Shown here: piece by piece, positions 1 through 64,000 of the stretch | Layout: each line of letters starts with the position of its first letter | Numbering within the stretch: the first letter of the stretch is position 1 | Source of the DNA: Phenylobacterium sp. | Lineage (GTDB): Bacteria > Pseudomonadota > Alphaproteobacteria > Caulobacterales > Caulobacteraceae | Direction: 5' to 3' | DNA length: 64,000 bases | NCBI RefSeq assembly: GCF_004297125.1 | Contig: NZ_SCVD01000011.1 | Location: 1,286 to 65,285 of the forward strand | Translations under genes and position numbers: made by a program | The notes under the pieces: model-generated | The model's input: only the letters and a program-made list of their open reading frames with translations | Told to the model about the DNA's origin: nothing | Database searches by the model: none

Positions 1-413
1 GTCATGAAGAGCAGGGCGCCGGGATAGAAGCCCGCTTCCGCGACGCCGAGGATAAAGCGGACGCCATAAAAATGGATCGGCGTCTGCACGAGGGCGGTCG
101 CCGCCGACAGGATCCCCCAGACGATCATGATCCGCGCCAGCCACAGCCGGGCGCCGACGCGATGCAGGATCATGTTGCTGGGGATCTCGACCAGACAATA
201 GCCGATGAAGAAGATGCCGGCGCCAAAGCCGTACATCGCCGCGGTCAGACCGATCGCCTCGCCCATCTGCAGCTTGGCGAAGGCCACGTTGACGCGATCG
301 AGGCTGGCCATCGTGTAGCCGACCAGCAGCAGTGGCAGGATCTTCCAGGCAATCAGATTGTAAGCCCGCCAACGCGCCTCGTCGGTCACGCTCGCCCTGC
401 CGATCAAGTTCAT
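1..413 (-). CDS. MFS transporter, anion:cation symporter (TtuB/NicT-like) family, N-terminal part, runs off the window
   Basis: Manual translation MNLIGRASVTDEARWRAYNLIAWKILPLLLVGYTMASLDRVNVAFAKLQM...GAGIFFIGYCLVEIPSNMILHRVGARLWLARIM...RFILGVAEAGFYPG; GGGGAG RBS upstream. Not in the ORF track because it is truncated. Confidence 0.88.
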   Translation of the reverse strand, partial: MNLIGRASVTDEARWRAYNLIAWKILPLLLVGYTMASLDRVNVAFAKLQMGEAIGLTAAMYGFGAGIFFIGYCLVEIPSNMILHRVGARLWLARIMIVWGILSAATALVQTPIHFYGVRFILGVAEAGFYPGALLFM

Positions 414-764
414 GACTCTCCCCCGAGACTGCCGCCGCCGATTGTCTTCGTGGCTTGCGCTGCGTCGGCGCCAGGATGCTGTTCCCCCCCGCGCATTCAA
501 GCATCCGCAGAGCATTATTCCGACTGGCGAAATCTCGCCGCCTACTCGAAGCGTAGGCTGATCGCGCCGGCGACGCCGAAGTGGCTGCGCAACGAGGGAA
601 GTTCAGCTTTCCGCGTCCCGAAACTTTCGCTCCCCGAAAAGCTGCAACTCGGCGCTTTCGCCGTGACGGCAGCGTCGATCAGGATGACGCCAGCCGCAAA
701 AGCACGGCGGGGGGAGCGAAATGGCCGCAACAGGGCCGGCGACTGCAGACGGGGGATACGCGGG

Positions 765-1068
765 ATGAGCGCCCCAGCACGCCAAGCATCCGGCGGATGG
801 CGCTACAAGGAGCCTCCGCTGACCGATCTCGACGCCGGGGCCGAGACCTGGATCGCGCGCGGCGCGAACTTCGTGGCGGGAGGACGAGCATCTCGAGATG
901 GCGAGCCCATCGGTGCTGGTGGTTCCGCCGACCGTCATCGACACCAGCCGCAATGTCGGCGAACAGCCTGGGCGACTGATCGACGTCTTCGCGCCGCCGC
1001 GGGTCGATTTCTCCCAGCGAGATGGCCTGGTCGCCAACGCGGCCGACTATCCGATGCCAGGACCATGA
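765..1068 (+). pseudogene. Internally deleted, frameshifted remnant of an uncharacterised (cupin-like) protein gene
   Basis: RBS+ATG at 765 reads ...ETWIARGANFV; at ~873-877 another frame resumes WREDEHLEMASPSVLVVPP...LIDVFAPPRVDFS...NAADYPMPGP* (stop 1066-1068). 304 nt, not a multiple of 3. Family recognised from memory only. Confidence 0.6.
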
Positions 1069-1188
1069 GACTCTAGATCGATCTCTCCGTCCGACGACGT
1101 AGGAGAAGAGTCGATATCTGCACTGAACAATAGACGGCGACGGCGTCACTCGCCCTGGCGCGGTGTCAATAAAAGGGGAGGGCTAGAC

Positions 1189-4143
1189 ATGGCAGCCAAC
1201 AGGCCAATACTTGTACTTTGTAGATCCAGCGCGCCACTCGCACTGGTCTGGATGATGCAGAGCGCGCCGGCGATGGCGCAGGACTCATCGCCGAGACCGG
1301 TGACGACAGGCTCCGCGGACGCTGGCGTCGCGTCCATCGAAGAGGTGATTGTCACGGGGTCCCGGCTTGGCCGTTCCGGGTACGACGCTCCGACGCCCGT
1401 GAACGTGGTTGGCCAGGATCGCATGGAGCGCCTCGCCGTCACCAATGTTGGCGATGCGCTCAACCAGATCCCTTCATTCCGCCCCATCACCTCGCCGGCC
1501 ACAAACAACTTCCGGGTCTCCGCCAATATCGGGGCCCGATCGCTGGATCTTCGCGGCCTTGGCGCCACCCGCACCCTGACCCTCATCGATGGGCGCCGCT
1601 TCGTGGCCGCCGGCGATAATGGAACCGTCGACCTCAACAGCATCCCCTCGATCATGGTGCAGCGGTCCGAAGTCGTCACCGGCGGCGCGTCGGCCGCCTA
1701 TGGCGCGAACGCAGTCGCCGGCGTGGTCAACCTGATCCTCAACAACAGGTTCGACGGCATCAAGGTCGAAGCCTCCACCGGGGTCACCCGGCAGGGCGAC
1801 GGCAGGAACTACTATGCGGCCGGGACCGCCGGGACCGACTTCGCGGGCGGTCGCGGCCATGTCGTCTTCGGCGGCGAGTATTCCAAGGAAGACGGTCTCG
1901 GCCAGTGCGAGACCCGAGACTGGTGCGCCAAGTACACAAACTACCTGGTCAACCCGGGCTACAGCGCGGCGACGCGGACCAGCACCAATGGCCTGCCGGC
2001 CACCCTCGTCCTCGACAACATCATGTTCGTCTACAACGAGAACGGGATCCTCACCGGCGCGACCAAGCCCAACGGTTCCGGCGGAACGATCACCCTGGGC
2101 CAGCAACTCCTCAACACCGGCGCCACCTCCCTGCCGGCCGTCCTGCGCGGCAAGCAGTTCGACGCGAACGGCGACCTCGTCCCCTACACCTTCGGAAATC
2201 TGCTGAGCGGCCTGTTCGCGCAGGGTCGCGACCCGACCCAGCCCTACCTGATCGGCCAGGCGCCGGCGCCTCTGGTGGTGCCGACCAAGCATTTCTCGAC
2301 CATGGCGCACGCCGACTACGACGTGAGCGACTCGATCACCGCCTCGGCGGAATTCATCTATTCCCGCGCCCAGGGATCGGTGCAGTCGACGGTCCCGCTG
2401 GACGGGCCGGCGACGATCGACATCAACAATCCCTACCTCTCGGCCGCGACCCGCGCCACGGTGCTGGCGGCGGACCCCGCGATCACCAAGCTGCTGGTCA
2501 ACCACGGCGCCTGGGCGCTCGGCGCCTCCACGATCGCGAACAGCACGCTCGACACCTACCGCGCCGCACTGGGCCTCAAGGGAGAGCTAGGCGCCGGTTG
2601 GAGCTGGGACGCGTCGTACACCTATGGCCGAGTCCACAGCGACGTGGTCGACAAGCGGGTCCGCCTGAAGGAATGGAACAACGCCATCGACGCCGTGCGG
2701 GCGCCGGCGGGCCTGCCCGGCATCGCCGCCGGCACGATCATCTGCCGCACGACGCTGACCAATCCGACCAATGGCTGTATCCCGATCAACCTGTTCGGGT
2801 TCGGACAGATCAGCCCGGCGGCGGACGCCCGCTACAATGTGACCGAGACCCAGACGCGCACCTACAAGCAGCAGGCGCTGGCGGCCAACCTGCGCGGTTC
2901 GCCGTTCAGCACCTGGGCGGGCGAAGTCAAGGTGGCCATTGGCGCGGAATGGCGACGGGACACGGCCGTGGGCGGCGTCGACGCCAACACGCTGGCCGGC
3001 GCCTATATCGCGCCCGCGACCACGCCGCTCCCGTTCACCAAGACCACGGTGACCGAGGGATACCTGGAGGTCGGCGTCCCCCTCCTGAAGGACTCGCCGC
3101 TCGGCGAGGCGCTGGACGTCGATGGCGCGGTCCGGCGGACGCACTACAATCCGTTCGGCAACGCCACGACCTGGAAGGTGGGCGGCGTCTACACCCCGGT
3201 CTCCGACATCGCCTTCCGGGTCACGCGCTCGCGCGACATCCGGGCGCCCACGGCCCAGGAATCGAGCCCGAACGCAACAACCACGAACCTGCCGCAGCCC
3301 GACCCGTTCATCGGGTCCACGACCCTTCAGCTGACGCTGACCGGCGGCAACCCGGACCTGGAGCTCGAGCGCGGCGACACCTTTACAGCCGGCGTCGTGC
3401 TGCGGCCGAGCTTCATTCCCCGGTTCAACCTCTCGGTCGACTACTACGACATCAAGGTAAAGGGCGCGATCGACACCTTGAGCAGCACCGCGATCGCCAA
3501 CGCCTGCAAACAGCAGCAACTGCTCTGCAACCTGATCCTGTTCAACCCAAACGGGTCGATCAACACGGTCTTCTCCACCTTCCAGAACCTGAGCCGGCTG
3601 CACGCCGAGGGTTATGAGCTCGTTGCGGACTATCGCTTGCCGGCCTTCGGCGGCGATTTCGACATCCAGGTGAATGGCAACTATGTCGTCGATCTGTCGA
3701 CGATCGGCGGGACGGGGCTCGTCTCGCAGTTGGACGGCGTCACCGGCAACACCGGCACGATCCAGAACATCCAAGGTGTCCCGCGCTGGCGAGGCGACGT
3801 CGTGGTGACCTATTCGCAGCCGCGGTGGTCCGTCACCGCCCACGGTCGCTACATCCCCAGATCGATCCTCGATCCGACCAAGATCGGCCCCAGCCAGGCC
3901 GGCTACAATATCAACGACCCCAACAGCGTGAACATCAACCACGTCGATGCGCGGCTCTATATCGACCTATCGGCCCGGATCAGGTTCCCCGACGCCACTG
4001 GCGCAGACCGGTATGAGATCTTCGGCAGCATCAACAATCTGTTCGACAAGGGAGAACCCAAGCAGCTCAGGCTGTTCGGCAACGGTCTCTACTACGATCC
4101 CTTCGGCCAAAGCTTCAAGGTGGGCGCGAGGGCGCGGTTCTAG
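1189..4143 (+). CDS. TonB-dependent receptor
   Basis: 984 aa; EEVIVTGSR TonB-box region, plug motif LDLRGLGATRTLTLIDGRR, C-terminal GARARF; good RBS. Confidence 0.95.
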   Translation: MAANRPILVLCRSSAPLALVWMMQSAPAMAQDSSPRPVTTGSADAGVASIEEVIVTGSRLGRSGYDAPTPVNVVGQDRMERLAVTNVGDALNQIPSFRPITSPATNNFRVSANIGARSLDLRGLGATRTLTLIDGRRFVAAGDNGTVDLNSIPSIMVQRSEVVTGGASAAYGANAVAGVVNLILNNRFDGIKVEASTGVTRQGDGRNYYAAGTAGTDFAGGRGHVVFGGEYSKEDGLGQCETRDWCAKYTNYLVNPGYSAATRTSTNGLPATLVLDNIMFVYNENGILTGATKPNGSGGTITLGQQLLNTGATSLPAVLRGKQFDANGDLVPYTFGNLLSGLFAQGRDPTQPYLIGQAPAPLVVPTKHFSTMAHADYDVSDSITASAEFIYSRAQGSVQSTVPLDGPATIDINNPYLSAATRATVLAADPAITKLLVNHGAWALGASTIANSTLDTYRAALGLKGELGAGWSWDASYTYGRVHSDVVDKRVRLKEWNNAIDAVRAPAGLPGIAAGTIICRTTLTNPTNGCIPINLFGFGQISPAADARYNVTETQTRTYKQQALAANLRGSPFSTWAGEVKVAIGAEWRRDTAVGGVDANTLAGAYIAPATTPLPFTKTTVTEGYLEVGVPLLKDSPLGEALDVDGAVRRTHYNPFGNATTWKVGGVYTPVSDIAFRVTRSRDIRAPTAQESSPNATTTNLPQPDPFIGSTTLQLTLTGGNPDLELERGDTFTAGVVLRPSFIPRFNLSVDYYDIKVKGAIDTLSSTAIANACKQQQLLCNLILFNPNGSINTVFSTFQNLSRLHAEGYELVADYRLPAFGGDFDIQVNGNYVVDLSTIGGTGLVSQLDGVTGNTGTIQNIQGVPRWRGDVVVTYSQPRWSVTAHGRYIPRSILDPTKIGPSQAGYNINDPNSVNINHVDARLYIDLSARIRFPDATGADRYEIFGSINNLFDKGEPKQLRLFGNGLYYDPFGQSFKVGARARF

Positions 4144-4234
4144 GAGCTGTAGACCCTTAGGATTGCGGCGGTTCCGAAGCGTGATTCGAGACTGCCTTTT
4201 TGGCGCAGCCGTGGGCGTGGCGGATCGCCTGGCG
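4144..4234 (+). mobile_element. Possible truncated left end of an IS5-family element
   Basis: Starts right after CTAG (4140-4143, the receptor stop codon) with GAGCTGTAGACCC..GTGATTCGAG, then GTG-GGC-GTG-GCG-GAT-CGC-CTG (MGVADRL), resembling IS5 transposase starts as I recall them. No transposase body follows. Confidence 0.35.
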
Positions 4235-4392
4235 CGATCGACGACCGGGCGGGCGCCGGGACCGCCAAGGGCCGCGCTCGGAACAGGCTCCGCGCGATCG
4301 TGTCGGCGGCGCCGCACCGCCCGGCGAAGCGCCAAGCTGAGCCGGAACGGAGCGTGGCGCGGGGGCCCGTGGGCGATTAGGTTCCGCGTCGC

Positions 4393-4704
4393 ATGGATTT
4401 CCTCGACGTTCCCGGCGCCTCGGGCGCCCAGTATCGCTTCCGGCGGGCCACCATGGCGGAGCTGCCCATGACGGCCGGCAACGTGATCGCCGTGGTCGGC
4501 GTCCCGGCGAAGCGGCGCTTCCTGCTCTGCGGCGCTGCGCGAAGCCTGAACCGCGCCGCGCCGCAGATCGAAGCGGCGCTGCGCGAGGCCCGCAAGGCCC
4601 AGGTCTACATCCGGCTGAACATAGCCCGCGCCGTCCGCGAGGCCGAACACGCCGACATCGTGGCGGCGGTCTGTCCCGAGGCCGAGCTGCCCGACCTCGG
4701 CTGA
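4393..4704 (+). CDS. Conserved hypothetical small protein
   Basis: 103 aa with GC3-biased codons; GASGAQYRF near the N terminus and R..E..DIV near the C terminus. Confidence 0.7.
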   Translation: MDFLDVPGASGAQYRFRRATMAELPMTAGNVIAVVGVPAKRRFLLCGAARSLNRAAPQIEAALREARKAQVYIRLNIARAVREAEHADIVAAVCPEAELPDLG

Positions 4705-5060
4705 TCCAATCGCGAGATGACGGCGACCGTCAACGCGAGTTGGCGGCGGGCGCCCGCCCGACGACAGCCGCACCTGGAGACCGGGCTCAGTTCTTCGGCG
4801 GGCCGGGCGGCGTCGGAGCCGGGGTGACCATCGCCCGGTCCGCGGGAACCGCCGAAGGCGACCCTCCGATCCTGGCGCGGAGAGCTTCGAAGGCGGGCTT
4901 TGAGCTTGCATTCCGACTCGTGAAGGCGTGGCCGTGGCGCCGCACCGACGACATATCGGCGTTGTCTCAGGCGCCTTTGCCTTGGAACGCGGGTTGTCCT
5001 CTCGTTGAGTTGTCGTGTGCGGACGCTCCCAAAGAAGCGTCGTTGGGAAGGAACAATCGA

Positions 5061-7499
5061 ATGAAGCGGACTCTATTGGCCGGCGCGAGCGCGTTCGCGG
5101 CGGGCGCAGGCCTTTTTGGGGCGCCAGGCGCGGCGCTGGCGCAGGCGACCCAAGGCGCCATGGTCGACGAGATCGTCGTGACCGCCCAGATGCGGGAGCA
5201 GAGCCTGCAGGATGTCCCCGTGGTGGTCACCTCGGTAAACGCCCAGCAGCTCCAGGACGCCGGCGTACGAGACATCAAGGACCTCACCATCGTCGCGCCG
5301 GGGCTCACCGTGACCTCCACCAGCAGCTCGGCGATCACCACCGCCCGCATCCGCGGCATCGGCACTGTTGGCGACAATCCCGGCCTGGAGTCGTCGGTGG
5401 GTGTCGTCATCGACGGGGTCTACCGTCCGCGCAACGGCGTCGCCTTCAGCGACCTGGGCGAGACCGAGCGCATCGAGGTGCTGAAGGGCCCGCAGGGCAC
5501 GCTGTTCGGCAAGAACACCACCGCGGGCGTGATCAACATCATGACCAAGCGGCCCTCGTTCAACGTCTCGGCGACGTCGGAGGTGCAGGTCACCAACTAC
5601 GACGGCTTCGGCGCCTCGGGCTCGCTCAACGGCCCACTGATCGACGACCTGCTGGCCGCTCGAGTCTATGTCGCCGCCCGCGAGCGTGACGGCTATTACA
5701 AGACCGCCGGCCCGGACAACAACGACCAGGACTTCTACACCGGCCGGGCGCAGTTCCTGCTGACGCCCACGCCCGACCTCGATCTGAACGTGTCGGTGGA
5801 CTATACCAAGCGCGACGAGCGCTGCTGCGGCGCGGTGCAGATCCGGAACGGAGCCACCCAGGCGATCATCCAGGCCCTGGCGCCCGGAGGCCTGGCGAAC
5901 CCGCCGGATCCGGACGAGTTCCGCGACTACAGCAACCGCAGTTTCCTGAAGACCGTGGTCGACACCGGGTGGGCGGCGGAAGCCAACTGGACGACCCCAT
6001 GGCTGGGCGGCGCCAAGCTGACCGCCATCACCGCCCTGCGCCACTGGAAGCAGACCGGTGGCGCCGACGTCGACTGGACCTCCGCCGACATCCTCTATTC
6101 CCCGACGCTGCGCGATAGCTCCAACCCCGGCTCCAGCAAATTCCAGACCTTCAGCCAGGAGGTCCGGCTGGCCGGCGCCACCGACAAGCTGAACTGGCTG
6201 GTGGGGGCGTTCTACACGCGCGAGGACCTGGACCTCCACGTGAGGACGGTGACGTACGGCCGGCAGTACGAGCAGTACGTGAACGCCTTGTTCTCCAACA
6301 CGCTCTCGACGGTGTTCACCGGCCGCCCGCTGGGGACCACATTTGTCGCCGGCCAGGGCCAGGACGACCTCTACAGCCAGCGTGAGGAAGGCTTCTCGAT
6401 CTTCACCAACAACAGCTACCAGGTCACCGATGCGCTCGAGTTGACCGTGGGTCTCCGCTACACCTGGGAAGACAAGGACCTCGACACTTTCTGGAGCAAC
6501 ACCGACGGCGGCTCCGGCTGCGCCTTGGCGCTGGCCCGGGCCTCCGTTCGGGGCGGCCAGGTGCCGACCTCGCTGATCCGCGCCGACGGCACTCTGGCCG
6601 CCGGCCCCTATCAAGTGCTCTGCGCCTCTTCCAACAGCCCCGCCTTCGGGCGCATCGGTACGAACGAGCAGCACCTCAGCGAGAAGAAGCTGACCGGCAC
6701 GGCGAAGATCGCCTACCGGTTCTCGCCCGAGCTGATGACCTATGCGTCCTACGCGCGGGGCTACAAGGCCGGCGGCTTCAACCTCGACCGGATCGCCACG
6801 ACCAATCAGACCGTCGCGGGCCAGCCGACCGCGCCCGTGCTGGACACCAGCTTCGCGCCGGAAAAGGTCGACTCCTATGAGGTGGGCGCGAAGAGCACGC
6901 TGCTGGACCGCAAGCTGCTGCTGAACGCCACGGTGTTCTACCAGAAGTACGGGGACTTCCAGCTCAACGCCTTCAATGGCCTAGTCTTCTCGGTGGCCTC
7001 GGTGCCGAAGGTGATCTCCAAGGGCGTCGACCTGGACTTCATCTGGTTGAGCCCCGTGGAAGGCCTGACCTTCAACGGCGGCGTCACCTACGCGGAGACC
7101 TACTATCCGAAGAGCAATCCGCTGTTCCTGGGCGGCAACCTGCCGGGCTCCCGGCTCTCTCTGGCTCCGCTCTGGTCCGGTTCGCTGGGGATCACCTACG
7201 AGCACAAGATCGGCGACGACCTGATCGGCCGCTTCGCGGTCAATTCGAAGAGCGTGTCGGGCTACAACACCGGCTCCGACCTGGATCCCGTGAAGAACCA
7301 GCCGGCCTTCACCCTGGTCAACGCCCGGGTGGGCCTCGCGTCGGCCGACAAGCGCTGGGCTGTGGAGGCGTTCGCCCAGAATCTGTTCGACGATGTCTAC
7401 TATCAGGTGGGCTTCAACGCGGTCCTGCAGTCGGGGTCGTACGACGCCTTCCTGGGCCAGCCGCGCACCTACGGCGTCGCCCTTCGCTACACCTACTGA
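5061..7499 (+). CDS. TonB-dependent receptor
   Basis: Start reassigned to MKRTLLAGA (signal peptide, AGGAAC RBS); DEIVVTAQMREQSLQDVP, RIEVLKGPQGTLFGKN, C-terminal PRTYGVALRYTY. Confidence 0.95.
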   Translation: MKRTLLAGASAFAAGAGLFGAPGAALAQATQGAMVDEIVVTAQMREQSLQDVPVVVTSVNAQQLQDAGVRDIKDLTIVAPGLTVTSTSSSAITTARIRGIGTVGDNPGLESSVGVVIDGVYRPRNGVAFSDLGETERIEVLKGPQGTLFGKNTTAGVINIMTKRPSFNVSATSEVQVTNYDGFGASGSLNGPLIDDLLAARVYVAARERDGYYKTAGPDNNDQDFYTGRAQFLLTPTPDLDLNVSVDYTKRDERCCGAVQIRNGATQAIIQALAPGGLANPPDPDEFRDYSNRSFLKTVVDTGWAAEANWTTPWLGGAKLTAITALRHWKQTGGADVDWTSADILYSPTLRDSSNPGSSKFQTFSQEVRLAGATDKLNWLVGAFYTREDLDLHVRTVTYGRQYEQYVNALFSNTLSTVFTGRPLGTTFVAGQGQDDLYSQREEGFSIFTNNSYQVTDALELTVGLRYTWEDKDLDTFWSNTDGGSGCALALARASVRGGQVPTSLIRADGTLAAGPYQVLCASSNSPAFGRIGTNEQHLSEKKLTGTAKIAYRFSPELMTYASYARGYKAGGFNLDRIATTNQTVAGQPTAPVLDTSFAPEKVDSYEVGAKSTLLDRKLLLNATVFYQKYGDFQLNAFNGLVFSVASVPKVISKGVDLDFIWLSPVEGLTFNGGVTYAETYYPKSNPLFLGGNLPGSRLSLAPLWSGSLGITYEHKIGDDLIGRFAVNSKSVSGYNTGSDLDPVKNQPAFTLVNARVGLASADKRWAVEAFAQNLFDDVYYQVGFNAVLQSGSYDAFLGQPRTYGVALRYTY

Positions 7500-7515
7500 C
7501 CGGCCCGACCAGCGA

Positions 7516-7546
7516 CCCGTTCCCGGCTTCACTTGCCGGGAGCGGG
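7516..7546 (+). terminator. Stem-loop between convergent TonB receptor and persulfide dioxygenase genes
   Basis: CCCGTTCCCGGC-ttcactt-GCCGGGAGCGGG; no U-tract. Confidence 0.45.
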
Positions 7547-7693
7547 CGCTGCACTCGGACATCGGCCCTGCTGCCTCGGCTCGCCATCAGCGCGGAGCGA
7601 CGCAAGGGAGGGGTAGAGCGTTGGCGCGGCCTGGACCGTGAAGCAGGATAGGCGGGGCCCGACGGCGATAGCGAGGATTGTTCGTGGCGCCCG

Positions 7694-8638
7694 TCAGACG
7701 GCGTTGATGGGAATCTTCAGGTAGCGGACGCCGTTGTCCTCCGGCTCCGGGAGGCGCCCGGCGCGCATGTTGACCTGCACGGAGGGTAGGATGAGCCGCG
7801 GCATATCGAGCGTACGGTCCCGGGCCTCGCGCAGGGCCACGAACTCGACCTCCCCGACTCCCGCATGCACATGGATGTTGGTCCGCCGTTCGTCGCCGAT
7901 GGTCGTTTCCCACGCGAAGGTGTCGCGACCAGGCGCCTTGTAGTCGTGACACAGGAAGACGCGCGTCGCGTCCGGCAGGGTCAGGAGGCGCTGGATCGAG
8001 CGAAAGAGGGTGGCCGCGTCGCCGCCAGGGAAATCGCATCGTGCGGTCCCATAGTCGGGCATGAACAGGGTGTCGCCGACGAAGGCGGCGTCGCCGATGA
8101 CATAGGCCATGCAGGCCGGCGTGTGGCCGGGGACGCGCAGGGCTATGGCCTGCAGCCCGCCGACCGCGAAACGCTCGCCGTCCTTGAACAGGTGGTCGAA
8201 CTGGCGCCCGTCGCGCGGGAAGTCGGCCCCGGCGTTGAACAGCGCCCCGAAGGTGTCCTGGACCCGTACGATCCTGTCGCCGATCGCGAGCCGACCGCCA
8301 AGGGCGGCCTGCAGGTAGGGCGCGGCCGAGAGGTGATCGGCATGGGCGTGGGTTTCCAGCTGCCAGGCCACTTCCAGCCCTTCCGCCCGGACGTAGGCGA
8401 TCAGGGCGTCGGCCGAGCCGTGTGACGTGCGGCCCGCGGCCGGATCGTAGTCGAGCACGCTGTCGATGATGGCGCAGGCCTTGGAGGCCGGGTCGCGCAC
8501 CACATAGCTGACGGTGAAGGTCGCTTCATCGAAGAAGGCCCGTACATCTGGCTGCTGGGATGGCGCGCTGCGCGCGCCCTCGACGAGGGTGCGCGCCACC
8601 TCTGCGGCCACATCGGCGGAGGCGGTCGGATCACGCAT
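7694..8638 (-). CDS. Persulfide (sulfur) dioxygenase, ETHE1/Blh-like metallo-beta-lactamase fold
   Basis: ETHAHADHLSAA, PGHTPAC, GDTLFMPDYGTARCDFPGG, FLCHDY and C-terminal YLKIPIN motifs. Confidence 0.9.
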   Translation of the reverse strand: MRDPTASADVAAEVARTLVEGARSAPSQQPDVRAFFDEATFTVSYVVRDPASKACAIIDSVLDYDPAAGRTSHGSADALIAYVRAEGLEVAWQLETHAHADHLSAAPYLQAALGGRLAIGDRIVRVQDTFGALFNAGADFPRDGRQFDHLFKDGERFAVGGLQAIALRVPGHTPACMAYVIGDAAFVGDTLFMPDYGTARCDFPGGDAATLFRSIQRLLTLPDATRVFLCHDYKAPGRDTFAWETTIGDERRTNIHVHAGVGEVEFVALREARDRTLDMPRLILPSVQVNMRAGRLPEPEDNGVRYLKIPINAV

Positions 8639-8678
8639 CGTGGAAACTCATCGGTTGCATCGCCTTGTGGAAATATAT

Positions 8679-8694
8679 ATGCGAATATATGCAG
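8679..8694. promoter_or_regulatory. Candidate ArsR (SqrR/BigR-type) operator 1
   Basis: ATGCGAATATATGCAG in the AT-rich gap between divergent dioxygenase and tauE genes; same pattern at 12722 and 21140. Confidence 0.55.
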
Positions 8695-8722
8695 ATACAA
8701 GCTCGATCGGTGATCGCCCACC

Positions 8723-9496
8723 ATGTCCGTGTTCATGATCGTCTCGGCCCTGGCGAGCGGCGCCCTGGTCGGCGCCCTCCTTGGGCTGTTCGGCGGTGGC
8801 GGATCGGTGCTCGCGACGCCCCTGCTGCTCTACGTCGTGGGGATCCGGGATCCGCACGTGGCGATCGGCACCTCGGCCGCCGCGGTGGCGGTCAATGCGG
8901 CGATCAGCCTGATGGGTCACGCGCGGGGCGGGCGGGTGAAGTGGCCCTGCGCGACCGTCTTCGCCGGTGCGGGCCTGATCGGCTCCTTCGCGGGCTCCGG
9001 CTTGGCGAAAGCCGTCGAGGGCCAGCGACTGCTGTTGTTCTTCGCGGTCGCCATGGCGGCCATCGCGCTCTCCATGCTTCGTCGCCCGAAGTCGGCTGGC
9101 GATCCCGATGTCCACATCACCCTGCCGCTGATGATGAAGCTCGCGCCGCTGGGCGTCCTGACCGGGCTGGCGGCGGGCTTCTTCGGGATCGGAGGCGGGT
9201 TCCTGATCGTCCCGGGCCTGATGGCGGCCACCGGCATGACCCTGGCCAACGCGGCGGCCTCCTCCCTGCTGTCGGTGTCGGTGTTTGGCGCCGCGACCTC
9301 GCTGAACTACGCCCTGACCGGCCAAGTGAACTGGCCGGTGGCGGCCCTCTTCATCCTGGGCGGCCTCGGCGGGGGAGCGCTCGGCGTGCGCGCGGCCGGC
9401 CTGCTGGCCGGGCGCGTCGTGCTGGCGCGACGCCTGTTCGCCGGGCTGGTCCTGCTGGTCGCCGCTTATGTCGCCTGGCGGGCCGTGGGCTCATAG
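8723..9496 (+). CDS. Sulfite exporter TauE/SafE family protein
   Basis: 257 aa hydrophobic; repeated GLFGGGGSVL / GFFGIGGGFLIVP motifs. Confidence 0.9.
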   Translation: MSVFMIVSALASGALVGALLGLFGGGGSVLATPLLLYVVGIRDPHVAIGTSAAAVAVNAAISLMGHARGGRVKWPCATVFAGAGLIGSFAGSGLAKAVEGQRLLLFFAVAMAAIALSMLRRPKSAGDPDVHITLPLMMKLAPLGVLTGLAAGFFGIGGGFLIVPGLMAATGMTLANAAASSLLSVSVFGAATSLNYALTGQVNWPVAALFILGGLGGGALGVRAAGLLAGRVVLARRLFAGLVLLVAAYVAWRAVGS

Positions 9497-11086
9497 CCGG
9501 CCGGAGACGTCCAGGATGGTCGTACACAGCGCCAGCGGCGCGGGGCGGTGGCTGACGATCACCACGCCCTGGCCGGTGCGGAGCAGACGCCGGTCCAGGG
9601 CCGCCACCAGCGCGGCCTCGGTGCGGGGGTCAAGGCCCTCGGTCGGCTCGTCCAGGAGGAGCCAGGGCGCATCCCGCAGATAGGTGCGGGCGAGCGACAG
9701 TCGCCGCCGCTCGCCGCCGGACAGCACCTCGCCCCCGTCGCCGATCCACGTCGCCAGGCCATGGGAAAGGCGCCGCACGCGGGCGTCCAGCTGCGCGTCG
9801 GCCAAGGCGTCCCAGAGGGCGGCGTCATCCGCCGCCGGCGCGGCCAGGCGAAGGTTTTCCGCCACCGTGCCGGTGACCAGGCGCGCGTCCTGCGGTGCAT
9901 AGGCGAACAGGGACCGCGCCCAGCCGAGCGGTGCGCTCTCGAGGGGGGTCGCTGCGATCGAGATCCGAACGGCGGGCGCAGCGCGAAGGCCGACCAGCGC
10001 TTCGAGCGTGCGGGTCTTCCCGCAGCCGGAAGGACCGGCGAGGCCAAGCCTGGCGCCGGGCTCGAGCCGCCGGCCGTCGATCTCCAGGGCGGCGTCCGAC
10101 GGCGGGTCCGTCTCGTCCGGGCCCGGGTCGACCAGCACCGCATCCAGCCGGGTCACCGCCTCGCGATAGGCCCCGCGCTGTTGCGCCGCCCGCAGCAGGC
10201 CGGCGACGCCCTCCGTCCCGGCGAGCGCGGCGAGCACCGCCAATGCGGCCAGCGGCAGGGGCGCCGCCGAGACCAGGAGCGCCACCGCGACGAGCGTCGC
10301 CGCGCCCAGGCCCGCCTGGAGGAGGTTGAGTACGGCTTCAGCGTCGCTGCGCTTCAGGGTCGCCCTGCCGAGCGCGGTGTCGTGGGCCATGAGCGCTTCG
10401 ATGGCCCGTGGGGTCAGGTCGAAGCTCCGCAGCTCCGGGGCGGCGGCGAGATAGGCGCCCAAGCCATCCTTCAGGCGGCCCGCGGCGCGAAGCTGGTCGC
10501 GGCCGGCGTCGGCGGTGAGGCGTGCGGCGAGCCGGCGGCCGGCCAGGATCTGCGCCGCCAGGCCCAGCAGGAACGCGAGCACGCCCCAGGGCGAGGCCAG
10601 GGCGATGACGGCGCCCGCCGCGCCCGCCCCGGCGGCTGCGGCCCAGGGCGCCGAGCGCCGCACGAACTCCGTCTCCAGGACATTGACGTCCTGCACCAGA
10701 CGGGCGGCCGCCTCGCCGGACGAAAGCGCCAGTGAGATCGTCGGAGGAGCCGCCGCAAGCCCCGCGAACAGGGCCGGGCGCAGGGCCGCCAGGGCCTGGA
10801 AGGCGGCCCGGTGGCTGAACAGCCGCTCGCCGTAGCGTCCGGCGGTGCGCACGATCGCCAGGCCGCGCAGTCCGGCGCTCGGCAGCAGGTAGTTGAATGC
10901 CCAGACGGCGGCTGGGCCGGCCGCGCCCGCCAGCGCGGCGCCGGCGAGGAACCAACCCGAGAGCCCCAGCAGCAGGGTCGTGGCCGCGGCGGTCGCCGCG
11001 CCGCAGGCGGCGGCGATCCAGAGGTCGCCGCGGCGCCGCCGGACCTGACCTGCCAGGAAATCGCCGATCGGGGAGGGGGCGCTCAT
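9491..11086 (-). CDS. cydC: Thiol reductant ABC exporter subunit CydC
   Basis: LLGLSGWF...RTAGRYGERLFSH; Walker A GPSGCGKT, LSGGERRR, LLLDEPT; next to cydD. Confidence 0.88.
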   Translation of the reverse strand: MSAPSPIGDFLAGQVRRRRGDLWIAAACGAATAAATTLLLGLSGWFLAGAALAGAAGPAAVWAFNYLLPSAGLRGLAIVRTAGRYGERLFSHRAAFQALAALRPALFAGLAAAPPTISLALSSGEAAARLVQDVNVLETEFVRRSAPWAAAAGAGAAGAVIALASPWGVLAFLLGLAAQILAGRRLAARLTADAGRDQLRAAGRLKDGLGAYLAAAPELRSFDLTPRAIEALMAHDTALGRATLKRSDAEAVLNLLQAGLGAATLVAVALLVSAAPLPLAALAVLAALAGTEGVAGLLRAAQQRGAYREAVTRLDAVLVDPGPDETDPPSDAALEIDGRRLEPGARLGLAGPSGCGKTRTLEALVGLRAAPAVRISIAATPLESAPLGWARSLFAYAPQDARLVTGTVAENLRLAAPAADDAALWDALADAQLDARVRRLSHGLATWIGDGGEVLSGGERRRLSLARTYLRDAPWLLLDEPTEGLDPRTEAALVAALDRRLLRTGQGVVIVSHRPAPLALCTTILDVSGRL

Positions 11087-12711
11087 GGCAGTCTCACCAC
11101 ATGGTCGGCGGCGGCGGCGAGGGCCTCGGAATGGGTGGCGACGATCACCGTGCGGCCGTGGGCGGCCTGGCGGATGATGGCGATGATTTCACCCTCGGCC
11201 ACAGGGTCGAGATCCGCGGTCGGCTCGTCGAGCAGGAGCAGCGGCGCGGGCTTGAGGAGGGCCCGCGCGAGGGCGAGGCGGCGGCGCTCGCCGCCCGAAA
11301 GCCCCGACCCGCGCTCGTCCAGGCGAAGGTCCGCGCCGGCCTCGCGCCGGGCCAGCGCCGGCCCGAGCCCCACCAGGTCGGCCATCGCCAGCGCCGCCTC
11401 GGGTGACACTCCGGGCGCGGCGGCCATGAGGTTGTCGATCAGCGAGCCCGGCAGGAAGGCTGGCGCCTGGCCCGCCCAGGCGGACAGGCTGGCGAACCCG
11501 CCGGTGTCGGCGAGGCGCAGGCCGCCGACCTCCACGGATCCGGTTTCCAGGGGGGTCAGGCCGAGGATTGCGGCCAGCACTGACGACTTTCCCGATCCGG
11601 TCGGCCCGACGATGGCGGTGACCCGTCCGGCGGGCGCTGTGGCGTCCAGCGGGCCGACGACGAGATCGCCGAAGCGCAGGCTGAGGTTGCGAAGCCGGAC
11701 GTCCGGCGCGGCGTCCGCGGGCAGCGCCAAGGCCAGCGCGGCTGGGGGTGGTGGGATGGCGAGCATGGGTCGCAGGCGCTCGGCGGCGGCTTCGCCGAGC
11801 TGCTTCTCGTGATAGGCGCCGGCCAGCCTCCGCATCGGCGCGTAGAACTCCGGCGCCAGGGCCAGGGCGAAGAAGGCGTGCCGGAAGTCCAGGGTCTCCG
11901 GGACCTTGAACGGCAGCAGCCCCAGCAGCGAGAAGCCGCAGTAGACGGCGACCAGCGCGACCGCCAGAGCGGCGAAGAACTCCAGCCCGGCCGTCGAGAT
12001 GAAGGCGATCCGCAGCACGCCCAGCGTCCGCCGGCTGACCTCTTCCGCCGCTTGGGCGACGCGGGCTGTCTCCTGCCCCTGCGCCTGGAACGCCAGAACG
12101 ACAGGCAGCGCCCGGACCCGGTCGACGAAATGGCCGGAGAGCTGCGCCAGGGCCTCGAACTGGCGGGTGGCCGCCGCCGCGGCCGCGCCGCCGGCTAGCG
12201 CCATGATCGCCGCGAACGGGACCAGGGTGGCCAGCAGGATGGCGGCGCTCACCGGACTGGCCAGGGCCACGGCGCCGGCGATCAGCAGCGGGCCGAGCCG
12301 GGCCTCCAGCGCGGCGGGCTGGAACTGGGTGAAGTAGCCGTCAACCGCGTCGATCTCGTCGACGACGGTCGCGGTCGCCTCGCCCAGGGACGCCCCATCG
12401 CCGCGGCGGCGGCCAAGGACCGCACCCAGGGCCTCGCGCCTCAGCCCCGCCTTGACCCTCAACGCATGGCGCGCGGCCAGGCGGGCGATCGCCCAGGACG
12501 CCGTCGCGCGCACGGCCAGGGCCGCGCCGAGGCCCACGAGTCCGGGCAGGGCGGCGCGCCCGGTCAGCACCCAGGTCAGGCAGAAGGCGAAGGCCGCTGC
12601 GCCGGCGGCGTTGATCGAGGTCAAGGCGAGAAGGGGACCAGTGGGCGCATGAGCCGCCCGTCCACGGAGCGCAAGGAACCTCCTGTTGGCGGCGGTGTCG
12701 GCGGCGCTCAT
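11083..12711 (-). CDS. cydD: Thiol reductant ABC exporter subunit CydD
   Basis: EFFAALAVALVAVYCG...LAPEFYAPMRRLAGAYH; GPTGSGKS, LSGGERRR; divergent from cydA. Confidence 0.88.
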   Translation of the reverse strand: MSAADTAANRRFLALRGRAAHAPTGPLLALTSINAAGAAAFAFCLTWVLTGRAALPGLVGLGAALAVRATASWAIARLAARHALRVKAGLRREALGAVLGRRRGDGASLGEATATVVDEIDAVDGYFTQFQPAALEARLGPLLIAGAVALASPVSAAILLATLVPFAAIMALAGGAAAAAATRQFEALAQLSGHFVDRVRALPVVLAFQAQGQETARVAQAAEEVSRRTLGVLRIAFISTAGLEFFAALAVALVAVYCGFSLLGLLPFKVPETLDFRHAFFALALAPEFYAPMRRLAGAYHEKQLGEAAAERLRPMLAIPPPPAALALALPADAAPDVRLRNLSLRFGDLVVGPLDATAPAGRVTAIVGPTGSGKSSVLAAILGLTPLETGSVEVGGLRLADTGGFASLSAWAGQAPAFLPGSLIDNLMAAAPGVSPEAALAMADLVGLGPALARREAGADLRLDERGSGLSGGERRRLALARALLKPAPLLLLDEPTADLDPVAEGEIIAIIRQAAHGRTVIVATHSEALAAAADHVVRLP

Positions 12712-12721
12712 CGGATCATAA

Positions 12722-12737
12722 ATGCATAATTGCGCAT
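12722..12737. promoter_or_regulatory. Candidate ArsR operator 2
   Basis: ATGCATAATTGCGCAT, perfect ATGC-N8-GCAT arms, in the ~96-bp cydD/cydA divergent gap. Confidence 0.55.
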
Positions 12738-12807
12738 CTTAGAAGATACAGATATTGCGGCGCCGTCGTCGCGGGTGTTCACTGCGGTGAAACTAGGAAC
12801 CTCGGTC

Positions 12808-14376
12808 ATGACCATGGATGTCGTCGAACTCTCCAGGCTGCAGTTCGCCCTGACGGCCATGTACCACTTTCTCTTCGTGCCGCTGACGTTGGGCCTGTCG
12901 TTCCTGCTGGTCATCATGGAGAGCATCTATGTGATGACCGGCCGCCCGATCTGGCGGACCATCACCCGCTTCTGGGCGACCATCTTCGGCATCAACTTCG
13001 TCCTGGGGGTCGCGACCGGCCTTACCATGGAGTTCGAATTCGGGACCAACTGGTCCTACTACTCGCACTACGTGGGCGACATCTTCGGCGCGCCTCTGGC
13101 CATCGAGGGCCTGATGGCCTTCTTCCTGGAAGCCACCTTCGTTGGCCTGATGTTCTTCGGCTGGGAAAAGCTCTCCCGACAGGCGCACCTCTTCGTCACT
13201 TTCATGGTCGCGCTCGGGTCGAACCTGTCGGCTCTGTGGATACTGATCGCGAACGGCTGGATGCAGAATCCGGTCGGCGCGGCGTTCAATCCCGACACCA
13301 TGCGCATGGAGGTGACCAGCTTCCGCGACGTGCTGTTCAACCCGGTGGCCCAGGCGAAGTTCGTTCATACGGTGAGCGCGGGGTACGTCACGGCCTCCGT
13401 CTTCGTGCTGGGGATCTCGGCGATCATGCTGCTTGGCGGCAAGTGGCCACGGGTGGCCAAGCGGTCCTTCGCCGTGGCCGCGTCCTTCGGCCTGGCCGCA
13501 TCCCTCTCGGTCGTCGTGCTGGGCGACGAGAGCGGCTACGCCCTCACCGACAACCAGAAAATGAAGCTCGCGGCGCTGGAAGCCATGTGGGAGACCGAGC
13601 CCGCCCCCGCCGGACTGGCGGCCTTCGGCATCCCTAGCCTGGCCGACCGCAAGACCTACGCCGAGGTGAAGATCCCCTATGTGCTCGGGCTGATCGCCAC
13701 CCGCAGCATCGACAAGCCGGTCTCCGGCATCTTCGAACTGGTGGCCGTCGCCGAGACCCGGGTCGAGAACGGGATCAAGGCCTATGACGCGCTGGAGCGC
13801 CTCAAGGCCTCGCCCCAGGACCTGGTGGCGCGCGCCGACTTCGAGCTCAGCCGCAAGGACCTGGGCTACGGCCTGCTGTTGAAGCGCTATGTCGCCGACC
13901 CGCGCACCGCCGACCGGGCGACCATCCAGAAGGCGGCCTGGGACACCGTGCCGAACGTGCCGGTGATGTTCTGGGTGTTCCGGATCATGGCCGGAATCGG
14001 TTTCCTGCAGATCGCAGTCTTCGCAGCGGCCTTCGTCCTGGTGACGCTCCGCCGGTGCGAGACCAAGTGGATCCTCTGGACCGCGGTCGCCATCATGCCG
14101 TTGCCGTGGATCGCGGCGGAAGCTGGCTGGGTCCTGGCCGAACTGGGGCGTCAGCCCTGGGCGGTGGAGGGCGTCCTGCCGACCTTCCTCGGAGTCTCCA
14201 GCCTGACCGTCGGCCAGCTCTGGACCACGATCATCGGCTTCACCTTGCTCTATGGGGCGCTGGCCGTCGTCGAGGTCGGCCTCATCGTTCGGACCGTCAA
14301 GCGCGGACCCTACGCTCATCACGACCAGCCCGACGGCGGCGCGGCGGCATCGATCCGTCTCGCCCCGGCCGAATAG
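12808..14376 (+). CDS. cydA: Cytochrome bd ubiquinol oxidase subunit I (long Q-loop type)
   Basis: AMYHFLFVPLTLG, AKFVHTV, GDESGY..QKMKLAALEAMW, FWVFRIM, ELGRQPW; start set at ATG after AGGAAC. Confidence 0.96.
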   Translation: MTMDVVELSRLQFALTAMYHFLFVPLTLGLSFLLVIMESIYVMTGRPIWRTITRFWATIFGINFVLGVATGLTMEFEFGTNWSYYSHYVGDIFGAPLAIEGLMAFFLEATFVGLMFFGWEKLSRQAHLFVTFMVALGSNLSALWILIANGWMQNPVGAAFNPDTMRMEVTSFRDVLFNPVAQAKFVHTVSAGYVTASVFVLGISAIMLLGGKWPRVAKRSFAVAASFGLAASLSVVVLGDESGYALTDNQKMKLAALEAMWETEPAPAGLAAFGIPSLADRKTYAEVKIPYVLGLIATRSIDKPVSGIFELVAVAETRVENGIKAYDALERLKASPQDLVARADFELSRKDLGYGLLLKRYVADPRTADRATIQKAAWDTVPNVPVMFWVFRIMAGIGFLQIAVFAAAFVLVTLRRCETKWILWTAVAIMPLPWIAAEAGWVLAELGRQPWAVEGVLPTFLGVSSLTVGQLWTTIIGFTLLYGALAVVEVGLIVRTVKRGPYAHHDQPDGGAAASIRLAPAE

Positions 14377-14388
14377 GGACTCAGGACG

Positions 14389-15537
14389 ATGCACATTCCC
14401 CTCGACTACGAGACACTGCGGGTCATCTGGTGGGGCCTGATGGGCGTGCTGCTGATCGGCTTCGCGCTCACCGACGGCTTCGACCTGGGGGTCGCCGCCC
14501 TGCTGCCCTTCGTCGCCCGCAACGACGGCGAGCGGCGGATGGTGATCAACACCATCGGCGCCACCTGGGAAGGCAACCAGGTGTGGTTCATCCTGGGCGG
14601 CGGGGCGATCTTTGCGGCCTGGCCGTTCGTCTACGCCGTCAGCTTCTCGGGCTTCTACCTGGCGATGTTCGCGGTGCTCGCGGCCCTCATCCTGCGGCCG
14701 GTCGGCTTCAAGTACCGCTCAAAGCGGCCCTCGAAGACGTGGCGGACGGCGTGGGACTGGGCCCTGTTCGTCGGCGGCTTCGTCCCGGCCCTGGTGTTCG
14801 GGGTGGCGGTGGGCAACGTCCTGCAGGGGATTCCCTTCCGGCTCGACGGCGATCTGCGCGCCACCTACACCGGAACCTTCCTCGGCCTGTTCACCCCCTT
14901 CACGCTGGTCTGCGGGCTGCTGTCGGTGGCCATGCTGGTGACCCATGGCGCGGCCTGGCTGACCATCAAGGCTGAACACGGGGCAGTGCGCGACCGGGCG
15001 CGGGCCATTGGCTCCGTCGCCGCGCTCGCGGCCATCGTCCTCTTCGCAGCCGGGTATGCGTTCGTGGCGTTCGGCGGTCTCGGCTTCCGCCTGGACGGCG
15101 CCGTCGATCCAGCCGGCCCGTCCAACCCGCTGCGCGCGGCCGCCGTGGCCGCCCCCGGGGGATGGCTCACCAACTTCGCCACCTATCCGTGGATGTGGAT
15201 CGCGCCCGTCCTCGGCTTCGCGGGCGCGGCCCTGGCCCTGGTGGGCATCCGCGCGGGCCGCGAAGTCCCGGCCTTCGCCGGCTCTTCCCTGTCGGCGCTA
15301 GGGATCATCTCCACCGTGGGGCTCGCGATGTTCCCCTTCATCCTGCCCAGCAGCATCGACCCGAGGTCGAGCCTGACGGTCTGGAACGCGTCGTCCAGCC
15401 ACATGACCCTGTTCGTCATGCTGGTGGTCACCGTGGTCTTCCTGCCGATCGTGCTGGCCTACACCGCCTGGGCTTACAAGGTGATGTTCGGCCGCTCCTC
15501 GGTCGGCGACCTGAACACCAACCCCGATCTCTACTGA
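14389..15537 (+). CDS. cydB: Cytochrome bd oxidase subunit II
   Basis: TDGFDLGV, WEGNQVWFILGGGAIFAAWP, SLTVWNASSS. Confidence 0.96.
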   Translation: MHIPLDYETLRVIWWGLMGVLLIGFALTDGFDLGVAALLPFVARNDGERRMVINTIGATWEGNQVWFILGGGAIFAAWPFVYAVSFSGFYLAMFAVLAALILRPVGFKYRSKRPSKTWRTAWDWALFVGGFVPALVFGVAVGNVLQGIPFRLDGDLRATYTGTFLGLFTPFTLVCGLLSVAMLVTHGAAWLTIKAEHGAVRDRARAIGSVAALAAIVLFAAGYAFVAFGGLGFRLDGAVDPAGPSNPLRAAAVAAPGGWLTNFATYPWMWIAPVLGFAGAALALVGIRAGREVPAFAGSSLSALGIISTVGLAMFPFILPSSIDPRSSLTVWNASSSHMTLFVMLVVTVVFLPIVLAYTAWAYKVMFGRSSVGDLNTNPDLY

Positions 15538-15549
15538 GGAGTCCCGAGC

Positions 15550-15669
15550 ATGTGGTATTTCACCTGGGTGCTTGGCCTGGGCCTGGCGGTCGCCTTCGGC
15601 ATCCTCAACGGCATGTGGCACGAATTCCACCTCGTCGATTCCGGCGACGACGGTGAGGACGACGCGTAA
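15550..15669 (+). CDS. cydX: Cytochrome bd oxidase small subunit
   Basis: Manual translation MWYFTWVLGLGLAVAFGILNGMWHEFHLVDSGDDGEDDA (39 aa) directly after cydB, GAGGAG RBS. Confidence 0.93.
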   Translation: MWYFTWVLGLGLAVAFGILNGMWHEFHLVDSGDDGEDDA

Positions 15670-15723
15670 GCCGAGCGCGCGGCTCTCCCTGCGTCTCGCG
15701 GCCTGAATGGCGACCGGCGAGGT

Positions 15724-16092
15724 TCAAGCCTGGCGGCGGCCGGCGCGGCCTTCGGTCCGGACCTCGCTGGCGCCATAGATGTCGCACAGGGTGTCGAGCA
15801 CCCGCATCGCCGCCGGGTCGTCCAGCCGATAGTAGATGGTCTGCGCCTCCCGCCGGGTGCCGACCAGGCCCTCGGCCCGCATCTTGGCCAGATGCTGCGA
15901 CGTGGTCGATTGGGCCATCTTGGCGTGGTCCGCGAGGGCCTTCACCGATGCCTCTCCCTCGACAAGCCGGCACAGCAGGAGCAGGCGCGGCTCGCTGGCC
16001 AACAGCTTCAACAGGCGCGCGGCGGCCTGAGCGCTGTCCCCCAGCTCGGAGAGTTCGCTGGGCGAGGGGCGGGCGACGAGTGCGGACGTCAT
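15724..16092 (-). CDS. ArsR/SmtB-family regulator, BigR/SqrR-like (copy 2)
   Basis: LKLLASEPRLLLLC...SQHLAKMRAEGLV..RREAQTIYY...LDTLC; Cys in helix 2 and near the C terminus. Start inferred. Confidence 0.88.
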   Translation of the reverse strand: MTSALVARPSPSELSELGDSAQAAARLLKLLASEPRLLLLCRLVEGEASVKALADHAKMAQSTTSQHLAKMRAEGLVGTRREAQTIYYRLDDPAAMRVLDTLCDIYGASEVRTEGRAGRRQA

Positions 16093-16166
16093 CTGCTTAA
16101 TGTAGAAGATGCGCATCAACGATCAAGGCGATGGTGGCCCGCTCGCTCGCCGACGATGCGATGGCG

Positions 16167-19100
16167 CTACGCCGGCTTGCCTCCGCGCTCAACGGCGGTT
16201 GTCGGCCCAGGTGGGCGGCTATCGTCCCTCAGGACGACATAGATCGCCGGGATCACCAGCACGGTCAGCAGGGTGGACGAGGCCAGACCGAACAGCAGCG
16301 AGATCGCCAGCCCCTGGAAGATCGGGTCGGTAAGGATCACCGCCGCGCCGATCATGGCGGCCGCGGCCGTCAGCACGATGGGCTTGAAGCGGATTGCGCC
16401 GGCCTCCAGCAGGACCTCGCGCAAGGGCCGCTCGCCGGTCTGGCTGTGGCGGATGAAGTCCACCAGCAGGATCGAGTTGCGCACGATGATCCCGGCCAGG
16501 GCGATGAAGCCGATCATCGAGGTGGCGGTGAAGGGCGCCCGGAACAGGATGTGGCCGACGACGATGCCCACAAGGGTCAGCGGGATCGGGGTCAGGATGA
16601 CCAGCGGCAGGCGGAAGCTTTTGAACTGGGCGACCACCAGGACGTAGATGCCGAGGATCGCCACGCCGAACGCCGCGCCCATGTCGCGGAAGGTCACCCA
16701 GGTGATCTCCCACTCGCCGTCCCAGAGCACGGTGGGCCGGCTCTCGTCCGTGGGCTGGCCGTGCAGGCGGATGTCGGGCTTGGGGACGCCTGTCCAATCG
16801 CCCTCCTTCAGCGCCTTGTCGACCGCGAGCATGCCGTAGATCGGCGCCTCGTAGGCGCCGGCGAGCTCGCCCATCACCATGTCCAGGTCGCGTCCGTCGC
16901 GGCGGAAGATGTGGGTCGAGCCGGCTTCGGTCGACGCCGTGGCGACTTCGCCAAGTGACACCAGCCGTCCCCCGGCGGGGCCCTGCGACACCGCCACCGG
17001 CATGGCGGCGAGGCCTTCGCCCCAGCTGCGCGCCGATTGCGGCAGGCGCACGGAGATCTCAAGGGGATCGCGACCCTCGCCGCGGTGGGCGTAGCCGACG
17101 ACCTGGCCGCCGAGGGCCGCGGCGATGGAGTCGTAGACGTCCCGGTCGCCGACCTTCAGCGCCTCAAGCCGGTCGCGGTCGGGGACCAGCCGCAGGCCTG
17201 GCCGGGGCTGGCCGTAGCTGTCGTCGATGTCGACGATGTAGGGCACGGAATGGAATGCGGCCTTCACGCGCGTGGCCACCGCGCGCCGCGTCGCCGCGTC
17301 GGGACCGTAGACCTCCGCCAGCAGGGTCGCCATCACCGGTGGTCCGGGCGGCGCCTCGACCACCTTGATCGCCGCGCCCGCGGGCAGGGCGACCTTGGCG
17401 AGCCTTCGGCGCAGGTCGAGGGCGATGGCGTGGCTGTTGCGGCGGCGCTCGCCCTTCTCGGCCAGGGTGACGGAGAGGTCGCCCATCTCCGGCTTGTTGC
17501 GAAGATAGTAGTGGCGCACGAGGCCGTTGAAATTGAACGGGGAGGCCGTCCCGGCATAGGCGTCCACGGCGACGACTTCCGGCAGGGCGCGGGCGATCGC
17601 CGCCGCGTCGCCGAGCGCGCGCTGGGTGGCCTCCAGGGACGTCCCTTCAGGCATGTCGACCACCACCTGCAACTCGGACTTGTTGTCGAAGGGCAGCAGT
17701 TTCACCGTCACCGTCTTGGTGGCGAACATGGCGCAGGCCAGAAGCGTCGCGACGCCGACGGCGATGAGGAAGGTCCAGGCCGACCGGCGGGTGGCGATCA
17801 CGCGGCCCGCGACCTTTCGGTAGATCGCCTCGAGCCGGCCTTCGACATGGGATCCGTGTCCGGCCGCCAGCGTCTTGCGCGCGAAGCGCACCATCAGCCA
17901 GGGCGCGATCACCACGGCGACAAAGAACGAGAAGACCATGGCCGCCGAGGCGTTGACCGGAATCGGCGCCATGTAGGGGCCCATCAGGCCCGAGACGAAC
18001 AGCATCGGCAGCAGGGCGGTGACGACAGTGAGCGTGGCCACCACGGTGGGGTTGCCGACCTCGGCCACGGCCTCGACGGCCGCGTCCACGCGGGTTCGCC
18101 CGTCCGCCATCGCCCAGTGGCGGGCGATGTTCTCGATCATGACGATGGCGTCGTCGACCAGGATGCCGATGGAGAAGATCAGGGCGAACAGGCTGACCCG
18201 ATTGATGGTGTAGCCCAGCAGGTTCGAGGCGAAGAGGGTGAGCAGGATGGTGGTCGGGATCACCACGGCGGTGACCGCCGCCTCGCGCCAGCCGATGGCG
18301 AAGCCGATCAGGACGACGATCGACAGGGTGGCGAGCCCGAGGTGGAAGAGCAGCTCGTTGGCCTTCTCGTTCGCTGTGGCGCCATAGTCGCGCGTCACAG
18401 AGACGCTCAGGCTGTCCGGCAGAAGCGAGCCCTTCAGCGCCTCGACCCGGGCCAGGACGGCCTGGGAGACGACGACGGCGTTGGCGCCCTTGCGCTTGGC
18501 GATCGCCAGGCTGACGGCAGGGGCTTCACTCCAGCCCTGGGCGGTTCGGGCATAGCGCCAGGCGCGGGCCTGATCCTCGCGCGGGCCTTCGACCACCTGG
18601 GCGACGTCGCGGACATAGACGCTCTCGCCCTTGGCGGAGGGCAGGGCGAGCAGGCCGATCTCCGTCGCGTTGGCGAGGGTCCGCCCGGCCGTGACGTCGA
18701 CGGCCTGGCCGCCGTTGCGCACCTGACCGGCCGGGAAGGCGCGGTTGGCCTGGCGGATGGTGTCCATGAGGGCTCCCAGCGACACCCCATGCTGGGCGAG
18801 CCTCGCCGGATCGGGCTCGACGCGGATCTCCTGCGGCCGGCCGCCGACGATGAAGGTCAGGCCCACGTCGTCGACCTTGGTCACTTCGTTGCGCAGCTTG
18901 CCGGCCAGTTCGTGGAGCGCCTGGTCGGTCCATTGCCCGGCGGCGCCGGGCTTTGGCGAGAGGGTCAGCACCAGGCTGGGCACGTCGTTGATGCCACGGG
19001 TCTGGATCAGCGGCTCGGGGATGCCCGCCGGAATCCGGTCGTAGTTCGCGCGGACCTTCTCGTGGATGCGCACCGCCGCGGCGTCCGGATCGGTCCCGAC

Positions 19101-19403
19101 GTCGAAACGCGCGGTGACCATAACCTGGTTGTCGTCGGCGAAGGTGTAGACGTGCTCGACGCCCGAGACGCTCTTCACGATCGTCTCCAGGGGTTTGCCG
19201 ACCAGCTCCACGGCGTCCGGCGCCCGCAAGCCGGGTGCGGAGACCATGATGTCGACCATGGGCACGCTGATCTGAGGTTCCTCCTCGCGGGGGATCGACA
19301 TCAGGGCCAGCAGGCCCACGGCGATCGCCGCCAGCAGGAAGAGCGGCGTCAGCGGCGAGCGGATGGTCGCGCGCGTCAGGCGTCCGGAGAGGCCGAGGTT
19401 CAT
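16167..19403 (-). CDS. RND efflux transporter permease subunit
   Basis: 1078 aa; PREEEPQI.VPMVD, GILVDDAIVMIENI, GIIVRNSILLVDF, RFKPIVLT. Confidence 0.95.
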   Translation of the reverse strand: MNLGLSGRLTRATIRSPLTPLFLLAAIAVGLLALMSIPREEEPQISVPMVDIMVSAPGLRAPDAVELVGKPLETIVKSVSGVEHVYTFADDNQVMVTARFDVGTDPDAAAVRIHEKVRANYDRIPAGIPEPLIQTRGINDVPSLVLTLSPKPGAAGQWTDQALHELAGKLRNEVTKVDDVGLTFIVGGRPQEIRVEPDPARLAQHGVSLGALMDTIRQANRAFPAGQVRNGGQAVDVTAGRTLANATEIGLLALPSAKGESVYVRDVAQVVEGPREDQARAWRYARTAQGWSEAPAVSLAIAKRKGANAVVVSQAVLARVEALKGSLLPDSLSVSVTRDYGATANEKANELLFHLGLATLSIVVLIGFAIGWREAAVTAVVIPTTILLTLFASNLLGYTINRVSLFALIFSIGILVDDAIVMIENIARHWAMADGRTRVDAAVEAVAEVGNPTVVATLTVVTALLPMLFVSGLMGPYMAPIPVNASAAMVFSFFVAVVIAPWLMVRFARKTLAAGHGSHVEGRLEAIYRKVAGRVIATRRSAWTFLIAVGVATLLACAMFATKTVTVKLLPFDNKSELQVVVDMPEGTSLEATQRALGDAAAIARALPEVVAVDAYAGTASPFNFNGLVRHYYLRNKPEMGDLSVTLAEKGERRRNSHAIALDLRRRLAKVALPAGAAIKVVEAPPGPPVMATLLAEVYGPDAATRRAVATRVKAAFHSVPYIVDIDDSYGQPRPGLRLVPDRDRLEALKVGDRDVYDSIAAALGGQVVGYAHRGEGRDPLEISVRLPQSARSWGEGLAAMPVAVSQGPAGGRLVSLGEVATASTEAGSTHIFRRDGRDLDMVMGELAGAYEAPIYGMLAVDKALKEGDWTGVPKPDIRLHGQPTDESRPTVLWDGEWEITWVTFRDMGAAFGVAILGIYVLVVAQFKSFRLPLVILTPIPLTLVGIVVGHILFRAPFTATSMIGFIALAGIIVRNSILLVDFIRHSQTGERPLREVLLEAGAIRFKPIVLTAAAAMIGAAVILTDPIFQGLAISLLFGLASSTLLTVLVIPAIYVVLRDDSRPPGPTTAVERGGKPA

Positions 19404-20431
19404 TTGCTCGGCCCGGCCGGGGTGAGGACATCGCCGGCCCGAAGCCCGGACAGTACCTCGATCGTGTCCGGCGTCGGGCCGGCCGTGGTCTGGATCGGGG
19501 TCTCGGACACAGTCCCGCCTTCGCGGACCAGGCGGGCGTAGTCGACGCCGAACCGCGTCACGGCATAGCGGCGTGGGATCACCAGCGCCCGCCGCTCGCC
19601 GACCTTGATCCTCGCACGCACCCGCTGGCCGATCAGGTCCTGCGGCAGATTGGGGGCGGTGACGTCGGCGGTGACCTGGCCGCCGGTCACCGACGGATAG
19701 ACCTGGCTGATCGTTCCCTGGGTCGCGGCGCCCCGAAGGTCGTCGGCGGCGAGGGGGACGACATCGCCGACCCTGAGCGCGCGCGCCTGGCCTTCCGGCA
19801 GCTCGATACGCACCACCATCGGGCCGGCCGTGATCGTGGCGACGGTCTGGCCGGGCATGACCACGGAGCCCACCGGCACGTCGGCCACCAGCACGCGGCC
19901 GGCGGCCGGCGCCAGGATCGCCCCTTGGGCGCCGAGTTCGGCGCTGGCGCCGCGCTGGGCCCGCGCCGCATTGAGATTGGCGTTGGCCGCCTTGGCCTGG
20001 GCCTCGACCTGGTCCAGGCGCGCCTGGGCGTAGACGCCGTGGGAGAACAGGTCGCGCGTACGGGCGAGATCCGCCTGGGCCCGCGCGGCTTCCGCCGCGG
20101 CGGCGGCCACCTGGGCGTCGAAGGCGCCGGTCTGCAGGGTGAGGCGGTCGTCCTTCACCCGGGCGATCACCTGTCCCTGGCGCACCAGATCGCCTTCCTT
20201 GACGGAGAGAGCGACCAGCACGCCGGAGATGCGGGCGCGGGCCTCGGCCATGTCGCGGGTGGTCAGCGTCCCGGGCACAGGTTTCTCGTCGGCGACGGTT
20301 CGCGCTTGCACCGTCAGGCGCCCGGCCATCGGCGCCGTCTGGGCGACCGGGACGCTCGGTTTGGTGTCTCCGCAGGCGGCGACCAGCAAGGCTACGCCCA
20401 GCGCCGCGATGGTATGGAGCCTCAACGCCAT
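19400..20431 (-). CDS. RND periplasmic adaptor (membrane fusion protein)
   Basis: Lipoprotein-like signal LLVAAC; ARISGVLVALSVKEGDLV lipoyl motif, coiled coil, APAAGRV; overlaps RND start. Confidence 0.92.
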   Translation of the reverse strand: MALRLHTIAALGVALLVAACGDTKPSVPVAQTAPMAGRLTVQARTVADEKPVPGTLTTRDMAEARARISGVLVALSVKEGDLVRQGQVIARVKDDRLTLQTGAFDAQVAAAAAEAARAQADLARTRDLFSHGVYAQARLDQVEAQAKAANANLNAARAQRGASAELGAQGAILAPAAGRVLVADVPVGSVVMPGQTVATITAGPMVVRIELPEGQARALRVGDVVPLAADDLRGAATQGTISQVYPSVTGGQVTADVTAPNLPQDLIGQRVRARIKVGERRALVIPRRYAVTRFGVDYARLVREGGTVSETPIQTTAGPTPDTIEVLSGLRAGDVLTPAGPSK

Positions 20432-20466
20432 GGCCTGCCCTCCCGTGCTTGTGATCCCGACCGAGG

Positions 20467-20796
20467 CTAGCCGGTGACCGTCGGCAGGCCGGCGGCCTTC
20501 CAGGCGGCGAGGCCGCCGGCGAGATGCGTCTCGATGGCCTGGTCGGCCCGGCGGCACTGGTCCACCGCCATGGCCGAGCGCTTGCCGCCGGCGCACTGCA
20601 GCACGATCGTCTTGCCGCCCGCCGCGGGGAGCGCGGCGGGGTCGAAGCTCGACAGCGGCACGTTCAGGGCGCCGGCGATCCGGTCGGCGGCGAACTCGGC
20701 GGGCTCGCGCACGTCGATCAGCAGGATTTCCTGGGCGTCGAGCGCGGCCTTCACCTGCTGCGGGGTGAGGTCCTTGGTCTTGGGGGCGCCGGTCAT
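20467..20796 (-). CDS. Single-domain rhodanese (sulfurtransferase)
   Basis: LIDVREPAEF, active loop CAGGKRS, LAGGLAAWK. Confidence 0.92.
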   Translation of the reverse strand: MTGAPKTKDLTPQQVKAALDAQEILLIDVREPAEFAADRIAGALNVPLSSFDPAALPAAGGKTIVLQCAGGKRSAMAVDQCRRADQAIETHLAGGLAAWKAAGLPTVTG

Positions 20797-20808
20797 GTGG
20801 AGGCTCCT

Positions 20809-21129
20809 TTAGGGCTGCGCGCGGTCGGGGACCGCGCAGAAGAGGCGGGACAGGGTCTCGACCAGAGCGCGGGCCTGGCCGCTCTGCAGGCCGTAGTAGA
20901 TGGTCTGGCCGTCACGACGGGCGGCGACCACGCCGTCCCGGCGCAGCAGGCCGAGGTGTTGCGACGCCAGGGTCTCACGCACGCCCAGCATCTGGGCGAG
21001 CGCACCTACCGACTGCTCGCCCTCGATCAGGCTGCAGACGATCATCAGCCGATGCGGGTTCGCCAGCGCCTTGAGCAGGGCGCACGCGTCGTCGGCCGAG
21101 GCTTTCATGGCGCGGACGTCTAATTTCAT
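20809..21129 (-). CDS. ArsR/SmtB-family persulfide-sensing regulator, BigR/SqrR-like (copy 1)
   Basis: LKALANPHRLMIVC...SQHLGLLRRDGVVAARRDGQTIYY...LSRLFC; the MIVC/LFC Cys pair matches SqrR/BigR. Confidence 0.9.
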   Translation of the reverse strand: MKLDVRAMKASADDACALLKALANPHRLMIVCSLIEGEQSVGALAQMLGVRETLASQHLGLLRRDGVVAARRDGQTIYYGLQSGQARALVETLSRLFCAVPDRAQP

Positions 21130-21139
21130 AGTTGCGTAT

Positions 21140-21155
21140 ATGCGTCTATATGAAT
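21140..21155. promoter_or_regulatory. Candidate ArsR operator 3
   Basis: ATGCGTCTATATGAAT, 11-26 bp upstream of the regulator's start, between it and sqr. Confidence 0.6.
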
Positions 21156-21286
21156 ATTTAGTCAATCATCGTGAGGTTCACCGTAGCCGCGCCGATGGCC
21201 CGGGGACCTGATCTGCATCAAGGCCAGCGGGCGAACACGGGCGGATGCTCGCGGTGAGCCGTCCTGGGCCATCGAGGAGACCGACT

Positions 21287-22567
21287 ATGGCCAAGCCGCG
21301 CATTGTGATTCTGGGCGCAGGATTGGGCGGCGCGATCGCCGCCTTCGAGGTCAAGGACGCCGTCGGCGAGAAGGCCGAGGTGAGGGTCGTGTCGCAGGGC
21401 GACACCTTCCACTTCGTCCCGTCAAACCCCTGGGTCGCGGTCCATTGGCGCAAGCGCGGCGCCATCGAAGTCAAGCTGCCGCCGGTGTTCAAGAAGCGCG
21501 GCATCGGCTTCACCGGGGTCGGCGCCAAACACGTCTCGCCGGCTCAGAACCAGCTGGAGCTGAACGACGGGACAGTCGTCGACTACGACTACCTGATCAT
21601 CGCCACCGGCCCGGACCTGGCCTTCGACGAGATCGCAGGGCTGGGGCCGCACGGGGGGTTCACCCAGTCGGTCTGCCACGTAGACCATGCCGAGGCCGCC
21701 GCCGCCGCCTTCGACCGATTTGTCGAGAACCCGGGCCCGATCGTCGTCGGCGCGGTCCAGGGCGCCTCGTGTTTCGGCCCGGCCTACGAGTTCGCGATGA
21801 TCCTCGACACCGAACTGAAGCGCCGCAAGATCCGCGACAAGGTCCCGATGACCTTCGTCACCTCGGAACCCTACGTGGGCCACCTGGGCCTCGACGGGGT
21901 CGGCGACACCAAGGGACTGCTCGAAAGCGAGATGCGCGAGCGCCACATCAAGTGGATCACCAACGCCAAGGTGACCGCCGTCGAGGCGGGCCTGATGCAT
22001 GTCGACGAGATCTCCGACGACGGCTCGGTCAAGCAGACCCACGACCTGCCCTTCGCCTATTCGATGATGCTGCCGGCTTTCCGCGGCGTCGCCGCGGTGC
22101 GCGGCGTCGAAGGGCTGACCAACCCGCGCGGCTTCGTCGTCATCGACAAGCACCAGCGCAATCCGACCTTCCCCAATGTCTTCGGCCTCGGCGTCTGCGT
22201 GGCCATCGCGCCGACCGGCAAGACCCCGGTGCCGGTGGGCGTGCCGAAGACCGGCTTCATGATCGAGAGCATGGTCACCGCCATCGCCCACAATATCGCC
22301 CAGCTCGTCGACGGCCAGCCCACAACCCACGAAGCCACCTGGAACGCCTTCTGCCTGGCCGACTTCGGCGACGGCGGCGTGGCCTTCGTCGCCCAGCCGC
22401 AGATCCCGCCGCGCAACGTCAACTGGTCGGCCAGCGGCAAGTGGGTCCACCTCGCGAAGGTGGCCTTCGAGAAATACTTCCTGGCCAAGATCCGGCGGGG
22501 CGAGAGCGAGCCCTTCTACGAGAAGCTGGCCCTGGAGGTGATGGGGCTGCGGAAGATCAAGGGCTGA
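21287..22567 (+). CDS. sqr: Sulfide:quinone oxidoreductase, type I (SqrA-like)
   Basis: GAGLGG FAD fold; TQSVCHVDHA, ASCFGPAYE, PKTGFMIESM, CLADFGDGG (three conserved Cys). Confidence 0.92.
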   Translation: MAKPRIVILGAGLGGAIAAFEVKDAVGEKAEVRVVSQGDTFHFVPSNPWVAVHWRKRGAIEVKLPPVFKKRGIGFTGVGAKHVSPAQNQLELNDGTVVDYDYLIIATGPDLAFDEIAGLGPHGGFTQSVCHVDHAEAAAAAFDRFVENPGPIVVGAVQGASCFGPAYEFAMILDTELKRRKIRDKVPMTFVTSEPYVGHLGLDGVGDTKGLLESEMRERHIKWITNAKVTAVEAGLMHVDEISDDGSVKQTHDLPFAYSMMLPAFRGVAAVRGVEGLTNPRGFVVIDKHQRNPTFPNVFGLGVCVAIAPTGKTPVPVGVPKTGFMIESMVTAIAHNIAQLVDGQPTTHEATWNAFCLADFGDGGVAFVAQPQIPPRNVNWSASGKWVHLAKVAFEKYFLAKIRRGESEPFYEKLALEVMGLRKIKG

Positions 22568-22570
22568 GCC

Positions 22571-22765
22571 ATGCGCCAGTTCGCCTGCCCCGCCTGTGGC
22601 GCGGCCAATCGCACGCCGGCCGGCAAGGACCCGCTGTCGGCGAAATGGAACGGCCGGCTCGTGGCTCGAACGGCGGGCCTGACGAACACCGCTCAGATCG
22701 TCGCCTGGACGCGCCAGGCCCTCGCCCAGGCGTCGTCCGGGGCGGCTTCAGGAGATCAATCATGA
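22571..22765 (+). pseudogene. Thioredoxin-2 (TrxC)-like gene with in-frame internal deletion
   Basis: 64 aa: CPACGAANRTP..DPLSAK joined directly to NGRLVARTAG...QIVAW; second CxxC and the WCxPC site are absent. Confidence 0.7.
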
Positions 22766-22965
22766 CCCTCGACCGTATGGTCTTCGTCTTCGCCGGCTTC
22801 GTGGTCCTGCTCAGCGTCGCCCTCGCGCAGCTCGTGAATCCCTGGTGGATCGCGTTGGCGGTCTTCGCCGGCCTCAATATGATCCAGGCGGCGTTCACCG
22901 GTTTCTGTCCGGCTGCGATGATCTTCAAGAAGCTGGGATTCAAACCCGGGGCCGCCTTCCGGTGA
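22762..22965 (+). CDS. DUF2892 (YgaP-like) membrane protein
   Basis: 67 aa, MTLDRMVFVFAG...QAAFTGFCPAA; AGGAGA RBS. Confidence 0.9.
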   Translation: MTLDRMVFVFAGFVVLLSVALAQLVNPWWIALAVFAGLNMIQAAFTGFCPAAMIFKKLGFKPGAAFR

Positions 22966-24227
22966 TTCGGGTGCGGGCCATCGTCGCCCTCAGCCTGGCG
23001 GCCTGCCTCGTCGCACCGCAGGTCGCGGCGGCGCTGTCGCTGCCGGAAGCGATCGTACTCGCTCAGCGCGGCAACCCCGGCCTCGCACAGGTCAGGGCGC
23101 TGGCGGACGCCGCCGAGGCGCGACTGGTCCAGGCGAGGTCCGGACGCCTCCCCAGTGTCACCCTCTCCGCCGACGCCGGACAGGGAACCACCGACCTGGG
23201 CGGCTTCTTCGGCTTCGGTAGAGTTGATGTTTCGCCGCGAGGCGCCGCCCTGGAGCTGCGCCAACCGATCTTCACCGGCGGCGCCGTCAGCGCCGCGGTT
23301 GTCCGCGCCAGGGAGGCGCGGGACGCGGCCATGGCCCAGGCGGGCGGCGTCCGCTCGCTGCTGACGGCCCAGGCCGCCGAGGTCTACGCAGCGGTCCTCG
23401 GCGCCGATGAGATCCTGCGGCTCCACGAGGCGCAGGTGCGCCAGACCAGCGAGATCGAGCGCCAGGCCGGCCTTCGCTTCAAGGGTGGCGAGGTCGCCAG
23501 GACCGATGTGGCCCAGGCCCAGGCGCGCCTGGCGCAGGCCCAGGCGGACCTGGCGCGGGCGCGCGGCGACGCGGCCAGGGCGAGGGCGCGGTTCCAGTCC
23601 GTCGTGGGCGCAGCGGCGGAGGGGCTTGAGCCCCTGCCGCTCCCGCCGCCCACGCCCACCTCGCTCAACGAGGCTCTGGCCAGCGCGGAGCGAGCCAGCC
23701 CGACCTTGCTGGCCGCGCAGGCTGCGGCGCGCGCGGCCGAGGCCGGCGTCCGTTACGCCCGGGCGGAGCGGCTGCCGAACCTGGCGCTCGCCGCGACGGC
23801 CAGCACCACGCGAGACAAGTTCTTCCCGGGCTACAGGGCCGATGACGTCACGGTGGGCGTGAAGGGGCGCTGGACCCTGTTCGCCGGCGGCGCGATCGAG
23901 GCCCGGGTCGGTGAGGCGCGCGCCGGCGCGCGCGAAGCGCAGGCCGCCCTGGCGGCCGCCCGCGCCCAGGTCCGCGAGACCGTCATCGGCGCCTGGGAAG
24001 ATGTCCAGACGTCGCGCGCCCTGGTCGCGGCCGCCGACGACCAGGCGACGGCGGCGGCCAGCGCGCTCGACAGCGTGCGCAACGAAGTCCGCGTCGGCCA
24101 GAAGCCCACGCTCGACCTCCTCGACGCCGAGCGCGAGGCGCTGGCGGCGCAGAGCGCCGTGGTTTCGACCCGGGGCGGCGCCGTCGCGGCCGCCTATCGC
24201 CTGAACGCGCTCCTCCACGTCGAATAG
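22962..24227 (+). CDS. TolC-family outer membrane protein
   Basis: GTG start overlapping the previous stop; signal peptide, LSLPEAIVLAQRGNP, LRQPIFTGG, GQKPTLDLLDAERE. Confidence 0.9.
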   Translation: MIRVRAIVALSLAACLVAPQVAAALSLPEAIVLAQRGNPGLAQVRALADAAEARLVQARSGRLPSVTLSADAGQGTTDLGGFFGFGRVDVSPRGAALELRQPIFTGGAVSAAVVRAREARDAAMAQAGGVRSLLTAQAAEVYAAVLGADEILRLHEAQVRQTSEIERQAGLRFKGGEVARTDVAQAQARLAQAQADLARARGDAARARARFQSVVGAAAEGLEPLPLPPPTPTSLNEALASAERASPTLLAAQAAARAAEAGVRYARAERLPNLALAATASTTRDKFFPGYRADDVTVGVKGRWTLFAGGAIEARVGEARAGAREAQAALAAARAQVRETVIGAWEDVQTSRALVAAADDQATAAASALDSVRNEVRVGQKPTLDLLDAEREALAAQSAVVSTRGGAVAAAYRLNALLHVE

Positions 24228-24314
24228 CCCGGCCGACCCGCTGCGGACCCTCGCGAACCCGCATCGGCTGCGGATCACGGGCGCGCTCAGCTTCTAAGGG
24301 GGCTTCGAATTCCC

Positions 24315-24731
24315 TCAGGCCACCGCGTCGGCGACACGCCGGCGGATTGTTCCTTCCAGGACAACCGCGGCGGCGACGGTGTTCGAGATCGTCCCGTACT
24401 TGCGGACGTTGCGGTGCAGGAGTTCCAAGCGCCCATCGCTCTCGTCGGTGTCGACGATCAACTCGTAGTCCACGCGCAGGATGAGCGGTGGCGAATCCTG
24501 GCGCGCCGCCCTGAGCCGGACCTCCACACCGCGAAGCTCGAACTTCAGGAGCGGCGTGACCCGCTCGATGCCCTTGATCATGCAGGCGGCGATCGCGGCG
24601 AGGAACAGTTCGACCGGGTTGAACGCATCCCGACGGCCAGTGACGTCCGTGTCCATGACAAGAGCCGCATCCTTCGATCGCGCGAGGCTTCCATGCGCAT
24701 CGACGCGTTCCGCTGTGACCCGATATTCCAT
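24315..24731 (-). CDS. OsmC-like protein
   Basis: FNPVELFLAAIAAC motif; second Cys position reads KYGTISNT. Confidence 0.82.
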   Translation of the reverse strand: MEYRVTAERVDAHGSLARSKDAALVMDTDVTGRRDAFNPVELFLAAIAACMIKGIERVTPLLKFELRGVEVRLRAARQDSPPLILRVDYELIVDTDESDGRLELLHRNVRKYGTISNTVAAAVVLEGTIRRRVADAVA

Positions 24732-24793
24732 GATCGGCCTCCGGGACGGGAACCGTCCGCCCGCCAGGATGATCGCCCGGAGCAGCGGGGGCC

Positions 24794-24807
24794 TTGATCA
24801 TGGACAA
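24794..24807. promoter_or_regulatory. FNR/FixK-like box upstream of the OsmC-like gene
   Basis: TTGAT-CATG-GACAA versus TTGAY-N4-RTCAA (one mismatch). Confidence 0.35.
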
Positions 24808-24872
24808 ACGGCCCGGGTCCGACCCATCCGAACCAAAGCTGGTCCTCACCTAGCCGGGCGTCGGCTGTCGAT

Positions 24873-25706
24873 CTATCGCCGACGAGCCGGAGGTGTGAGG
24901 CTGGCGACCAGGTAGGCGCCCACCAGCTCGACGTAGCGCCCCGGATTGTCGGGCCTGGCGTCGCGGCGATCGAGACCGCCAACGCCGATCACCACCTCCG
25001 GCGCACCGTCGCGGCAGATCGGCCAGAAATCGAACGTGGACGTGTCGAACGGATAGGCGTCGCCGTGGAGCGGCTTGCGGTTCTCCGCCGCCCATTGCGC
25101 GGCCTCCAGGTCGACAGGCGACGGGGCGGCCCGGCCTCCGAGGCCCGCGACCTCCAGGCGGCCTTCCTGGCGGACCAACACCGCCGCCGGCGCCTGAAAG
25201 ATGCGTGAGAGCGCCGTCGCGGCCGCGAGGCTCACGTCGGCGGCCGGCGCGGATTGAACCACCAGATGCGCCAGGCCGTGGAGCGCGTCCGCGCGCTCCG
25301 CCGCCGTCTTCGCGTCGATTGCGCGGCGGCGAGACTGCGCCGCCACGGTGCTGACGATTCCGGCGATCACAAGGAGGAGGGTGGCCGCCCAAACATCGGA
25401 CGAACCTGCGATCCGCAGCGAATAGTAGGGGACGGTGAAGAAGAAGTCGAAGGCCAGGACGCCCAACACCGCCGCCGCCAGGGCAGGTCCCCACCCGAAC
25501 GCCGCCGCCGCGACTACCACGGGAAGCACGAAGATCAGCGTGACATTGGGGGCCGATATCAGGTTGTCGGCCAGAAAGGCCAGCAGCGTCGCCGCTCCAA
25601 CCAGGGCAAGCGCGATGGCATAGCCGGCCCAATGCCTAGGTCGCGCGGCCGCGGGCGCTCCCGGACCGGAGACGATCGGATCGACCTCGGCAAGGCGTCC
25701 AGACAT
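24873..25706 (-). CDS. DUF4118 (KdpD-like membrane sensor domain) protein without kinase domain
   Basis: NVTLIFVLPVVVAA..FGWGPALAAAVLGVLAFDFFFTVPYYS followed by a GAF-like segment; start inferred. Confidence 0.8.
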   Translation of the reverse strand: MSGRLAEVDPIVSGPGAPAAARPRHWAGYAIALALVGAATLLAFLADNLISAPNVTLIFVLPVVVAAAAFGWGPALAAAVLGVLAFDFFFTVPYYSLRIAGSSDVWAATLLLVIAGIVSTVAAQSRRRAIDAKTAAERADALHGLAHLVVQSAPAADVSLAAATALSRIFQAPAAVLVRQEGRLEVAGLGGRAAPSPVDLEAAQWAAENRKPLHGDAYPFDTSTFDFWPICRDGAPEVVIGVGGLDRRDARPDNPGRYVELVGAYLVASLTPPARRR

Positions 25707-25941
25707 GACTTGCTCCCAAGCTTGCGGGCGGCGGCGGCCAACACGCCGCGTCAGGATACCGCCTGAGAGCATAAGGGATCGATGTGGAAGTCGAGAGCCT
25801 CGCCGGGCTGAAACGCTTGGTGTGATCGTTGCGCAGGCCCGGGGCCGCCGTCGCGAGATGGGCTGCCGGGCGCGCTGCAGATCGCAGGGCAGGTCCGGGT
25901 CGACCTGCGACGCCATGTCGCCGACGCGCTGGCCCAACGCA

Positions 25942-25969
25942 AAACGCCCGGCGGTGAGGCCGGGCGTTT
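25942..25969 (-). terminator. Intrinsic terminator of carD
   Basis: AAACGCCCGGC-ggtgag-GCCGGGCGTTT with a U-run on the minus strand. Confidence 0.8.
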
Positions 25970-25996
25970 CGCGATTCGGCGTCCGGTGGACGCGAC

Positions 25997-26512
25997 CTAG
26001 GCCGCGGCGGCCTGGACCTTCACCAGCGACTTGTTCAGCATGGCGATGGCCGCGTCGCGGTCGATGCGCTCGATGGCGGCGACTTCGCGGGCCATGCGGT
26101 CCAGGGCGCTCTCGTAGAGCTGGCGCTCGGAGTACGACTGTTCCGGCTGGTTCTCGGCGCGGTGCAGGTCGCGCACGACCTCGGCGATCGAGATCAGGTC
26201 GCCGGAGTTGATCTTGGCTTCGTATTCCTGCGCGCGTCGCGACCACATGGTGCGCTTCACGCGGGCGCGGCCCTTCAGGGTCGTGAGCGCCTTCGACACC
26301 ACGCCGGTCTCGGCCAGCGAGCGCAGGCCGGCGGTCTTCGCCTTGGCCGTGGGAACGCGCAGCGTCATCTTCTCGTGGTCGAAGGTGATGACATAGACCT
26401 CAAGCTTCAGACCGGCGACTTCCTGGGTTTCGATCCCTTGCACCTGGCCGACCCCGTGGGCCGGGTAGACGACGTGATCGCCAACCGAGAATTCGTGACC
26501 GCTCTTGCTCAT
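25997..26512 (-). CDS. carD: CarD/CdnL family RNA polymerase-binding regulator
   Basis: GDHVVYPAHGVG, WSRRAQEYEAKINSGD, VVRDL, YSERQLYE. Confidence 0.95.
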   Translation of the reverse strand: MSKSGHEFSVGDHVVYPAHGVGQVQGIETQEVAGLKLEVYVITFDHEKMTLRVPTAKAKTAGLRSLAETGVVSKALTTLKGRARVKRTMWSRRAQEYEAKINSGDLISIAEVVRDLHRAENQPEQSYSERQLYESALDRMAREVAAIERIDRDAAIAMLNKSLVKVQAAAA

Positions 26513-26802
26513 CGAGATACCTCTCTATCCGCCCGCGTCGCCGCGGCGCTCTCGTCACGCCTCTGAAAAAGCGAAATAGCCACCTCTTCCGCGGGAAGGA
26601 TCGCGGCGGCTCATCACCCTGGAATCGGAAGCGGACCTCTTAAGACAACCCTTCGCCCGTACCGACGAATATGCCGGCCGGCTGTTCTTGCTAAAGACCG
26701 ACGCGGGCGAAGCCATCGTGTCGTGTCGCAAGGACATTAACACAAAAACCAGCCGAATGAAAGGGTTGCGCCGGCCCCGCGCGAGGGGCGCCTAGGCCGT
26801 GT

Positions 26803-27144
26803 TCAGGACCCGCGGCCGGGCTTCTCGGAGAAGTATTTCTCCAACTTGCCCGTTTCGCGCTCGAAAGCTTCCGCATCGGCCGGCGGTTCGCCCTTGACCG
26901 TGATGTTTGGCCACACCCGCGAGTATTCGGAGTTGATCCGCAGCCACTTGCCGTCCGGATCGTCTTCGGTGTCGGGCTTGATGGCGTCCACCGGGCACTC
27001 CGGCTCGCAGACGCCGCAGTCGATGCACTCGTCCGGATTGATCGCCAGGAAGTTCTCGCCCTCGTAGAAGCAGTCCACCGGGCACACCTCCACGCAGTCC
27101 ATAAACTTACATTTGATGCAGGGATCCATCACGATGTAGGTCAT
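26803..27144 (-). CDS. fdxA: Ferredoxin FdxA (7Fe type)
   Basis: [33 protein letters not shown]. Confidence 0.95.
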
Positions 27145-27261
27145 GGCGGGCGCTTGAGACTCCGGCGGCGTTCCCGAGTTCGGGGCGCGCGGTTTTTCAC
27201 GGCCGGACGGCCTCTTGTCAATGCAAGCGCCGCTCAGGATTTCTGCAAGGCCGGATAGGGG

Positions 27262-27684
27262 CTAGCCGAAGACCTCCTTGAGGTCGCGTGCGCCGGGCGC
27301 CGGACCGAAGCGGTTCTCGTGCGGATCGCCGGGGATCGAGCCCAGCCAGATCGTCCAAACCAGGCTGATCAGGACGATGAACGGCGCCGTCTGTTCCGGC
27401 GAGGCGACCGGCGTCAGGGCGAGCATCAGCGCCAGCGGGCCGAGGACGATCGCCAGAGACCACCAGCCGCTACGGTCGAAGTCGTGCAGGCGACGCACCA
27501 TCAGGAAGATCATCGGCCCCACCGTCGCCGAGCCGAGCTTGTAGCCCAGGAGCGAGACGACCAACCCCACCAGGAACAGGCCGCCCAGGACACTCCAATA
27601 GGTCTTGCGGTCATAGCGTCCGCGGAGCGCCGCCCCCAAATCCATCCGCCGGGGCCGAGGAGCCTCAAGCGATTGATCCGTCAT
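27262..27684 (-). CDS. DUF805 membrane protein
   Basis: VRRLHDFDRSGWW and PGDPHENRFGP. Confidence 0.85.
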   Translation of the reverse strand: MTDQSLEAPRPRRMDLGAALRGRYDRKTYWSVLGGLFLVGLVVSLLGYKLGSATVGPMIFLMVRRLHDFDRSGWWSLAIVLGPLALMLALTPVASPEQTAPFIVLISLVWTIWLGSIPGDPHENRFGPAPGARDLKEVFG

Positions 27685-27789
27685 GGGAAACTCCGACGCT
27701 CCGACAGGCCCCCATGACGCCCGTCAGTCCTTAACATCGGGTGGCTGGACTTGGTGAATGCAACCACCGGATGATTTTTGGTCTGCCGC

Positions 27790-28092
27790 TCAGGTCCCCG
27801 CCAGGGGGGAGTAGAGGCTTCGCGCCTCGTCGGCCGGCCCGCGCCGGTCACCCATGGCCTCGACAGTCACCGCGACCAGCCGCCCGCCCAGGGCGAAGAC
27901 CAGCCGATCGCCGACCTTGATGGGCCGGGCGGGCTTGTCCAGGCGGTGCTCCTCCTGGCCGGCGCGGGTGAGGCGAACTCGACCTTCCTCCACGAATTTC
28001 GCGGCCATCGACCGGGTCTTGAAGAAGCGCGCCCGCCAGAGCCAGACGTCGGCGCGGCAGGCCGCCACCTCGTTAGGACGACCCTCGATCAC
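27790..28092 (-). CDS. S4-domain RNA-binding protein (Hsp15-like)
   Basis: RADVWLWRARFFKTRSMA, KPARPIKVGD; GTG start overlapping the helicase stop. Confidence 0.9.
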   Translation of the reverse strand: MIEGRPNEVAACRADVWLWRARFFKTRSMAAKFVEEGRVRLTRAGQEEHRLDKPARPIKVGDRLVFALGGRLVAVTVEAMGDRRGPADEARSLYSPLAGT

Positions 28093-30629
28093 GCGCCCGA
28101 GGCCTTCTTCCTCCGGCGGCGGGGGCGGCGGGCCGGGGCGGGCTTGTCCTTCAGGGCGGCCAGGGCGGCGAAGGGCGAGTGCGGGCGCGGCGGGGCGGCG
28201 CGCTCCGGCTTGCGCTCGGCGCGGCGGCGCCAGGCGATGGGCTCGCCGGCCTTCGGGCGGTTCACGGGGGCGAAGCCCACAGCGCGCAGGATCGTCTGGC
28301 TGTCGTGGGCGCTCCAGCCCAGCGCCTCGCGCGCCGCGTCGGACAGGACCACCCCGCCGTTCTGGATCGGCGCCGCGCGCAGCAACTCGTCCAACCGCTC
28401 CAACTGCTCGACGGGCACGCCCAGGCCGTGGACCGCCCGCAGGCCATTGGCCGCGAGCGCGCGCGGCGAGGGCGGCGGGTCGGGCAGGGCAGCGACGCCG
28501 GCCACGGGCCTCCAACCGCTCGCCTCGCGCTGCACCATGGCCTGGGCGAGCGCCCGGGCCTCAGGCCGCAGGAGCGCGGGCATGTAGAGCGAGAAAGCCC
28601 CGATGCGGACGCCCAGGCCGCGCAGCATCCGCCGCTCCACCTGGCTGAGCGCGCGGGCGTCGGCCTGGACCTCGGCGCGGTCCAGCACCCCGCCGGCTTC
28701 GATGAGCCGGTAGGCCAGGCCACGCGCCAGGCCGCGGATCTTGCCGTCCGCCACCGCGGCCTCGAGCCTGCGCAGGGCGGCCAGCCGGCGACCGGCCTCG
28801 GCCGCCACGAAAGCCTCCAGCCGCTGCGCCGCCCGCTGGCGCGCCGCGTCGTGGCCCAGCTCGCCCAGCAGCCGCACCCGCGGCTGGAACGGCTGGCCGC
28901 CGGTGATCACGCCGACCAGGACGCCGTCCCAGAGCAGGGCGCCGTCCTCGCCAAGTGCGAAGGCCTCGTCGGGGGCGGCGGCGAGCTGCCCCAGACGCCG
29001 GCCGATCTCCGGGCCCACCGCATGCTGGGCGGCGGCCCGCAACGCCTTCTCCTCCAGCACCGTCCCGCCCTGCGCGGGCTCGAACGCCACGCCGGACAGC
29101 CGGCCGACGTAGTGGCCCTCGACAGTGACGCTGCCGTCCGCCGCCACGCCCGCCAGCATCTCCTCGCGGACCCTGAGGCCGCGCATCAGGGCGCTGGTCC
29201 GCCGGTCCACGAACCGGGCCATCAGCTTCTCGTGCAGGGTGTCGGAGAGGCGATCCTCCAGCGCGCGGGTCTGCTGGCGCCACGCCCCGGGATCGGCCAG
29301 CCAGTCGGGCCGGTTGGCCACGTAGGCCAGGGTGCGGACGCTGGCCAGCCGCGCCGCCAGGGTGTCGATCTCGCCGTCGGTGAGGTTGAGCTGTTCGTAC
29401 TGCCGCGCGATCCAGTCGTCGCCGATCCGCCGCCGCCGCTCGGTCAGCGCCAGGAAGAAGGCCTTCACCAGGCCCACGTGCTCCTCGCGGGGGGCCTTGC
29501 GGAAGTCGGGGGTCTGGCAGACGTCCCACAGGCGCTGCAGGTTGGTCTTGTCCCGGGTTCGGGTCTGCACGACCTCGTCCTCGGCCAGCGACTTCAGCGT
29601 GGTCTCGTCCAGCGCCTCGGTGGCCAGCTTCAGTCCTTCGCGCTCGGGAAGCTTCGCCAAGCTCTTCAGCAACGCGGGCAGCGAGCCGAAGTCCAGCTTG
29701 GCGTTCCGCCACTCCGCCCCGGCCACCGGCTCGAAGCTGTGGTGCTCCACGGCCTCGACCAGGTCGGGGTCCATGTCCTCGGCCTCGCCGGTGACGCCGA
29801 AGGTCCCGTTCGTCTGGTAGCGGCCGGCCCGCCCGGCGATCTGGCCGATCTCCTGCGGGTGCAGGAACCGCGTCCGCTTGCCGTCGAACTTGCGCAAGCC
29901 GGCGAAGGCCACGTGGTCGACGTCCATGTTCAGGCCCATGCCTATGGCGTCGGTGGCCACCAGGAAGTCCACCTCGCCCGACTGGTAGAGCGCCACCTGG
30001 GCGTTGCGGGTGCGGGGGCTGAGGCTGCCCATCACCACGGCCGCGCCGCCGCGCTGGCGGCGGATCAGCTCGGCGATGGCGTAGACCTGCTCGGCGCTGA
30101 AGGCCACGACCGCCGAGCGACGGGGCAGGCGGGTCAGCTTCTTCGGGCCGGCGTAGGTCAGGTCCGAAAACCGCTCCCGCGTCACGATCTCGGCGTGCGG
30201 CAGCAGGCGGCGCACCAGCGGCGCCATGGTCCCGGCGCCCAGCAGCATGGTCTCGGCCTTGCCCCGCGCATGCAGCAGGCGGTGGGTGAAGACGTGGCCC
30301 CGCTCGGGGTCGGCGCAGAGCTGGATCTCGTCGACGGCCAGGAACTCCACCTCCACGGACAGCGGCATCGCCTCGACGGTGCAGACGTAATACTGCGGCC
30401 GGGGCGGGACGATCTTCTCCTCGCCGGTGATCAGCGCCACGCAGCGTGGGCCTCGCGCCTTGACGATCCGGTCATAGATCTCGCGGGCCAGCAGCCGCAG
30501 CGGCAGGCCGATCATGCCGGAGGCGTGCCCCAGCATGCGCTCCACCGCCAGGTGGGTCTTGCCGGTGTTCGTGGGACCCAGCACCGCCACCAACCGGGAC
30601 GGGGCCGCGCCCGAAGGGCGGTCGCTCAT
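28089..30629 (-). CDS. Suv3/MgpS-like SF2 helicase
   Basis: GPTNTGKT, DEIQ, VATDAIGMGLN, QIAGRAGR. Confidence 0.92.
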   Translation of the reverse strand: MSDRPSGAAPSRLVAVLGPTNTGKTHLAVERMLGHASGMIGLPLRLLAREIYDRIVKARGPRCVALITGEEKIVPPRPQYYVCTVEAMPLSVEVEFLAVDEIQLCADPERGHVFTHRLLHARGKAETMLLGAGTMAPLVRRLLPHAEIVTRERFSDLTYAGPKKLTRLPRRSAVVAFSAEQVYAIAELIRRQRGGAAVVMGSLSPRTRNAQVALYQSGEVDFLVATDAIGMGLNMDVDHVAFAGLRKFDGKRTRFLHPQEIGQIAGRAGRYQTNGTFGVTGEAEDMDPDLVEAVEHHSFEPVAGAEWRNAKLDFGSLPALLKSLAKLPEREGLKLATEALDETTLKSLAEDEVVQTRTRDKTNLQRLWDVCQTPDFRKAPREEHVGLVKAFFLALTERRRRIGDDWIARQYEQLNLTDGEIDTLAARLASVRTLAYVANRPDWLADPGAWRQQTRALEDRLSDTLHEKLMARFVDRRTSALMRGLRVREEMLAGVAADGSVTVEGHYVGRLSGVAFEPAQGGTVLEEKALRAAAQHAVGPEIGRRLGQLAAAPDEAFALGEDGALLWDGVLVGVITGGQPFQPRVRLLGELGHDAARQRAAQRLEAFVAAEAGRRLAALRRLEAAVADGKIRGLARGLAYRLIEAGGVLDRAEVQADARALSQVERRMLRGLGVRIGAFSLYMPALLRPEARALAQAMVQREASGWRPVAGVAALPDPPPSPRALAANGLRAVHGLGVPVEQLERLDELLRAAPIQNGGVVLSDAAREALGWSAHDSQTILRAVGFAPVNRPKAGEPIAWRRRAERKPERAAPPRPHSPFAALAALKDKPAPARRPRRRRKKASGA

Positions 30630-30776
30630 GAAACCAAGGTGGGATGGCGAAGGGAGTCGGGCAAGCGTCGCGGTCCAGGGGTTTCGGGACAAACGCCGTT
30701 CGACGCTTAAAGTTTGCGCAGTTGCGGACCGTCGCTAGGGTCGCGCCCAATTGCAGTCCTTCGGGGATTCCCAAAC

Positions 30777-32603
30777 ATGACCACCCGCCGCCATCTGCTC
30801 CTCACCGGGGCCGCCCTCGGCCTGGCCGCCTCGCCGCTCGCCGCGCTCGCGGCCGAGGGTGAGGGCGTCACCGACACCCGCCTGGCCAAGCTGCTGGACG
30901 CGTTCGTCGAGGAGATCCTGGCCGACAGCCCGCAGACGGCCAGCAGCATCGGCAAGGACAAGGGCCCGCGCGCCGCGTTGAAGCGCCGCCTCGACGACGT
31001 TTCCGCGGCCGGCCGCACGAAGCAGATCGTCGGCTATGCCGACCGGGCCAAGCGCCTGCGCGCCATCCCGCGCGCCAGCCTGTCGGGCCGCGACCTCACC
31101 ACCTACGACACCGTGCTCTACGCCATGGACGTGGGCGCCGAGGGCGGCAAGTTCGCCTACGGCAAGGACTATGCGAACCCCTACGTCGTCAGCCAGCAGG
31201 ACGGCACGGTGGTCAACACCGGCGAGTTCCTGAACGCCCAGCACCTGATCGAGACCAAGGACGACGCCGAGGCCTACCTGGCCCGCCTCGAACAGTATGG
31301 CCCGGCCCTCGACCAGGAGAGCGACCGGGTGAAGGAGGCGGCCGGCAAGGGCGTGATCCTGCCCGACTTCCTGCTGGCCACCGCCCTGCAGCAGGGCCAG
31401 GAGGCGCGCGCCATGGACGCCGGCGCCACGCGGCTGGTGGGTTCGCTGGTCGAGCGGACCAAGGCCAAGGGGATCGACGGCGACTGGCAGGCCCGCGCCA
31501 CGGCCATCGTCGCCCAGAAGGTGTTCCCGGCCCTGGAGCGGCAGATCGCGCTCCTGAAATCCCAGCAGACCCGCGCCACCCACGACGCCGGCGTCTGGAA
31601 GTTCTCCGACGGCGCCGACTATTACCGCTGGGGCCTGAAGTACAACACCACCACCGACCGCACCCCGGCCGAGATCCACAAGACCGGCCTGGACCAGGGC
31701 GCCGAGATCGACGCCCAGATGGACGCCATCCTGAAGGGCCAGGGCTACACGCAAGGGACGGTCGGCGAGCGGATGGGCGCGCTGACCAAGGATCCCAAGT
31801 TCCTGTTCCCCAACACCGAGGCCGGCAAGCGTGAGGTGCTGGCCTATATCGAGGGCCGCATTGCCGCGATCCGGCCGTTCATCCCGAAGTTCTCCAAGCT
31901 GGGCCTGAAGGCGCCGGTGGAGGTCCGCGCCGTGCCCAAGGAGATCGAATCCGGCGCCGGGCTCGGCTACATGAACTTCGCCGCCCTCGATGGGTCGCGG
32001 CCGGCGATCTACTACGTGAACCTCAAGGACACGGGGAACTGGCCGAAATACACCCTGGCCAGTCTCTCGATGCACGAGGCGCTGCCCGGCCATGCCTGGC
32101 AGGGCGCCTACCTCGCCGAACGCCCGGCCGAGATCCACACCATCGCCTCGCTGATGAACTTCGGCGCGTTCACCGAGGGCTGGGCGCTCTACGCCGAGCA
32201 GCTCGCGGACGAGGTTGGCCTCTACGCCGACGATCCGATGGGCCGGCTGGGCTACTTCCAGGCCCTGCGGTTCCGCGCCGCCCGCCTGGTGGTCGACACC
32301 GGGCTGCATGACAAGCGCTGGACCCGCGAGCACGCCATCGAATGGATGGTGGGCGCCACCGGCCGCTCGGTGGGCGCGATCACCAGCGAGGTCGACCGCT
32401 ACTGCGCCAGCCCCGGCCAGGCCTGCGCCTACAAGACCGGGCACAACGAGATCGTCCGGCTGCGCGCCAAGGCCAAGGCGGCGCTCGGCGACCGCTTCGA
32501 CCTGCGCGACTACGACGACGCCGTCGTCACCACCGGCGGCTGCCCGCTCGCCGTGCTGGAGGGGGTGATCGACCGCTACATCGCGGGAACCAGGAAGGCC
32601 TAG
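30777..32603 (+). CDS. DUF885 family protein, probable Tat substrate
   Basis: TRRHLL signal; HEALPGH, FTEGWALYAE, GQACAYKTG. Confidence 0.9.
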   Translation: MTTRRHLLLTGAALGLAASPLAALAAEGEGVTDTRLAKLLDAFVEEILADSPQTASSIGKDKGPRAALKRRLDDVSAAGRTKQIVGYADRAKRLRAIPRASLSGRDLTTYDTVLYAMDVGAEGGKFAYGKDYANPYVVSQQDGTVVNTGEFLNAQHLIETKDDAEAYLARLEQYGPALDQESDRVKEAAGKGVILPDFLLATALQQGQEARAMDAGATRLVGSLVERTKAKGIDGDWQARATAIVAQKVFPALERQIALLKSQQTRATHDAGVWKFSDGADYYRWGLKYNTTTDRTPAEIHKTGLDQGAEIDAQMDAILKGQGYTQGTVGERMGALTKDPKFLFPNTEAGKREVLAYIEGRIAAIRPFIPKFSKLGLKAPVEVRAVPKEIESGAGLGYMNFAALDGSRPAIYYVNLKDTGNWPKYTLASLSMHEALPGHAWQGAYLAERPAEIHTIASLMNFGAFTEGWALYAEQLADEVGLYADDPMGRLGYFQALRFRAARLVVDTGLHDKRWTREHAIEWMVGATGRSVGAITSEVDRYCASPGQACAYKTGHNEIVRLRAKAKAALGDRFDLRDYDDAVVTTGGCPLAVLEGVIDRYIAGTRKA

Positions 32604-33361
32604 CCGTAGGCTCGCCAGAAGAAGATCGCCGTGGCGCCCACGGCGATCACGACGACCAGGGTGCGCAGGACGACCGCGGGCAGCCGCCGGCCGACCTGCG
32701 CGCCCAGGTAGCCGCCCGCCACCGCGCCGGCCATGACCGCCAGGGCCGCGGGCCAGCTGACGTTGCCGCTCACGATGAACACCAGCACGGCCACCGCATT
32801 GGCCGCGGCCAGCATCAGGGTGCGCAGGGGCGTCAGCGCCGCGATGTCGGCCTCGGTGAGCAGGCTCCAGGCGGCCAGCATCATCAGCCCGACGGCCCCG
32901 CCGAAGTAGCCGCCGTAGATCCCTAAGAAGAACTGCGCGCCCAGCACGACCGGCGGACCGGCCTTGAGGCCCACCCGCGCCAGCGCCCGGGCCAGCCTGG
33001 GCCCCGCCGCCAGGGTCACCGTGGCGATCAGCAGCAGCCAGGGGATGATCAGGTCGAACGCCGCCTCGGTGGTCGCGAGCAGCAGGACTGCGCCCACCGC
33101 GCCGCCGGCCAGGCTCAGCAGGCCCATGGCGCGGATCGACACTCCCTCGACCGGCTGCATGTCGCGCCGGTAGGCCCAGGCGCTGGCCATGGCCCCGGGC
33201 AGCAGCGCCACGGAACTCGAGGCATTGGCCACCGTCCCCGGCAGCCCGATCGCCGTCAGCGCCGGCAACGACACGAACGTTCCGCCGCCGACCACGGCGT
33301 TCATCGCGCCGGCCAGTAGCCCCGCGCCCAGGAGGAGGATCAGGTCGTGTGCGGCGATCAC
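32600..33361 (-). CDS. TauE/SafE family membrane protein
   Basis: NAVVGGGTFVSLP, YGGYFGGAVG. Confidence 0.88.
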   Translation of the reverse strand: MIAAHDLILLLGAGLLAGAMNAVVGGGTFVSLPALTAIGLPGTVANASSSVALLPGAMASAWAYRRDMQPVEGVSIRAMGLLSLAGGAVGAVLLLATTEAAFDLIIPWLLLIATVTLAAGPRLARALARVGLKAGPPVVLGAQFFLGIYGGYFGGAVGLMMLAAWSLLTEADIAALTPLRTLMLAAANAVAVLVFIVSGNVSWPAALAVMAGAVAGGYLGAQVGRRLPAVVLRTLVVVIAVGATAIFFWRAYG

Positions 33362-33411
33362 GGCCCATCCTTACCGGCCCGCCCGCCGACCACGCTACGG
33401 CCGCGGCCGAA

Positions 33412-33819
33412 CTATCGCCGTGTGGGCTCCAGCCGGAAGCCCAGCGGCAGCAGGGCCTCGATGGTGTGGCGCTCGGTCCTGCCGTCCGCGCCGACGCTGA
33501 CCACCTCGCAGCCGGCCTCGGCGAATTCCCAGATCTTCTGCCGACAGCCGCCGCAGGGCCAGATGAGGCCCGGCAGGGACGAGGCCACCCAGACCCGCCT
33601 TAGGGCCTTTTGGCCGTGCGTCACCGCCGCGGAGATGGCGCTGGCCTCGGCGCAGACCCCCTGCGGATAGGCGGCGTTCTCGACGTTGACGCCATAGTGG
33701 ATCGCCCCGTCCGCGGATTCCACGGCCGCCGCGACATGCACGCCGGAGTAGGGGGCGTGGCTGTTGGCGAGCAGGCGCGCGAGTTCTGCGGCTATGGCCG
33801 GAGGGGCGGGGGCGTTCAT
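33412..33819 (-). CDS. cdd: Cytidine deaminase
   Basis: APYS, GVNVENAAY, CAE and PCGGCRQ zinc motifs. Confidence 0.92.
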   Translation of the reverse strand: MNAPAPPAIAAELARLLANSHAPYSGVHVAAAVESADGAIHYGVNVENAAYPQGVCAEASAISAAVTHGQKALRRVWVASSLPGLIWPCGGCRQKIWEFAEAGCEVVSVGADGRTERHTIEALLPLGFRLEPTRR

Positions 33820-34030
33820 GTGCGGCGGAAGTGTCCCGAGGCGCTGAAGGGACGGAAAAGTCTAGGGCCGCGGACCGGCGGCGTCCATCGCGCCAGGTGG
33901 TCGCGATCGGGCGCGGCCTGCGCAACGACCAGACACTGCTGGCCGGCATGATCTGCGCCGGCGCCCAAAGGCCGCCGTGTTCGCCGGGGATTGGGTAGCT
34001 TTCCACCCTCGTCCCGAATCGGAGGCCGGC

Positions 34031-34918
34031 ATGCGCGCCCTGCTGATATCCGCCTTGTTGGCCGCCACGCCCTGCCTCGCCGTCGCCGCGCCGCTGCCGG
34101 CCGAGGTCGCCCGGATGATCGAGGCGGCGGCAGAGACGCCGGGCGCCCTTGGCACGGTGGCGGAGGTGGCGCGTCGCACCCATCCGGAGTCGCTGGCCGA
34201 GATCGACGCCCAGGTGGACGCCCTGACCTCGCGCGCCGAGGAGGAGCGGATCGCCCGGATCACGTCCCTGCGCTTCCGCGACGGCTGGAAGGGCGAGGGC
34301 CAGGCGGGCGGCTTCATCAGCACCGGCAACAGCGACGACGTCGGCGGCTCGGCCAGCCTGACCTTCGCCAAGGAGACGCTGCGCTGGCGTCACGAGATCA
34401 GGATGGCGGGCGACTACCAGCGCTCGAACGGCGCGGTCTCCAAGGAGCGGTACTTCGCGGGCTACGCCGGCCAGTGGAAACTGAGCGCGCGGACCTACGT
34501 CGCCACGTCCCTGACCGGCGAGCGCGACCGGTTCGCCGGCTTCCGCAGCCGGTTCACCGAGAGCGTCGGGGTCGGCTATCGCCTCATCGATCGTCCGGAC
34601 CTGCGGTTCGACGTCCAGGCCGGCCCGGCGCTGCGCCAGACGAACTACTACGACCTCGACGACGAGATCGCCTTCTCAGCCCGCCTGGGCGGCGACCTCT
34701 CGTGGACCATTCGGCCGGACCTGGTCTTCACCCAGAACACCACCCTGTTCCTGGACTCGGTGAGCTCGTCCCTGACCTCCAGCACGGCGCTGACCACCAA
34801 GCTGCGCGGCGACCTCTCGGCCCGGGCCTCGTTCGACATCCGGGTCGAGGCCGAGCCGCCCGTGGACCGGGAGCATACCGACACCACCACGCGGGCGACC
34901 CTGGTCTACAGCTTCTAG
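34031..34918 (+). CDS. DUF481 outer-membrane beta-barrel protein
   Basis: Signal peptide, GWKGEGQAG...TGNSD, C-terminal TLVYSF. Confidence 0.88.
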   Translation: MRALLISALLAATPCLAVAAPLPAEVARMIEAAAETPGALGTVAEVARRTHPESLAEIDAQVDALTSRAEEERIARITSLRFRDGWKGEGQAGGFISTGNSDDVGGSASLTFAKETLRWRHEIRMAGDYQRSNGAVSKERYFAGYAGQWKLSARTYVATSLTGERDRFAGFRSRFTESVGVGYRLIDRPDLRFDVQAGPALRQTNYYDLDDEIAFSARLGGDLSWTIRPDLVFTQNTTLFLDSVSSSLTSSTALTTKLRGDLSARASFDIRVEAEPPVDREHTDTTTRATLVYSF

Positions 34919-34930
34919 CCAGCGTCCGAT

Positions 34931-34945
34931 TGGCACAGCCTTTGC
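34931..34945 (+). promoter_or_regulatory. sigma54 (-24/-12) promoter
   Basis: TGGCAC-AGCCT-TTGC, exact consensus spacing, 27 bp upstream of the ATG at 34973. Confidence 0.8.
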
Positions 34946-34972
34946 GCAGCTTCCCGCAACAGGGAGTTGCGT

Positions 34973-35590
34973 ATGTCCATGGCCATCAGCGGGATCGGCA
35001 GTTCTTTCCCGGTCGATCGGGTAAAGCTTCACCATGAGGCAGATTCTACCCTGACCGACATTTCCGGCACGCTCACGTCCGCGCCGCCGGAGGCAGCTCA
35101 GCTGCAGATGGTCCCCCAGGGCGCCCTGGTGCGTATCGACGCGCAGCTCCTCGGCTCCCCGGAGATGTGGGGCGGCGAGGCCGCCGATCGGGCCAGCGCC
35201 ACCCGCGCCTATGGCCTCGCCAGCATGTCGGAGGTCGGCATGTTGACGCCGACGCCTCCGCCCGAGCCGATGCAGGAGGTCTCCGGGCTGGGCTTCATTT
35301 CCGGCGACGCGTTCACGAGCGGCGACGCCGATGCGCTGAAGGACTATGTCCGCGACCAGGTCGCCGACGCGCGCGACGCCGCACGCCGTGAGCGCGATCT
35401 GAGCGAGGAGCTGGGCGCCGAGGTGCGGCTGGCGTTCGACCCGAACCTTGGCCGGGAGGTGGCGCTGACCGCCGCCGATGAAGGTTTCGACGCCGTGCGG
35501 GGCGCCCGGGCGATGTTCGCCGGCATGCGTTCAGACCTGCAGAAGATGGGCCTGAACCCCGCCGACTTCCGCGACCTGCTGGCCGTCTAG
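34973..35590 (+). CDS. Hypothetical protein under sigma54 control
   Basis: AGGGAG RBS, GC3-biased codons; no recognised family. Confidence 0.75.
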   Translation: MSMAISGIGSSFPVDRVKLHHEADSTLTDISGTLTSAPPEAAQLQMVPQGALVRIDAQLLGSPEMWGGEAADRASATRAYGLASMSEVGMLTPTPPPEPMQEVSGLGFISGDAFTSGDADALKDYVRDQVADARDAARRERDLSEELGAEVRLAFDPNLGREVALTAADEGFDAVRGARAMFAGMRSDLQKMGLNPADFRDLLAV

Positions 35591-36721
35591 TTAGTCCAGC
35601 GTCCGCCGGTAGCGCGCCATGGCGAGCGCCGTCACCACCAGCACGAAGGCGGTGAGCGCCAGCAGTTCGCGCCACTGGTCGCCGAGGCCCTGGGATTTCA
35701 GCAGCGACCCGCGGACCACCCGCAGGAAGTGGGTCACGGGGATCACTTCCCCGATCCACTGCGCCCACGCCGGCATGCCGCGGAACGGGAACATGAACCC
35801 CGACAGCAGGATCGACGGCAGGATGTAGAAGAAGCTCATCTGCATCGCCGCGAGCTGCGAGCGGGCGACCGTCGAGATCAGGAAACCCAGCGCCAGCGAC
35901 CCGGTGATGAAGAGCGCGATGCCCAGCGACAGCCCTAGCCAGCCGCCGCCCATGGGCACGTGGAAGAGGACACGGGCCATCACCAGGATGATCGCCGTCT
36001 GCACCAGCCCCACCATGACGTAGGGCGCCAGCTTGCCGATCATCACCTCCAGCGGCTCGAGCGGCGTCGACAGCAAGGTCTCCATGGTCCCCCGCTCGGT
36101 TTCGCGGGTGACGCTGAGGGCGGTCATCATCACGAGCGTCAGGGACAGGATGATGCCCAGGAGGCCCGGCACGATGTTGTAGGCGGTGATGGCCTCGGGG
36201 TTGTAGCGGCGGTGGACCACGACCTCGAACGGCGCCGTCCCCATCCGCGGGGCCAGCGCCCCGGCCAGGTCGTGGGCCAGCGCCTGGTCGGGCAGGGCGG
36301 CGAGGGCCGCGACCGCGCCCCCGGTGGCGGAGGGGTCGGTGGCGTCCGCCTCCACCAGGATCTGCGCCTTGTCGCCCCGCGCCACGCGGCGGCTGAAGTC
36401 GCCGGGCACGGTCACCGCGAACTGCGCCTCGCCGTTCCTTATGAGCCGGTCCAGGTCGGCCGGGCTGCGCGCCTGGGCCACGAAGTCGAAATAGAGCGAG
36501 TTCTTCAGCGCCGCGGTGATCGAGCGCGCATAGCGGCTGTCCTCCTGCATCAGGACGGCGGTGGGCAGGTGGCGCGGCTCGGTGTTGATCGCGTAGCCGA
36601 ACAGGGTGAGCTGCACGATCGGGATCGCGAGCATCATGGCGTAGGTGATCCGGTCCCGCGTGAGCTGCTTGAACTCCTTCACCATCACGGCGAGCACGCG
36701 GAGGCCCGAGAGGCCGGTCAT
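35591..36721 (-). CDS. ABC-2 type transporter permease (YbhR/S-like)
   Basis: KEFKQLTRDR, YNPE, RETERGTMETLLSTP, LLSGFMFP. Confidence 0.92.
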   Translation of the reverse strand: MTGLSGLRVLAVMVKEFKQLTRDRITYAMMLAIPIVQLTLFGYAINTEPRHLPTAVLMQEDSRYARSITAALKNSLYFDFVAQARSPADLDRLIRNGEAQFAVTVPGDFSRRVARGDKAQILVEADATDPSATGGAVAALAALPDQALAHDLAGALAPRMGTAPFEVVVHRRYNPEAITAYNIVPGLLGIILSLTLVMMTALSVTRETERGTMETLLSTPLEPLEVMIGKLAPYVMVGLVQTAIILVMARVLFHVPMGGGWLGLSLGIALFITGSLALGFLISTVARSQLAAMQMSFFYILPSILLSGFMFPFRGMPAWAQWIGEVIPVTHFLRVVRGSLLKSQGLGDQWRELLALTAFVLVVTALAMARYRRTLD

Positions 36722-37635
36722 TGCACGTTGTCCTGGCTCTGGCCCATCAGCTGGATGAACACGTCCTCCAGGGTGGGCGCGACCTCGCTCCAACGGTACG
36801 GCGCGCGGCGATAGGGCTTCACCGCCGCCTCCAGCGCCCTCCGGTCCGTGCCGCTGACGTGGATCGCCGCGCCGAACGCCGCGGCCGTCTCCACGCCGGG
36901 CGCCGTCGACAGCTCGCGCGCCAGCTTGTCGGCGTCTGGTCCCTCGCCGTGGAAGGTGATCAGGCCCGACTGGTCGATCACCTCGGCCGCCGTGCCGCGG
37001 GCGATCAGGCGCCCGTAGCTGATGTACGCGATCTCATGGCACCGCTCGGCTTCGTCCATGTAGTGGGTGGAGACCAGCACGGTCAGGCCCTCGGCGGCGA
37101 GGGCGTGGATCTCGTCCCAGAAGGTGCGTCGCGCCTTGGGGTCGACGCCGGCGGTGGGCTCGTCCAGCAACAGCAGCTTCGGCTCGTGCAGGGTCGCCGC
37201 CGCCAGCGCTAGCCGCTGCTTCCAGCCGCCCGACAGCGTGCCGGCCAGCTGGCCCCGCCGCGTCGCCAGGCCCAGCCGCTCCAGCGCGTTGTCCACGCGC
37301 GCCTTGCGCCGGTCCAGGCCATAGACCCGGGCGGTGAACTGCAGGTTCTCGGCGATGGTCAGGTCCTCGTAGAGAGAGAACTTCTGGGTCATGTAGCCGG
37401 TGCGCCGCTTCACCTCGTCCGCTTGCGCGATGATGTCGAACCCAAGCGCCTCGCCCGATCCGGAATCCGGCGTCAGCAGGCCGCAGAGCATCCTAAGCGT
37501 GGTGGTCTTGCCCGACCCGTTCGGCCCTAGGAAGCCGCAGATGCGGCCCTGCTCCACCTGGATCGTCACGTCGTTGACCACGTGTTTGTCGCCGAAGCTC
37601 TTGTTCAGCCCGCGGACGTCGATGGCGAGCGTCAT
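36718..37635 (-). CDS. ABC transporter ATP-binding protein (YbhF-like)
   Basis: GPNGSGKT, LSGGWKQR, LLLDEPT. Confidence 0.93.
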   Translation of the reverse strand: MTLAIDVRGLNKSFGDKHVVNDVTIQVEQGRICGFLGPNGSGKTTTLRMLCGLLTPDSGSGEALGFDIIAQADEVKRRTGYMTQKFSLYEDLTIAENLQFTARVYGLDRRKARVDNALERLGLATRRGQLAGTLSGGWKQRLALAAATLHEPKLLLLDEPTAGVDPKARRTFWDEIHALAAEGLTVLVSTHYMDEAERCHEIAYISYGRLIARGTAAEVIDQSGLITFHGEGPDADKLARELSTAPGVETAAAFGAAIHVSGTDRRALEAAVKPYRRAPYRWSEVAPTLEDVFIQLMGQSQDNVQ

Positions 37636-38603
37636 GACCCACCCAGCGGCTCGACGTCCACCGGCTGGCCGGGGTTCAGGCGCGTGCTAGGCCGGGCTTC
37701 CACCAGGTAGACCAGCCGGTCGCGGGCCTCGCGGCTGTAGATCACCGGCGGGGTGAATTCCGGCCGCGGGGCCACGAACTCGATCCGTGCCGTGAGGCCC
37801 TTGGCGCAGCCGTCGCAGGCGAAGCGCACGACGCGGCCGACGCGATAGGCCGACAGGTCCTTCTCCGGCACGAAGAAGCGCACCTTGATCCGCTCGTCCG
37901 GCAACAGGCTGAGGATCGGCTGGTTGGCCGGCGCCCATTCGCCGGCGTGGAAGAACACGTCCTCCACCCGCGCCTTGGCGGGGCTGCGCGGCGACACCTC
38001 GGCCAGGCGGGCGTTGGCGCCGATGACGGCGGCCTGGGTCTGGGTCACCCGGGCGTCGGCGGCGCGGATCTGGTCCTCGCGCGAGCCCAGCATGGCGGCG
38101 TCCCGCTGCTTCCTGGCCGCCCGGACCTGGGCGTCGGCCGCGTCGGCGGCGGACTTGGCGTCGTCCAGCCGGGCCGGGGCGTACCAGCCCTGGCGCACCA
38201 GCGGCTCGACCCGGCGCAGGGTGGCCCGGGCGTCGCGGGCCGTGGCCTCGGCGGCGGCGATATTGGCCTCGAAGACCGCCAGTTCCGTGGGCCGCTGGCC
38301 CTTCCGGGCGTCGAGCGCCTGGGCCTCCGCGGCGGCGGCCTCGGCCGAGGCCTGGTCGGCCTGGGCCCGGACCTGGGTCGGATCCACCACGAACAGCGCC
38401 TGGCCTGCCGCCACCTCCTGGCCCCTGACCACGCTGACGCTGCGCACGGTCCCGGCGACGGGGGCCGCCAGGTACAGCGGCTCGCCCTCGATGTAGCCCG
38501 ACAGGGCATGGGACGCGCCCATGCGCGGCATCCAGATGACCAGGCCGGCGATCACGGCCGCCGCGGCGATCAGGCCCACGACCAGGAGACGCTGGCGGTT
38601 CAT
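37632..38603 (-). CDS. HlyD-family secretion protein (YbhG-like)
   Basis: N-terminal TM anchor, GYIEGE, PEFTPPVIYS; start reassigned to MNRQRLL. Confidence 0.9.
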   Translation of the reverse strand: MNRQRLLVVGLIAAAAVIAGLVIWMPRMGASHALSGYIEGEPLYLAAPVAGTVRSVSVVRGQEVAAGQALFVVDPTQVRAQADQASAEAAAAEAQALDARKGQRPTELAVFEANIAAAEATARDARATLRRVEPLVRQGWYAPARLDDAKSAADAADAQVRAARKQRDAAMLGSREDQIRAADARVTQTQAAVIGANARLAEVSPRSPAKARVEDVFFHAGEWAPANQPILSLLPDERIKVRFFVPEKDLSAYRVGRVVRFACDGCAKGLTARIEFVAPRPEFTPPVIYSREARDRLVYLVEARPSTRLNPGQPVDVEPLGGS

Positions 38604-39244
38604 TCGCGGGCTCCTTCGGTGAGTAAGCCGCAGAGCAGGGTGTCGATGTGCTGGGCCATGACCGCGGGCAGGTCGAAGGGCCGGGCGCCCACCGGCACGA
38701 AGGTCTCGCGCCAGAGCACCGCCACCAGGAGGGGCGAGATCAGCTGCAGCGCATAGGTGCGCGGGTCGCCGGCCTTCACCTCGCCGCGCGCCTGGGCCGC
38801 CTCGATGGCCTCCGCCATGGCGCCCAGGGCCTGGGAGACCAGCTCGTCGTGCCAGACCCGCGCGATCTCCGGGAAGTTCCGCGCCTCGCCCACCACCATT
38901 TTCAGCACCCCGCCCAGGGGCGTATGGCTGACCACATCGGCGATATGGGCGGTCACGCCGCGCAACAGGCCGGCGAGGGGGCCGGGATGGGCGGCCGCCA
39001 TGGCCTTCACGGCGCCGATGTTGGGCGCGATGGCTTGGCCGACCACGGCGCGGAAGATGTCTTCCTTGGTCTCGAAGTAGAGATAGATCGCGCCTTTGGA
39101 GACGCCCGCCCGCCTGGCGATATCCTCCAGCTTGGCCGCCGCGAACCCCTTCTCCGCGAACACGGACAGCGCCGCCTGCACGATCTCGGCGGGCCGGTCG
39201 GCCTTGCGTCTGCGGAACTTGGGCGCGCCGGTGTCCATGGTCAT
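38600..39244 (-). CDS. TetR/AcrR-family regulator
   Basis: FAEKGFAAAKLEDIARRAGVSKGAIYLYFETKE. Confidence 0.93.
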   Translation of the reverse strand: MTMDTGAPKFRRRKADRPAEIVQAALSVFAEKGFAAAKLEDIARRAGVSKGAIYLYFETKEDIFRAVVGQAIAPNIGAVKAMAAAHPGPLAGLLRGVTAHIADVVSHTPLGGVLKMVVGEARNFPEIARVWHDELVSQALGAMAEAIEAAQARGEVKAGDPRTYALQLISPLLVAVLWRETFVPVGARPFDLPAVMAQHIDTLLCGLLTEGARE

Positions 39245-39253
39245 CTTTTTTAA

Positions 39254-39271
39254 TAACTGACCAGTCATTTA
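39254..39271. promoter_or_regulatory. Candidate TetR autoregulatory operator
   Basis: TAACTGAC-CA-GTCATTTA near-palindrome 10 bp upstream of the tetR start. Confidence 0.6.
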
Positions 39272-39485
39272 GTAACAGATGTAGCGGACCCAGGCAAGCC
39301 GACCCGCGTTCTCCGAGGCGGCGACGGGTCGCATGGTTAAATTTGGCGACGTCGCCTATTTTTCGCCCCGGTCCCAAGTCAGGACCCATCGCGTCGTCGC
39401 GGCTGACGCGTCGTCCCAGTCAAATCGCCATCAAGCTTGGCACGAGTTCGAGCTAGGCATGCATTTGTTGAGTGAAGGGTCCTGG

Positions 39486-40187
39486 ATGAAGTTGGGCGTT
39501 CCTGCGCGTTTGCTTGAGCTGGTCGAGAAGAAGCCTGCACTGTTGGTTTCTATAGTCGCGCTTGTCGGGACGACGGCTGCCGCAGCGGCGCCGTTGAGCC
39601 AGGCCGAGCACCGCGCCAGCCTCGTGACCGCCGTGGAACGCGCCGTGGACCAGGTGGCTCCGACGGCAGAGGCTGCGCCGCTGAAACTCGTCTGGGACGG
39701 CGCGGATGTCGACGGCGACGGCCGCGCCGACTTCGCCAACCCCACGGGCCGCGAGCCGCGCCTGCATGACGCCTATGGCGACGGTGAGTTCGGGGCCCGC
39801 CGCGACGGCGGCAGCCGCCGGCACGAAGGCGTCGACTACACGGCCAGGGCCGGCCAGGACGTGGCCGCGCCGATCTCAGGCTATGTCACCAAGATCGGCT
39901 ACGCCTATGCGGGCGACCAGACCCTGAAGTTCGTCGAGATCACCAACCCGGCCCTGAACTATGCCGCACGGGTCTTCTACGTGAACCCCAGGGTCGAGGT
40001 GGGCGAGACCGTGGCCATCGGCCAGCCGATCGCCACGGCCCGTTCGCTGCAGCGCAAGTATCCCGGCGGCATGACCGACCACGTGCATCTGGAGATCCTC
40101 GACCGCAGGGGCGACCGCATCGACGCCACACGCATGATCACCGCCGAATACCGCCCGGGCAACCTCACCGTCGCCGCCGCCGATTAG
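39486..40187 (+). CDS. M23-family metallopeptidase
   Basis: RRHEGVD (HxxxD) and DHVHLE (HxH) motifs, N-terminal hydrophobic segment; start inferred. Confidence 0.88.
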   Translation: MKLGVPARLLELVEKKPALLVSIVALVGTTAAAAAPLSQAEHRASLVTAVERAVDQVAPTAEAAPLKLVWDGADVDGDGRADFANPTGREPRLHDAYGDGEFGARRDGGSRRHEGVDYTARAGQDVAAPISGYVTKIGYAYAGDQTLKFVEITNPALNYAARVFYVNPRVEVGETVAIGQPIATARSLQRKYPGGMTDHVHLEILDRRGDRIDATRMITAEYRPGNLTVAAAD

Positions 40188-40227
40188 TCGTGGCTTGACC
40201 GCGCCACCGAGCTCGGGGCAATCATCG

Positions 40228-40405
40228 GCGGTGGCGCCCGCAAGGGCTCAAAAGGGAATGCGGTGCGTGCGCTTGCGCACAATGCCGCGGCTGCCCCCGC
40301 AACTGTAAGCGGCGAGCCGACGACCATCCAACGCCACTGGGGCCGCGAGGCCCTGGGAAGGCCGGTCCGAGGTTGTGACCCGCGAGCCAGGAAACCTGCC
40401 ACCAG
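40228..40405 (+). ncRNA. Cobalamin (B12) riboswitch
   Basis: AAAAGGGAA, GCCCCCGCAACTGTAA, GCCACTG, GGGAAG and B12-box GAGCCAGGAAACCTGCC in the expected order. Confidence 0.93.
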
Positions 40406-40537
40406 CCGTGGTCACGCGCGAGCGCATTGGGCGGGGTGCACCGATGTGAATGGACCGCCCACGCGCGCCTCCAGGCGCCGGCGGCGGCGCCATTTCCTTC
40501 GCGGTGACGTGTCACGTCCGCCGCGAGGTTTCGACCC

Positions 40538-41077
40538 ATGTCTGCTATCTCTTCCACCCACCGCACCGGCCTCTGGTCCGCCGGTCTCGTCGCCCTGGTC
40601 CTGGGCGGCTGCCTGCTGATCGGCTGCCTCGAGCCCCTGGTCGCCGTCGCGGTCATCGCCGCAGGCGCCCTGCCGTTCGGCCGCGCGTTGTTGCTGACCG
40701 GCGCGGTCTGGCTCGCGGGCCAGGCCATCGGCTTCGGCCTGCACGACTACCCGCGCGACGCCCAGACGATTTCCTGGGGCGTCGGCCTGGGCGTCGCGGC
40801 CCTCGTTTCCGTGGCCACCGCCGCGGCGGCGCTGCGGGTCTTCACAGACAAGCCTGTCTGGCTCCGTGCGGGGGCCGCGTTCGTCGCCGCCTTCGTGGCG
40901 AACCAGATCGTGATACTCGGCGTCGAACAGGTGGTCACCGGCGCCTGCACGATCCGTCCCGGCGTCATCAGCCTGGTGGGCGCGGTGAACGCGGCCTGGC
41001 TCGCGGGCCTGCTGGCCCTCGACGCCGTCCTCCGCCGCACGTCGCTGTCGGTTCCGCCCTTCGGACAGCGCGCATGA
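40538..41077 (+). CDS. Riboswitch-controlled small multi-TM protein, putative cobalt/cobalamin uptake
   Basis: 179 aa, ~5 hydrophobic segments, WLAGQAIGFGLHDYP motif; first gene after the riboswitch. Confidence 0.75.
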   Translation: MSAISSTHRTGLWSAGLVALVLGGCLLIGCLEPLVAVAVIAAGALPFGRALLLTGAVWLAGQAIGFGLHDYPRDAQTISWGVGLGVAALVSVATAAAALRVFTDKPVWLRAGAAFVAAFVANQIVILGVEQVVTGACTIRPGVISLVGAVNAAWLAGLLALDAVLRRTSLSVPPFGQRA

Positions 41078-41994
41078 GCGGCCTGCGCATCGTCTCCCTG
41101 CTGCCCAGCGCCACCGAGATCGTCGCCGCCGTGGGCATGGCCGACCGGCTCGTGGGCCGCTCTCACCAGTGCGACTTCCCGGTCCAGGTGCGCCATCTGC
41201 CGGCCCTCAGCGAGACCAAGGTCAACCTCGAGGGCACGTCGGGTGACATCGACCGGCGGGTGAACGAGATCATCGCCCAGGGCGTCTCGGTCTACCGCGT
41301 CGACGCAGACCTCCTGCGGGCGCTGAAGCCCGACGTGATCCTCACCCAGACCCAGTGCGCCATCTGCGCCGTCACCCCTGGCGACCTGGAGGACGCGCTC
41401 TGCGAATGGACCGGCACGGCCCCGACCCTGGTCTCGCTGGAACCCAACGACCTCTCCGACGTCTGGGGCGACATGCGCAAGGTCGGCCGGGCGCTGGGGA
41501 CGGAGGGCGCGGCGGAGCGCGCCATCGCCGGCCTTCAAGGCCGCCTCGCCGCGATCCGCGGGACTGCCGGCCGCGCCGCCTATCGTCCCACCGTGGCCGC
41601 CATCGAATGGATCGACCCGCTGATGGCCGGCGGCAACTGGATGCCCGAGCTGATAGAGGCGGCGGGCGGCGAGAGCCTGTTCGCCACCGCCGGCCAGCAT
41701 TCGCCCTGGCTGGACTGGAGCGCGTTGGCGGCGGCCGATCCCGACGTGATCCTGCTGCTGCCCTGCGGCTTCACCATCGACCAGAGCCTGGCCGACCTGC
41801 CGCTGCTCCGCGGGCGGCGGGAGTGGGCGCGCCTTTCGGCCGCTCGCCGCGGTCAGGTCTATGTCATCGACGGCCACCACTACTTCAACCGCCCTGGCCC
41901 ACGCCTGGTGGAGTCCGCCGAGATGATCGCCGAGATCCTGCATCCGGACCTGTTCGACTTCGGGCACGAGGGGGCGGGATGGGTCCGCCTCTAG
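41074..41994 (+). CDS. Cobalamin-binding (BtuF-like) protein
   Basis: RIVSLLPSATEIV, VGRSHQCDFP, NRPGPRLVES; ATGA overlap with the upstream gene. Confidence 0.85.
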   Translation: MSGLRIVSLLPSATEIVAAVGMADRLVGRSHQCDFPVQVRHLPALSETKVNLEGTSGDIDRRVNEIIAQGVSVYRVDADLLRALKPDVILTQTQCAICAVTPGDLEDALCEWTGTAPTLVSLEPNDLSDVWGDMRKVGRALGTEGAAERAIAGLQGRLAAIRGTAGRAAYRPTVAAIEWIDPLMAGGNWMPELIEAAGGESLFATAGQHSPWLDWSALAAADPDVILLLPCGFTIDQSLADLPLLRGRREWARLSAARRGQVYVIDGHHYFNRPGPRLVESAEMIAEILHPDLFDFGHEGAGWVRL

Positions 41995-42806
41995 GGCGCA
42001 AGCAGCGCCTTCAACTCGGCTCCCGTCGCCGCCTCGCCCAGGCGGTCGAACCGGCCCTCGGTGGCGATCTCGCGCGCCGCGCCCAGGAACCCGGCCCAGG
42101 CCGCGCGGGCCAGCGCCCCGCCGACGCTGATCCGGCGCACCCCCAGGTCGGCGAGCTCGGCCACGGTCAGGCCCTTGGTCCACATCAGGACGTTGAGGGG
42201 CAGGGGCGCCACGGCCTTCACGGCCGCCCCGATCTCTTCCCGCGTCTTCAGTCCCGGCGCGTAGAGGCAGTCCGCCCCCGCTTCGGCCAGGGCGGTCAGC
42301 CGGTTCAGGGTCTGGCCCAGGTCCATCTGCCCGATCAGCAGCCCTTCCGCGCGGGCCACCAGCACCGCCCCGGTCCCGTCGGCGTCGATCGCCGCCCGGG
42401 CCGCGCGCACGCGCTCCACCGCCAGCGCGGTCTCGTACAGCGGCTTGCCGGGGTCGTGGCTCATGTCCTCGATGGAAAGGCCGGCCACGCCCGTCGCCAG
42501 CGCCCGGCGCACGTTGGCCGCCACGTCCTCGGGCGCGTCGGCATAGCCGTTCTCGAAATCGGCGTTCAGCGGCAGGTCCGTGGCCGCCGACAGGACCGCG
42601 AGGTGATCCAGCATGTCGTTCAGCGGGACCTCGTTGTCCAACCGCCCGGTGGACCAGGCGAATCCCGAGCTGGTGCTGGCCAGGGCCTGGAATCCCAAGG
42701 CCTGCAGTATCCTGCCGCTGCCCGCGTCCCACGGATTGGGGATCACGAAGCAGCCGCTCTCATGCAGTTCGCGGAATCGGGCGCGCTTCTCGGCCGGAGT
42801 CGTCAT
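41991..42806 (-). CDS. Isocitrate lyase/PEP mutase family protein
   Basis: PNPWDAGS, ADFENGYAD, GLSIED, AGADCLYAP. Confidence 0.9.
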   Translation of the reverse strand: MTTPAEKRARFRELHESGCFVIPNPWDAGSGRILQALGFQALASTSSGFAWSTGRLDNEVPLNDMLDHLAVLSAATDLPLNADFENGYADAPEDVAANVRRALATGVAGLSIEDMSHDPGKPLYETALAVERVRAARAAIDADGTGAVLVARAEGLLIGQMDLGQTLNRLTALAEAGADCLYAPGLKTREEIGAAVKAVAPLPLNVLMWTKGLTVAELADLGVRRISVGGALARAAWAGFLGAAREIATEGRFDRLGEAATGAELKALLAP

Positions 42807-43000
42807 GGGACAACCTCGCAAGGTGGAGCTTAACGGCAAAAGCTTGGGTGCAGGAACAGGGGCGAAACGAATCGCGACCGAATCACTGACACCCAGCGAT
42901 TCAGCTTTCGTTCCCTACGACATATTGTATCTGAATCGCTTCGGCCCACAACGAAGCGTCATCTTTGGGCGCGACCGTTTCGCTATCTGTGCGGCTCGCC

Positions 43001-43030
43001 TTGACGCGCAAGGGACCCTTCCTCTATATC
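43001..43030 (+). promoter_or_regulatory. Housekeeping sigma70 promoter of rpmB
   Basis: TTGACG ... CTCTATATC, resembling the Caulobacter TTGACG/GCTANAWC consensus. Confidence 0.6.
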
Positions 43031-43090
43031 GCCCGCTCCTTGCGCGGACCCAGTCCGTTGCAACTCCATTCCCACGCGAAGGTATTCGCT

Positions 43091-43387
43091 ATGTCGCGCC
43101 GCTGCGAAATCACGGGTGTCGGACCGATGGTCGGCCACAACGTGAGCCACTCGAACATCAAGACCAAGCGCCGGTTCATGCCGAATCTGGCGTCGGTCAG
43201 CCTCCAGTCGGACGCGCTGGGCCAGAGCTTCTCGCTCCGGATCACCAACGCCGCGCTCCGCACCCTGGACTCCAAGGGCGGCCTCGACCCGGTCCTGCTC
43301 AAGGCCAAGGATGAACTGCTGTCGGCCAAGGCGCTGAAGATCAAGCGCCAGCTGAAGGCCAAGATGGCCGAGACCGCCGCGGCCTGA
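43091..43387 (+). CDS. rpmB: 50S ribosomal protein L28
   Basis: MSRRCEITG..GHNVSHSNIKTKRRFMPN. Confidence 0.97.
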   Translation: MSRRCEITGVGPMVGHNVSHSNIKTKRRFMPNLASVSLQSDALGQSFSLRITNAALRTLDSKGGLDPVLLKAKDELLSAKALKIKRQLKAKMAETAAA

Positions 43388-43415
43388 GCCGCGCCATCCC
43401 GGACGATTACGGAAG

Positions 43416-43439
43416 GGCCGCCCCACCGGGCGGCCTTTT
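43416..43439 (+). terminator. Intrinsic terminator of rpmB
   Basis: GGCCGCCC-cacc-GGGCGGCC-TTTT. Confidence 0.85.
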
Positions 43440-44431
43440 CATTTGGCCGGTGTCCAGTCGAACGCCAGCAGCAGGGTTCGCTGGTCGGTGGGCAAACCGT
43501 TGTAGGTCCCGAAATTGTCGTCCGAGATCAGGTAGAACCGCACCCGGCCACCGGGCTGTGGGACGGCGGCCAGGCCCTCGAGGTTGTCCACTGTCAGGGG
43601 CCGGGCGATCTCCAGGCTATCGACGAGGCGGCCAGTGCGGTCCAGCACCTTTAGCCTCACGACGTTGCCCCGGAGCGGCGAATAGGTCCGCAGCAGATAG
43701 GCCAGCCCGCCCCCCGGCATATTGTCCATCGCCACCAGCGCCAGGCCCTCCAGGTCGAGGTCCCGGTCGCGGACGCAGCGCGTCGACACCCGGCAGAGGA
43801 AGGTCCAGCCGCTGTCCTCCAGCCCGACCCGGTAGGCGTCCGGCCCGACATCCGGCGCGGTGGTCAGGGCCTCCATCCCCTTGTTGTCGGTGTAGGTCAC
43901 CTCCGGCTGGGGCGCCGGGCGGGGCAGGCCGCCGTTCCGTGGGAAGAGCAGGATGCGGTCGTGCTGCTCGAAGCTGGCCAGCAGGTCCCCGTTCGCCAGC
44001 CGCGCCACGCCCTCCGAGTCGTATTCGCGCTGGCCGCCCGCATAGAGGTCGACGCCCGTGGTTTCCTTCAGGGCGATCATCGTCGCGTCCGCGACACCCA
44101 CGAGGCGCCCCGTCGGGTCCAGCACGAGCCGGGCCTCCAGCAGGTCGGACTGGTCGCCCAGGGCCAGCATCCGGCCGTCGGGCGTTACCTTCAGGTCCGA
44201 CAGCCCATGCAGGCGACTGGTCTGGCGCGAGGTGAGGGCCAAGCCCCCGGCGTAGACGAAGTTTCCGAGACGGTTTCGGCCGGGATCCGCCGGATCCAGC
44301 GGCACGGGCTGGCCGTCCACCTGCACCCGGGCGCCCACCGCCACCGGCTGCAACGGCAGCGGCGCGGTCGGCATGGCGCAGGAGCCGAGCGCTAGCGCCA
44401 GCGCCGCCGCCAAGCCGGCCCACGGCCTCAA
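43439..44431 (-). CDS. Esterase-like activity of phytase family lipoprotein
   Basis: Lipobox LGSC; LHGLSDL, DSEG, DNLEGL, ISDDNF; TTG start overlapping the cobT stop (inferred). Confidence 0.82.
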
Positions 44432-46380
44432 GCGGTGGCCCTCCGGACTTCCTTGAAGGTCGAGCGGCGCGCGCCGCCGCTCGGTGGTCCCTGGGTGTTC
44501 GGCGGCGGGGCCAGCAGGTTGGCGTTCCGGCGCGTCACCCGGCGGACCTCCTCGTCGAACAGGTCGGCCAGCTGCTCGACCATGGCGCCGGCCAGTTGCT
44601 CCACGTCCACGATGGTCACCGCGTTCTTGTAGTAGCGGGTCACGTCGTGGCCGATGCCGATGGCGATCAGCTGCACCGGGCTCTTGGTTTCGATCTCGGT
44701 GATCACCTCGCGCAGGTGGCGCTCCAGGTAATGGCCGGAGTTCACCGACAGGGTCGAATCGTCCACCGGCGCCCCATCCGAGATCACCAGCAGGATGCGC
44801 CGCGCCTCCGGGCGGCCGATCAGCCGCTGGTGCGCCCACATCAGCGCCTCGCCGTCGATGTTCTCCTTCAGGAGGCCCTCGCGCATCATCAGGCCGAGGT
44901 TGCGGCGCGCCCGTCTCCAGGGGGCGTCGGCGGCCTTGTAGATGATGTGGCGCAGGTCGTTCAGGCGGCCCGGCTGGGCGGGCTTGCCGGCTTTCAGCCA
45001 GTCTTCCCGCGACGAGCCGCCCTTCCAGGCCCGGGTCGTGAAGCCCAGGATCTCGGTCTTTACGCCGCAGCGTTCCAGGGTGCGCGCCAGGATGTCGGCG
45101 CAGACCGCCGCCACCATGATCGGCCGCCCGCGCATGGAGCCGGAATTGTCGATCAGGATGCTGACCACCGTGTCGCGGAACTCGGTGTCCTCCTCCTCCT
45201 TGAAGGCGAGGGAGGCGGTCGGGTCGGTGATCACCCGGGTCAGGCGCGAGGTGTCGAGGATCCCTTCCTCCAGGTCGAAGGTCCAGGCGCGGTTCTGCTG
45301 GGCCAGCAGCTTGCGCTGCAGCTTGTTGGCCAGGCGCGAGACCACGTTCGACACCGAGGCGAGCTGCTGGTCGAGATAGGCGCGCAGGCGCGTCAGCTCC
45401 TCGGGATCGCACAGCTCCTCGGCCGCCACGATCTCGTCGTGGCCGGTGGTGAAGACCTTGTAGGTGACGGCCCGGTTGTCGCCGGACGGATCGGGGCGAG
45501 CGGGCTGCTCGCCGTCGCCCATGTCCGGCGGCTCGTCGGTGTCCTCGGCGTCGGGATCCTGTTCCGACTGCATCATCTGGCTGTCGGCGTCCTCGGACTC
45601 CCGCGCCGTGGTCTCGTCGTCGTCCATCGCCGACTGCTGCGGCGACTGGCTCTCGCCCTCGCCGTCGTCGTCGTTGTCGGAGGCCTCGGGGTCGCCGTCG
45701 TCCTTGCCCTCGGTATCGTCATCCGACTGCTCGGGCGCGTCCGACAGGTCGTCGCCCATCTCCAGGTCGCGGATGATGGCGCGCGAAATCCGGGCGAAGG
45801 CCTTCTGGTCGTGCAGCGTGCCTTCCAGCTTGGCGATGTCGTCGCCGGCCTTGGCGTCGATGCCGGCGCGGAACATGTCGACCAGGGCCCGCGCCATCGG
45901 CGGCGGGGGCTCGCCGGTCAGGCGTTCGCGCACCATCAGGCTCAGCACCTCCGCCATCGGCGGATTGGCCATGGCCTCGACCTCGTTGTAGACGCGCCGC
46001 TGCCAGGCGTGGTCCATCACCGCCTTGAGGTTGCCCTTCACCCCGCCCATGGCGTTGGCGCCGATGGCCTCGATCCGAGCCTGCTCCAGGGCGTCGTAGA
46101 TCGGCTGGCCGGCGCCGGAGTGCGGTCGGGTCTTGGCGTGGGCGGCCGGGTCGTGGTGGGCGATGCGCAGCGCCATCTGGTCGGCCAGGCCGCGGATGCG
46201 CGCCGCGTCCTCGGGCGTCAGGTCGCGGGGCGGGTGCGGCAGCACCGCCCGGTTGCCGCTGAGCTGCGGGCCCTCGCCCGAGTAGACGATCTCCAGGTCG
46301 GGCGTTTCGGCAAGCGAGCGCGCCGCGTGCGCCAGGGCGCGCTTGAAGGGCTCCAGGGGGCTTTCCGGGTTCTTCGCCAT
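44428..46380 (-). CDS. cobT: Cobaltochelatase subunit CobT (vWA domain)
   Basis: EPFKRAL, acidic linker, [33 protein letters not shown]. Confidence 0.95.
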
Positions 46381-46436
46381 GTCAGTGGGTCTTAGATCAG
46401 CCTTCACGCCGCGTGAAACAAGGAATCGTGTGCGAA

Positions 46437-46461
46437 GGAACGGTGAAGCTTCCAGCGCGTT
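46437..46461 (+). promoter_or_regulatory. EcfG/sigmaT general stress response promoter
   Basis: GGAAC-N16-CGTT, 35 bp upstream of the DUF1328 start. Confidence 0.8.
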
Positions 46462-46496
46462 TCCAAGGCCGAGTTTCGGACCGAGGAGAAACCTTC

Positions 46497-46676
46497 ATGC
46501 TCAAGTGGGCCCTGATCTTCGCGATCGTCGCCATCGTGGCCGGCGCGCTCGGCTTCGGCGGCATCGCCGGCGCCGCGGCCGGTATCGCCAAGCTGCTGTT
46601 CTTCATCGCCGTGGTGGCGTTCCTGCTGTTCCTGGCGCTCGGCGTCTTCGCCGGCCGCAAGCTGACCGGGCGATAG
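46497..46676 (+). CDS. DUF1328 small membrane protein
   Basis: [36 protein letters not shown]; GAGGAG RBS. Confidence 0.92.
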
Positions 46677-46682
46677 GGGATC

Positions 46683-46708
46683 GGGGCGCTTCCCGAGGGA
46701 GGCGCCCC
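46683..46708. terminator. Hairpin between convergent genes
   Basis: GGGGCGCTTCCC-ga-GGGAGGCGCCCC. Confidence 0.55.
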
Positions 46709-46716
46709 CTCCGCCT

Positions 46717-47895
46717 CTACCTTTTGCCCACGTAGGTCTTGGCCTGCTGGCCCACGACCTCGACCAGGTCGCCCATGGCGATGTTGGCGTCGATCAGGTG
46801 CAGGCCCCAGTCCTTGGCCACCACGCCGCCGGGGCCCGTGACGTCGCCGTTGATGACGTCCGTCCGCGCGTCAGCCGGGTCGGCGTTCAAGTGCGCCTCC
46901 AGATAGTTGAAGCCGTCCTTTGACACGCATTGGCCGCTGATCAGGCCGGGCAGGGACACGAACGGCGTCTTGGGGTTGGGCTTGCCCTTCACCCATTCCG
47001 GCGTCGGCGCCGCGGAGCTGGCGATGTTCGCCTGGTTCGACAGATAGGCGTGCAGCTCGGTCCGGCCGTTCAGCGCCGCCGGGTTGACGCAGGCGGCTTC
47101 CATGTCCGGGTTGGCCACCTTGCCGAACCGGGTGTTGGCCGGGGGCGGGATGGTGTCGCGGAAGGTCACGTAGCTGATCGCGCAGCCGGTTTGGCTGGCC
47201 GTCTTGCACAGCGGGATCGACTTGAACTGCCCGGTGTCCTGGCCCCTGGTCACCGGCAGGTTCGAGCCCAGGATCAGGGCCGACACCAGTTGCTTCTGGA
47301 CGGGCTTGCCGTCGATCTCGGCCGCGATCATCCGCTGCAGCACGCCCGAGCCCTGGGAGTGGCCGATCAGCACCACGCCGCGGCCCCTGTTCTCGCTGCC
47401 AAGGTAGTGGTTCCAGGCGTCCAGCACGTCGTTGTAGCCGACCTGGCGCACGGCCGGATCGGTGGCGCCGGGCATGGGCTTGCCCTCGACCATTCCCCGC
47501 AGCGCCGTCAGGGTGAACTGGCGGTAGAGCGGCGCATAGATCCGGCACTTGGAGCCGAAGCGGGCGAGCTGCTGCTTCACCACGTTCAGTTCCTCGGCGT
47601 TGGCCGTCATGTCCGACACGACGCCCGGGTCGTTCGACACCGTGGGATAGACGTAGAAGCAATCGATCGGCGCCTTCGGATCGGCCTTGAACGTCTCGAC
47701 CGTCGAGGAGCCGTCGGCCTTGATCACCGTGGTGGTCATGTCGATGGCGCAGGCGTCGCCGGCCTTGCCGGGCCAGCACAGCCACGCCGCGGGCTTCGCG
47801 TAGTCGTTCTTCGGATAGGTGGTCTGGGCGGCGGCCGGCGCGGCCATCAGGCCCGCGGCGGCGAGCGCCAGGATGGCGATCTGTCGTGTGGTCAT
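46717..47895 (-). CDS. DUF3089 secreted alpha/beta-hydrolase
   Basis: Signal peptide; DCFYVYPT, YAPLYRQ, GHSQG. Confidence 0.88.
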   Translation of the reverse strand: MTTRQIAILALAAAGLMAAPAAAQTTYPKNDYAKPAAWLCWPGKAGDACAIDMTTTVIKADGSSTVETFKADPKAPIDCFYVYPTVSNDPGVVSDMTANAEELNVVKQQLARFGSKCRIYAPLYRQFTLTALRGMVEGKPMPGATDPAVRQVGYNDVLDAWNHYLGSENRGRGVVLIGHSQGSGVLQRMIAAEIDGKPVQKQLVSALILGSNLPVTRGQDTGQFKSIPLCKTASQTGCAISYVTFRDTIPPPANTRFGKVANPDMEAACVNPAALNGRTELHAYLSNQANIASSAAPTPEWVKGKPNPKTPFVSLPGLISGQCVSKDGFNYLEAHLNADPADARTDVINGDVTGPGGVVAKDWGLHLIDANIAMGDLVEVVGQQAKTYVGKR

Positions 47896-48032
47896 GGTCT
47901 CCCCCGGGAAGCTTATTGTTTTCGAAGAATGCGTACGATCATCGCGCGCGGGCGGTCACAGGTCCAGCACCCTTCATGAGCGCCGCGATTCGGGCCTAAG
48001 GTCGCCGGCTAGACGTTCGGGGGAAGACGCGC

Positions 48033-50507
48033 ATGGCGGCGGCGGAGAAGACGGCGGGCTGGCCGGCCAGGATCTGGGCCGCGATCGGCGGCGGGCTGGT
48101 CGCGCTGGTCGGCGTACTGCTGCTGGCCGGCGGCGGCTGGCTGATCTTCCTGCAGGGCTCGCCCTACTACATGCTGGCCGGCGCGGCGGTCCTCGCCACG
48201 GGCGTGCTGCTGGCGCGCCGTCACCCCGCCGCGGGCTTGGTCTATGGCGTGGTCCTGGCCGTGACCCTGGCCTGGGGCCTGTGGGAGGGCGGGTTCGAGT
48301 TCTGGCCGCTTCTGCCGCGCCTGTTCGCGCCGGCCGTGCTGGGCCTTTTCATCCTGCTGGTGATCCCGGCCGCGCCCAAGGGCCGGCTGCGCGACTACGC
48401 TGGCCTGGCCGTAGCCGCGCTCTCGGTCGCCTGCGTGGGCGTGCTGGGGGCCGCAGTCCCGGCGACCTTCTCCTGGGGCCAGGCCGAGGTCCCCGCCCAG
48501 ATCACCGGCGCGGCGCCCCCGGCCGAGTCCGCCTCCGACTGGCGCTACTACGGCCGTGACCCCGGCGGCTCGCGCTATGCGCCCGTGGATCAGATCAACC
48601 GCGAGAACGTCGGCGATTTGAAGGTCGCCTGGACCTTCCGCACCGGCGAGAAGCCCAACCGCGGCAGTCAGGACCAGAACACCCCGCTGCAGGTCGGCGA
48701 CACCGTCTACGTCTGCACGCCCACCAACGTGGTGATCGCCGTCGACGCCGACACCGGCAAGGAGAAGTGGCGCCACGACCCGAAGGTGAAGCCCGGGTTC
48801 TGGAACCGCTGCCGCGGCGTCGGCTACTGGGACGGAAGCCAGCCCAAGGTCGCCCTGTCGGGGACCCCGGCCGCCGCCACGCCCGCCGCCAAGGGGGCGC
48901 CCCCGCCCGCCAAGGCCGCGCCGGCGAAGAAGCCCGCCGCGCCCGCCGTCCAGACGACCGCCGCACCCACACCGGGTGGCCCGCTCTGCCGGCGCCGCAT
49001 CATCTCCTCGACCATCAACGCCCAGCTCTTCGCTCTCGACGCCGAGACCGGCCAGCGCTGCCCCGGCTTCGGCCAGAACGGCATGGTCAATCTCTCCACG
49101 GGTATCGGCGAGATGAAGCCCGGCTTCTACTTCCAGACCTCCACCCCCACGGTGATCGGCAACAACGTCATCATCGGCGGATGGGTGGTCGACAACCAGG
49201 AACTGGCCGAGCCCTCCGGCGTGGTCCGCGCCTTCAACGTGGTGACCGGCGAGCTCTCCTGGGCCTGGGACCTGGGCAATCCGGACATCGACAAGCTGCC
49301 GCCCGAAGGCCAGACCTACACGCGGGGCACGCCCAACGTCTGGTCGACGGCGGCCTTCGACCCCGATCTCGGCCTGATCTACCTGCCGGTCGGCAACGCG
49401 ACCCCCGACTACTGGGGCTCGCACCGCTCCATGGCGTCAGAGGCCTATTCCTCCTCGGTCGTCGCCGTCGATGCGGCCACCGGCAAGATGAAGTGGGCCT
49501 TCCAGACCGTGCATCACGACGTCTGGGACTACGACGTCCCGGCCCAGCCGATGCTGATCGACTTCCCGGTCAAGGGCGGCACGGCCCCGGCCCTGGTCCA
49601 GCTCACCAAGCGCGGCCAGATTTTCGTGCTGGACCGCCGCACCGGCGAACCTCTGACCCGCGTGGTCGAGGTGCGCGTTCCCGGCGGCGCCCAGCCCGGC
49701 GAGTGGGTGTTCCCCACCCAGCCCTATTCGGTCGAGATGCCGACCATCGGCGTCGAGCGGCTGACCGAGGAGAAGATGTGGGGTGCGACCCCGCTGGACC
49801 AGCTCGCCTGCCGCATCAAGTTCCTGTCCGTGCGTTACGAGGGCGACTTCACCCCGCCGGGCAGCCCCGAACGGCCGTCGCTGCAGTACCCCGGCAACGC
49901 CGGCGGCATGAACTGGGGCTCCGGCGCCTACGACGCCCGCCGCGGCCTCCTGATCGTCAGCGACGTGCGCATGCCCCAGACCGTCAGTCTGGCCAAGTCC
50001 GACAAGCCGGAGGTCGCGCTCAGCCGCGCCGACAAGGACCGCCCGCCGCCCAGCCTCAAGGCCATCGCTTACAAGGCCAGGAACGACTGGTTCCTCAGCC
50101 CGGTCTTCGCCCCCTGCGTCCAGCCCCCGCACGGCATGCTGACCGCCATCGACGTCCGCACCCGGCAGGTCGTCTGGCAGGCGCCGGCCGGCACGGCCGA
50201 GTCCCAGGCCCCGTTCGGCCTGCAGTCGCACCTGCCGATCCCCATCGGCACCATCGGCATCGGCGGCCCGATCACCACCGCCGGCGGCGTCACCTTCCGC
50301 GCCGCCACCACCGACCCCTACCTGCGCGCCTACGACAACGCGACGGGCAAGGTGCTGTGGAAGGCCCGGCTGCCGATCCAGTCCTCGGCCACCCCCATGA
50401 CCTACGTCTCGCCCAAGACCGGCAAGCAGTATGTGGTGGTCGCCGCCGGCGGCGCCTCGATGAGCCCGGCCAAGGGCGACTACGTGGTCGCATACGCCCT
50501 GCCGTAG
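48033..50507 (+). CDS. Membrane-bound PQQ-dependent dehydrogenase, glucose/quinate/shikimate family
   Basis: Five N-terminal TM segments; DWRYYGRD, CRGVGYW, WAFQTVHHDVWDYD, GNAGGMNWG. Confidence 0.93.
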   Translation: MAAAEKTAGWPARIWAAIGGGLVALVGVLLLAGGGWLIFLQGSPYYMLAGAAVLATGVLLARRHPAAGLVYGVVLAVTLAWGLWEGGFEFWPLLPRLFAPAVLGLFILLVIPAAPKGRLRDYAGLAVAALSVACVGVLGAAVPATFSWGQAEVPAQITGAAPPAESASDWRYYGRDPGGSRYAPVDQINRENVGDLKVAWTFRTGEKPNRGSQDQNTPLQVGDTVYVCTPTNVVIAVDADTGKEKWRHDPKVKPGFWNRCRGVGYWDGSQPKVALSGTPAAATPAAKGAPPPAKAAPAKKPAAPAVQTTAAPTPGGPLCRRRIISSTINAQLFALDAETGQRCPGFGQNGMVNLSTGIGEMKPGFYFQTSTPTVIGNNVIIGGWVVDNQELAEPSGVVRAFNVVTGELSWAWDLGNPDIDKLPPEGQTYTRGTPNVWSTAAFDPDLGLIYLPVGNATPDYWGSHRSMASEAYSSSVVAVDAATGKMKWAFQTVHHDVWDYDVPAQPMLIDFPVKGGTAPALVQLTKRGQIFVLDRRTGEPLTRVVEVRVPGGAQPGEWVFPTQPYSVEMPTIGVERLTEEKMWGATPLDQLACRIKFLSVRYEGDFTPPGSPERPSLQYPGNAGGMNWGSGAYDARRGLLIVSDVRMPQTVSLAKSDKPEVALSRADKDRPPPSLKAIAYKARNDWFLSPVFAPCVQPPHGMLTAIDVRTRQVVWQAPAGTAESQAPFGLQSHLPIPIGTIGIGGPITTAGGVTFRAATTDPYLRAYDNATGKVLWKARLPIQSSATPMTYVSPKTGKQYVVVAAGGASMSPAKGDYVVAYALP

Positions 50508-50622
50508 GCGCCTCGGCGCTTCCGGCGCGGCGGCGTGAGCCATCCGCGCCCCACGCGCGTTGTGTAAGGTGTCGGGGCCGACGAACGCCATGAAGGCGGG
50601 GGCGCTCGCGTGGAGTTCTGCG

Positions 50623-51123
50623 ATGAAGGTCGAACGAATATTTCTGTCCGTGGTCGGCGCCTTGCTGATCGGCGCGCCGGCCATGGCCCAACCCACGAAC
50701 CCGCCGCCACGACCCAGCGAGCGGGACCGCGCGCAGGAAATCGTGAGCCAGCCGGCCCGGGACCTCGGCATGTCGCGCTCGGACATCCCGCCCGTGCTCG
50801 TGGCGGCCACCGAGGATCCCTACAGCGTCAGGGGCGTGGGAACCTGCCGGCAACTGGCTGCCGCCATCACCGAGCTCAACGGCGCTCTCGGCCCCGATTT
50901 TGTGGTCGGCCGCGACGCCAACGAGAACCGAACGGAGAAGATCGTCGAGGCCGGGGGGCGGACGATCGTGAACTCCGTCATCCCGTTCCGCTCGCTGGTC
51001 CGCGAGATCACCGGCGCGGCGCCCGCCAAGCGCGCGCTCGACGCGGCGGTCGACGCGGGTCTCGCCCGCCGCGGCTTCCTGCGCGGCCTGCACCGCAAAC
51101 AGGGTTGCCGCACGACCTTCTGA
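50623..51123 (+). CDS. Secreted hypothetical protein
   Basis: Signal peptide; Cys near both ends; GC3-biased codons. Confidence 0.75.
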   Translation: MKVERIFLSVVGALLIGAPAMAQPTNPPPRPSERDRAQEIVSQPARDLGMSRSDIPPVLVAATEDPYSVRGVGTCRQLAAAITELNGALGPDFVVGRDANENRTEKIVEAGGRTIVNSVIPFRSLVREITGAAPAKRALDAAVDAGLARRGFLRGLHRKQGCRTTF

Positions 51124-51273
51124 GATCTGGCCGGCGGCGGCCCGAACCTCGCGATCGCGTCTCCGAGCCGGGCTGCGACCTCGTCAGCGGCATAGCGCCG
51201 CTGCGCCTCGTCAGCTCCACGGCGATACCCTAGTTTGCGGCCCAGGCGGCGAGAGGGAGTTGAAGTGCAGGTG

Positions 51274-52311
51274 ATGACGGCGGCGATCGAAGGCCGGATG
51301 GCGCGCCTCGTTCGCGAGTTCGATTGGGCCGCGACGGCGCTTGGTCCCGCCGCCGATTGGCCCGCCGAACTGAAGACAGCCGTCAGCATGATCCTTGAAT
51401 CCCGGTTCCCGGCGGCGATCGTCTGGGGGCCGGGCCTGGTCACGATCTACAACGACGCCTTCCTGCCGATCCTGGGCGACAAGCCCGAAGCCCTGGGGCG
51501 CTCCTTCGCGGACGTGTGGGCCGAAGTCTGGGACGAGATCGGTCCGATCGCCGCGCGCGCCTACGCCGGCGAGGCCACCTTCATCGAAGACTTCCCGCTC
51601 CGTATCGACCGCTCGGGCCACCGCGAGCCGGCCTGGTTCACGTTCTGCTACAGTCCGCTGCGGCTGTCCGACGGATCGGTGGCCGGGTTGATCGACACCG
51701 TCATGGAGACCACCGCCACCGTCCGGGCCCGCGAGGATCTCGTGGTGCTCAATGACGAGCTTCGCCACCGCCTGAAGAACACCCTGGCCACCTTCCAGGC
51801 CCTGGCCCGCGGCAGTCTCAGGACGGTGGCCGACCGCGCCGCGGTGAATGGGCTGATGGATCGCATCGTGGCGATGGGCGCCGCCCACGACGTGCTGTTC
51901 CGCGAAGGCTGGACCTCGGCCGCCGTGGAACAGGTCGCCCGCGCGACGCTCGCCGCCAATCTGGACCGGGTCCGGATGCAAGGTCCTCAGGTGCCAATCG
52001 GAGCCCGCGCCGCGGTGGCTTTGTCGCTCGTCCTGCACGAGCTCGCGACGAACGCCGCCAAGTACGGGGCGCTCTCGGCCACGGAAGGCCGCGTCGACCT
52101 TTGGTGGGCGCCGGACGAGACGGCCGGGGTCTTTCGCTTGCATTGGCGCGAAACGGGTGGCCCCGCGGTCCGTCGCCCCGAACGCACCGGGCTGGGGTCG
52201 CGGCTCATCGACATGGGGCTGAGCCGGCGCGGAACCGTGAGCCGCCGCTATCCGCCCGCCGGCTTTGAAGCCGATCTCGAGGCACCGTTGGCCGAGCTCA
52301 CGGCGGTCTGA
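51274..52311 (+). CDS. PAS-domain HWE-family histidine kinase
   Basis: ELRHRLKN H-box, ELATNAAKYGAL, WRETGGP. Confidence 0.92.
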   Translation: MTAAIEGRMARLVREFDWAATALGPAADWPAELKTAVSMILESRFPAAIVWGPGLVTIYNDAFLPILGDKPEALGRSFADVWAEVWDEIGPIAARAYAGEATFIEDFPLRIDRSGHREPAWFTFCYSPLRLSDGSVAGLIDTVMETTATVRAREDLVVLNDELRHRLKNTLATFQALARGSLRTVADRAAVNGLMDRIVAMGAAHDVLFREGWTSAAVEQVARATLAANLDRVRMQGPQVPIGARAAVALSLVLHELATNAAKYGALSATEGRVDLWWAPDETAGVFRLHWRETGGPAVRRPERTGLGSRLIDMGLSRRGTVSRRYPPAGFEADLEAPLAELTAV

Positions 52312-52471
52312 GGCCCCGGCGCTTCCTGTTTGCGCAGGGTTGGTACGGTGATGTCGAAGCTGTGCGGCGCCCCGGCGTCGTGCCGGGGCGGGGGGTTCGC
52401 GACTGTTCTTGCCGGAACGTCAACTCCGGCGCGTACTAGGATCCTCCGACTTGCATTTGGGAGGCTGCCTC

Positions 52472-53578
52472 ATGCGTCGCACGCTCGTTCTGGCCCTTGG
52501 AGCCGTCCTCGCCACGGGGGGCGTCGGCCTGCCCGTCCAGGCCGCGCCGCCGGGCGCGCCGGCCGCCTCGCTGGACTCCTCGGCGCCCCCGGGCTGGAAG
52601 CGGCCGAGGAATCCCATGGGCCAGCCCGACCTCTCCGGCTACTGGTCCAACGCCACCCTCACGCCCCTGACCCGCAACCGGCGCATCTCCGACAAGGCGG
52701 CCCTGACGGCTGCGGAGGCCAAGGCGCTCGAGAAGCTCTGGGCCGACGCCCTGGCCGAATCCGACACCCCGACCGACCCCAACGAGTCCGAGGCCGCTGG
52801 CCAGGCCAAGTTGAGCGGCTCGAAGCTCGTCGAGATCCGCCCCGACTTCATCGCCGCCGGCGGCGACACGGGCGGCTACAACACCTTCTGGATCGATCCG
52901 GGCACGCATCTGGTGGAGATCGACGGCAAGTACCGCACCTCGATCCTCACCACCGACAACGGCCTGCCGCCGGCCCGCAAGGCCGGGGCGCCGGCGCCGC
53001 GGGGCGGCGGGTTCCGCGACAGCTACGAGAGCTACGAGACCCGCCCGGAGGGCGAGCGCTGCATCTCGGGCTTCGGCCGTAACACCGGCCCGCCGATGCT
53101 GCCCAACGGCTACTACAACAACAACTATCAGATCGTGCAGACGCCCGACGCGGTAGTGATCGAGGTGGAAATGATCCACGACGCGCGGATCGTTCGACTC
53201 AACGGGACGCACCGCACGGACGGTCTGCGGCCGACGATGGGCGATTCCATCGGCCGCTACGAAGGCGACACCCTGGTGGTCGAGACGACCAACATCCCCG
53301 CGTCGCAGCAGTTCATGGGCGCTTGGAAGACCCTGAAGGTGACCGAGTGGTTCACCCGCCTCTCACCCACCAAGATCCTCTACCGGTTCCAGCTCGAGGA
53401 CCCGGAGATGTGGGAGAAGCCGTGGGGCGGCGAGTACACCTTCAACACCCTGAACGGCCGCACCTACGAGTACGCCTGCCACGAAGGCAACTACGCCCTG
53501 CCGGGCATCCTGGCCGGAGCGCGCCAGAAGGAAAAGGAAGAGGCTGAGGCGGCGAAGGGCAAACCGGGCGCCGAGTGA
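52472..53578 (+). CDS. Uncharacterised secreted protein (paralogue A)
   Basis: Signal peptide; PDLSGYWSNAT, YYNNNYQIVQ, GDSIGRYEGDTLVVETTN, YEYACHEGN. Confidence 0.85.
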   Translation: MRRTLVLALGAVLATGGVGLPVQAAPPGAPAASLDSSAPPGWKRPRNPMGQPDLSGYWSNATLTPLTRNRRISDKAALTAAEAKALEKLWADALAESDTPTDPNESEAAGQAKLSGSKLVEIRPDFIAAGGDTGGYNTFWIDPGTHLVEIDGKYRTSILTTDNGLPPARKAGAPAPRGGGFRDSYESYETRPEGERCISGFGRNTGPPMLPNGYYNNNYQIVQTPDAVVIEVEMIHDARIVRLNGTHRTDGLRPTMGDSIGRYEGDTLVVETTNIPASQQFMGAWKTLKVTEWFTRLSPTKILYRFQLEDPEMWEKPWGGEYTFNTLNGRTYEYACHEGNYALPGILAGARQKEKEEAEAAKGKPGAE

Positions 53579-53829
53579 ACCAAGCCTGCGGAATGAACGG
53601 CCGCGGCCCCTCTCATGGGCCTGCGGAAGCTTGCGCCGTACCCGCCCTTTGAGAGGCTCCGCGAATTCACCGCGTATTCTCAGGAATACATCTTGAATTG
53701 CAGACCTTGAACAAGTTCCCGCGCGACGCGAACGCTATAGAATAACATGTTCGCCTAACATAGGTTTGGACTGGGACCTGACGGGTTCGAGAGCGGCGGG
53801 AGTTGAGTTCCTGCCAAAATGGGGGGGAC

Positions 53830-54444
53830 ATGATGTCGAACTTTTCGAAATTGATCGCTGGCGCGAGCTTGTCGCTCGCGCTGTTGGCCGGTGGCGCGGC
53901 GCAGGCCGCTATCGTCAACATCAGTGCGACAAGCCCGGGAGCCACGTTCGACTTCGCGGCGGGCAGCTATCTGATCGAATGGATCGGGACTGCCGATGGC
54001 GGCGCCTATGACGGCTGGAATGGGGCGTGCCCGGCGGGCGACTGCACCAGCGGCTGGCGCGAGAACTTCACCGCGGTCAGCGATCCGGGGCCGAACCCGG
54101 ACCTCGAGTCGTTCGGCCTGGGCTCCTCGTTCAGCTCGGCGCTCTCCGCATTGGCCGCCTACAAGGCGGCGCCTTCGATCACCAACAACAGCTTCGTCTG
54201 GAACGGCTCGATGTATGTGCCGGACGGCTTCGAGGTGATCGCGCAGCCCTTCATCGTCAATATCGGCGCGCCGCTGACCGTGAAGTTCTTCGCCGGCGAC
54301 GGCACGCCCAACGACAATTTCGGCGGGGTGTCGCTGCGGATCTCCGCGGCGCCCGAGCCCGGAACCTGGGCCCTGATGCTCCTGGGCTTCGGCGGGGCCG
54401 GCATGGCGCTCCGCACGCGCCGCAGGACCCCTGCGGCGGCCTGA
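53830..54444 (+). CDS. PEP-CTERM (PEPxxWA-CTERM) sorting-domain protein
   Basis: Signal peptide; C-terminal APEPGTWALMLLGFGGAGMALRTRRR. Confidence 0.92.
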   Translation: MMSNFSKLIAGASLSLALLAGGAAQAAIVNISATSPGATFDFAAGSYLIEWIGTADGGAYDGWNGACPAGDCTSGWRENFTAVSDPGPNPDLESFGLGSSFSSALSALAAYKAAPSITNNSFVWNGSMYVPDGFEVIAQPFIVNIGAPLTVKFFAGDGTPNDNFGGVSLRISAAPEPGTWALMLLGFGGAGMALRTRRRTPAAA

Positions 54445-54460
54445 GCCGGGAGGATGCGGC

Positions 54461-54799
54461 CTATTCGCCGAAGCGCTCGATGTGGCCACGGCCCCAGGAG
54501 CGGACCGTTTCGACGACGGGCGTCAGCGAGCGGCCATAGGCGGTGAGGGAATAGACCACCGGGGAGGGGACCTCTCCGGTGGCTTCCCGGTGGACGATGT
54601 CGTCGGCGATCAGCTCGCGGAGCTGTTCGGTCAGCACCTTCTGCGAGATCGCGGGCATCAGCTGGCGCAGGCCGGCGAAGTGGCGCGGCTGTTCCGCCAG
54701 CCAGTAGACGATGATCAGCTTCCACTTGCCGCCCAGGGCCGCGAGCGCGGCGGTGAGCGGGCAGTCGCTGACGGGATTGCGGCGGCGGACGGAATCCAT
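54461..54799 (-). CDS. HxlR-family winged-helix regulator
   Basis: CPLTAAL..LGGKWKLII, ISQKVLTEQLREL, YSLT..GRSL. Confidence 0.92.
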   Translation of the reverse strand: MDSVRRRNPVSDCPLTAALAALGGKWKLIIVYWLAEQPRHFAGLRQLMPAISQKVLTEQLRELIADDIVHREATGEVPSPVVYSLTAYGRSLTPVVETVRSWGRGHIERFGE

Positions 54800-54875
54800 G
54801 GTTACCTTGAGGTGCCTTCTCGTGACGCGGCCGGGCCGCCGCTAGCGTCGCTGCGTCGTCTGACCCGAGGAGCCC

Positions 54876-55460
54876 ATGATAGCCCACGTCCCTTGCCGCA
54901 AGATCAAGCCCGTCCTGCTGGCGATCGCGCTCGTCGCCGCGCCGCTCGACACCCGCGCCCAGCCGGCGGCTCCGCCCGCCGCCGCCGCCGTCCGTGACGG
55001 CAGCCACGACTTCGACTTCGAGTTCGGCGACTGGACGATGCGGCTGAAGCGGCTGGTCAGGCCGCTCAGCGGCTCGAAGGAATGGGTCGAGTACGAGGGC
55101 TCCTCGGTCGTCCACAGGATCTGGGGCGGCGCGGCCAATGTGGGCGAGATCGACATCTCCGGCCCGGCGGGCCGCATCCAGGGCATGAGCGTGCGCGTCT
55201 ACAATCCCCAGTCGGGCCAATGGGGCGCGAGCTTCGCCAGCGCCCGCGGCGGGCAACTGGGCGAGCCTATGATCGGCGACTTCAAGGACGGGCGGGGCGA
55301 GTTCTATAACCAGGAGACGTTCAACGATCGCACCATCTTCGTGCGGTTCATCTTCTCCGACATCACGCCCACGACGTTCCGCATGGAGCAGGCGTTCTCG
55401 GACGACGGAGGCAAGACGTGGGAAGCCAACTGGCTCGCGACGTTCCGCAAGGCGGGCTGA
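54876..55460 (+). CDS. Secreted DUF1579-like beta-barrel protein
   Basis: Signal peptide; HDFDFEFGDW, FSDDGGKTWEANW. Confidence 0.75.
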   Translation: MIAHVPCRKIKPVLLAIALVAAPLDTRAQPAAPPAAAAVRDGSHDFDFEFGDWTMRLKRLVRPLSGSKEWVEYEGSSVVHRIWGGAANVGEIDISGPAGRIQGMSVRVYNPQSGQWGASFASARGGQLGEPMIGDFKDGRGEFYNQETFNDRTIFVRFIFSDITPTTFRMEQAFSDDGGKTWEANWLATFRKAG

Positions 55461-55741
55461 CGATCTTCGGGCGCTTCCACGCGCGCGAGGGCTGCGAGGC
55501 GCAGGTGGCGGCGGCCGTCGCCAAGGTCGTGCCGCCGACCCGCGCCGAGCCCGATTGCCTGGGCATCGAGGGCTACGGCGATACGCGCGACCCCCGGCTG
55601 TTCTTCATCCACTCGCGCTGGCCCGACGAGGCGGCGTTCGACCTCCACGCGGGTCTGCCGCACACCGTGCGGTTCCTCGAGACCGTCCAATCCCTGATCG
55701 ACCACCCGCTCGACGTCCGGCGAGCGCGGCGGACGGTTTAG
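55418..55741 (+). CDS. Putative quinol monooxygenase (ABM domain)
   Basis: TIFGRFHAREG, TRAEPDC, HSRWPDEAAFDLH..LPH; start uncertain (GTG 55418 or CTG 55457). Confidence 0.78.
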   Translation: MGSQLARDVPQGGLTIFGRFHAREGCEAQVAAAVAKVVPPTRAEPDCLGIEGYGDTRDPRLFFIHSRWPDEAAFDLHAGLPHTVRFLETVQSLIDHPLDVRRARRTV

Positions 55742-56778
55742 TTCGACCCGCCCGCCTTGGCCGGCGCCGCGGCCTGGGCCCGGTCGGCCTCGCGGCTGCC
55801 GCCCAGGATGCCCGGCATGGCGTAGTTGCCCTCGTGGCAGGCGTACTCGTAGACCTGACCCCCCAGCGCGGCAAACTCGTACTCGCCGCCCCACGGCTTG
55901 TCCCAGACGCTGGGCGCCTCGACGATGAACGCATAGCCCAGCCGGTCCTTGGCCACGCGGCGGAACCGCTCGGTCACCTTCAGGTCCTCCCAGGCGCCGA
56001 AGAACGCCTGCGTCTTCGGGAAGTTGGTGGTCTCGACCACCAGGGTGTCGCCCTCGTACCAGCCGACGGAATCTCCGAACCAAGGCCGCACCGACGCCGC
56101 CCGGTGCTCGCGCGAGCCCAGCCGCACCACGCGCGCGTCGTGGACCATCTCCACCACGATGACGACCGCGTCGGTCCCCTGAACGATGGAATAGTTGTTG
56201 TTGTAGAAGCCGTTGGACATCATCGGCGGCGGCCCGTTGCGCCCGAACGACGTCAGGCAGCGGTCGGCCAGGCTCATCTCTTCCGGATTGTCGTAGCGCC
56301 GCGCCGTCTGCTGGTCCTCGCCAAACAGGGCGGCCGCGCCGTACTGGTCGAGGTAGTAGGGCGAGCCTGAGAATGACCGCATCTCGGCGGCCGAGACCTT
56401 CGAGCTGGCGCGTGGGGCGGGGACTTGGCCGTCGGGCGTGGTGATCAGGCTGGTCCGCGGCTCGCCGCGCACCCGCATCACCCGCAGGCCGGGGTCCAGG
56501 AAGCCGCGGTTATAGCCGCCCACCGTGCCGTCGGAGACGGTCGGCGCGTTCGGATCGGTCCGCTGGTTGCCCTTGTCGATCTGGGCCTCGGCGTCGCGTT
56601 CGATCTTGGCGACCTCCTCGGCCGTCATCGCGAGGCGCGCGCCGTACTGCGCCGGCCGGGTCTGCGACGTCATGGTGGCGTTGGTCCAGTTGCCCTCAAG
56701 GTCGGGTCGCTTGCTCTGCGCGTGCGCCACCGAACCCAGCGCCAGCCCCAAGCCAAGCGCGATCAATGTCGTCTTCAT
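55738..56778 (-). CDS. Uncharacterised secreted protein (paralogue B)
   Basis: Signal peptide; PDLEGNWTNAT, FYNNNYSIVQ, GDSVGWYEGDTLVVETTN, YEYACHEGN. Confidence 0.85.
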   Translation of the reverse strand: MKTTLIALGLGLALGSVAHAQSKRPDLEGNWTNATMTSQTRPAQYGARLAMTAEEVAKIERDAEAQIDKGNQRTDPNAPTVSDGTVGGYNRGFLDPGLRVMRVRGEPRTSLITTPDGQVPAPRASSKVSAAEMRSFSGSPYYLDQYGAAALFGEDQQTARRYDNPEEMSLADRCLTSFGRNGPPPMMSNGFYNNNYSIVQGTDAVVIVVEMVHDARVVRLGSREHRAASVRPWFGDSVGWYEGDTLVVETTNFPKTQAFFGAWEDLKVTERFRRVAKDRLGYAFIVEAPSVWDKPWGGEYEFAALGGQVYEYACHEGNYAMPGILGGSREADRAQAAAPAKAGGSN

Positions 56779-56833
56779 GGCCTCGTCCTCCCGGCGACAG
56801 CATCGCGCCGGAAGGGGCGGGACGGCAAGCCTG

Positions 56834-57835
56834 CTAGGCCACCCGCACTCGGGCCGTGCTTTCCGGCAGATCGGTCCCGAAGGCGCGCTGGTAGAACTCG
56901 GCCACCGTGCCGCGCTCCAGCTCGTCGCACTTGTTCAAGAAGGTCATCCGGAATGCGAGGCCGATGTCGCCGCCGAAGATCTCGGCGTTCTGGGCCCAGG
57001 TGATCACCGTCCGCGGGCTCATGACAGTGGAGATGTCGCCGTTCATGAAGGCGTTCCGCGTCATGTCGGCCACGCGCACCATGGCGTTGATCGTCCGCTT
57101 GCCCTCGGCCGTCTGGTAGGACGGGCTCTTGGCCAGCACGATCTCGGCCTCAACGTCGTGGCTGAGGTAGTTCAACGTGGTGACGATCGACCAGCGGTCC
57201 ATCTGGCCTTGGTTGATCTGCTGGGTGCCGTGGTACAGCCCCGTCGTGTCGCCCAGGCCGATGGTGTTGGTGGTCGAGAACAGCCGGAACCAGGGGTTCG
57301 GGCGGATCACGCGGTTCTGGTCCAGCAGGGTCAGCTTGCCCTGCGCCTCCAGCACCCGCTGGATCACGAACATCACGTCCGGCCGGCCGGCGTCGTATTC
57401 GTCGAACACCAGGGCGATGGGCCGCTGGATCGCCCAGGGCAGCATGCCCTCGCGGAACTCGGTGACCTGCTTGCCGTCCTTCAGGACGATGGCGTCCTTG
57501 CCGACCAGGTCGATCCGGCTGACGTGGCTGTCCAGGTTCACCCGGATCAGCGGCCAGTTCAGGTGGGCGGCCACCTGCTCGATGTGGGTCGACTTGCCCG
57601 TGCCGTGATAGCCCTGGACCATCACCCGGCGGTCGAAGGCGAAGCCCGCGAGGATCGCCCGCGTGGTCTCCGGGTCGAACTTATAGGCCGGATCGATGTC
57701 CGGCACGTGGGGGTCGCGCTCGCTGAAGGCCGGGACCTTCATGTCGATGTCGATGCCGAAGGTCTCGCGCACGTCGACCTCCCGGTCCGGCGTGAGCGTG
57801 ATGAGCTTGTCTTCGTTGGTGTCGAAAGCGGCCAT
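56834..57835 (-). CDS. cobS: Cobaltochelatase subunit CobS (MoxR-type AAA+)
   Basis: [39 protein letters not shown]. Confidence 0.96.
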
Positions 57836-57909
57836 GGTTGGGTTCGATTACAGGCTTGCCGCCACGTACGCAAACAGGTGTTTTGTCCAAAGTTCGCGGA
57901 GGAACAGCG

Positions 57910-58782
57910 ATGCTGATGGAAGCGCAAAGCGCCTATCGCAGGATCAAGGTCCAGTCACAGGAAACTGGCTTCGGCGCCGAGGTCACCGGCGTGGACCTCT
58001 CGAGGCCTCTGGACGCGGCCGTGCTGGTCGAGGTGAAGGACGCCTGGGCGCGCCACGCGGTCCTGGCGTTCCCGGACCAGCCGCTGACCCTGGACCAGCT
58101 CGAGGCCTTCACCCTGCAGTTCGGCCCGTTCGGCGACGACCCCTACGTCGCCCCCATGCCGGGCCACCCCAATGTGTTGGAAGTCCGCCGCGAGCCGGAC
58201 GAGAAGGTCACGCCCTTCGGCGGCAATTGGCACTCCGACTGGAGCTTCCAGGCCCAGCCCCCGGCCGCCACCATCCTGCGCTCGGAGACTATCCCGCCGG
58301 TCGGCGGCGACACGCTCTACGCCGACGGGGCGCGGGCCTACGACGAGCTCTCCGACGAGATGAAGGCCCGGCTGGCGCCGCTGCGCGCCATCCATTCGGC
58401 CAGCCGCGCTTACGGGCCCAACAGCCTCTACGCCCGCGAGCTGCACCTGCGCGCCATGCCGATCATCGTCAGCCCGGACGCCGACAAGACCTTCATCCAC
58501 CCCCTGGTCCGCACCCATCCCGTGACGGGCCGGAAGGCGCTCTTCATCTCGCCGGTCTACACCGTGGGCATCGAAGGCATGGCGCCTGACGACGCCGATC
58601 CGCTGCTGGGCGAGCTCTACAAGCACATGACCCAGGACCGCTTCCTCTACCGCCACCACTGGCGCGAGGGCATGGTCGTGATCTGGGACAACCGCTGCAC
58701 CATGCACAATGCGCTGGGCGGCTACGACGGGCACCGCCGGGTGATGCATAGGACGACCGTGGCGGGCGAGACGCCGGTTTAG
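57910..58782 (+). CDS. TauD/TfdA-family Fe/2OG dioxygenase
   Basis: WHSDWS (HxD), GGDTLY, HPLVRTHP, WDNRCTMH. Confidence 0.93.
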   Translation: MLMEAQSAYRRIKVQSQETGFGAEVTGVDLSRPLDAAVLVEVKDAWARHAVLAFPDQPLTLDQLEAFTLQFGPFGDDPYVAPMPGHPNVLEVRREPDEKVTPFGGNWHSDWSFQAQPPAATILRSETIPPVGGDTLYADGARAYDELSDEMKARLAPLRAIHSASRAYGPNSLYARELHLRAMPIIVSPDADKTFIHPLVRTHPVTGRKALFISPVYTVGIEGMAPDDADPLLGELYKHMTQDRFLYRHHWREGMVVIWDNRCTMHNALGGYDGHRRVMHRTTVAGETPV

Positions 58783-60059
58783 TCCTCGTAGCGCGCCTTC
58801 AGCGTGAACAGGCCGATCAGGCTCAGGACGCCCGCCGCAACCAGGTAGAGGCCCACGGGCATCAGTCCGCCCCGGTCGGCCAGCGCCTGGGCCGCCACGG
58901 GCGCCAGACCGCCGCCGATGATGCCGCCCACGTTGAAGGCCATCGACGCTCCCGTGTAGCGGACGCGGGGCGGGAACAGGCTGGGCAGGAACGCGCCCAG
59001 CGGCCCGTAGACGAAGCCCATCATCAGCAGCGCCAGGGACAGCCAGGCCCAGATCAACAGCAATGTGCCCGCGCCCATCATCGCGCCCATGACCGCGCCC
59101 ACCGCCACCGTGCCCACGCAACCGGCCATCAGCACGCGGCGCGGGTTGCTGGCGTCCGAGGCGTAGCCGGCCAGCACGATGCCGAGCGCCAGGAACAGGA
59201 TGGCGCCGAGCTGCACCCCCAGGAACGCCTCGCGGCTGTAGCCGAGGGTCTTGGTCCCGTGGCCCAGGGCGAAGGCGGTAGAAATGTAGAAGAGCGCGAA
59301 GCAGGCCACGACGGCGAAGGTGCCGCCCAGCAGCGCCGGGAAGTGGCGCTTGGCGACCTCGGCCATCGGCACATGGCTGGGCTCGGCCTCCGCCAGCACC
59401 TTCTGGAACGCCGGGGTCTCGCCGATGCGCAGCCGGATCCATAGGCCCAGGCCCACCAGTATGGCGCTGGCCAGGAACGGCAGTCGCCAGCCCCACGCCA
59501 GGAAATCCTCCTGGGTCAGTAGCACGCCCAGCACCAGGAACAGGCCATTGGCGGCGATGAAGCCCACCGGCGCGCCCAACTGCGGGAACATCCCGAACCG
59601 CGCGCGCCAGCCCGGCGGGGCGTTCTCCACCGCCAGCAGGGCGGCCCCACCCCACTCGCCGCCCAGGCCGAAGCCCTGGCCAAACCGCAGCAGGCACAGG
59701 AGGAACGGCGCCACCCAGCCCACCAGGGCGTAGGTGGGCAGGAAGGCGATCAGCAACGTTGAGCCGCCCATCATCATCAGCGACGCCACCAGCGTGGACT
59801 TGCGCCCGATCCGGTCGCCGAAGTGGCCGAAGAACGCCGCCCCCACCGGCCGCGCGAAGAAGGCCACCGCGAAGGTCGCGTAGCTCTGCAGGAGCTGGGC
59901 CGAGTCCGACGACTTGGGGAAGAACAGGCTGGGGAACACCAGCGAGGCGGCGGTGGCGTAGATGTAGAAGTCGTAGAACTCGACCGCTGTCCCCACCAGG
60001 CTGGCCGCCAGGACGCGGCGGTTCGAGGCGCTGCCCGCGCCGGTGCTGATACCGTTCAT
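58779..60059 (-). CDS. MFS transporter, MHS (ShiA-like) family
   Basis: GTAVEFYDFYIY, GHFGDRIGRK, QGFGLGGEWGGA. Confidence 0.93.
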   Translation of the reverse strand: MNGISTGAGSASNRRVLAASLVGTAVEFYDFYIYATAASLVFPSLFFPKSSDSAQLLQSYATFAVAFFARPVGAAFFGHFGDRIGRKSTLVASLMMMGGSTLLIAFLPTYALVGWVAPFLLCLLRFGQGFGLGGEWGGAALLAVENAPPGWRARFGMFPQLGAPVGFIAANGLFLVLGVLLTQEDFLAWGWRLPFLASAILVGLGLWIRLRIGETPAFQKVLAEAEPSHVPMAEVAKRHFPALLGGTFAVVACFALFYISTAFALGHGTKTLGYSREAFLGVQLGAILFLALGIVLAGYASDASNPRRVLMAGCVGTVAVGAVMGAMMGAGTLLLIWAWLSLALLMMGFVYGPLGAFLPSLFPPRVRYTGASMAFNVGGIIGGGLAPVAAQALADRGGLMPVGLYLVAAGVLSLIGLFTLKARYED

Positions 60060-60136
60060 GCGGTCCCGCTTCGCGCCCGCAGCGCGCGCGGTCAAGCCGG
60101 ATGGCGTTTCTGGGCGTTTGCCACTACCTGCAGACC

Positions 60137-61279
60137 ATGACCGCGCAGATCGACCCCTTCTACGCCATCTCCGTCAGCGGCCTGGCCCACCGGCTGAAGG
60201 CCGAGGGTCGGTCGATTATCCACATGGAGTTCGGCCAGCCCTCGACGGGCGCGCCCAAGGCCGCCATCGCGGCGGCGCACAAGGTGCTGGACGCCGAGGC
60301 CATGGGCTACTGGGAGAGCGCGCCGCTCAAGGCCCGTATCTGCCGCCACTACGCCGAGACCTATGGCGCGACGGTGGAGCCGGCCCAGATCACGCTCACC
60401 TGCGGCGCCTCGCCGGCCCTGGTGCTGGCGCTGTCGGCCACCTTCAATCCGGGCGATGTGATCGCCATGGCGCGGCCGGGCTACGTCGCCTACCGCAACA
60501 ATGTGAAGGCGCTGCACATGGTCCCGCTGGAGATCCCGTGCGGGCCGGAGACGCGCTACCAGCTCACCGCCCAGACGCTGGCCGCCATCGAGCCGGCGCC
60601 GGCCGGCGTGATCCTGGCCAGCCCCGCCAACCCCACCGGCACGGTGATCCCCGGCGACGAACTCGCCGCCATCGCCGAGGTCTGCCGGGCCCGCGGCATC
60701 CGGATCGTCTCCGACGAGATCTACCACGGCCTCAGCTATGCCGAACCGACCCACTCGATGCTGGAGTACGAGCCGACCACCATCGTCGTGAACAGCTTCT
60801 CCAAGTACTTCAGCATGGCCGGTTGGCGGCTGGGCTGGCTGATCGTGCCCAGGGCCGAGGCCTCCCGCGCCGTGGCCTACATGGGCGCCCTGTTCCTGAC
60901 CGCGCCGTCGCTGGCCCAGCACGCGGCCCTGGTGGCCATGGATTGCCGCGACGAGCTGGAGGGCTACGTCGAAACCTACCGCCGCAACCGCGAACTGCTG
61001 CTTGAGGCGCTGCCTGCGCTCGGCCTGGAGAAGATCGCACCGCCCGACGGGGCCTTCTACATCTACGCCGACGTGGGCCGCCTGACCGACGATAGCCTGT
61101 CGTTCTGCAAGCAGCTCCTGCAGGACACCGGCGTCGCCACGGCCCCCGGCATCGACTTCGACCCCGTCGACGGGCGCCGCTTCATCCGCATGAGCTTCGC
61201 GGTCTCGACGCCCGAGATCGAGGAGGCGATCCGCCGCCTGATCCCCTGGTTCGAGCAGGCGCGGGCGAAGGCGGCCTAG
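60137..61279 (+). CDS. PLP-dependent aminotransferase class I/II
   Basis: [29 protein letters not shown]. Confidence 0.93.
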
Positions 61280-62544
61280 GGCCGGCGGTAGACCGTCCCG
61301 TCCTTCATCACGAAGCGGACGTCCTTCAGGGCCGTGATGTCCTTGGTCGGGTCGCCGGCCACCGCGACCAGATCCGCGAGCTGGCCCGCCGTCACCTTGC
61401 CCAGCCGGTCGTCCAGCCTCAGCAGCCTGGCGTTCACCGCCGTCGCCGCGGTCAGGGCCTCGGTGGGCGTCATGCCGGCCTTCACCATCCAATCCAGCTC
61501 GCGCCAGCTCTGGCCATGGGTGAAGACGCCGACGTCGCTGCCAGCGCCCACCGTGACACCCAGCTTGAGGGCGAGCCGCACGGTCTCCGCCGAGCGGACC
61601 ATCGCGGGGGAGGGCGGACGGCCCGGCGTGTAGCGACCGCCATATTGCGAGGTCGCCGCCACGGCCTCCAGGGTCGGGATCAGCGCCGTCCCCTTGGCCC
61701 TCATCAGCTTCAGCGTCGCCTCCGACGCCTCGTAGCCGTGCTCGATGGTGTCGACGCCGGCGGCCACGGAGCGGCGGATGCCCTCGTCGCCGGCCGCGTG
61801 GGCCGCGACCGGCCGCCCCAGGTCGTGGGCCGTCGACACCAGCACCTCCAGCTCGCGCTGGGTGAAGGCGGGCTTCACCGAATTGTCCGGCCCGATCCGG
61901 TAGTCGGCGTAGACCTTGATCCAGTCGGCCCCAAGCGCGGCCTGCTCCCGCACCGCCGCCACGATCTCGGCCTCGCCTGAGACCTCCTGCGCGCCCTGCG
62001 GCAGCTCCATGTCGGTGCGGAAGCCCTTGCGCGGGCCGTAGGCGCCCCTGGCGACGATCGCGCGGGTGGTCACCAGCAGGCGTGGGCCGGCGATGGTCCC
62101 GTCGGCGATGGCCTTCTTCAGCGAGACGTCGGCGTCGCCCGCGCCCTCGGTGCCCAGCTCGCGCTCGGTGGTGACCCCGGACATCAGGGTGCGCGTCGCG
62201 TCGCGGCCGGCCCGCAAGATCCGGTAGAACGGCGCCTCCTTCAGGACCTGATCGTCCCATGAGGCCTCGTTGTAGGGATGCAGCAACAGGTGGGAGTGCA
62301 TCTCGATGAGGCCGGGGATCAGGGTGGTTCCGGGCAGGGGGACGACCTGCGCGCCGCCGGCCGCCACCTGCGCCTTGGGTCCCACGGCGACGATCTTCTG
62401 GCCGTCGACCCGCACGACCCAGCCGGCCTGCGGCGTCGCTTGTCCCGCCGTCCACACCGCGTCGGGCTGAAGCAGATAGGTCTCGGCTTGCGCCTGAGGG
62501 GCGGCGACGACGGTCGCCAGGAGCGCCAGTATGGTCTTCTGCAA
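61276..62544 (-). CDS. Secreted amidohydrolase (Xaa-Pro dipeptidase-like)
   Basis: Signal peptide; EMHSH, WIK, AAHA, IEHG, GSD. Confidence 0.9.
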
Positions 62545-62579
62545 AGCGATCGACTCTCAAGCAGGGGAGGAGTGGGGTC

Positions 62580-62936
62580 ATGGTGATCGAATCTGTCGCG
62601 GGCGTCTCCGTCTGCGTTTGCGCCGCGGACGGGCCGAAGCTCGATGGCGATCGGGCCGCCAGCGACCTGATCGGCGACGCCTTCGGGACCGGCGCACGGG
62701 TCGTGGCGATCCCGGTCGAGCGTCTGGGGCCGGGCTTCCTGACGCTCAGCACCCGCATCGCCGGCGAAGTGATCCAGAAGTTCGTGAACTACGGCTTCCA
62801 GGTCGCCTTCGTGGGCGACGTTTCGCAGGCCGTGGCGGCCAGCGACGCCCTGCGCGACTTCGTCCGCGAGTCCAACCGTGGCCGCCACGTCTGGTTCGTC
62901 GCCGATCTGGGGGAGCTGGCCACGAAGCTGGCTTGA
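62580..62936 (+). CDS. DUF4180 protein
   Basis: FLTLSTRIAGEVIQKFVNY, LRDFVRESNRG. Confidence 0.88.
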   Translation: MVIESVAGVSVCVCAADGPKLDGDRAASDLIGDAFGTGARVVAIPVERLGPGFLTLSTRIAGEVIQKFVNYGFQVAFVGDVSQAVAASDALRDFVRESNRGRHVWFVADLGELATKLA

Positions 62937-62988
62937 CCTCCCCAAGGTCGCCGGGGTTTCTCGCGGGCTGGGTCAGACGGAGAACCTC

Positions 62989-63984
62989 ATGCAGACGCGC
63001 AAGCTCGGTCAGTTCGAAGTCTCGGCCATCGGCCTGGGGTGCATGAGCCTCAGCCACGCCTATGGCTCGCCGCCGCCCCGGGAACAGGCCGAGGCGGTGC
63101 TGCTGGGGGCGCTGGACGCCGGCTACACCTTCTTCGACACCGCCGCGGTCTATGGCGTCGGCCACAACGAACGGCTGGTGGGAGAGGTGCTGGGTCCGCA
63201 TCGGGACAAGTTCGTGCTGGCCTCCAAGTGCGGCCTGACCAATGGCGAGCTGCGTGAACTGAACGGCAGTCCCGAGCGCCTGAAGAAGACCTGCGAGGAG
63301 AGCCTGCAGCGGCTGAACGTCGACGTCATCGACCTCTACTACCTGCACCGCTGGGACAAGCGCGTGCCGATCGAGGACAGCGTCGGCGCCCTGGCCGACC
63401 TGGTGAACGAGGGCAAGATCCGCAGCATCGGCCTGTCGGAGGTCTCGGCCCCGACGCTGCGCCGGGCGCACGCCGTCCACCCGATCACCGCGCTCCAGAC
63501 CGAATATTCGCCGTGGACCCGCAATCCGGAGATCGCGGTGCTGGACGCCTGCCGCGAGCTGGGCGTCGCGTTCGTGGCCTTCTCGCCGGTGGGACGCGGT
63601 TTCCTGGCCGGCGGCGCGCTGGATCCGTCGCAGTTCGAGGACCACGACATCCGCAAGGCGATGCCCCGCTTCCAGGGCGAGGCCTACCAGGCCAACCTGA
63701 GGCTGCTCGACGCCTTCAAGGCGATCGCCCGGGAAGCCGGCTGCACGCCTGCCCAGCTCTGCATGGCCTGGCTGCTGCAGAAGGACGACATCATCATCCC
63801 GATCCCGGGGACGGCGAAGCCCGACCACATGCGCGAGGACGCGGCGGCGGCGGACGTGACCCTGTCGGCCGAGGTCATGGCCAAGGTCGACGCCACCCTG
63901 AACGGCGACACCGTCACCGGCTCGCGCTATTCGCCGGCGCTGCAAGCCGCGGTCGACACCGAGAAGATGCCGTCCGAGGCCTAG
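62989..63984 (+). CDS. Aldo/keto reductase
   Basis: IGLGCM, DTAAVYG, IDLYYLHR, IGLSE, IPIPGT. Confidence 0.95.
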   Translation: MQTRKLGQFEVSAIGLGCMSLSHAYGSPPPREQAEAVLLGALDAGYTFFDTAAVYGVGHNERLVGEVLGPHRDKFVLASKCGLTNGELRELNGSPERLKKTCEESLQRLNVDVIDLYYLHRWDKRVPIEDSVGALADLVNEGKIRSIGLSEVSAPTLRRAHAVHPITALQTEYSPWTRNPEIAVLDACRELGVAFVAFSPVGRGFLAGGALDPSQFEDHDIRKAMPRFQGEAYQANLRLLDAFKAIAREAGCTPAQLCMAWLLQKDDIIIPIPGTAKPDHMREDAAAADVTLSAEVMAKVDATLNGDTVTGSRYSPALQAAVDTEKMPSEA

Positions 63985-64000
63985 CCGCGGGCGTCCTCGC

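Follow-up and report, generated by a model that had tools for sequence, protein, structure and literature searches.

The 17-kb region studied here, on a Caulobacteraceae chromosome, combines sulfide-oxidising enzymes with a cytochrome bd oxidase and an efflux pump. On balance, it is probably a sulfide-defence regulon of three modules, held under repressors that persulfide would release, with a sulfide-insensitive oxidase included. The three modules occur separately elsewhere, and the region is a mosaic rather than one block. Sulfide-defence clusters of this kind are known; in this one, the bd oxidase appears to have been put under the control of sulfide instead of oxygen. What is new is that the FNR/FixK box is mostly missing at sulfide-linked cyd loci and that AT-rich boxes akin to those at sqr, pdo/tauE and arsR2, the candidate control sites, are present instead. 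The whole 64-kb stretch of DNA analysed is called the window below.

Gene content and layout

All genes listed in the original prediction (SQR, PDO, rhodanese, TauE, DUF2892, cydDC and cydABX, RND-MFP-TolC, two ArsR regulators and an OsmC-like gene) were confirmed at or near their predicted positions. So was their arrangement in three divergent operon pairs, with pdo facing tauE, cydDC facing cydABX, and arsR1-rhd-mfp-rnd-arsR2 facing sqr-...-DUF2892-tolC. This grouping is more than chance: dozens of further genomes have these genes side by side as well.

7694-8638, minus strand: type II persulfide dioxygenase (PDO); Pfam Lactamase_B, MBL fold, HAHADH motif
8723-9496, plus strand: TauE/SafE-family anion (sulfite) exporter; Pfam TauE, 5e-45
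9491-11086, minus strand: cydC, ABC transporter subunit for bd oxidase assembly; NCBIfam CydC models
11083-12711, minus strand: cydD, ABC transporter subunit for bd oxidase assembly; NCBIfam TIGR02857 CydD, 6e-128
12808-14376, plus strand: cydA, cytochrome bd subunit I; Pfam, 1.7e-166
14389-15537, plus strand: cydB, cytochrome bd subunit II; TIGR00203, 1e-135
15550-15669, plus strand: cydX, small bd subunit (MWYFTW...); TIGR02106 and PF08173
15724-16092, minus strand: ArsR2, SqrR/NolR-like ArsR repressor; first Cys canonical
16167-19403, minus strand: RND inner-membrane pump; divergent sequence, best PDB match only ~200 bits
19400-20431, minus strand: MFP periplasmic adaptor, a lipoprotein; lipoprotein start at 20431, not 20596
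20467-20796, minus strand: single-domain rhodanese; Pfam, active-site loop CAGGKRS
20809-21129, minus strand: ArsR1, BigR/HlyU/SqrR-type repressor; both sensing Cys
21287-22567, plus strand: type I sulfide:quinone oxidoreductase (SQR); match to 3SZ0
22571-22765, plus strand: thioredoxin-2 remnant; in-frame deletion of about residues 26-117, thioredoxin domain gone
22762-22965, plus strand: DUF2892/YgaP-like small membrane protein; conserved GFCP cysteine
22962-24227, plus strand: TolC-family outer-membrane channel
24234-24290, plus strand: ArsR-family gene relic (…ADPLRTLANPHRLRITGALSF-stop); ~20 codons, 3' of tolC
24315-24731, minus strand: OsmC-like protein with one Cys; island membership doubtful

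The enzyme identities held in Pfam, NCBIfam and PDB comparisons. SQR matched the type I enzyme of A. ferrooxidans (3SZ0) with E 2.6e-147, and its three catalytic Cys aligned. The best PDB matches of PDO (9G8T, 4EFZ and 4YSK, E ≤ 1e-116) are deposited as metallo-beta-lactamase-family proteins; 4YSK is a type II persulfide dioxygenase. PDO covered positions 137-422 of the NCBIfam bifunctional sulfur transferase/dioxygenase Blh model, which is the dioxygenase part only, and the sulfur-transferase domain of that model was absent from it. The rhodanese had no signal peptide.

The true start of cydA lies 78 nt inside a long ORF. The nearest relatives of CydA were Phenylobacterium and Caulobacter proteins (87-94% identity), and both CydA and the cydDC-cydABX pair are of the native Caulobacteraceae type. 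Almost all alphaproteobacterial loci, sulfide-linked or unlinked, have cydDC pointing away from cydAB. The proteins matched the NCBIfam heme-transporter models, named 'heme ABC transporter ... CydC/CydD' (E 9.6e-75 and 4.3e-91, both under the curated cut-offs). CydDC is more likely an assembly factor of the bd oxidase than an exporter of sulfide-oxidation products.

Distribution of the modules among relatives

The first module, sqr-DUF2892(-tolC) facing (arsR)-rhd-mfp-rnd-arsR, was widespread in Alphaproteobacteria. In species-representative genomes, SQR was adjacent in 20 and DUF2892 in 21 of the 22 close RND orthologues (at least 65% identical), whereas RND orthologues at 55-64% identity often stood alone (SQR in 5/21). 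The second module, pdo facing tauE, resembled the BigR operon. The third, cydDC facing cydABX, adjoined the other two in several lineages and in shuffled orders.

That the pump carries something other than sulfur species that appears under sulfide stress, such as metal sulfides or thiol-reactive organics, or is a general efflux pump sharing the sqr promoter, is possible but doubtful. RND induction in Azospira was ascribed by its authors to metal-sulfide toxicity (PMC5358917), the pump of the window had about the same weak resemblance to multidrug families as to CusA/CzcA families, and its more distant orthologues occur by themselves among unrelated genes. Against this, the close orthologues nearly all adjoin SQR, and in 32 of 43 loci the pump had the Cys-bearing DUF2892, its commonest neighbour, next to it, often in the order DUF2892-MFP-RND and with no metal genes. 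The OsmC-like gene, by contrast with these conserved neighbours, was not found beside the pump in any relative among the RND-centred loci. Its membership, part of the original prediction, is thus doubtful.

In relatives, cyd repeatedly adjoined sulfide genes (pdo, tauE, ArsR, RND or SQR), in L082, L083-85, L087, L088, L092, L118, L121, L126, L037 and L040; in L087, the order is pdo-tauE-cydABX without cydDC. It is nevertheless conceivable that cyd is only a neighbour, an ordinary oxygen-regulated bd locus in a variable region with no shared control. Its divergent layout is standard, it is unlinked in many Caulobacteraceae (L089 and L091, for example), and in L002, which has the closest RND (92% identity), rnd-arsR2 is joined directly to tauE-pdo with no cyd between. 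However, linkage in at least 10 lineages with differing gene orders argues for selection and against accident. We consider the neighbour reading unlikely, also in view of the promoter evidence given below.

Origin of the region

The region had been proposed to be acquired en bloc. We looked for an integrase, a tRNA and a flanking direct repeat or att site at the island and found none; the GC3 range of its genes (0.81-0.98) resembled that on either side (0.86-0.96), and the modules occurred elsewhere in varied combinations and orders. The proposal is therefore not supported. Some observations would suit one mobile island that arrived in a single transfer. Each relative has different flanking genes (the window has TonB-dependent receptors, L082 a DUF5117 protease and L087 an ABC transporter). 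In L083, tauE-cyd adjoins MobA, a VirB11-type ATPase and a TraG/VirD4-type coupling protein, and the L081 contig, whose CarD is identical, parts from the window ~65 bp beyond the carD stop codon and has no island at that place. Yet CydA has its closest kin in other Caulobacteraceae, and two deletion scars point to piecemeal remodelling: the thioredoxin-2 remnant, which sits between sqr and DUF2892 (a full-length gene is present 3' of sqr in L088), and the ArsR relic, which forms inverted repeat I1 with arsR1. A single transfer of the whole 17 kb is, in our view, improbable.

Repressors and promoter boxes

In ArsR1, both of the BigR positions C42 and C108 are occupied by Cys. The second Cys of ArsR2 comes four residues ahead of the position of SqrR C107, a shift kept throughout the ArsR2 clade. 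The two 2-Cys ArsR regulators of the original prediction were thus confirmed, the second Cys of ArsR2 being off the canonical position.

8660-8705: pdo/tauE divergent promoter, AT-rich box CTTGTGGAAATATATATGCGAATATATGCAGATACAAG; two TATATGC heptamers, 10 bp apart
12712-12807: cydD/cydA divergent promoter region; AT-rich box ATAATTGCGCATCTTAGAAGATACAGATATTGCG at 12724-12760
16093-16140, minus strand: arsR2 promoter; -35 TTGATC, 16-nt spacer with ATGCGCATCTTCTACAT, -10 TACATT, start codon ~7 nt after
21130-21166: sqr/arsR1 palindromic promoter/operator, putative (AGTTGCGTATATGCGTCTATATGAATATTTAGTCAAT)

The sqr promoter palindrome was conserved in about 20 genomes. When a matrix built from other genomes only was run over the window, the sqr site was the top match at 54 bits. 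Ten of the next 11 best matches lay in the cyd, pdo/tauE or arsR2 promoter regions or overlapped the sqr site; their scores were negative, and those outside the sqr site may in part reflect AT-richness. The pattern of the pdo/tauE box was shared with the sqr region only (0.02 matches expected), and TATATGCG-N2-TATATG was found solely at these two places; the pdo/tauE box was conserved in L002, L082 and L087. The exact 10-mer TGCGCATCTT occurred twice in the window, at the arsR2 promoter and in the cyd region, and both positions were conserved in the orthologous promoters of relatives. The arsR2 promoter box was conserved in L002 and L042.

In most sulfide-unlinked cyd loci, the cydD-cydA intergenic region had the FNR/FixK box TTGATC-N4-GATCAA, and 31 of the 33 cyd loci with this box were unlinked to sulfide genes. 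Among the sulfide-linked loci, 17 of 19 lacked it (Fisher p=0.004, with related genomes treated as independent); the two that retained it were L095 and L107. The window's cydD/cydA region had no such box, its best FNR-like site having 4 mismatches. The cyd box was kept as TTGCGYAYNTTAGCATATA in L082, L083, L088 and L092, from which the window's departs at two heptamer positions (GAAGATA vs GCATATA), and the cyd intergenic region of L040 carried a sqr-type box. The likeness of the window's cyd box to the sqr box is partial, which leaves some room for cyd as a mere neighbour, but an AT-rich box together with a missing FNR/FixK box fits control of the oxidase by sulfide.

The boxes at cyd and arsR2 make up a sub-type of their own, apart from those at sqr and pdo. 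This, the displacement of the second Cys by one helical turn, and a similarity of ArsR2 to the Cys-less NolR equal to that to SqrR could mean that ArsR2, or both ArsR proteins, sense a signal other than persulfide (a metal or peroxide), and that the cyd/arsR2 boxes answer a different signal from sqr. We regard this as quite unlikely: the clade as a whole keeps the Cys pair, and in Sphingomonadales loci an ArsR2-clade protein is the sole regulator beside sqr and the pump.

Proposed regulon

For the persulfide-controlled regulon, we infer the pairing of repressors with boxes, sulfide induction and co-induction in this genome, and the pump substrate. In the RNA runs found, at most 9% of sqr words were present. 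Without sulfide, ArsR1, of canonical BigR/SqrR type, and ArsR2, of a sister clade with the shifted second Cys, would sit on the AT-rich boxes and silence sqr/arsR1, pdo/tauE, cydDC/cydABX and arsR2. When sulfide enters, basal type I SQR would form sulfane sulfur, which would bridge the repressor Cys pair and cause release. SQR would hand the sulfide electrons to quinone, rhodanese and type II PDO would turn persulfide into sulfite or thiosulfate, and TauE would export these. Cytochrome bd, assembled with CydDC, would reoxidise the quinol although sulfide blocks haem-copper oxidases. The DUF2892 protein and RND-MFP-TolC would rid the membrane or periplasm of a sulfide-derived product, for which sulfane sulfur or polysulfide is the likeliest candidate. 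From the module first envisaged, the enzyme identities, the cyd linkage and the RND-SQR linkage remain; the single block does not.

Comparison with known systems

Precedents have been published both for joining sqr with an RND pump and for the control of cydAB by an ArsR-type protein (PMC5358917, PMC6472365, PMC9774250, PMC12423496). The SqrR regulon of Rhodobacter capsulatus likewise has a Cys-pair ArsR-family repressor derepressed by persulfide (putatively so here), type I sqr, a single-domain rhodanese (rcc01557) and AT-rich palindromic boxes overlapping the promoter, its box being ATTC-N8-GAAT and the window's putative one TTGCGTATATGCG…TATAGTCAA. The window differs in having two paralogous regulators and in physically including the RND pump, DUF2892, TolC and cyd. 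With the bigR operon of Xylella and Agrobacterium (bigR-blh-tauE-like), which keeps aerobic respiration going under sulfide, it shares a BigR-type repressor, an ETHE1-type dioxygenase and a TauE exporter. Unlike that operon, its PDO lacks the DUF442 sulfurtransferase domain, its pdo and tauE are divergent with no adjoining regulator gene, and SQR and a bd oxidase are present.

Azospira suillum (Dsui_3440-3443) resembles the window in encoding SQR alongside an RND pump and adaptor. That operon (unknown protein, RND, SQR and MFP) was H2S-induced with a fitness signal, and its deletion left the H2S oxidation rate unchanged (PMC5358917); DUF2892 was also induced. Anoxia-induced Sphingopyxis operons with sulfide-quinone reductases, sulfurtransferases and transport proteins were assigned to 'sulfur detoxification and export' (PMC6472365) and, going by their authors' description, would match the window's arrangement. 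No cyd genes are reported in either cluster, the gene order differs from that of the window, and the pump was either given no definite function or linked to metal sulfides. In A. baumannii, cydAB is induced by Na2S (PMC7315123), and in E. coli the SqrR/BigR homologue YgaV controls cydAB (PMC9774250). The YgaV-YgaP pair resembles the window in that such a homologue influences cytochrome bd expression and a YgaP-type DUF2892 domain is associated with the regulator; however, in E. coli the cydAB genes lie elsewhere and answer mainly to FNR/ArcA, whereas the window's cyd genes lie inside the cluster without an FNR box.

Gene content of the island

Because the window is ~70% G+C, genes were chosen by third-position GC; their products were named through Pfam, NCBIfam and PDB searches. 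These searches confirmed the gene list of the original prediction for the ~17-kb stretch of sulfide genes (the island, 7694-24731), and the three divergent operon pairs it had described were correct.

Genes of the island (window coordinates, strand, product)
7694-8638, minus strand, persulfide dioxygenase (PDO)
8723-9496, plus strand, TauE
9491-12711, minus strand, cydC and cydD
12808-15669, plus strand, cydA, cydB and cydX
15724-16092, minus strand, ArsR2
16167-19403, minus strand, RND permease
19400-20431, minus strand, lipoprotein adaptor (MFP)
20467-20796, minus strand, rhodanese
20809-21129, minus strand, ArsR1
21287-22567, plus strand, SQR
22762-22965, plus strand, DUF2892/YgaP-like membrane protein
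22962-24227, plus strand, TolC
24315-24731, minus strand, OsmC-like gene

To the left of the island lie two TonB-dependent receptor genes, and to the right a DUF4118 membrane protein gene, carD and fdxA. Between the two receptor genes is a 103-aa ORF (4393-4704, plus strand) with coding-like GC3 of 0.91 and no Pfam match. The DUF4118 protein (24873-25706, minus strand; 277 aa) is similar to KdpD over its membrane/linker part (400-585 of the model) and lacks a kinase domain. Its gene sits between the OsmC-like gene and carD, in a stretch missing from L081, a short contig with identical CarD and the only one that a look-up of CarD returned. A second TauE/SafE-family gene (32600-33361, minus strand) lies in the window's conserved part, beside a cytidine deaminase gene, and has no obvious sulfide-type box. 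The OsmC-like gene was rejected as a member of the system, as it was present in none of the relatives centred on the RND gene.

Sulfide enzymes, oxidase and repressors

SQR matched the type I enzyme of A. ferrooxidans (3SZ0) with an E value of 2.6e-147, the Aquifex enzyme (3HYV) with 2.8e-104 and human SQOR with 1e-10. The N-terminal FAD-binding GxGxxG motif is present as ILGAGLGG, and QSVCHVDH, GASCFGPAYE and NAFCLADFGD align with the three catalytic Cys (C128, C160 and C356 in A. ferrooxidans numbering). The enzyme is thus predicted to be type I, not type II (human SQOR) or type V. PDO has the MBL fold with the metal motif HxHxDH as HAHADH at residue 97, and matched PDB entries 4YSK, 4EFZ and 9G8T with E ≤ 1e-116 and human ETHE1 with 8e-18, which assigns it by homology to the stand-alone type II (ETHE1-like) class. 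The bifunctional Blh (DUF442 sulfurtransferase plus dioxygenase) was considered and rejected; its model matched at 137-422 only, with a score of 399 below the cut-off of 625.

The cytochrome bd set is complete by Pfam and NCBIfam matches, with CydA of the long Q-loop type, CydB, CydX and adjacent CydDC. The cydA product scored 705 bits to the bd-I model versus 574 to the bd-II model, and its best matches were Phenylobacterium and Caulobacter proteins with 87-94% identity; the oxidase is therefore of the native family type and not foreign. An exact look-up of the window CydB returned no match. The NCBIfam CydC and CydD models, some of them named as heme transporters, gave strong matches, yet under their curated cut-offs. 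CydDC goes with cydAB almost everywhere and is therefore best seen as an assembly factor of the oxidase; its proposed role as an exporter of the oxidation products is unsupported.

Both ArsR-family repressors carry two Cys. In ArsR1 these occupy the two BigR sensing positions, C42 and C108 (MIVCSLI and RLFCAV aligned to LMLVCTLV and TIFCAQ of BigR). The first Cys of ArsR2 (LLLLCRL) aligns with SqrR C41, and the second (TLCDIYG) lies 4 residues, or one helical turn, before the position of SqrR C107, in a motif, LC(D/E)(I/L)Y, that was found in all recovered members of the clade (20 or more).

Linkage of cyd to sulfide genes

We compared cyd contexts in the closest CydA relatives and 80 metagenome loci (L-numbers) and divided them into loci linked and not linked to sulfide genes. 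L082 and L092 have the layout of the window, pdo<>tauE-cydCD<>cydA, and L083-85 have tauE-cydCD<>cydABX-OsmC-DsrE-cytochrome c…arsR2-rnd. L087 has pdo<>tauE-cydABX without cydDC, and L088 has cydCD<>cydABX-crp-DUF2892-arsR2-CMD-rnd-mfp-rhd-arsR1<>sqr-trx2. Other orders of cyd and sulfide genes were seen in L118, L121, L126, L037 and L040, and in L116, L123, L125, L142 and L146 the sole sulfide-type neighbour was an ArsR gene beside cydC. Most other loci have cyd unlinked, among them those of C. mirabilis (L091) and a Phenylobacterium (L089). In L002, which carries the closest RND found (92% identical to that of the window), arsR2 is joined straight to tauE with no cyd between. The island is plainly modular.

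Linkage recurs among relatives, against the refuting case named in the original prediction (cyd and sqr unlinked in all of them), and the part of that prediction that coupled SQR and PDO to the bd oxidase gained comparative support; acquisition en bloc and product export by CydDC did not. Between the arsR2 and tauE stops of L002 (2990-3040), the reverse strand encodes VIELADTIPSDDV*, which faintly resembles the acidic C-terminus of CydX and was too weak to use. If this relic were real, cyd would have been deleted there, rather than inserted in the window.

Promoter boxes

A palindromic promoter/operator, ACTTGCGTATATACG-N7-GAATATATAGTCAA, lies upstream of sqr in about 20 genomes. With a matrix built from the other genomes only, the sqr site of the window (21130-21166) scored 54 bits, the top match in the 64 kb; a half-site matrix scan of the window was noisy. 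Genomes with just one of the ArsR1 and ArsR2 clades had sqr boxes of similar architecture. The pdo/tauE region has the same heptamers as sqr, arranged as TATATGC-N3-TATATGC and kept in L002, L082 and L087, and the 16-mer heptamer pattern was confined to sqr and pdo/tauE (0.02 expected).

The cydD/cydA region of the window contains ATAATTGCGCATCTTAGAAGATACAGATATTGCG. At the same position L082, L083, L088 and L092 have TTGCGYAYNTTAGCATATA…TTGCA, which holds the sqr/pdo heptamer, inverted; sqr-type boxes were present at cyd in L128 and L040. The window cyd box at 12741-12752 reads TTAGAAGATA, versus TTAGCATATA in L082, L083 and L088 and TTATCATATA in L092, and has two substitutions in the heptamer common to the sqr and pdo boxes, which might weaken cyd repression in this strain. 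We dropped ATCTTAGAAGAT of the window cyd region as a functional palindrome because the relatives have TTAGCATATA there.

The arsR2 promoter has a -35 TTGAyC, a 16-nt spacer and a -10 TACATw, and the start codon follows about 7 nt later; L002 and L042 keep this promoter. An exact 10-mer, TGCGCATCTT, is common to it and the cyd region and has no further copy in the window. Allowing one mismatch gave 9 occurrences against 3.8 expected, a weak enrichment reached by 2 of 100 shuffles; for this 10-mer, only the pair of exact copies, which relatives conserve, was given weight. A generic promoter/terminator scan gave nothing beyond the shuffled expectation.

A perfect FNR/FixK box is typical of the cydD/cydA region where cyd is unlinked, for example TTGATCGAGATCAA in C. 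mirabilis. Such a box, with at most one mismatch, was present in 33 of 85 distinct cyd loci, and two of these 33 were linked, compared to 17 of the 52 loci lacking the box (Fisher p = 0.004, with related genomes counted as independent). Among the loci with neither linkage nor box, several are short contigs or resemble linked loci closely in their promoter regions (L124/L123 and L127/L126). The best FNR-like site in the cydD/cydA region of the window has 4 mismatches. These boxes, together with the lack of an FNR site, lead us to infer that the cyd promoter may be under the control of ArsR1 or ArsR2.

The sqr-pump module across genomes

The tripartite system is whole, with an RND permease of the about 1050-aa class, a lipoprotein adaptor and a TolC-family channel, tolC being on the divergent sqr operon. 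Compared with RND subfamily models for a substrate class (HAE1 drug or HME metal), the permease scored 409 bits (multidrug) and 262 bits (CusA/CzcA), all far under their cut-offs. Relatives of the RND gene were searched in one genome per species with 10-kb flanks, and the window proteins were mapped onto the loci. Neighbours were counted at the 43 loci where RND identity was 55% or more and the adaptor side extended over at least 4 kb.

Neighbours of the RND gene (loci of 43)
DUF2892, 32
ArsR gene, 26
SQR, 25
rhodanese, 11
PDO, 7
cydA, 2

With RND at least 65% identical, SQR was present at 20 and DUF2892 at 21 of 22 loci. The module occurs in Sphingomonadales, Bradyrhizobium, Caulobacterales, Hyphomicrobiales and some Rhodobacterales, and more distant pump orthologues were often alone. 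At L015, L020, L021, L026, L033 and L053, DUF2892-MFP-RND occurs without SQR within 10 kb, so that the Cys-bearing DUF2892 protein, not SQR, is the most constant partner of the pump. In L029, a Rhodobacteraceae MAG, fdxA and carD (5365-6540) lie ~3 kb from an orthologous MFP-RND pair; as a single case, this is probably a coincidence.

Origin and remodelling

The original prediction suggested that the island was acquired en bloc. The flanks of the cluster differ in every relative, L081 (92.7% DNA identity over fdxA-carD) diverges ~65 bp beyond the carD stop, near 25932, and conjugation genes lie by the cluster in L083, alone among the relatives; these speak for a variable region. No tRNA, no flanking repeats and, among the called genes, no integrase were found, island GC3 and CydA are native, the modules are shuffled, and two deletion scars are present, all of which argue against acquisition as one block. 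The first scar, a 64-codon ORF between sqr and DUF2892 (22571-22765, plus strand), is thioredoxin 2 with an in-frame internal deletion: its residues 1-25 align with 1-25 of the intact Trx2 encoded after sqr in L088, and its residues 27-46 with 118-137 of that protein, and the lost span is the thioredoxin-domain part. The second, an ArsR gene relic of ~20 codons (ADPLRTLANPHRLRITGALSF*; 24234-24290, plus strand) directly after tolC, came to light through a 43-nt inverted repeat that it forms with the coding sequence of arsR1. The two scars suggest stepwise remodelling of the region.

Contigs from four DNA runs showed the island near-identical in two metagenomes, one from groundwater and one aquatic, and in an isolate. 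In RNA runs, at most 9% of the sqr words were present. Short-sided contig joints at the island were rejected as evidence of an empty site, being assembly-graph artefacts. L083 (CydA 89%) encodes a MobA/MobL relaxase, a TraG/VirD4-type coupling protein, a VirB11-type ATPase and ArsA before tauE-cyd (1-5700), and OsmC, DsrE and a SoxA/TsdA-like dihaem cytochrome c after cydX (12854-14785); together these form a larger sulfur cluster, apparently on a conjugative element.

Discussion

The simplest reading of the island is a persulfide-derepressed regulon. On established properties of the protein families, SQR would oxidise sulfide and reduce quinone, rhodanese and PDO would turn the persulfide into sulfite or thiosulfate, and TauE would export the anion. 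Cytochrome bd would keep up quinol oxidation, and the DUF2892/RND/MFP/TolC set would remove a product. Haem-copper oxidases are poisoned by sulfide, and bd oxidases resist it.

Type I SQR acts at the periplasmic face, and RND pumps take up their substrates from the periplasm or the inner membrane's outer leaflet; we therefore favour sulfane sulfur as the pump substrate. Metal sulfides, the idea of the authors of work on Azospira suillum, may instead be the substrate. With sulfane sulfur as cargo, DUF2892 and RND-MFP-TolC would form a dedicated export route carrying the product of a periplasm-facing type I SQR (polysulfide or S8) over the outer membrane. We know of no protein to which sulfur passage over the outer membrane has been assigned in bacteria depositing sulfur outside the cell, and the near-obligate pairing of this RND pump and Cys-bearing DUF2892 with type I SQR suggests that sulfide detoxification includes an export step still to be assigned. 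Alongside export, the bd promoter would have been rewired in several alphaproteobacterial lineages, from oxygen control through FNR/FixK to control by a persulfide-sensing ArsR. That both halves hold together is a tentative proposal, which we consider rather unlikely as a whole. If true, the rewiring would directly explain how sulfide induces the bd oxidase; if neither half is true, this is an ordinary, well-annotatable sulfide-detoxification cluster. The cyd operon offers a natural experiment, with an FNR box when alone and an ArsR-type box when with sqr and pdo, and the regulatory link is therefore directly testable.

In the literature, we found no paper on a cluster of this kind with cyd as a part of it, or on exchange of an FNR box for an ArsR box, and the supplement of the SqrR paper had no RND genes beside rcc01557. 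Every functional link of the island has published precedent. In E. coli, the SqrR/BigR homologue YgaV affects cydAB; the mechanism of sulfide-induced cydAB was called unknown there, with YgaV implicated by RNA-seq only and no cyd operator shown (PMC9774250). In A. baumannii, cydAB is induced by Na2S (PMC7315123). The RND-SQR pairing has been published before, with no settled function: in Azospira suillum, an operon in which SQR accompanies an RND pump, an adaptor and an unknown protein is H2S-induced and shows a Bar-seq fitness signal, and a DUF2892 gene rises about 10-fold (PMC5358917). According to a 2025 survey, genes that neighbour two-Cys ArsR regulators include RND pumps and TauE (PMC12423496), and in Sphingopyxis granuli "sulfur detoxification and export" operons, described as sulfide-quinone reductases, sulfurtransferases and transport proteins, are induced in anoxia (PMC6472365).

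Follow-up and report, generated by a model that had tools for sequence, protein, structure and literature searches.

SqrR of Rhodobacter capsulatus belongs to the ArsR family; this dithiol persulfide sensor keeps sqr and further sulfide-responsive genes repressed. The Rhodobacter SqrR operator, which an earlier note on the DNA analysed here had correctly given as ATTC-N8-GAAT (PMC9774250; bioRxiv 10.1101/2020.03.22.001966), is an inverted repeat (PMC9774250), and the R. capsulatus sqr operator, TGCCTATTCATATTCTCATATGTGC, was used in anisotropy binding assays (bioRxiv 10.1101/2020.03.22.001966). BigR of Xylella/Agrobacterium (bigR-blh operon) and of A. baumannii acts on its own operon. The Escherichia coli homolog of SqrR and BigR, YgaV, is encoded beside the rhodanese gene ygaP and binds its own promoter at a site resembling ATTC-N8-GAAT (PMC9774250). 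In a ygaV mutant the cydAB reads rise (PMC9774250), which is the only precedent that we found for control of cytochrome bd by the SqrR/BigR family. Hyphomicrobium denitrificans has two related ArsR-type, sulfane-sulfur-responsive repressors, sHdrR and SoxR, which bind the same promoter fragments (PMC12423496); they offer a model for two paralogs sharing or dividing sites, with the difference that they control thiosulfate oxidation (sox and shdr) rather than sqr, pdo, or cyd.

The window, a stretch of 64,000 nucleotides from Phenylobacterium sp., contains a sulfide-detoxification cluster (Table 1) that is best read as a BigR/SqrR-type persulfide regulon, a kind already known, given its conserved sites, their absence (at 10 bits or above) from background DNA in 870 kb, their SqrR-like geometry, and the adjoining BigR-like repressor and sulfide genes. 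It differs from the SqrR system in that sqr and the regulator gene arsR1 diverge, arsR1 being the first gene of a rhodanese-RND operon, in the presence of a second paralog (ArsR2), and in an extra FNR-like box at sqr. The divergent arrangement of sqr and arsR1 is conserved beyond the Caulobacteraceae, as far as Acidocella and Dongia; the gene order arsR1-rhodanese-MFP-RND is kept in approximately 70 loci, and ArsR1 is linked to sulfide oxidation genes through the sqr/arsR1-rhodanese and tauE/pdo arrangements in a like number. As in the BigR systems, a dioxygenase of the Blh type and an exporter resembling TauE are among the predicted targets; however, the island dioxygenase (matching positions 137-422 of the Blh model) is without the DUF442 sulfurtransferase domain of Blh. 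In certain distant relatives (L068, L072-L075) pdo-tauE lie inside the arsR1 or sqr operon itself, indicating that they belonged to the same control unit already before the operon split. The cluster further encodes cytochrome bd oxidase, which resists sulfide, with a 39-aa cydX whose orthologs are annotated as PF08173, and CydDC, an ABC exporter required for cytochrome bd assembly.

Table 1. Genes and predicted regulatory elements of the island, in window coordinates
Feature	Coordinates	Strand	Details
pdo, type II persulfide dioxygenase	7694..8638	-	391-447 bits to PDB 9g8t, 4efz, 4ysk
Predicted operator, pdo/tauE divergent promoter	8677..8696	-	ATCTGCA-TATATT-CGCATAT; inner 16 bp = site 1
tauE, sulfite exporter family, divergent from pdo	8723..9496	+	PF01925, 154 bits
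cydC (9491-11086), cydD (11083-12711)	9491..12711	-	TIGR02868, TIGR02857
Composite operator-like block, cydD/cydA divergent promoter	12720..12755		three overlapping 20-bp registers, 8 bp apart
cyd register 1	12720-12739	+	AAATGCATAATTGCGCATCT; contains site 2; PWM 12.7 bits
cyd register 2	12728-12747	+	AATTGCGCATCTTAGAAGAT; PWM 10.2 bits
cyd register 3	12736-12755	-	ATATCTGTATCTTCTAAGAT; PWM 17.1 bits
cydA (12808-14376), cydB (14389-15537), cydX (15550-15669); cytochrome bd oxidase	12808..15669	+	NF011677, 705 bits; TIGR00203, 453 bits
arsR2, second ArsR paralog, 122 aa	15724..16092	-	PDB: SqrR 77.4 bits, NolR 77.3 bits
arsR2 own promoter	16090..16126	-	TTGATC (16126-16121), spacer block ATGCGCATCTTCTACAT (16116-16100), TACATT (16104-16099), ATG (16092-16090)
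Rhodanese (20467-20796), MFP (19400 to ~20431), RND pump (16167-19403)	16167..20796	-	downstream of arsR1, same transcription direction
arsR1, BigR/SqrR/HlyU-clade winged-helix repressor, 106 aa	20809..21129	-	first gene of arsR1-rhodanese-MFP-RND(-arsR2)
Entire conserved arsR1 promoter block	21130..21165	-	TTGACT (-35-like, 21165-21160), operator, then CGCATATACGCAACT directly abutting ATG (21129)
Predicted operator, arsR1/sqr divergent promoter	21138..21157	-	ATATTCA-TATAGA-CGCATAT; inner 16 bp = site 3
FNR/FixK-like box, arsR1-sqr intergenic region	21208..21221	+	CTGATCTGCATCAA; centre 72 bp before sqr ATG, 67 bp from operator centre
sqr, sulfide:quinone oxidoreductase, divergent from arsR1	21287..22567	+	494 bits to Acidithiobacillus SQR structure 3sz0

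ArsR1 displays the ArsR/SmtB winged helix-turn-helix fold (PF01022, 33.7 bits against a cut-off of 22) and gives full-length alignments to the solved structures of HlyU (82 bits), BigR (3pqj; 78.7 bits), and SqrR (71 bits). Its segments RLMIVCSL and RLFCAV align with RLMLVCTL and TIFCAQ of BigR, placing both sensing cysteines (BigR C42/C108; SqrR C41/C107), which are present in all orthologs inspected, Caulobacteraceae and distant alike. With the NCBIfam BigR model NF040642 it scores 93.9 bits, below the equivalog cut-off of 155, and is hence a clade member or relative and not a BigR ortholog by the NCBI criterion. We accordingly treat it as a member of the SqrR/BigR clade and a putative persulfide sensor.

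The earlier note had proposed that the three divergent promoters share a motif, ATGC-N8-G(C/A)A(T/G). The three 16-mers, ATGCGAATATATGCAG (8679-8694; site 1), ATGCATAATTGCGCAT (12722-12737; site 2), and ATGCGTCTATATGAAT (21140-21155; site 3), are indeed present, as are TATATG(C/A) units repeating every 10 bp at sites 1 (8676-8682/8686-8692) and 3 (21137-21143/21147-21153). However, the literal pattern occurs at background frequency (8 matches in the window versus 7.56 expected), and the regex alone is thus without weight; among orthologous promoters it is found in 23/24 of the pdo/tauE and just 25/55 of the arsR1 type. The signal instead resides in a wider element, as each 16-mer forms the centre of an imperfect palindrome of 20 bp, ATAT(T/G)C(A/G)-N6-CG(C/T)AT(A/C)T. 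A PWM trained solely on 22 arsR1 promoters from distant lineages (Acidocella, Dongia) places its best 12 matches among the 128,000 positions of the window all within four island promoters: the arsR1/sqr operator comes first (25.4 bits) and the pdo/tauE operator second (23.3 bits), with the cyd promoter matching at 17.1 and 12.7 bits and that of arsR2 (ATCTTCTACATTAAGCAGAT) at 12.0, against 10.3 bits for the best match elsewhere. Across 870 kb from 55 related loci the PWM returned no match of at least 10 bits outside the arsR1, pdo/tauE, cydD/cydA, and arsR2 promoters. Elsewhere in the window, AT-rich stretches score at most 3 bits, and dinucleotide shuffles of the intergenic regions attain the observed score in 0/5000 (arsR1/sqr), 8/5000 (pdo/tauE), and 35/5000 (cyd) cases; hence, AT-richness alone is not the explanation. 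Profile-profile comparisons of the three promoter classes are likewise significant (0/1000 permutations), with z=5.1 for pdo versus arsR1, 6.3 for cyd versus pdo, and 5.7 for cyd versus arsR1. The same conserved AT-rich putative repressor site thus appears to mark four island promoters and not three.

The likeness to the SqrR operator that the earlier note pointed out holds in its geometry: two 4-bp arms separated by 8 bp make up an inverted repeat of 16 bp that overlaps the promoter. On the minus strand the sites read ATTC-N8-GCAT (site 3), CTGC-N8-GCAT (site 1), and ATGC-N8-GCAT (site 2), with ATAT flanks extending them to 20 bp; site 3 (ATATTCATATAGACGCATAT) has TATTCATAT in common with the R. 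capsulatus sqr operator. In general terms, the island element ATAT-TC(G/A)-N6-CG(N)-ATAT includes ATTC-N8-G(C/T)AT, the right arm being G(C/T)AT and not GAAT. Sites 1-3 are, in our estimate, probably the cores of operators for the cluster-encoded BigR/SqrR-family repressor or repressors, namely AT-rich imperfect palindromes of approximately 20 bp in the SqrR register that coincide with the core elements of compact promoters arranged back to back.

Conservation in orthologous promoters, examined over 55 arsR1, 24 pdo, 40 arsR2, and 11 cyd promoters, bears this out: the blocks are kept, strongly so at arsR1/sqr and pdo/tauE, and the flanks have diverged, with the qualification that the blocks share sequence with presumed promoter hexamers, so that promoter function, and not repressor binding, may account for part of the conservation. 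In the 55 Caulobacteraceae arsR1 promoters the outer ATAT (55/55) and CGCATAT (49/55) are retained around a variable middle, and in close orthologs the GCAT half persists (52/55) while the left half varies. The element of Acidocella and Dongia is ATAT(T/A)CG-N6-CGTA(T/G)AT, dyad symmetry being retained in lineages with just 55-65% ArsR1 identity. The consensus of 53 unique arsR1 promoters, gCTTGACT..ATAT..gaA.a..CGCATATaCGCAACT-ATG, runs into the start codon; there is no Shine-Dalgarno sequence ahead of the ATG, and the arsR1 mRNA may be leaderless. Site 3 occupies the interval 11-26 bp ahead of this ATG, as the earlier note had it, and the start is supported by 80 orthologs. The pdo/tauE operator overlaps a -35-like TTGTAT on the pdo side within the consensus G.CTTGTAT.T.CAtATATTCGCATATA (24 orthologs; flanks unconserved). 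When the arsR1 and pdo promoters are aligned on their -35-like hexamers, the element is displaced by 4 bp, indicating that it is not merely a fixed -35/-10 pair. A strict sigma-70 scan called no promoter in the region, including the hexamers of the arsR1 block. On the plus strand, TTGCGT-N17-TATTTA could represent a back-to-back sqr promoter. The FNR/FixK-like box of this intergenic region, for its part, is suitably positioned for a separate sqr promoter; it is one of just two matches with at most one mismatch in the window (0.24 expected), the other being at 12611-12624 inside cydD, and shows the consensus gTGATCc..aTCAA over 53 orthologous arsR1-sqr intergenic regions.

The look-alike ATGT-N9-GCAT (16100-16116), which the earlier note had placed ahead of the second ArsR gene, proves to be the conserved spacer block of the arsR2 promoter. 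Its consensus over 40 orthologs is cTTGa.c.t..aTgCgtat.TTCTAcatta.gcagATG, and the arsR2 mRNA, too, is probably leaderless. The arsR2 gene occurs in approximately 42 Caulobacteraceae loci and is absent from the distant relatives. Its product is equally close to SqrR, the best solved-structure match, and to NolR of Sinorhizobium, with which it has a C-terminal ...IYGA motif in common; unlike NolR, which is no thiol sensor, ArsR2 keeps the helix-2 cysteine (RLLLLCRL), which is conserved, and usually has a second one (DTLCDIY), situated four residues N-terminal to the position of SqrR C107 and absent in two orthologs (L027, L054). The NolR operator is (A/T)TTAG-N9-A(T/A).

The cyd promoter holds the weaker, composite version of the element, which would tie cytochrome bd into the sulfide circuit. 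The element scores 10.8 bits under a uniform background (shuffle p ~0.007-0.02), and the block TTGCG(C/T)ATCTTAG(C/A)A(T/G)ATA..GAT(A/G)TTGC is kept in 11 orthologous cyd promoters, where the best register varies, the middle one being best in most. The usual alphaproteobacterial cydAB promoter is FNR/FixK-controlled; in contrast, the cyd intergenic region of the window (12712-12807) contains no TTGAT-N4-ATCAA FNR box. Such a box is seen in 34/58 related cydA promoters, ~84-94 bp upstream of the cydA start, in the place taken by the cyd block in the window. PWM matches of at least 8 bits occur in 0/34 cyd promoters with an FNR box versus 9/24 without it (Fisher p=1.2e-4). The island also differs from the YgaV case, as the E. 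coli cyd genes are unlinked and no YgaV site is reported in their promoter, whereas here cydDC/cydAB lie within the cluster behind an operator-like block.

Based on these observations, a reduced ArsR1 dimer would occupy its own, probably leaderless, promoter and that of pdo/tauE, thereby blocking RNA polymerase. Bridging of its two cysteines by persulfide or polysulfide would take it off the DNA and allow expression of arsR1-rhodanese-MFP-RND, pdo, tauE, and probably sqr. At the cydDC/cydAB promoter, where the weaker composite element takes the place of the FNR box of related cyd operons, a sulfide signal would turn on cytochrome bd instead of, or besides, low oxygen. Going further, we tentatively suggest that in Phenylobacterium and its relatives cydDC/cydAB-cydX might have been removed from FNR/FixK oxygen control and wired directly to a thiol-based sulfide sensor via an operator replacing the FNR box, with the lineage-specific ArsR2, bearing a displaced cysteine and its own leaderless promoter, taking over the respiratory branch. 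Sulfide induction of cytochrome bd has long been observed, and to our knowledge its mechanism has so far gone unexplained; if true, this wiring would supply a direct, cis-encoded one.

As to which repressor acts where, the regulon is conceivably split, though we would put this below even chances: ArsR1 would serve arsR1/sqr and pdo/tauE (half-site CGCATAT-A) and the Caulobacteraceae-specific ArsR2 itself and cydDC/cydAB (half-site TGCG(C/T)ATCTT), the likeness of the sites stemming from the common ancestry of the repressors. The 10-mer TGCGCATCTT is common to the cyd block (12731-12740) and the arsR2 promoter (16106-16115) only (0.11 expected), the arsR2 profile is akin to that of cyd (z=4.1) and not significantly to that of pdo (z=1.7), arsR2 has a conserved promoter of its own, and cyd directly adjoins arsR2 in the window and several other loci (L161, L162, L164-L166, L170). 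A third paralog in relatives, ArsR3, is associated with a quite different palindrome, which implies that cluster paralogs do not automatically share operators and that their operators do diverge; the paired Hyphomicrobium repressors furnish a precedent (PMC12423496). Against such a division, the cyd profile is at least as close to the pdo and arsR1 classes, most genomes possess arsR2 while lacking cyd in the island, an ArsR1/SqrR-type box, ATATTCACACATTCTAATAT, is present at cyd operons that lie elsewhere in Phenylobacterium genomes (L168, L169), and both ArsR1 and ArsR2 present SQHL at the aligned, presumed DNA-recognition helix. The earlier note had favored one repressor controlling all six transcription directions in a single persulfide regulon, with the arsR1 product binding one operator per intergenic region. 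The regulon part of this proposal is probably right. A single repressor is unlikely: it would accord with one motif family in all three intergenic regions, with their shortness (84, 96, and 157 bp, one AT-rich block each), and with distant relatives in which one arsR serves sqr, rhodanese-RND, pdo, and tauE, but it sits poorly with the second paralog and its own promoter and operator-like block, the weak cyd site akin to that block, the ArsR3 palindrome, and the FNR-like box at sqr, which at ~67 bp from the operator suits a separate promoter, one that would lie clear of the operator.

The predicted dyad operators could also be misread direct repeats, with GCATAT units of 10-bp period binding several repressor dimers or another protein on one helix face; ATAT and TGCA being self-complementary, many sites can be read either way. 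Two conserved GCATAT units 10 bp apart are found in the pdo promoter, and the same spacing recurs in most cyd orthologs (CG(T)ATCT / GCATATA) and site 3. Nevertheless, we consider this quite improbable, since the position of the second repeat is unconserved in the 55 arsR1 promoters ('..gaA.a..') while the outer ATAT and CGCATAT are conserved, distant lineages retain the dyad ATAT(T/A)CG-N6-CGTATAT, dimers of the ArsR family have two-fold symmetry, and the SqrR box is itself an inverted repeat. Finally, although the regex is at background frequency, every block abuts a TTGNNN hexamer, and three genes are seemingly leaderless so that promoter elements must fall exactly there, it is very improbable that the blocks are mere -35, -10, and UP-like core promoter elements, AT-rich in a genome of 70% G+C, alike by composition and with no shared repressor, in view of the low scores of other AT-rich regions, the lack of matches of at least 10 bits elsewhere in the 870 kb with their many other promoters, the 4-bp shift between classes, the dyad symmetry, the likeness to tested SqrR operators, and the co-occurrence of the element with an arsR gene across orders.

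The gene cluster that runs from pdo to sqr (hereafter the island; see the table) lies in a window with a G+C content of 69.7%, whose nearest relatives are Phenylobacterium and Caulobacter. Querying species genomes with ArsR1 for orthologous promoters recovered 80 loci; related loci from genomes or metagenomes are cited here by L-numbers. In about 50 Caulobacteraceae, sqr diverges from an arsR1-rhodanese-MFP-RND-arsR2 series, which is followed by tauE diverging from pdo; cyd genes placed between arsR2 and tauE are confined to the window and a minority of relatives. Cultivable carriers of related clusters are Phenylobacterium immobile (L161), with the cyd/pdo part, P. koreense (L170), in which cyd adjoins arsR2, and Caulobacter sp. 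Root1455 (L021), with a version that lacks cyd. In distant relatives arsR2 is not present and pdo-tauE occur inside the arsR1 or sqr operon, which suggests that the pdo/tauE promoter and its operator originated at the splitting of that operon.

Coordinates in the window of the genes of the cluster and of the candidate operator elements (elements as read on the strand indicated)
Feature	Position	Strand	Sequence
Island, whole coding region	7.7-22.6 kb
Type II persulfide dioxygenase (pdo)	7694-8638	-
TauE	8723-9496	+
CydC + CydD	9491-12711	-
CydA, CydB, CydX	12808-15669	+
Second ArsR (arsR2)	15724-16092	-
RND pump, MFP, rhodanese	16167-20796	-
BigR-like ArsR (arsR1)	20809-21129	-
Type I SQR (sqr)	21287-22567	+
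TolC-like outer-membrane protein gene (PF02321), after sqr	22845-24227
Operator element, arsR1/sqr	21138-21157	-	ATATTCA-TATAGA-CGCATAT
Operator element, pdo/tauE	8677-8696	-	ATCTGCA-TATATT-CGCATAT

The earlier note had proposed an ATGC-N8-G(C/A)A(T/G) motif in the three divergent promoters of the island, with a weaker look-alike before arsR2, and its sequences and coordinates are all correct. As a literal pattern the motif has 8 matches in the window against 7.56 expected and its enrichment was rejected as evidence; only the positions of the sites are thus unusual, and hence an independent test was used. Blocks conserved in orthologs enclose 4/4 of the sites, viz., gCTTGACT..ATAT..gaA.a..CGCATATaCGCAACT, abutting the ATG, in the arsR1 promoter, G.CTTGTAT.T.CAtATATTCGCATATA between tauE and pdo, where the flanks are not conserved, TTGCG(C/T)ATCTTAG(C/A)A(T/G)ATA..GAT(A/G)TTGC between cydD and cydA (11 orthologs), and cTTGa.c.t..aTgCgtat.TTCTAcatta.gcagATG upstream of arsR2. 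In Acidocella, Dongia, and other relatives with no more than 55-65% ArsR1 identity, the arsR1 promoter has the form TTGNNN-nn-ATAT(T/A)CG-N6-CGTA(T/G)AT-(A/T)CGCAA. The motif is thus a 20-bp imperfect palindrome, to which the arsR1/sqr and pdo/tauE sites of the window conform on the minus strand, and the 16-mers first noticed are its inner 16 bp. Since ATAT-TCG-N6-CGA-ATAT includes ATTC-N8-GAAT, the SqrR box, which the earlier note had given correctly (PMC9774250), the register is that of SqrR; moreover, the R. capsulatus sqr operator known from binding assays, TGCCTATTCATATTCTCATATGTGC, has TATTCATAT in common with the arsR1/sqr site of the window (sequences from a bioRxiv preprint). The alternative reading as direct repeats with a 10-bp period fits the pdo and cyd promoters but fails for the arsR1 promoters: these show no conservation of the second repeat, yet they keep the outer ATAT in 55/55 and CGCATAT in 49/55. 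The arsR2 promoter was rejected as a full 20-bp site, since all it contains of the element is the half CG(C/T)ATCT, with ATCT-N12-AGAT as a weak register.

The specificity of the element was assessed with a weight matrix derived from 22 distant-lineage sites only. This matrix ranks the arsR1/sqr site first in the window (25.4 bits) and the pdo/tauE site second (23.3 bits), followed by two cyd registers (17.1 and 12.7 bits) and the arsR2 promoter (12.0 bits); the best 12 matches all fall within these four island promoters, the top match elsewhere reaches 10.3 bits, and the remaining AT-rich stretches score <=3. Dinucleotide shuffles of each intergenic region attained the observed score in 0/5000 cases for arsR1/sqr, 8/5000 for pdo/tauE, and 35/5000 for cyd. 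In 870 kb from 55 related loci, scanned over about 20 kb per genome, all matches of at least 10 bits lie <=200 bp from an arsR1, tauE/pdo, cydD/A, or arsR2 start, and at a threshold of 8 bits there are 4 matches away from those starts. With essentially zero false positives in the 870 kb, the matrix tells true sites apart from background, which makes it usable for mapping the regulon across Caulobacterales genomes. In profile-profile comparisons with a column-permutation null, arsR1 resembles pdo (z=5.1) and cyd (z=5.7), and cyd resembles pdo (z=6.3) and arsR2 (z=4.1); the likeness of pdo to arsR2 is not significant (z=1.7), and that of arsR1 to arsR2 (z=5.3) was rejected as operator likeness, the score being driven by a common -35 position. 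The outcomes that the earlier note had listed as refuting, a lack of conservation or a background frequency, are therefore not seen for the 20-bp element.

In the cyd block of the window (12720-12755), three registers overlap at offsets of 8 bp. The one in the middle, A(T/A)(T/A)T(G/T)CG(C/T)ATCTTAGCATAT, has the top score in most cyd orthologs; the cyd site of the earlier note (register 12720-12739) accordingly lies inside the conserved block but not in its best conserved register, and assignment to any single register was dropped because the three score in different orthologs. Among 58 related cydA promoters from metagenomes, 34 have an FNR box (TTGAT-N4-ATCAA), located 66-108 bp upstream of the ATG and mostly at 84-94. 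A matrix match of at least 8 bits occurs in 0 of these 34, versus 9 of the 24 without the box, at about equal distance (Fisher p=1.2e-4). The island cyd promoters fall in the FNR-box-less group, and Phenylobacterium cyd operons outside the island (L168, L169) show ATATTCACACATTCTAATAT. FNR-less cydDC/cydAB loci with ATATT-type boxes in their cydA promoters are also found in metagenomes of other taxa (L110, L112, L114, L131, L135), where an ArsR-family gene without sensing cysteines, with a conserved C-terminal tail (...AAMFARVSRV / SAAMFARVEPRV), adjoins cydC; this seems to be an ArsR subtype devoted to cytochrome bd and not yet described. An ArsR-type box therefore does not always imply persulfide control, and the reading of every FNR-less cyd promoter with an ATATTC-type box as persulfide-controlled was rejected, since the ArsR genes beside several of them lack the sensing cysteines.

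The only FNR-like boxes in the window are at 12611-12624 and 21208-21221. The first, TTGATCGAGGTCAA with 1 mismatch, is located about 100 bp inside the cydD CDS (codons LTSIN), 190 bp before cydA; its position reads TTGATCCTTGTCAA in L045, it is absent in L005, and it may be a relic of an ancestral FNR site or due to chance. About 25-35 bp ahead of the cydA ATG, the leader carries a second conserved block, GGGTGTT(C/G)A.TGCGG (12773-12787), which has no Rfam match. It recurs in most Phenylobacterium cyd loci of the island type and in some that lie outside the island (L005, L161, L163-L166, L168, L169).

The second FNR-like box, CTGATCTGCATCAA, is conserved in the arsR1-sqr intergenic region as an FNR/FixK-like element (consensus gTGATCc..aTCAA in 53 orthologs, L001-L055), between the operator, 67 bp away, and the sqr ATG, 72 bp away, and Dongia relatives have TTGATCCTGCGCAA at the corresponding position. 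Its placement could suit a separate, activator-dependent sqr promoter, clear of occlusion by the operator; a back-to-back sqr promoter at the operator (TTGCGT-N17-TATTTA) is also possible, and oxygen control of sqr may operate besides or in place of ArsR1 control. The starts of arsR1, arsR2, and cydD (21129, 16092, 12711) have no Shine-Dalgarno sequence, and conserved -10-like hexamers (CATATA, TACATT, and TTATGA, respectively) end 4-7 nt before the ATG, from which we infer leaderless mRNAs, a type common in Caulobacter. As a strict sigma-70 promoter scan returned 0 sites, the -35/-10 assignments derive from conservation only. In an Rfam scan of 7000-23000 the sole match was a chance miRNA (E=0.59), so the conserved leaders are not explained by a known RNA element. 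A search of sequencing runs with words from the locus found it in DNA runs, with <=9% of the words in any RNA run, and the collection searched contained no RNA-seq run of this organism.

As for the regulators, ArsR1 aligns with BigR over its full length with both cysteines in place, and its score is under the NCBI BigR equivalog cut-off. ArsR2 is as close to SqrR as it is to NolR; it has a conserved helix-2 Cys and a second Cys that precedes the canonical position by four residues and that two orthologs lack. Only the promoters of cyd and arsR2 contain TGCGCATCTT, a hint that ArsR2 may act on both, although profile scores do not separate the alternatives. In some Caulobacter loci (L025, L039, L041, L044, L050, L051; at about 16.4-17.7 kb, 10.8 kb in L039), tauE and a pdo that has diverged (54% identity) enclose a third arsR, whose intergenic region contains the perfect palindrome CTTGCTAAATTAGCAAG with ATATAT and GCATAT on its flanks, a putative operator different from the 20-bp element; paralogs in the cluster thus need not share operators. 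In L050, five tandem copies of GGGGGCGCATCT, a unit that includes the GCGCATCT half-site, occur at about 16600-16680, either immediately before the third arsR or inside its beginning.

Haem-copper oxidases are poisoned by sulfide, and bacterial responses to it include oxidation (SQR, PDO, rhodanese, TauE), with SqrR, BigR, CstR, and FisR as known sensors, and a switch to cytochrome bd. We read the cluster as a probable BigR/SqrR-type regulon, none having been described for this lineage in the literature searched. What the analysis shows is the sequence of the elements, how conserved and specific they are, their resemblance to SqrR operators that have been tested, the pair of cysteines, and the genes present. 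A repressor dimer would cover the promoter elements of the island and persulfide bridging would release it from DNA, with the sites shared or divided between ArsR1 and ArsR2. The cluster brings the responses of sulfide oxidation and cytochrome bd together with a single operator family, in a compact, tractable system of four short promoters and two small repressors. Induction of cydAB by sulfide was already known (PMC7315123), its route being described as unknown still in 2022 (PMC9774250); cydAB reads are affected in the case of E. coli YgaV, and Hyphomicrobium provides a known case of paired ArsR-type sulfur sensors. What is new here is modest, namely an operator-like block in a cyd promoter that lacks the FNR box usual there, and a second paralog whose cysteine is displaced; otherwise the find extends a known regulatory family in an expected way and adds no new principle.

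In about 70 loci, ranging from Caulobacter to Acidocella, the RND, MFP, and rhodanese genes follow arsR1 in the same orientation, and with the TolC-like gene after sqr the cluster seems to encode a complete tripartite efflux system; might its substrate be a sulfur compound? The gap between RND and arsR2 or cydX in L161 and L164-L166 contains variable small genes for ferritin-like, carboxymuconolactone decarboxylase-like, YgaP-like TM, and Usp proteins, and in L165 and L166 also a Crp/FNR-family regulator; this gap seems to be a hot spot of accessory redox genes.

Follow-up and report, generated by a model that had tools for sequence, protein, structure and literature searches.

A tripartite RND pump and its recurrent DUF2892 partner in a sulfide-stress island of a Phenylobacterium-like genome: a candidate exporter of sulfane sulfur

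The window, a stretch of 64,000 nucleotides from a Phenylobacterium-like genome, contains two divergent operons: arsR-rhodanese-MFP-RND, transcribed leftward, and sqr-trxC relic-DUF2892-tolC, transcribed rightward. Junctions within both operons are tight or overlapping. The first-pass annotation had described this divergent layout and a shared gap of about 157 bp; every element lies where it had been placed, and the gap measures exactly 157 bp from ATG to ATG (21130-21286). The cluster forms the core of a ~17-kb sulfide-stress island (~7694-24731), which also carries genes for a persulfide dioxygenase (PDO), TauE, and a second ArsR, as well as cydDC/cydAB. At one end the island is flanked by TonB-dependent receptors, at the other by CarD/ferredoxin. 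The features discussed here are as follows.

7694-8638, minus strand: PDO-like MBL protein (Pfam Lactamase_B; PDO-type motif GTARCDFPGG)
8723-9496, plus strand: TauE sulfite exporter, divergent from PDO (Pfam TauE)
15724-16092/16116, minus strand: ArsR2, second two-cysteine ArsR (HTH_5 and metalloregulator subfamily matches)
16167-19403, minus strand: RND inner-membrane permease, 1078 aa, 'PREEEPQISVPMVD' family (Pfam ACR_tran, E=1e-142)
19400-20431, minus strand: periplasmic adaptor (MFP) with lipoprotein-type N-terminus, LLVAAC (TIGR01730 RND_mfp)
20467-20796, minus strand: single-domain rhodanese, 109 aa, without signal peptide (Pfam Rhodanese, E=9e-15)
20809-21129, minus strand: ArsR1, BigR/SqrR/HlyU-type two-cysteine repressor, 106 aa, predicted from the alignment described below
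21137-21165, no strand assigned: putative operator and overlapping divergent promoter, with box TATATGCGTCTATATG at 21137-21152
21208-21221, plus strand: FNR/FixK-like box CTGATCTGCATCAA, ~70 bp upstream of sqr
21287-22567, plus strand: type I sulfide:quinone oxidoreductase (SQR), 426 aa (3SZ0 match)
22571-22765, plus strand: thioredoxin-2 (TrxC) relic, 64 aa (Zn_ribbon_Thio2 the sole Pfam match)
22762-22965, plus strand: DUF2892/YgaP-like protein with two transmembrane (TM) segments, 67 aa (PF11127, 45.6 bits; cut-off, 25.3)
22962-24227, plus strand: TolC-family outer-membrane channel (TIGR01844, 253 bits; cut-off, 225)

The RND permease, the lipoprotein MFP, and TolC make up a complete tripartite pump that is encoded across both sides of the gap. 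The MFP scored 156.5 bits against TIGR01730 (cut-off, 94.9) and also matched HlyD_D23 and HlyD_3 in Pfam; its stop and the RND start overlap within 4 nt. On the other side of the gap, the DUF2892 ATG overlaps the TGA of the trxC relic, and the GTG start of tolC overlaps the DUF2892 TGA. The latter overlap, claimed in the first-pass annotation, was read directly at the junction as GTGA, and an equivalent one (ATGA or GTGA) recurs in ~10 of 16 relatives with tolC at this position.

Alignment of ArsR1 with HlyU, BigR (3PQJ), SqrR (6O8K), and YgaV placed both sensing cysteines in register (Cys32 in 'MIVC' and Cys98 in 'LFC'), and the same cysteine pattern was found in ~37 pump-linked homologues. 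The protein scored 93.9 bits against the NCBIfam BigR model, under the 155-bit equivalog cut-off. Judged from its sequence, ArsR1 is a BigR/SqrR-type two-cysteine repressor with a conserved, AT-rich candidate operator in the gap that it shares with sqr. The box TATATGCGTCTATATG occurs exactly twice in the 64 kb (0.02 expected): once in this gap and once at 8676-8691, in the PDO/TauE gap 12 kb away. In the repressor gap, the putative operator overlaps a predicted minus-strand arsR1 promoter (-35 TTGACT, 21165-21160; -10 CATATA, 21142-21137) with the ATG only 7 nt downstream, and this promoter is probably leaderless. The architecture TTGACtATATATTCG-N7-CGTATATACGCAAGT-ATG is kept across four orders, in loci of Caulobacterales, Sphingomonadales, Bradyrhizobium, and Acetobacteraceae.

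Two further regulatory elements were observed. Across the window, TTGAT-N4-ATCAA is matched with one mismatch at just two sites (0.24 expected); the FNR/FixK-like box is one of these, and it is retained in one relative. The sqr-trxC-DUF2892 operon of B. diazoefficiens belongs to the NnrR regulon. ArsR2 is encoded just downstream of the RND gene and carries its cysteines in 'LLLC' and 'TLC', the second of them four residues earlier than BigR's. Regulators of this type occupy the same position in ~14 loci, and the box TGCGCATCTT upstream of arsR2 is common to the cydDC/cydA gap.

SQR matched the A. ferrooxidans enzyme (3SZ0) over its full length (E=3e-147), with the cysteines of SVCHVD, GASCFGP, and AFCLAD aligned. 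The rhodanese is cytoplasmic and has the active-site loop CAGGKRS; among its PDB matches are PDO-rhodanese fusions and the rhodanese domain of YgaP. Compared with the intact TrxC found at the same position in five relatives, the trxC relic has suffered an in-frame internal deletion that removed WCGPC; what remains is one half of the zinc ribbon together with the C-terminal helix. TrxC has been described as the off-switch of SqrR, and sqr stays induced for longer when TrxC or the SqrR-regulated rhodanese is deleted.

Could the proximity of pump and sulfur genes be accidental? We compared 80 species-level loci with RND relatives at 44-92% identity, 56 of them with full flanks. Within these 56 loci, an MFP adjoined the RND gene in every case (56/56, 100%). 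DUF2892 occurred in 77% of them, and the shares were lower for a two-cysteine ArsR (59%), type I SQR (46%), and rhodanese (30%). SQR was absent from 54% of the 56 loci, and 12 of the 56, mostly from Rhodobacterales, had no sulfur gene near MFP-RND. Counts at less than 3.5 kb versus 3.5 to 10 kb from the RND gene were 40 versus 3 for DUF2892, 31 versus 2 for ArsR, 26 versus 0 for SQR, and 16 versus 1 for rhodanese. This clustering at less than 3.5 kb shows that the arrangement did not arise by chance. The statement of the first-pass annotation that pumps of this motif type recur near rhodanese, DUF2892, and ArsR genes was borne out, with SQR as well, in many gene orders and several phyla.

DUF2892 is the pump's recurrent genomic partner across phyla. 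It lies beside MFP-RND in at least 30 distinct gene orders, frequently with overlapping stop and start codons at its junctions, and in reciprocal, DUF2892-centered metagenome loci with full flanks, the pump was found in 8 of 11 and SQR in 9 of 11. The pairing can be traced to ~31% RND identity. Aromatoleum (43% RND identity) has MFP-RND-DUF2892 with a 4-bp overlap; Leptospira (39%) has a CsoR/CstR-family regulator without the copper-binding His, followed by DUF2892, OEP, and RND; a metagenome contig (37%) has a cysteine-pair ArsR, MFP, RND, DUF2892, an ETHE1-type PDO, and TauE; and the relative at 31% has DUF2892 and two rhodaneses nearby. An ArsR is present at two further distant relatives, and DUF2892 is absent at three distant members, one of them from Persephonella. 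One might suppose that the adjacency is historical, the trace of a single mobile island without functional coupling, and the island is indeed bounded by unrelated genes. However, the linkage survives rearrangement into at least 30 gene orders and is kept across phyla, with stop codons that overlap the next start, and few of the linked genes are found more than 3.5 kb away from the pump gene. These comparative data make a purely historical adjacency very unlikely indeed.

The association itself has a precedent: Li et al. 2025 (PMC12423496) described a clade of sulfane-sulfur-responsive ArsR regulators, R. capsulatus SqrR included, that adjoin RND transporters, and proposed a role for those transporters in sulfur-compound transport. 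RND genes beside SqrR-type regulators have thus already been noted by others; the statement of the first-pass annotation that these pumps have no established substrate is right. The pairing of DUF2892 with the RND pump appears not to have been reported before.

The RND permease is a member of a distinct, widespread family with the motif P-[RK]-E-E-[EDN]-P-Q-I. In NCBIfam, it falls below all curated subfamily cut-offs (best score, 408 bits against a cut-off of 1250). Its nearest solved structures, MexK and TriC, match at only ~206 bits, and AcrB-type pumps show low identity (140-206 bits). TM4 has the sequence GILVDDAIVMIEN, which follows the HAE1 pattern. Conserved residues include R975/N976 and R1005, and the proton relay is of the HAE1 type and intact.

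The TM4 DD motif and the HAE1 multidrug type of the nearest structures (MexK, TriC, and AcrB-like pumps) are what would be expected of a general exporter of hydrophobic or amphiphilic stress compounds that is merely co-regulated with sulfide detoxification, with DUF2892 serving SQR or rhodanese. Its cargo could be organic polysulfanes, damaged lipids or quinones, or other by-products of sulfide stress. The 12 loci devoid of nearby sulfur genes fit this explanation, as does the fact that DUF2892 adjoins sqr, in a sqr-trxC-DUF2892 unit, as often as the pump. However, DUF2892 keeps company with RND where SQR is absent (in Aromatoleum, Leptospira, three other contigs, and at least 18 alphaproteobacterial loci), often with overlapping codons, and the RND family lies far under every curated multidrug subfamily cut-off. 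The ArsR/SqrR-type and CsoR/CstR-type regulators, which belong to unrelated families each known to include persulfide sensors, have both been recruited to the pump. We consider a general exporter unlikely.

The ArsR and CsoR families also include many metal sensors, and RND pumps of the HME type have the signature DFG-DGA-VEN. Might the pump export thiophilic metal ions, or metal-sulfide complexes, that are toxic when sulfide is present? The window RND does match CusA/CzcA (NCBIfam), at 262 bits, far under the 701-bit cut-off. Its TM4 has neither the HME signature nor the CusA type, and no Met, Cys, or His cluster is conserved in the periplasmic domain; the porter domain instead has four invariant arginines (R630, R635, R653, and R665). 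The BigR/SqrR cysteine pair of the repressor and the missing copper-ligand His of the Leptospira regulator also argue against metals. In favor of metals stands the interpretation given for Azospira. There, H2S raises the log2 expression of the Dsui_3440-3443 operon from ~1-4 to ~8.6-10.6, and Bar-seq under sulfide oxidation picked out no other operon. Deletion of the whole operon left the rate of perchlorate-dependent sulfide oxidation unchanged, and the authors favor export of metal sulfides by H2S-induced RND pumps. For the pump in the window, we regard metal export as improbable.

The four arginines would suit an anion, and a small sulfur oxyanion or pseudohalide (thiosulfate, sulfite, or thiocyanate from the rhodanese, PDO, and SQR reactions) could be the cargo, with DUF2892 acting as in the proposed YgaP thiocyanate route; the split-YgaP resemblance of rhodanese and DUF2892 points the same way. 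However, the same arginines could equally bind polysulfide dianions or be simply structural, and the island already has a TauE sulfite exporter with the same operator box. We know of no RND pump that moves small hydrophilic anions. We find oxyanion export distinctly improbable.

How might DUF2892 contribute? The protein in the window matched the TM domain of YgaP (2MPN). Its Cys49, in T-G-F-C-P at the end of TM2, is the GFCP cysteine that had been singled out as conserved, and all of the pump-linked homologues (57 of 57) retain it. The tail beyond this cysteine is strongly basic (74 K/R versus 11 D/E in 23 sequences), and the predicted topology puts the cysteine at the cytoplasmic face, at the cytoplasmic end of TM2. 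There it could accept sulfane sulfur from the rhodanese, and we propose that rhodanese and DUF2892 together represent a split YgaP. No cysteine is conserved in the RND protein; a covalent hand-over, if any, would therefore have to end at DUF2892. RND pumps normally take up substrate on the periplasmic side or from the outer leaflet, whereas the rhodanese, the TrxC relic, and the DUF2892 cysteine are cytoplasmic; the hand-over through the rhodanese or DUF2892 cysteine suggested in the first-pass annotation is therefore not straightforward. Taken as a whole, its interpretation of a pump for polysulfide, persulfide, or elemental sulfur made by SQR is partly supported.

Sulfane sulfur export is the best-supported guess at the substrate of the pump, and we put its probability at roughly 45%. 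The strong H2S induction of the Azospira operon would speak for it if the Azospira pump is of the same RND family; against it count the loci that lack SQR or any sulfur gene, the distant members that lack DUF2892, the missing Cys or Met cluster of the RND protein, and the unchanged oxidation rate after the Azospira deletion. Similarly, we tentatively view the region as the core of a persulfide-controlled sulfide-stress module. SQR would convert sulfide to sulfane sulfur, which would bridge the repressor cysteines by polysulfide, as has been shown for SqrR and BigR, and so derepress both operons. The pump would then carry excess sulfane sulfur out of the envelope by way of TolC, in the form of polysulfide, S8, or membrane-partitioning per- or polysulfides of low molecular weight, while PDO and TauE would get rid of the cytoplasmic portion as sulfite. 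DUF2892 may be an AcrZ-like small accessory subunit in the inner membrane that, once loaded with sulfur, could either feed or gate the pump. With its place amid sulfide-detoxifying genes, its predicted persulfide-sensing repressor, and its DUF2892 pairing, the pump is a good but unproven candidate for expelling excess reactive sulfur; if this is true, it is a route by which bacteria do so.

Several known systems resemble parts of this module. The regulons of SqrR (Rhodobacter capsulatus) and BigR (Xylella/Agrobacterium) likewise comprise sqr, rhodanese, TrxC, PDO, and TauE-type genes under a two-cysteine ArsR-family repressor, and ArsR1 has its cysteines at the positions of BigR Cys42 and Cys108. 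In contrast to those systems, the window has repressor and pump genes in one operon, tolC in the sqr operon, a decayed trxC, and an extra regulator with a shifted cysteine. The R. capsulatus SqrR gene also lies beside an RND transporter, a likeness of adjacency irrespective of RND family. By gene content, the H2S-induced operon Dsui_3440-3443 of Azospira suillum PS, with RND, SQR, MFP, and a hypothetical protein, is similar to the window. AcrAB-TolC/AcrZ of E. coli shares the tripartite RND-MFP-TolC design, the HAE1-type relay, and a very small pump-dedicated inner-membrane protein; AcrZ, however, has a single TM segment and no functional cysteine and is encoded elsewhere, whereas DUF2892 has two TM segments and an invariant cysteine and is usually co-operonic, and we infer its AcrZ-like binding to RND. 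CusCFBA, too, combines an RND pump with a small dedicated partner that hands over a thiophilic substrate and with a stress-specific regulator, but its HME-type TM4 and methionine relay are missing from the window RND, and CusF is a periplasmic metallochaperone, unlike the membrane-embedded DUF2892 with its predicted cytoplasm-facing cysteine. Finally, E. coli YgaV is a structural homologue of ArsR1, and the TM domain of YgaP, the founding PF11127 member, aligns with the window DUF2892, including the G-F-C position. The E. coli ygaVP locus has neither RND pump nor SQR; the window has both, and its rhodanese and TM domain are encoded by two genes, one in each of the divergent operons.

The first-pass annotation had read an RND-MFP-TolC pump and its interleaved sulfur enzymes as a possible sulfane-sulfur exporter. 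Pfam, NCBIfam, and PDB searches located every gene that it named where it had placed them. The divergent gap measures exactly 157 bp from start codon to start codon, and the proposed stop/start overlap of DUF2892 and tolC was borne out, reading GTGA. The relic/DUF2892 junction is likewise an overlap (ATGA), and the MFP stop codon overlaps the RND start codon. The pump cluster forms the center of an island of ∼17 kb:

7694-8638, left part of the island, divergent from TauE: type II persulfide dioxygenase (PDO)-like metallo-beta-lactamase
8723-9496, divergent from the PDO-like gene: TauE sulfite exporter
9491-12711, minus strand, left part of the island: cydDC
12808-15537, plus strand, adjoining the pump cluster: cydAB
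15550-15669, after cydAB: cydX/YbgT-like minigene (39 aa)
15724-16116, left part of the island: ArsR2, a two-cysteine ArsR
16167-19403, leftward: RND permease
19400-20431, leftward: MFP, lipoprotein type
20467-20796, leftward: rhodanese without a signal peptide, with YgaP among its PDB matches
20809-21129, leftward: ArsR1, from Pfam, NCBIfam, and PDB matches
21287-22567, rightward: type I SQR
22571-22765, rightward, between sqr and DUF2892: thioredoxin-2 relic (64 aa)
22762-22965, rightward: DUF2892
22962-24227, rightward: TolC
24315-24731, minus strand, after tolC and convergent with it: OsmC-family gene

TonB-dependent receptors and housekeeping genes (CarD, ferredoxin, helicase) mark the island edges. 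The window has a G+C content of ∼70%, and its proteins are matched best by those of Phenylobacterium and Caulobacter. Cytochrome bd oxidase, the type of enzyme encoded by cydAB, is generally regarded as sulfide insensitive. The cyd genes also lie close to the pump or its ArsR in five loci of other species (L017, L025, L041, L068, and L072). The OsmC-family gene is followed by a gene for a DUF4118 protein (KdpD-like sensor TM domain; 24873-25700, minus strand), and 8 kb farther to the right there is a second TauE paralogue (32600-33361, minus strand).

What type of RND permease is encoded here? PF00873 (ACR_tran) covers residues 19-849 and a second stretch (E=9.8e-143), and the AcrB/AcrD/AcrF architecture (RND superfamily, HAE1-like tripartite permease) extends over the full length. 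PDB matches over residues ∼21-1060 include MexK, TriC, MexB, and AcrB, with MexK and TriC as the closest solved structures (∼206 bits). The residues of the proton relay (D417/D418 in TM4, R975/N976 in TM10, and R1005 in TM11) are kept in at least 93% of 103 members, their equivalence to AcrB being assigned by motif recognition and not by structural alignment; R975 is Arg where AcrB has K940. TM4 is of the HAE1 type (GILVDDAIVMIEN). The curated multidrug (HAE1) models scored 408.6 bits (NF033617) and 324 bits (NF000282), both against a cutoff of 1250, and the permease attains no more than a third of the cutoff of any curated subfamily. Because no curated subfamily scores above its cutoff, we place the permease in the superfamily and in no curated subfamily. 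Membership among the metal exporters (HME-RND; CzcA/CusA) was rejected: TIGR00914 gave 261.9 bits against a cutoff of 701, and TM4 reads SIGILVDDAIVMIEN, not the DFG..DGA..VEN signature. The 103-sequence alignment also argues against HME-RND, as the periplasmic domain has no conserved Met or Cys cluster, and it shows no conserved cysteine. The alignment does contain a conserved E40/E41 pair and, in the periplasmic porter domain, four arginines (R630, R635, R653, and R665) and a P-P-G-P-P motif (residues 683-689) that are invariant across the 103 members (window 17337-17516 and 17445-17465 region, minus strand). Further motifs specific to the family are W-D-G-E-W...F-R-D, which immediately precedes TM8, and M474/M478/M489, which lie around TM5-TM6.

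Among 1.8 billion representatives searched, relatives form a continuum. The N-terminal motif P-[RK]-E-E-[EDN]-P-Q-I-x-V-P, which the first-pass annotation took as typical of these pumps, recurs in nearly all full-length relatives down to ∼33% identity, below which lies a "PKQYNPEI" sister group. The family is distinct and very widespread. Rosetta-stone fusions were sought among its long members (1287-1404 aa), which bear only an unrelated C-terminal extension. In three distant relatives (P0129, P0132, and P0135; 42-44% identity), this extension spans 200-300 residues, and one carries a helix-hairpin-helix (HhH), unexpected on an RND permease.

The first-pass annotation had named the genomic neighborhood of this clade as a test of its reading. 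We scanned one genome per species (80 loci; 75 at 57-92% identity and 5 at 44-46%), querying six-frame ORFs with the window proteins and using the zone 3.5-10 kb from the RND gene as an internal control. Among the 56 loci with complete flanks, MFP was present in 100%, DUF2892 in 77% (40 within 3.5 kb versus 3 at 3.5-10 kb), ArsR in 59% (31 versus 2), SQR in 46% (26 versus 0), rhodanese in 30% (16 versus 1), and TolC in 14%. DUF2892, ArsR, SQR, and rhodanese are thus concentrated within 3.5 kb of the RND gene. DUF2892 stays beside MFP-RND in more than 30 distinct gene orders, which suggests that the linkage is under selection and is not simply one arrangement inherited from a common ancestor. 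For the reciprocal test, we took 11 metagenome loci centered on DUF2892 that had at least 4.5 kb on either side; 8 of them contained the pump and 9 contained SQR. MFP-RND with none of the sulfur-linked genes nearby was found in 12 of the 56 loci, mostly from Rhodobacterales. The flanks of the 13 loci without DUF2892 hold unrelated genes, indicating that these are genuinely stand-alone MFP-RND pairs.

The pairing extends to distant members of the family. Aromatoleum (43% identity) has MFP-RND-DUF2892 with a 4-bp overlap, and a metagenome contig (37%) carries in one row an ArsR with the cysteine pair, MFP, RND, DUF2892, an ETHE1-type PDO, and TauE. A "PKQYNPEI" member (31%) has MFP-RND-DUF2892 with two rhodaneses nearby. 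DUF2892 also occurs at one locus each from NC10 and the deltaproteobacteria; two further distant members both have ArsR and one has DUF2892, while Persephonella and three others have OEP-MFP-RND only. The pairing is therefore old and broad, not universal. In Leptospira (39%), DUF2892, OEP, and RND follow a CsoR/CstR-family regulator with two cysteines; it has Tyr at what we take to be the position where copper sensors have His (CsoR fingerprint). The recruitment to this pump of two unrelated regulator families, both containing persulfide sensors, stands out.

How might the window pump be controlled? ArsR1 aligns with HlyU, BigR, SqrR, and YgaV along its whole length, and its sensing cysteines ("RLMIVCSL" and "RLFCA") are in register with Cys42/Cys108 of BigR (3PQJ) and with the HlyU cysteines; the same pair occurs in ∼37 pump-linked homologues. 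The NCBIfam BigR equivalog (NF040642) scored 93.9 bits against a cutoff of 155, so we name ArsR1 a BigR/SqrR-type relative and not a BigR orthologue by that model. On the established chemistry of SqrR/BigR, polysulfide bridging of the two ArsR1 cysteines would lead to derepression.

A generic promoter/terminator scan found nothing above chance in the window, and the promoter and operator emerged only from comparing relatives. Relatives from four orders have in common, upstream of the arsR or rhodanese gene, the architecture TTGACtATATATTCG-N7-CGTATATACGCAAGT-ATG, in which a -35 element is followed by an imperfect palindrome that overlaps the -10 element, with the start codon 7 nt on (window 21127-21165, minus strand). 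The palindrome is a conserved candidate operator for ArsR1. Given this arrangement, arsR would be autoregulated and, as the ATG comes 7 nt after the -10 element, its mRNA probably leaderless. Two copies of the box TATATGCG-NN-TATATG, and no more, are present in the 64 kb (0.02 expected), one between arsR1 and sqr and the other between the PDO and TauE genes (8676-8691), and one repressor probably controls both loci. The few AT-rich stretches of the 70% G+C window fall in the promoter gaps of the island. Pump-associated regulators of other genomes comprise a BigR-like type and a type with the second cysteine one helical turn earlier, to which ArsR2 belongs. The 10-mer TGCGCATCTT lies in the cydDC/cydA gap (12731-12740) and upstream of ArsR2 (16106-16115), which suggests that ArsR2 may control cyd and its own gene.

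Only two matches to the FNR/FixK box TTGAT-N4-ATCAA with one mismatch are present in the window (0.24 expected), upstream of sqr (21208-21221) and of cydA (12611-12624). They hint at low-oxygen co-control of sqr and cydA, in line with the NnrR/FixK2 control of the annotated sqr-trxC-DUF2892 operon of B. diazoefficiens, a member of the NnrR regulon (PMC6710368). The window SQR is of type I by its full-length similarity to the enzymes of A. ferrooxidans (3SZ0, E=2.6e-147) and Aquifex (3HYV, E=3e-104), and its three catalytic cysteines (SVCHVD, GASCFGP, and AFCLAD) align. TolC scored 253.3 bits with TIGR01844 (cutoff, 225.15) and has two stretches of PF02321 (OEP). The 64-aa relic that separates sqr from DUF2892 lacks the complete zinc ribbon and WCGPC of thioredoxin 2: compared with the intact TrxC of its neighbors, ∼85 residues including WCGPC are missing, and only the first CxxC of the ribbon and the C-terminal ∼25 residues are left, in frame. 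In five relatives, the same position is occupied by an intact TrxC of ∼150 aa. The relic matters because of the B. diazoefficiens operon and because R. capsulatus SqrR is reset by TrxC, the reductant that acts as its off-switch (PMC10044876). In the window strain, the response may therefore be slower to reset, or another thioredoxin may serve in place of TrxC.

The 67-aa DUF2892 protein scored 45.6 bits with PF11127 (gathering cutoff, 25.3), has two TM helices with G-F-C at the end of TM2, and aligns over residues 3-60 with the YgaP TM domain (2MPN). Its cysteine is kept in all 57 pump-linked homologues, 52 of which have exactly G-F-C-P, and Asn and Gln within TM2 are also retained. The tail beyond the cysteine is strongly basic (74 K/R versus 11 D/E in 23 sequences) and the inter-helix loop is not; by the positive-inside rule, this tail places the cysteine at the cytoplasmic face. 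The main difficulty for the export model is thus topological, as the cysteine chemistry is cytoplasmic and the usual loading side of RND pumps is the periplasm or outer leaflet.

A literature search found no paper assigning a substrate to such a pump, and the literature on DUF2892 is sparse, with none found linking it to RND pumps. RND pumps reported in pyrite, thiocyanate, and selenite papers are other pumps (CzcA-, CusA-, and MexEF-type). Public sequencing runs containing the window sequence were DNA metagenomes only (groundwater, soil, aquatic); no RNA runs were found. Li et al. 2025 (PMC12423496) listed RND pumps among genes adjoining sulfane-sulfur-responsive ArsR regulators, and the "RND" clade of their supplementary tree includes R. 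capsulatus SqrR. The neighbors of sqrR/rcc01557 are not given in the supplements of the 2023 SqrR follow-up. In Azospira suillum, Dsui_3440-3443 (hypothetical protein, RND, SQR, and MFP) was strongly induced by H2S and was the sole operon flagged by Bar-seq; its deletion left the sulfide-oxidation rate unchanged, and the authors proposed metal-sulfide export. The best 120 matches to P0133, taken to represent Rhodocyclales, are all at least 76% identical and come from Aromatoleum, Thauera, and Zoogloea; the Azospira pump is not among them and is thus only a candidate family member.

Gene content, tight coupling, conserved candidate operator, cysteine patterns, and comparative linkage are all confirmed. 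The proposed association and regulation hold, and the exporter interpretation as a whole is partly supported. It is quite probable that the pump is persulfide regulated with DUF2892 as its dedicated partner. From genomic context, we infer that sulfane sulfur is what the pump exports and that DUF2892 belongs to the pump as a subunit accepting sulfur from the rhodanese; for the sulfane-sulfur-export model as a whole, we estimate a probability of roughly 0.45. A stronger version seems unlikely to us, namely, that DUF2892 is an obligate inner-membrane RND subunit whose invariant, cytoplasm-facing cysteine, loaded with sulfane sulfur as per- or polysulfide by rhodanese or low-molecular-weight persulfides, delivers it into the pump. 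In that case, no earlier RND exporter would have had a substrate that is inorganic and covalently relayed, and the pump would supply the missing Gram-negative route taking zero-valent sulfur out of the cell.

Sulfide oxidizers with SQR make polysulfide and elemental sulfur, which are toxic at high levels and extracellular in many species, and we know of no exporter of either across the envelope. The pump is a concrete, genetically tractable candidate that makes the question of sulfane-sulfur efflux directly testable. If the export model is true, PF11127/DUF2892 gains a function, RND pumps gain a new substrate class and a new type of accessory subunit, and the frequent adjacency of SqrR-type regulator and RND genes is explained. 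If the pump is instead a general stress exporter, a conserved sulfide-stress regulon is still defined (SQR, TrxC, rhodanese, PDO, TauE, cytochrome bd, and the pump).

SqrR-RND adjacency is already published; DUF2892 as a partner of an RND tripartite pump under persulfide-type control was previously unremarked. In E. coli, YgaP is a membrane-anchored rhodanese whose TM domain matches the window DUF2892, and with a rhodanese that lacks a signal peptide and itself matches YgaP, the two window proteins look like a split YgaP. Toward the RND permease, genomic coupling leads us to propose for DUF2892 an accessory role like that of AcrZ.
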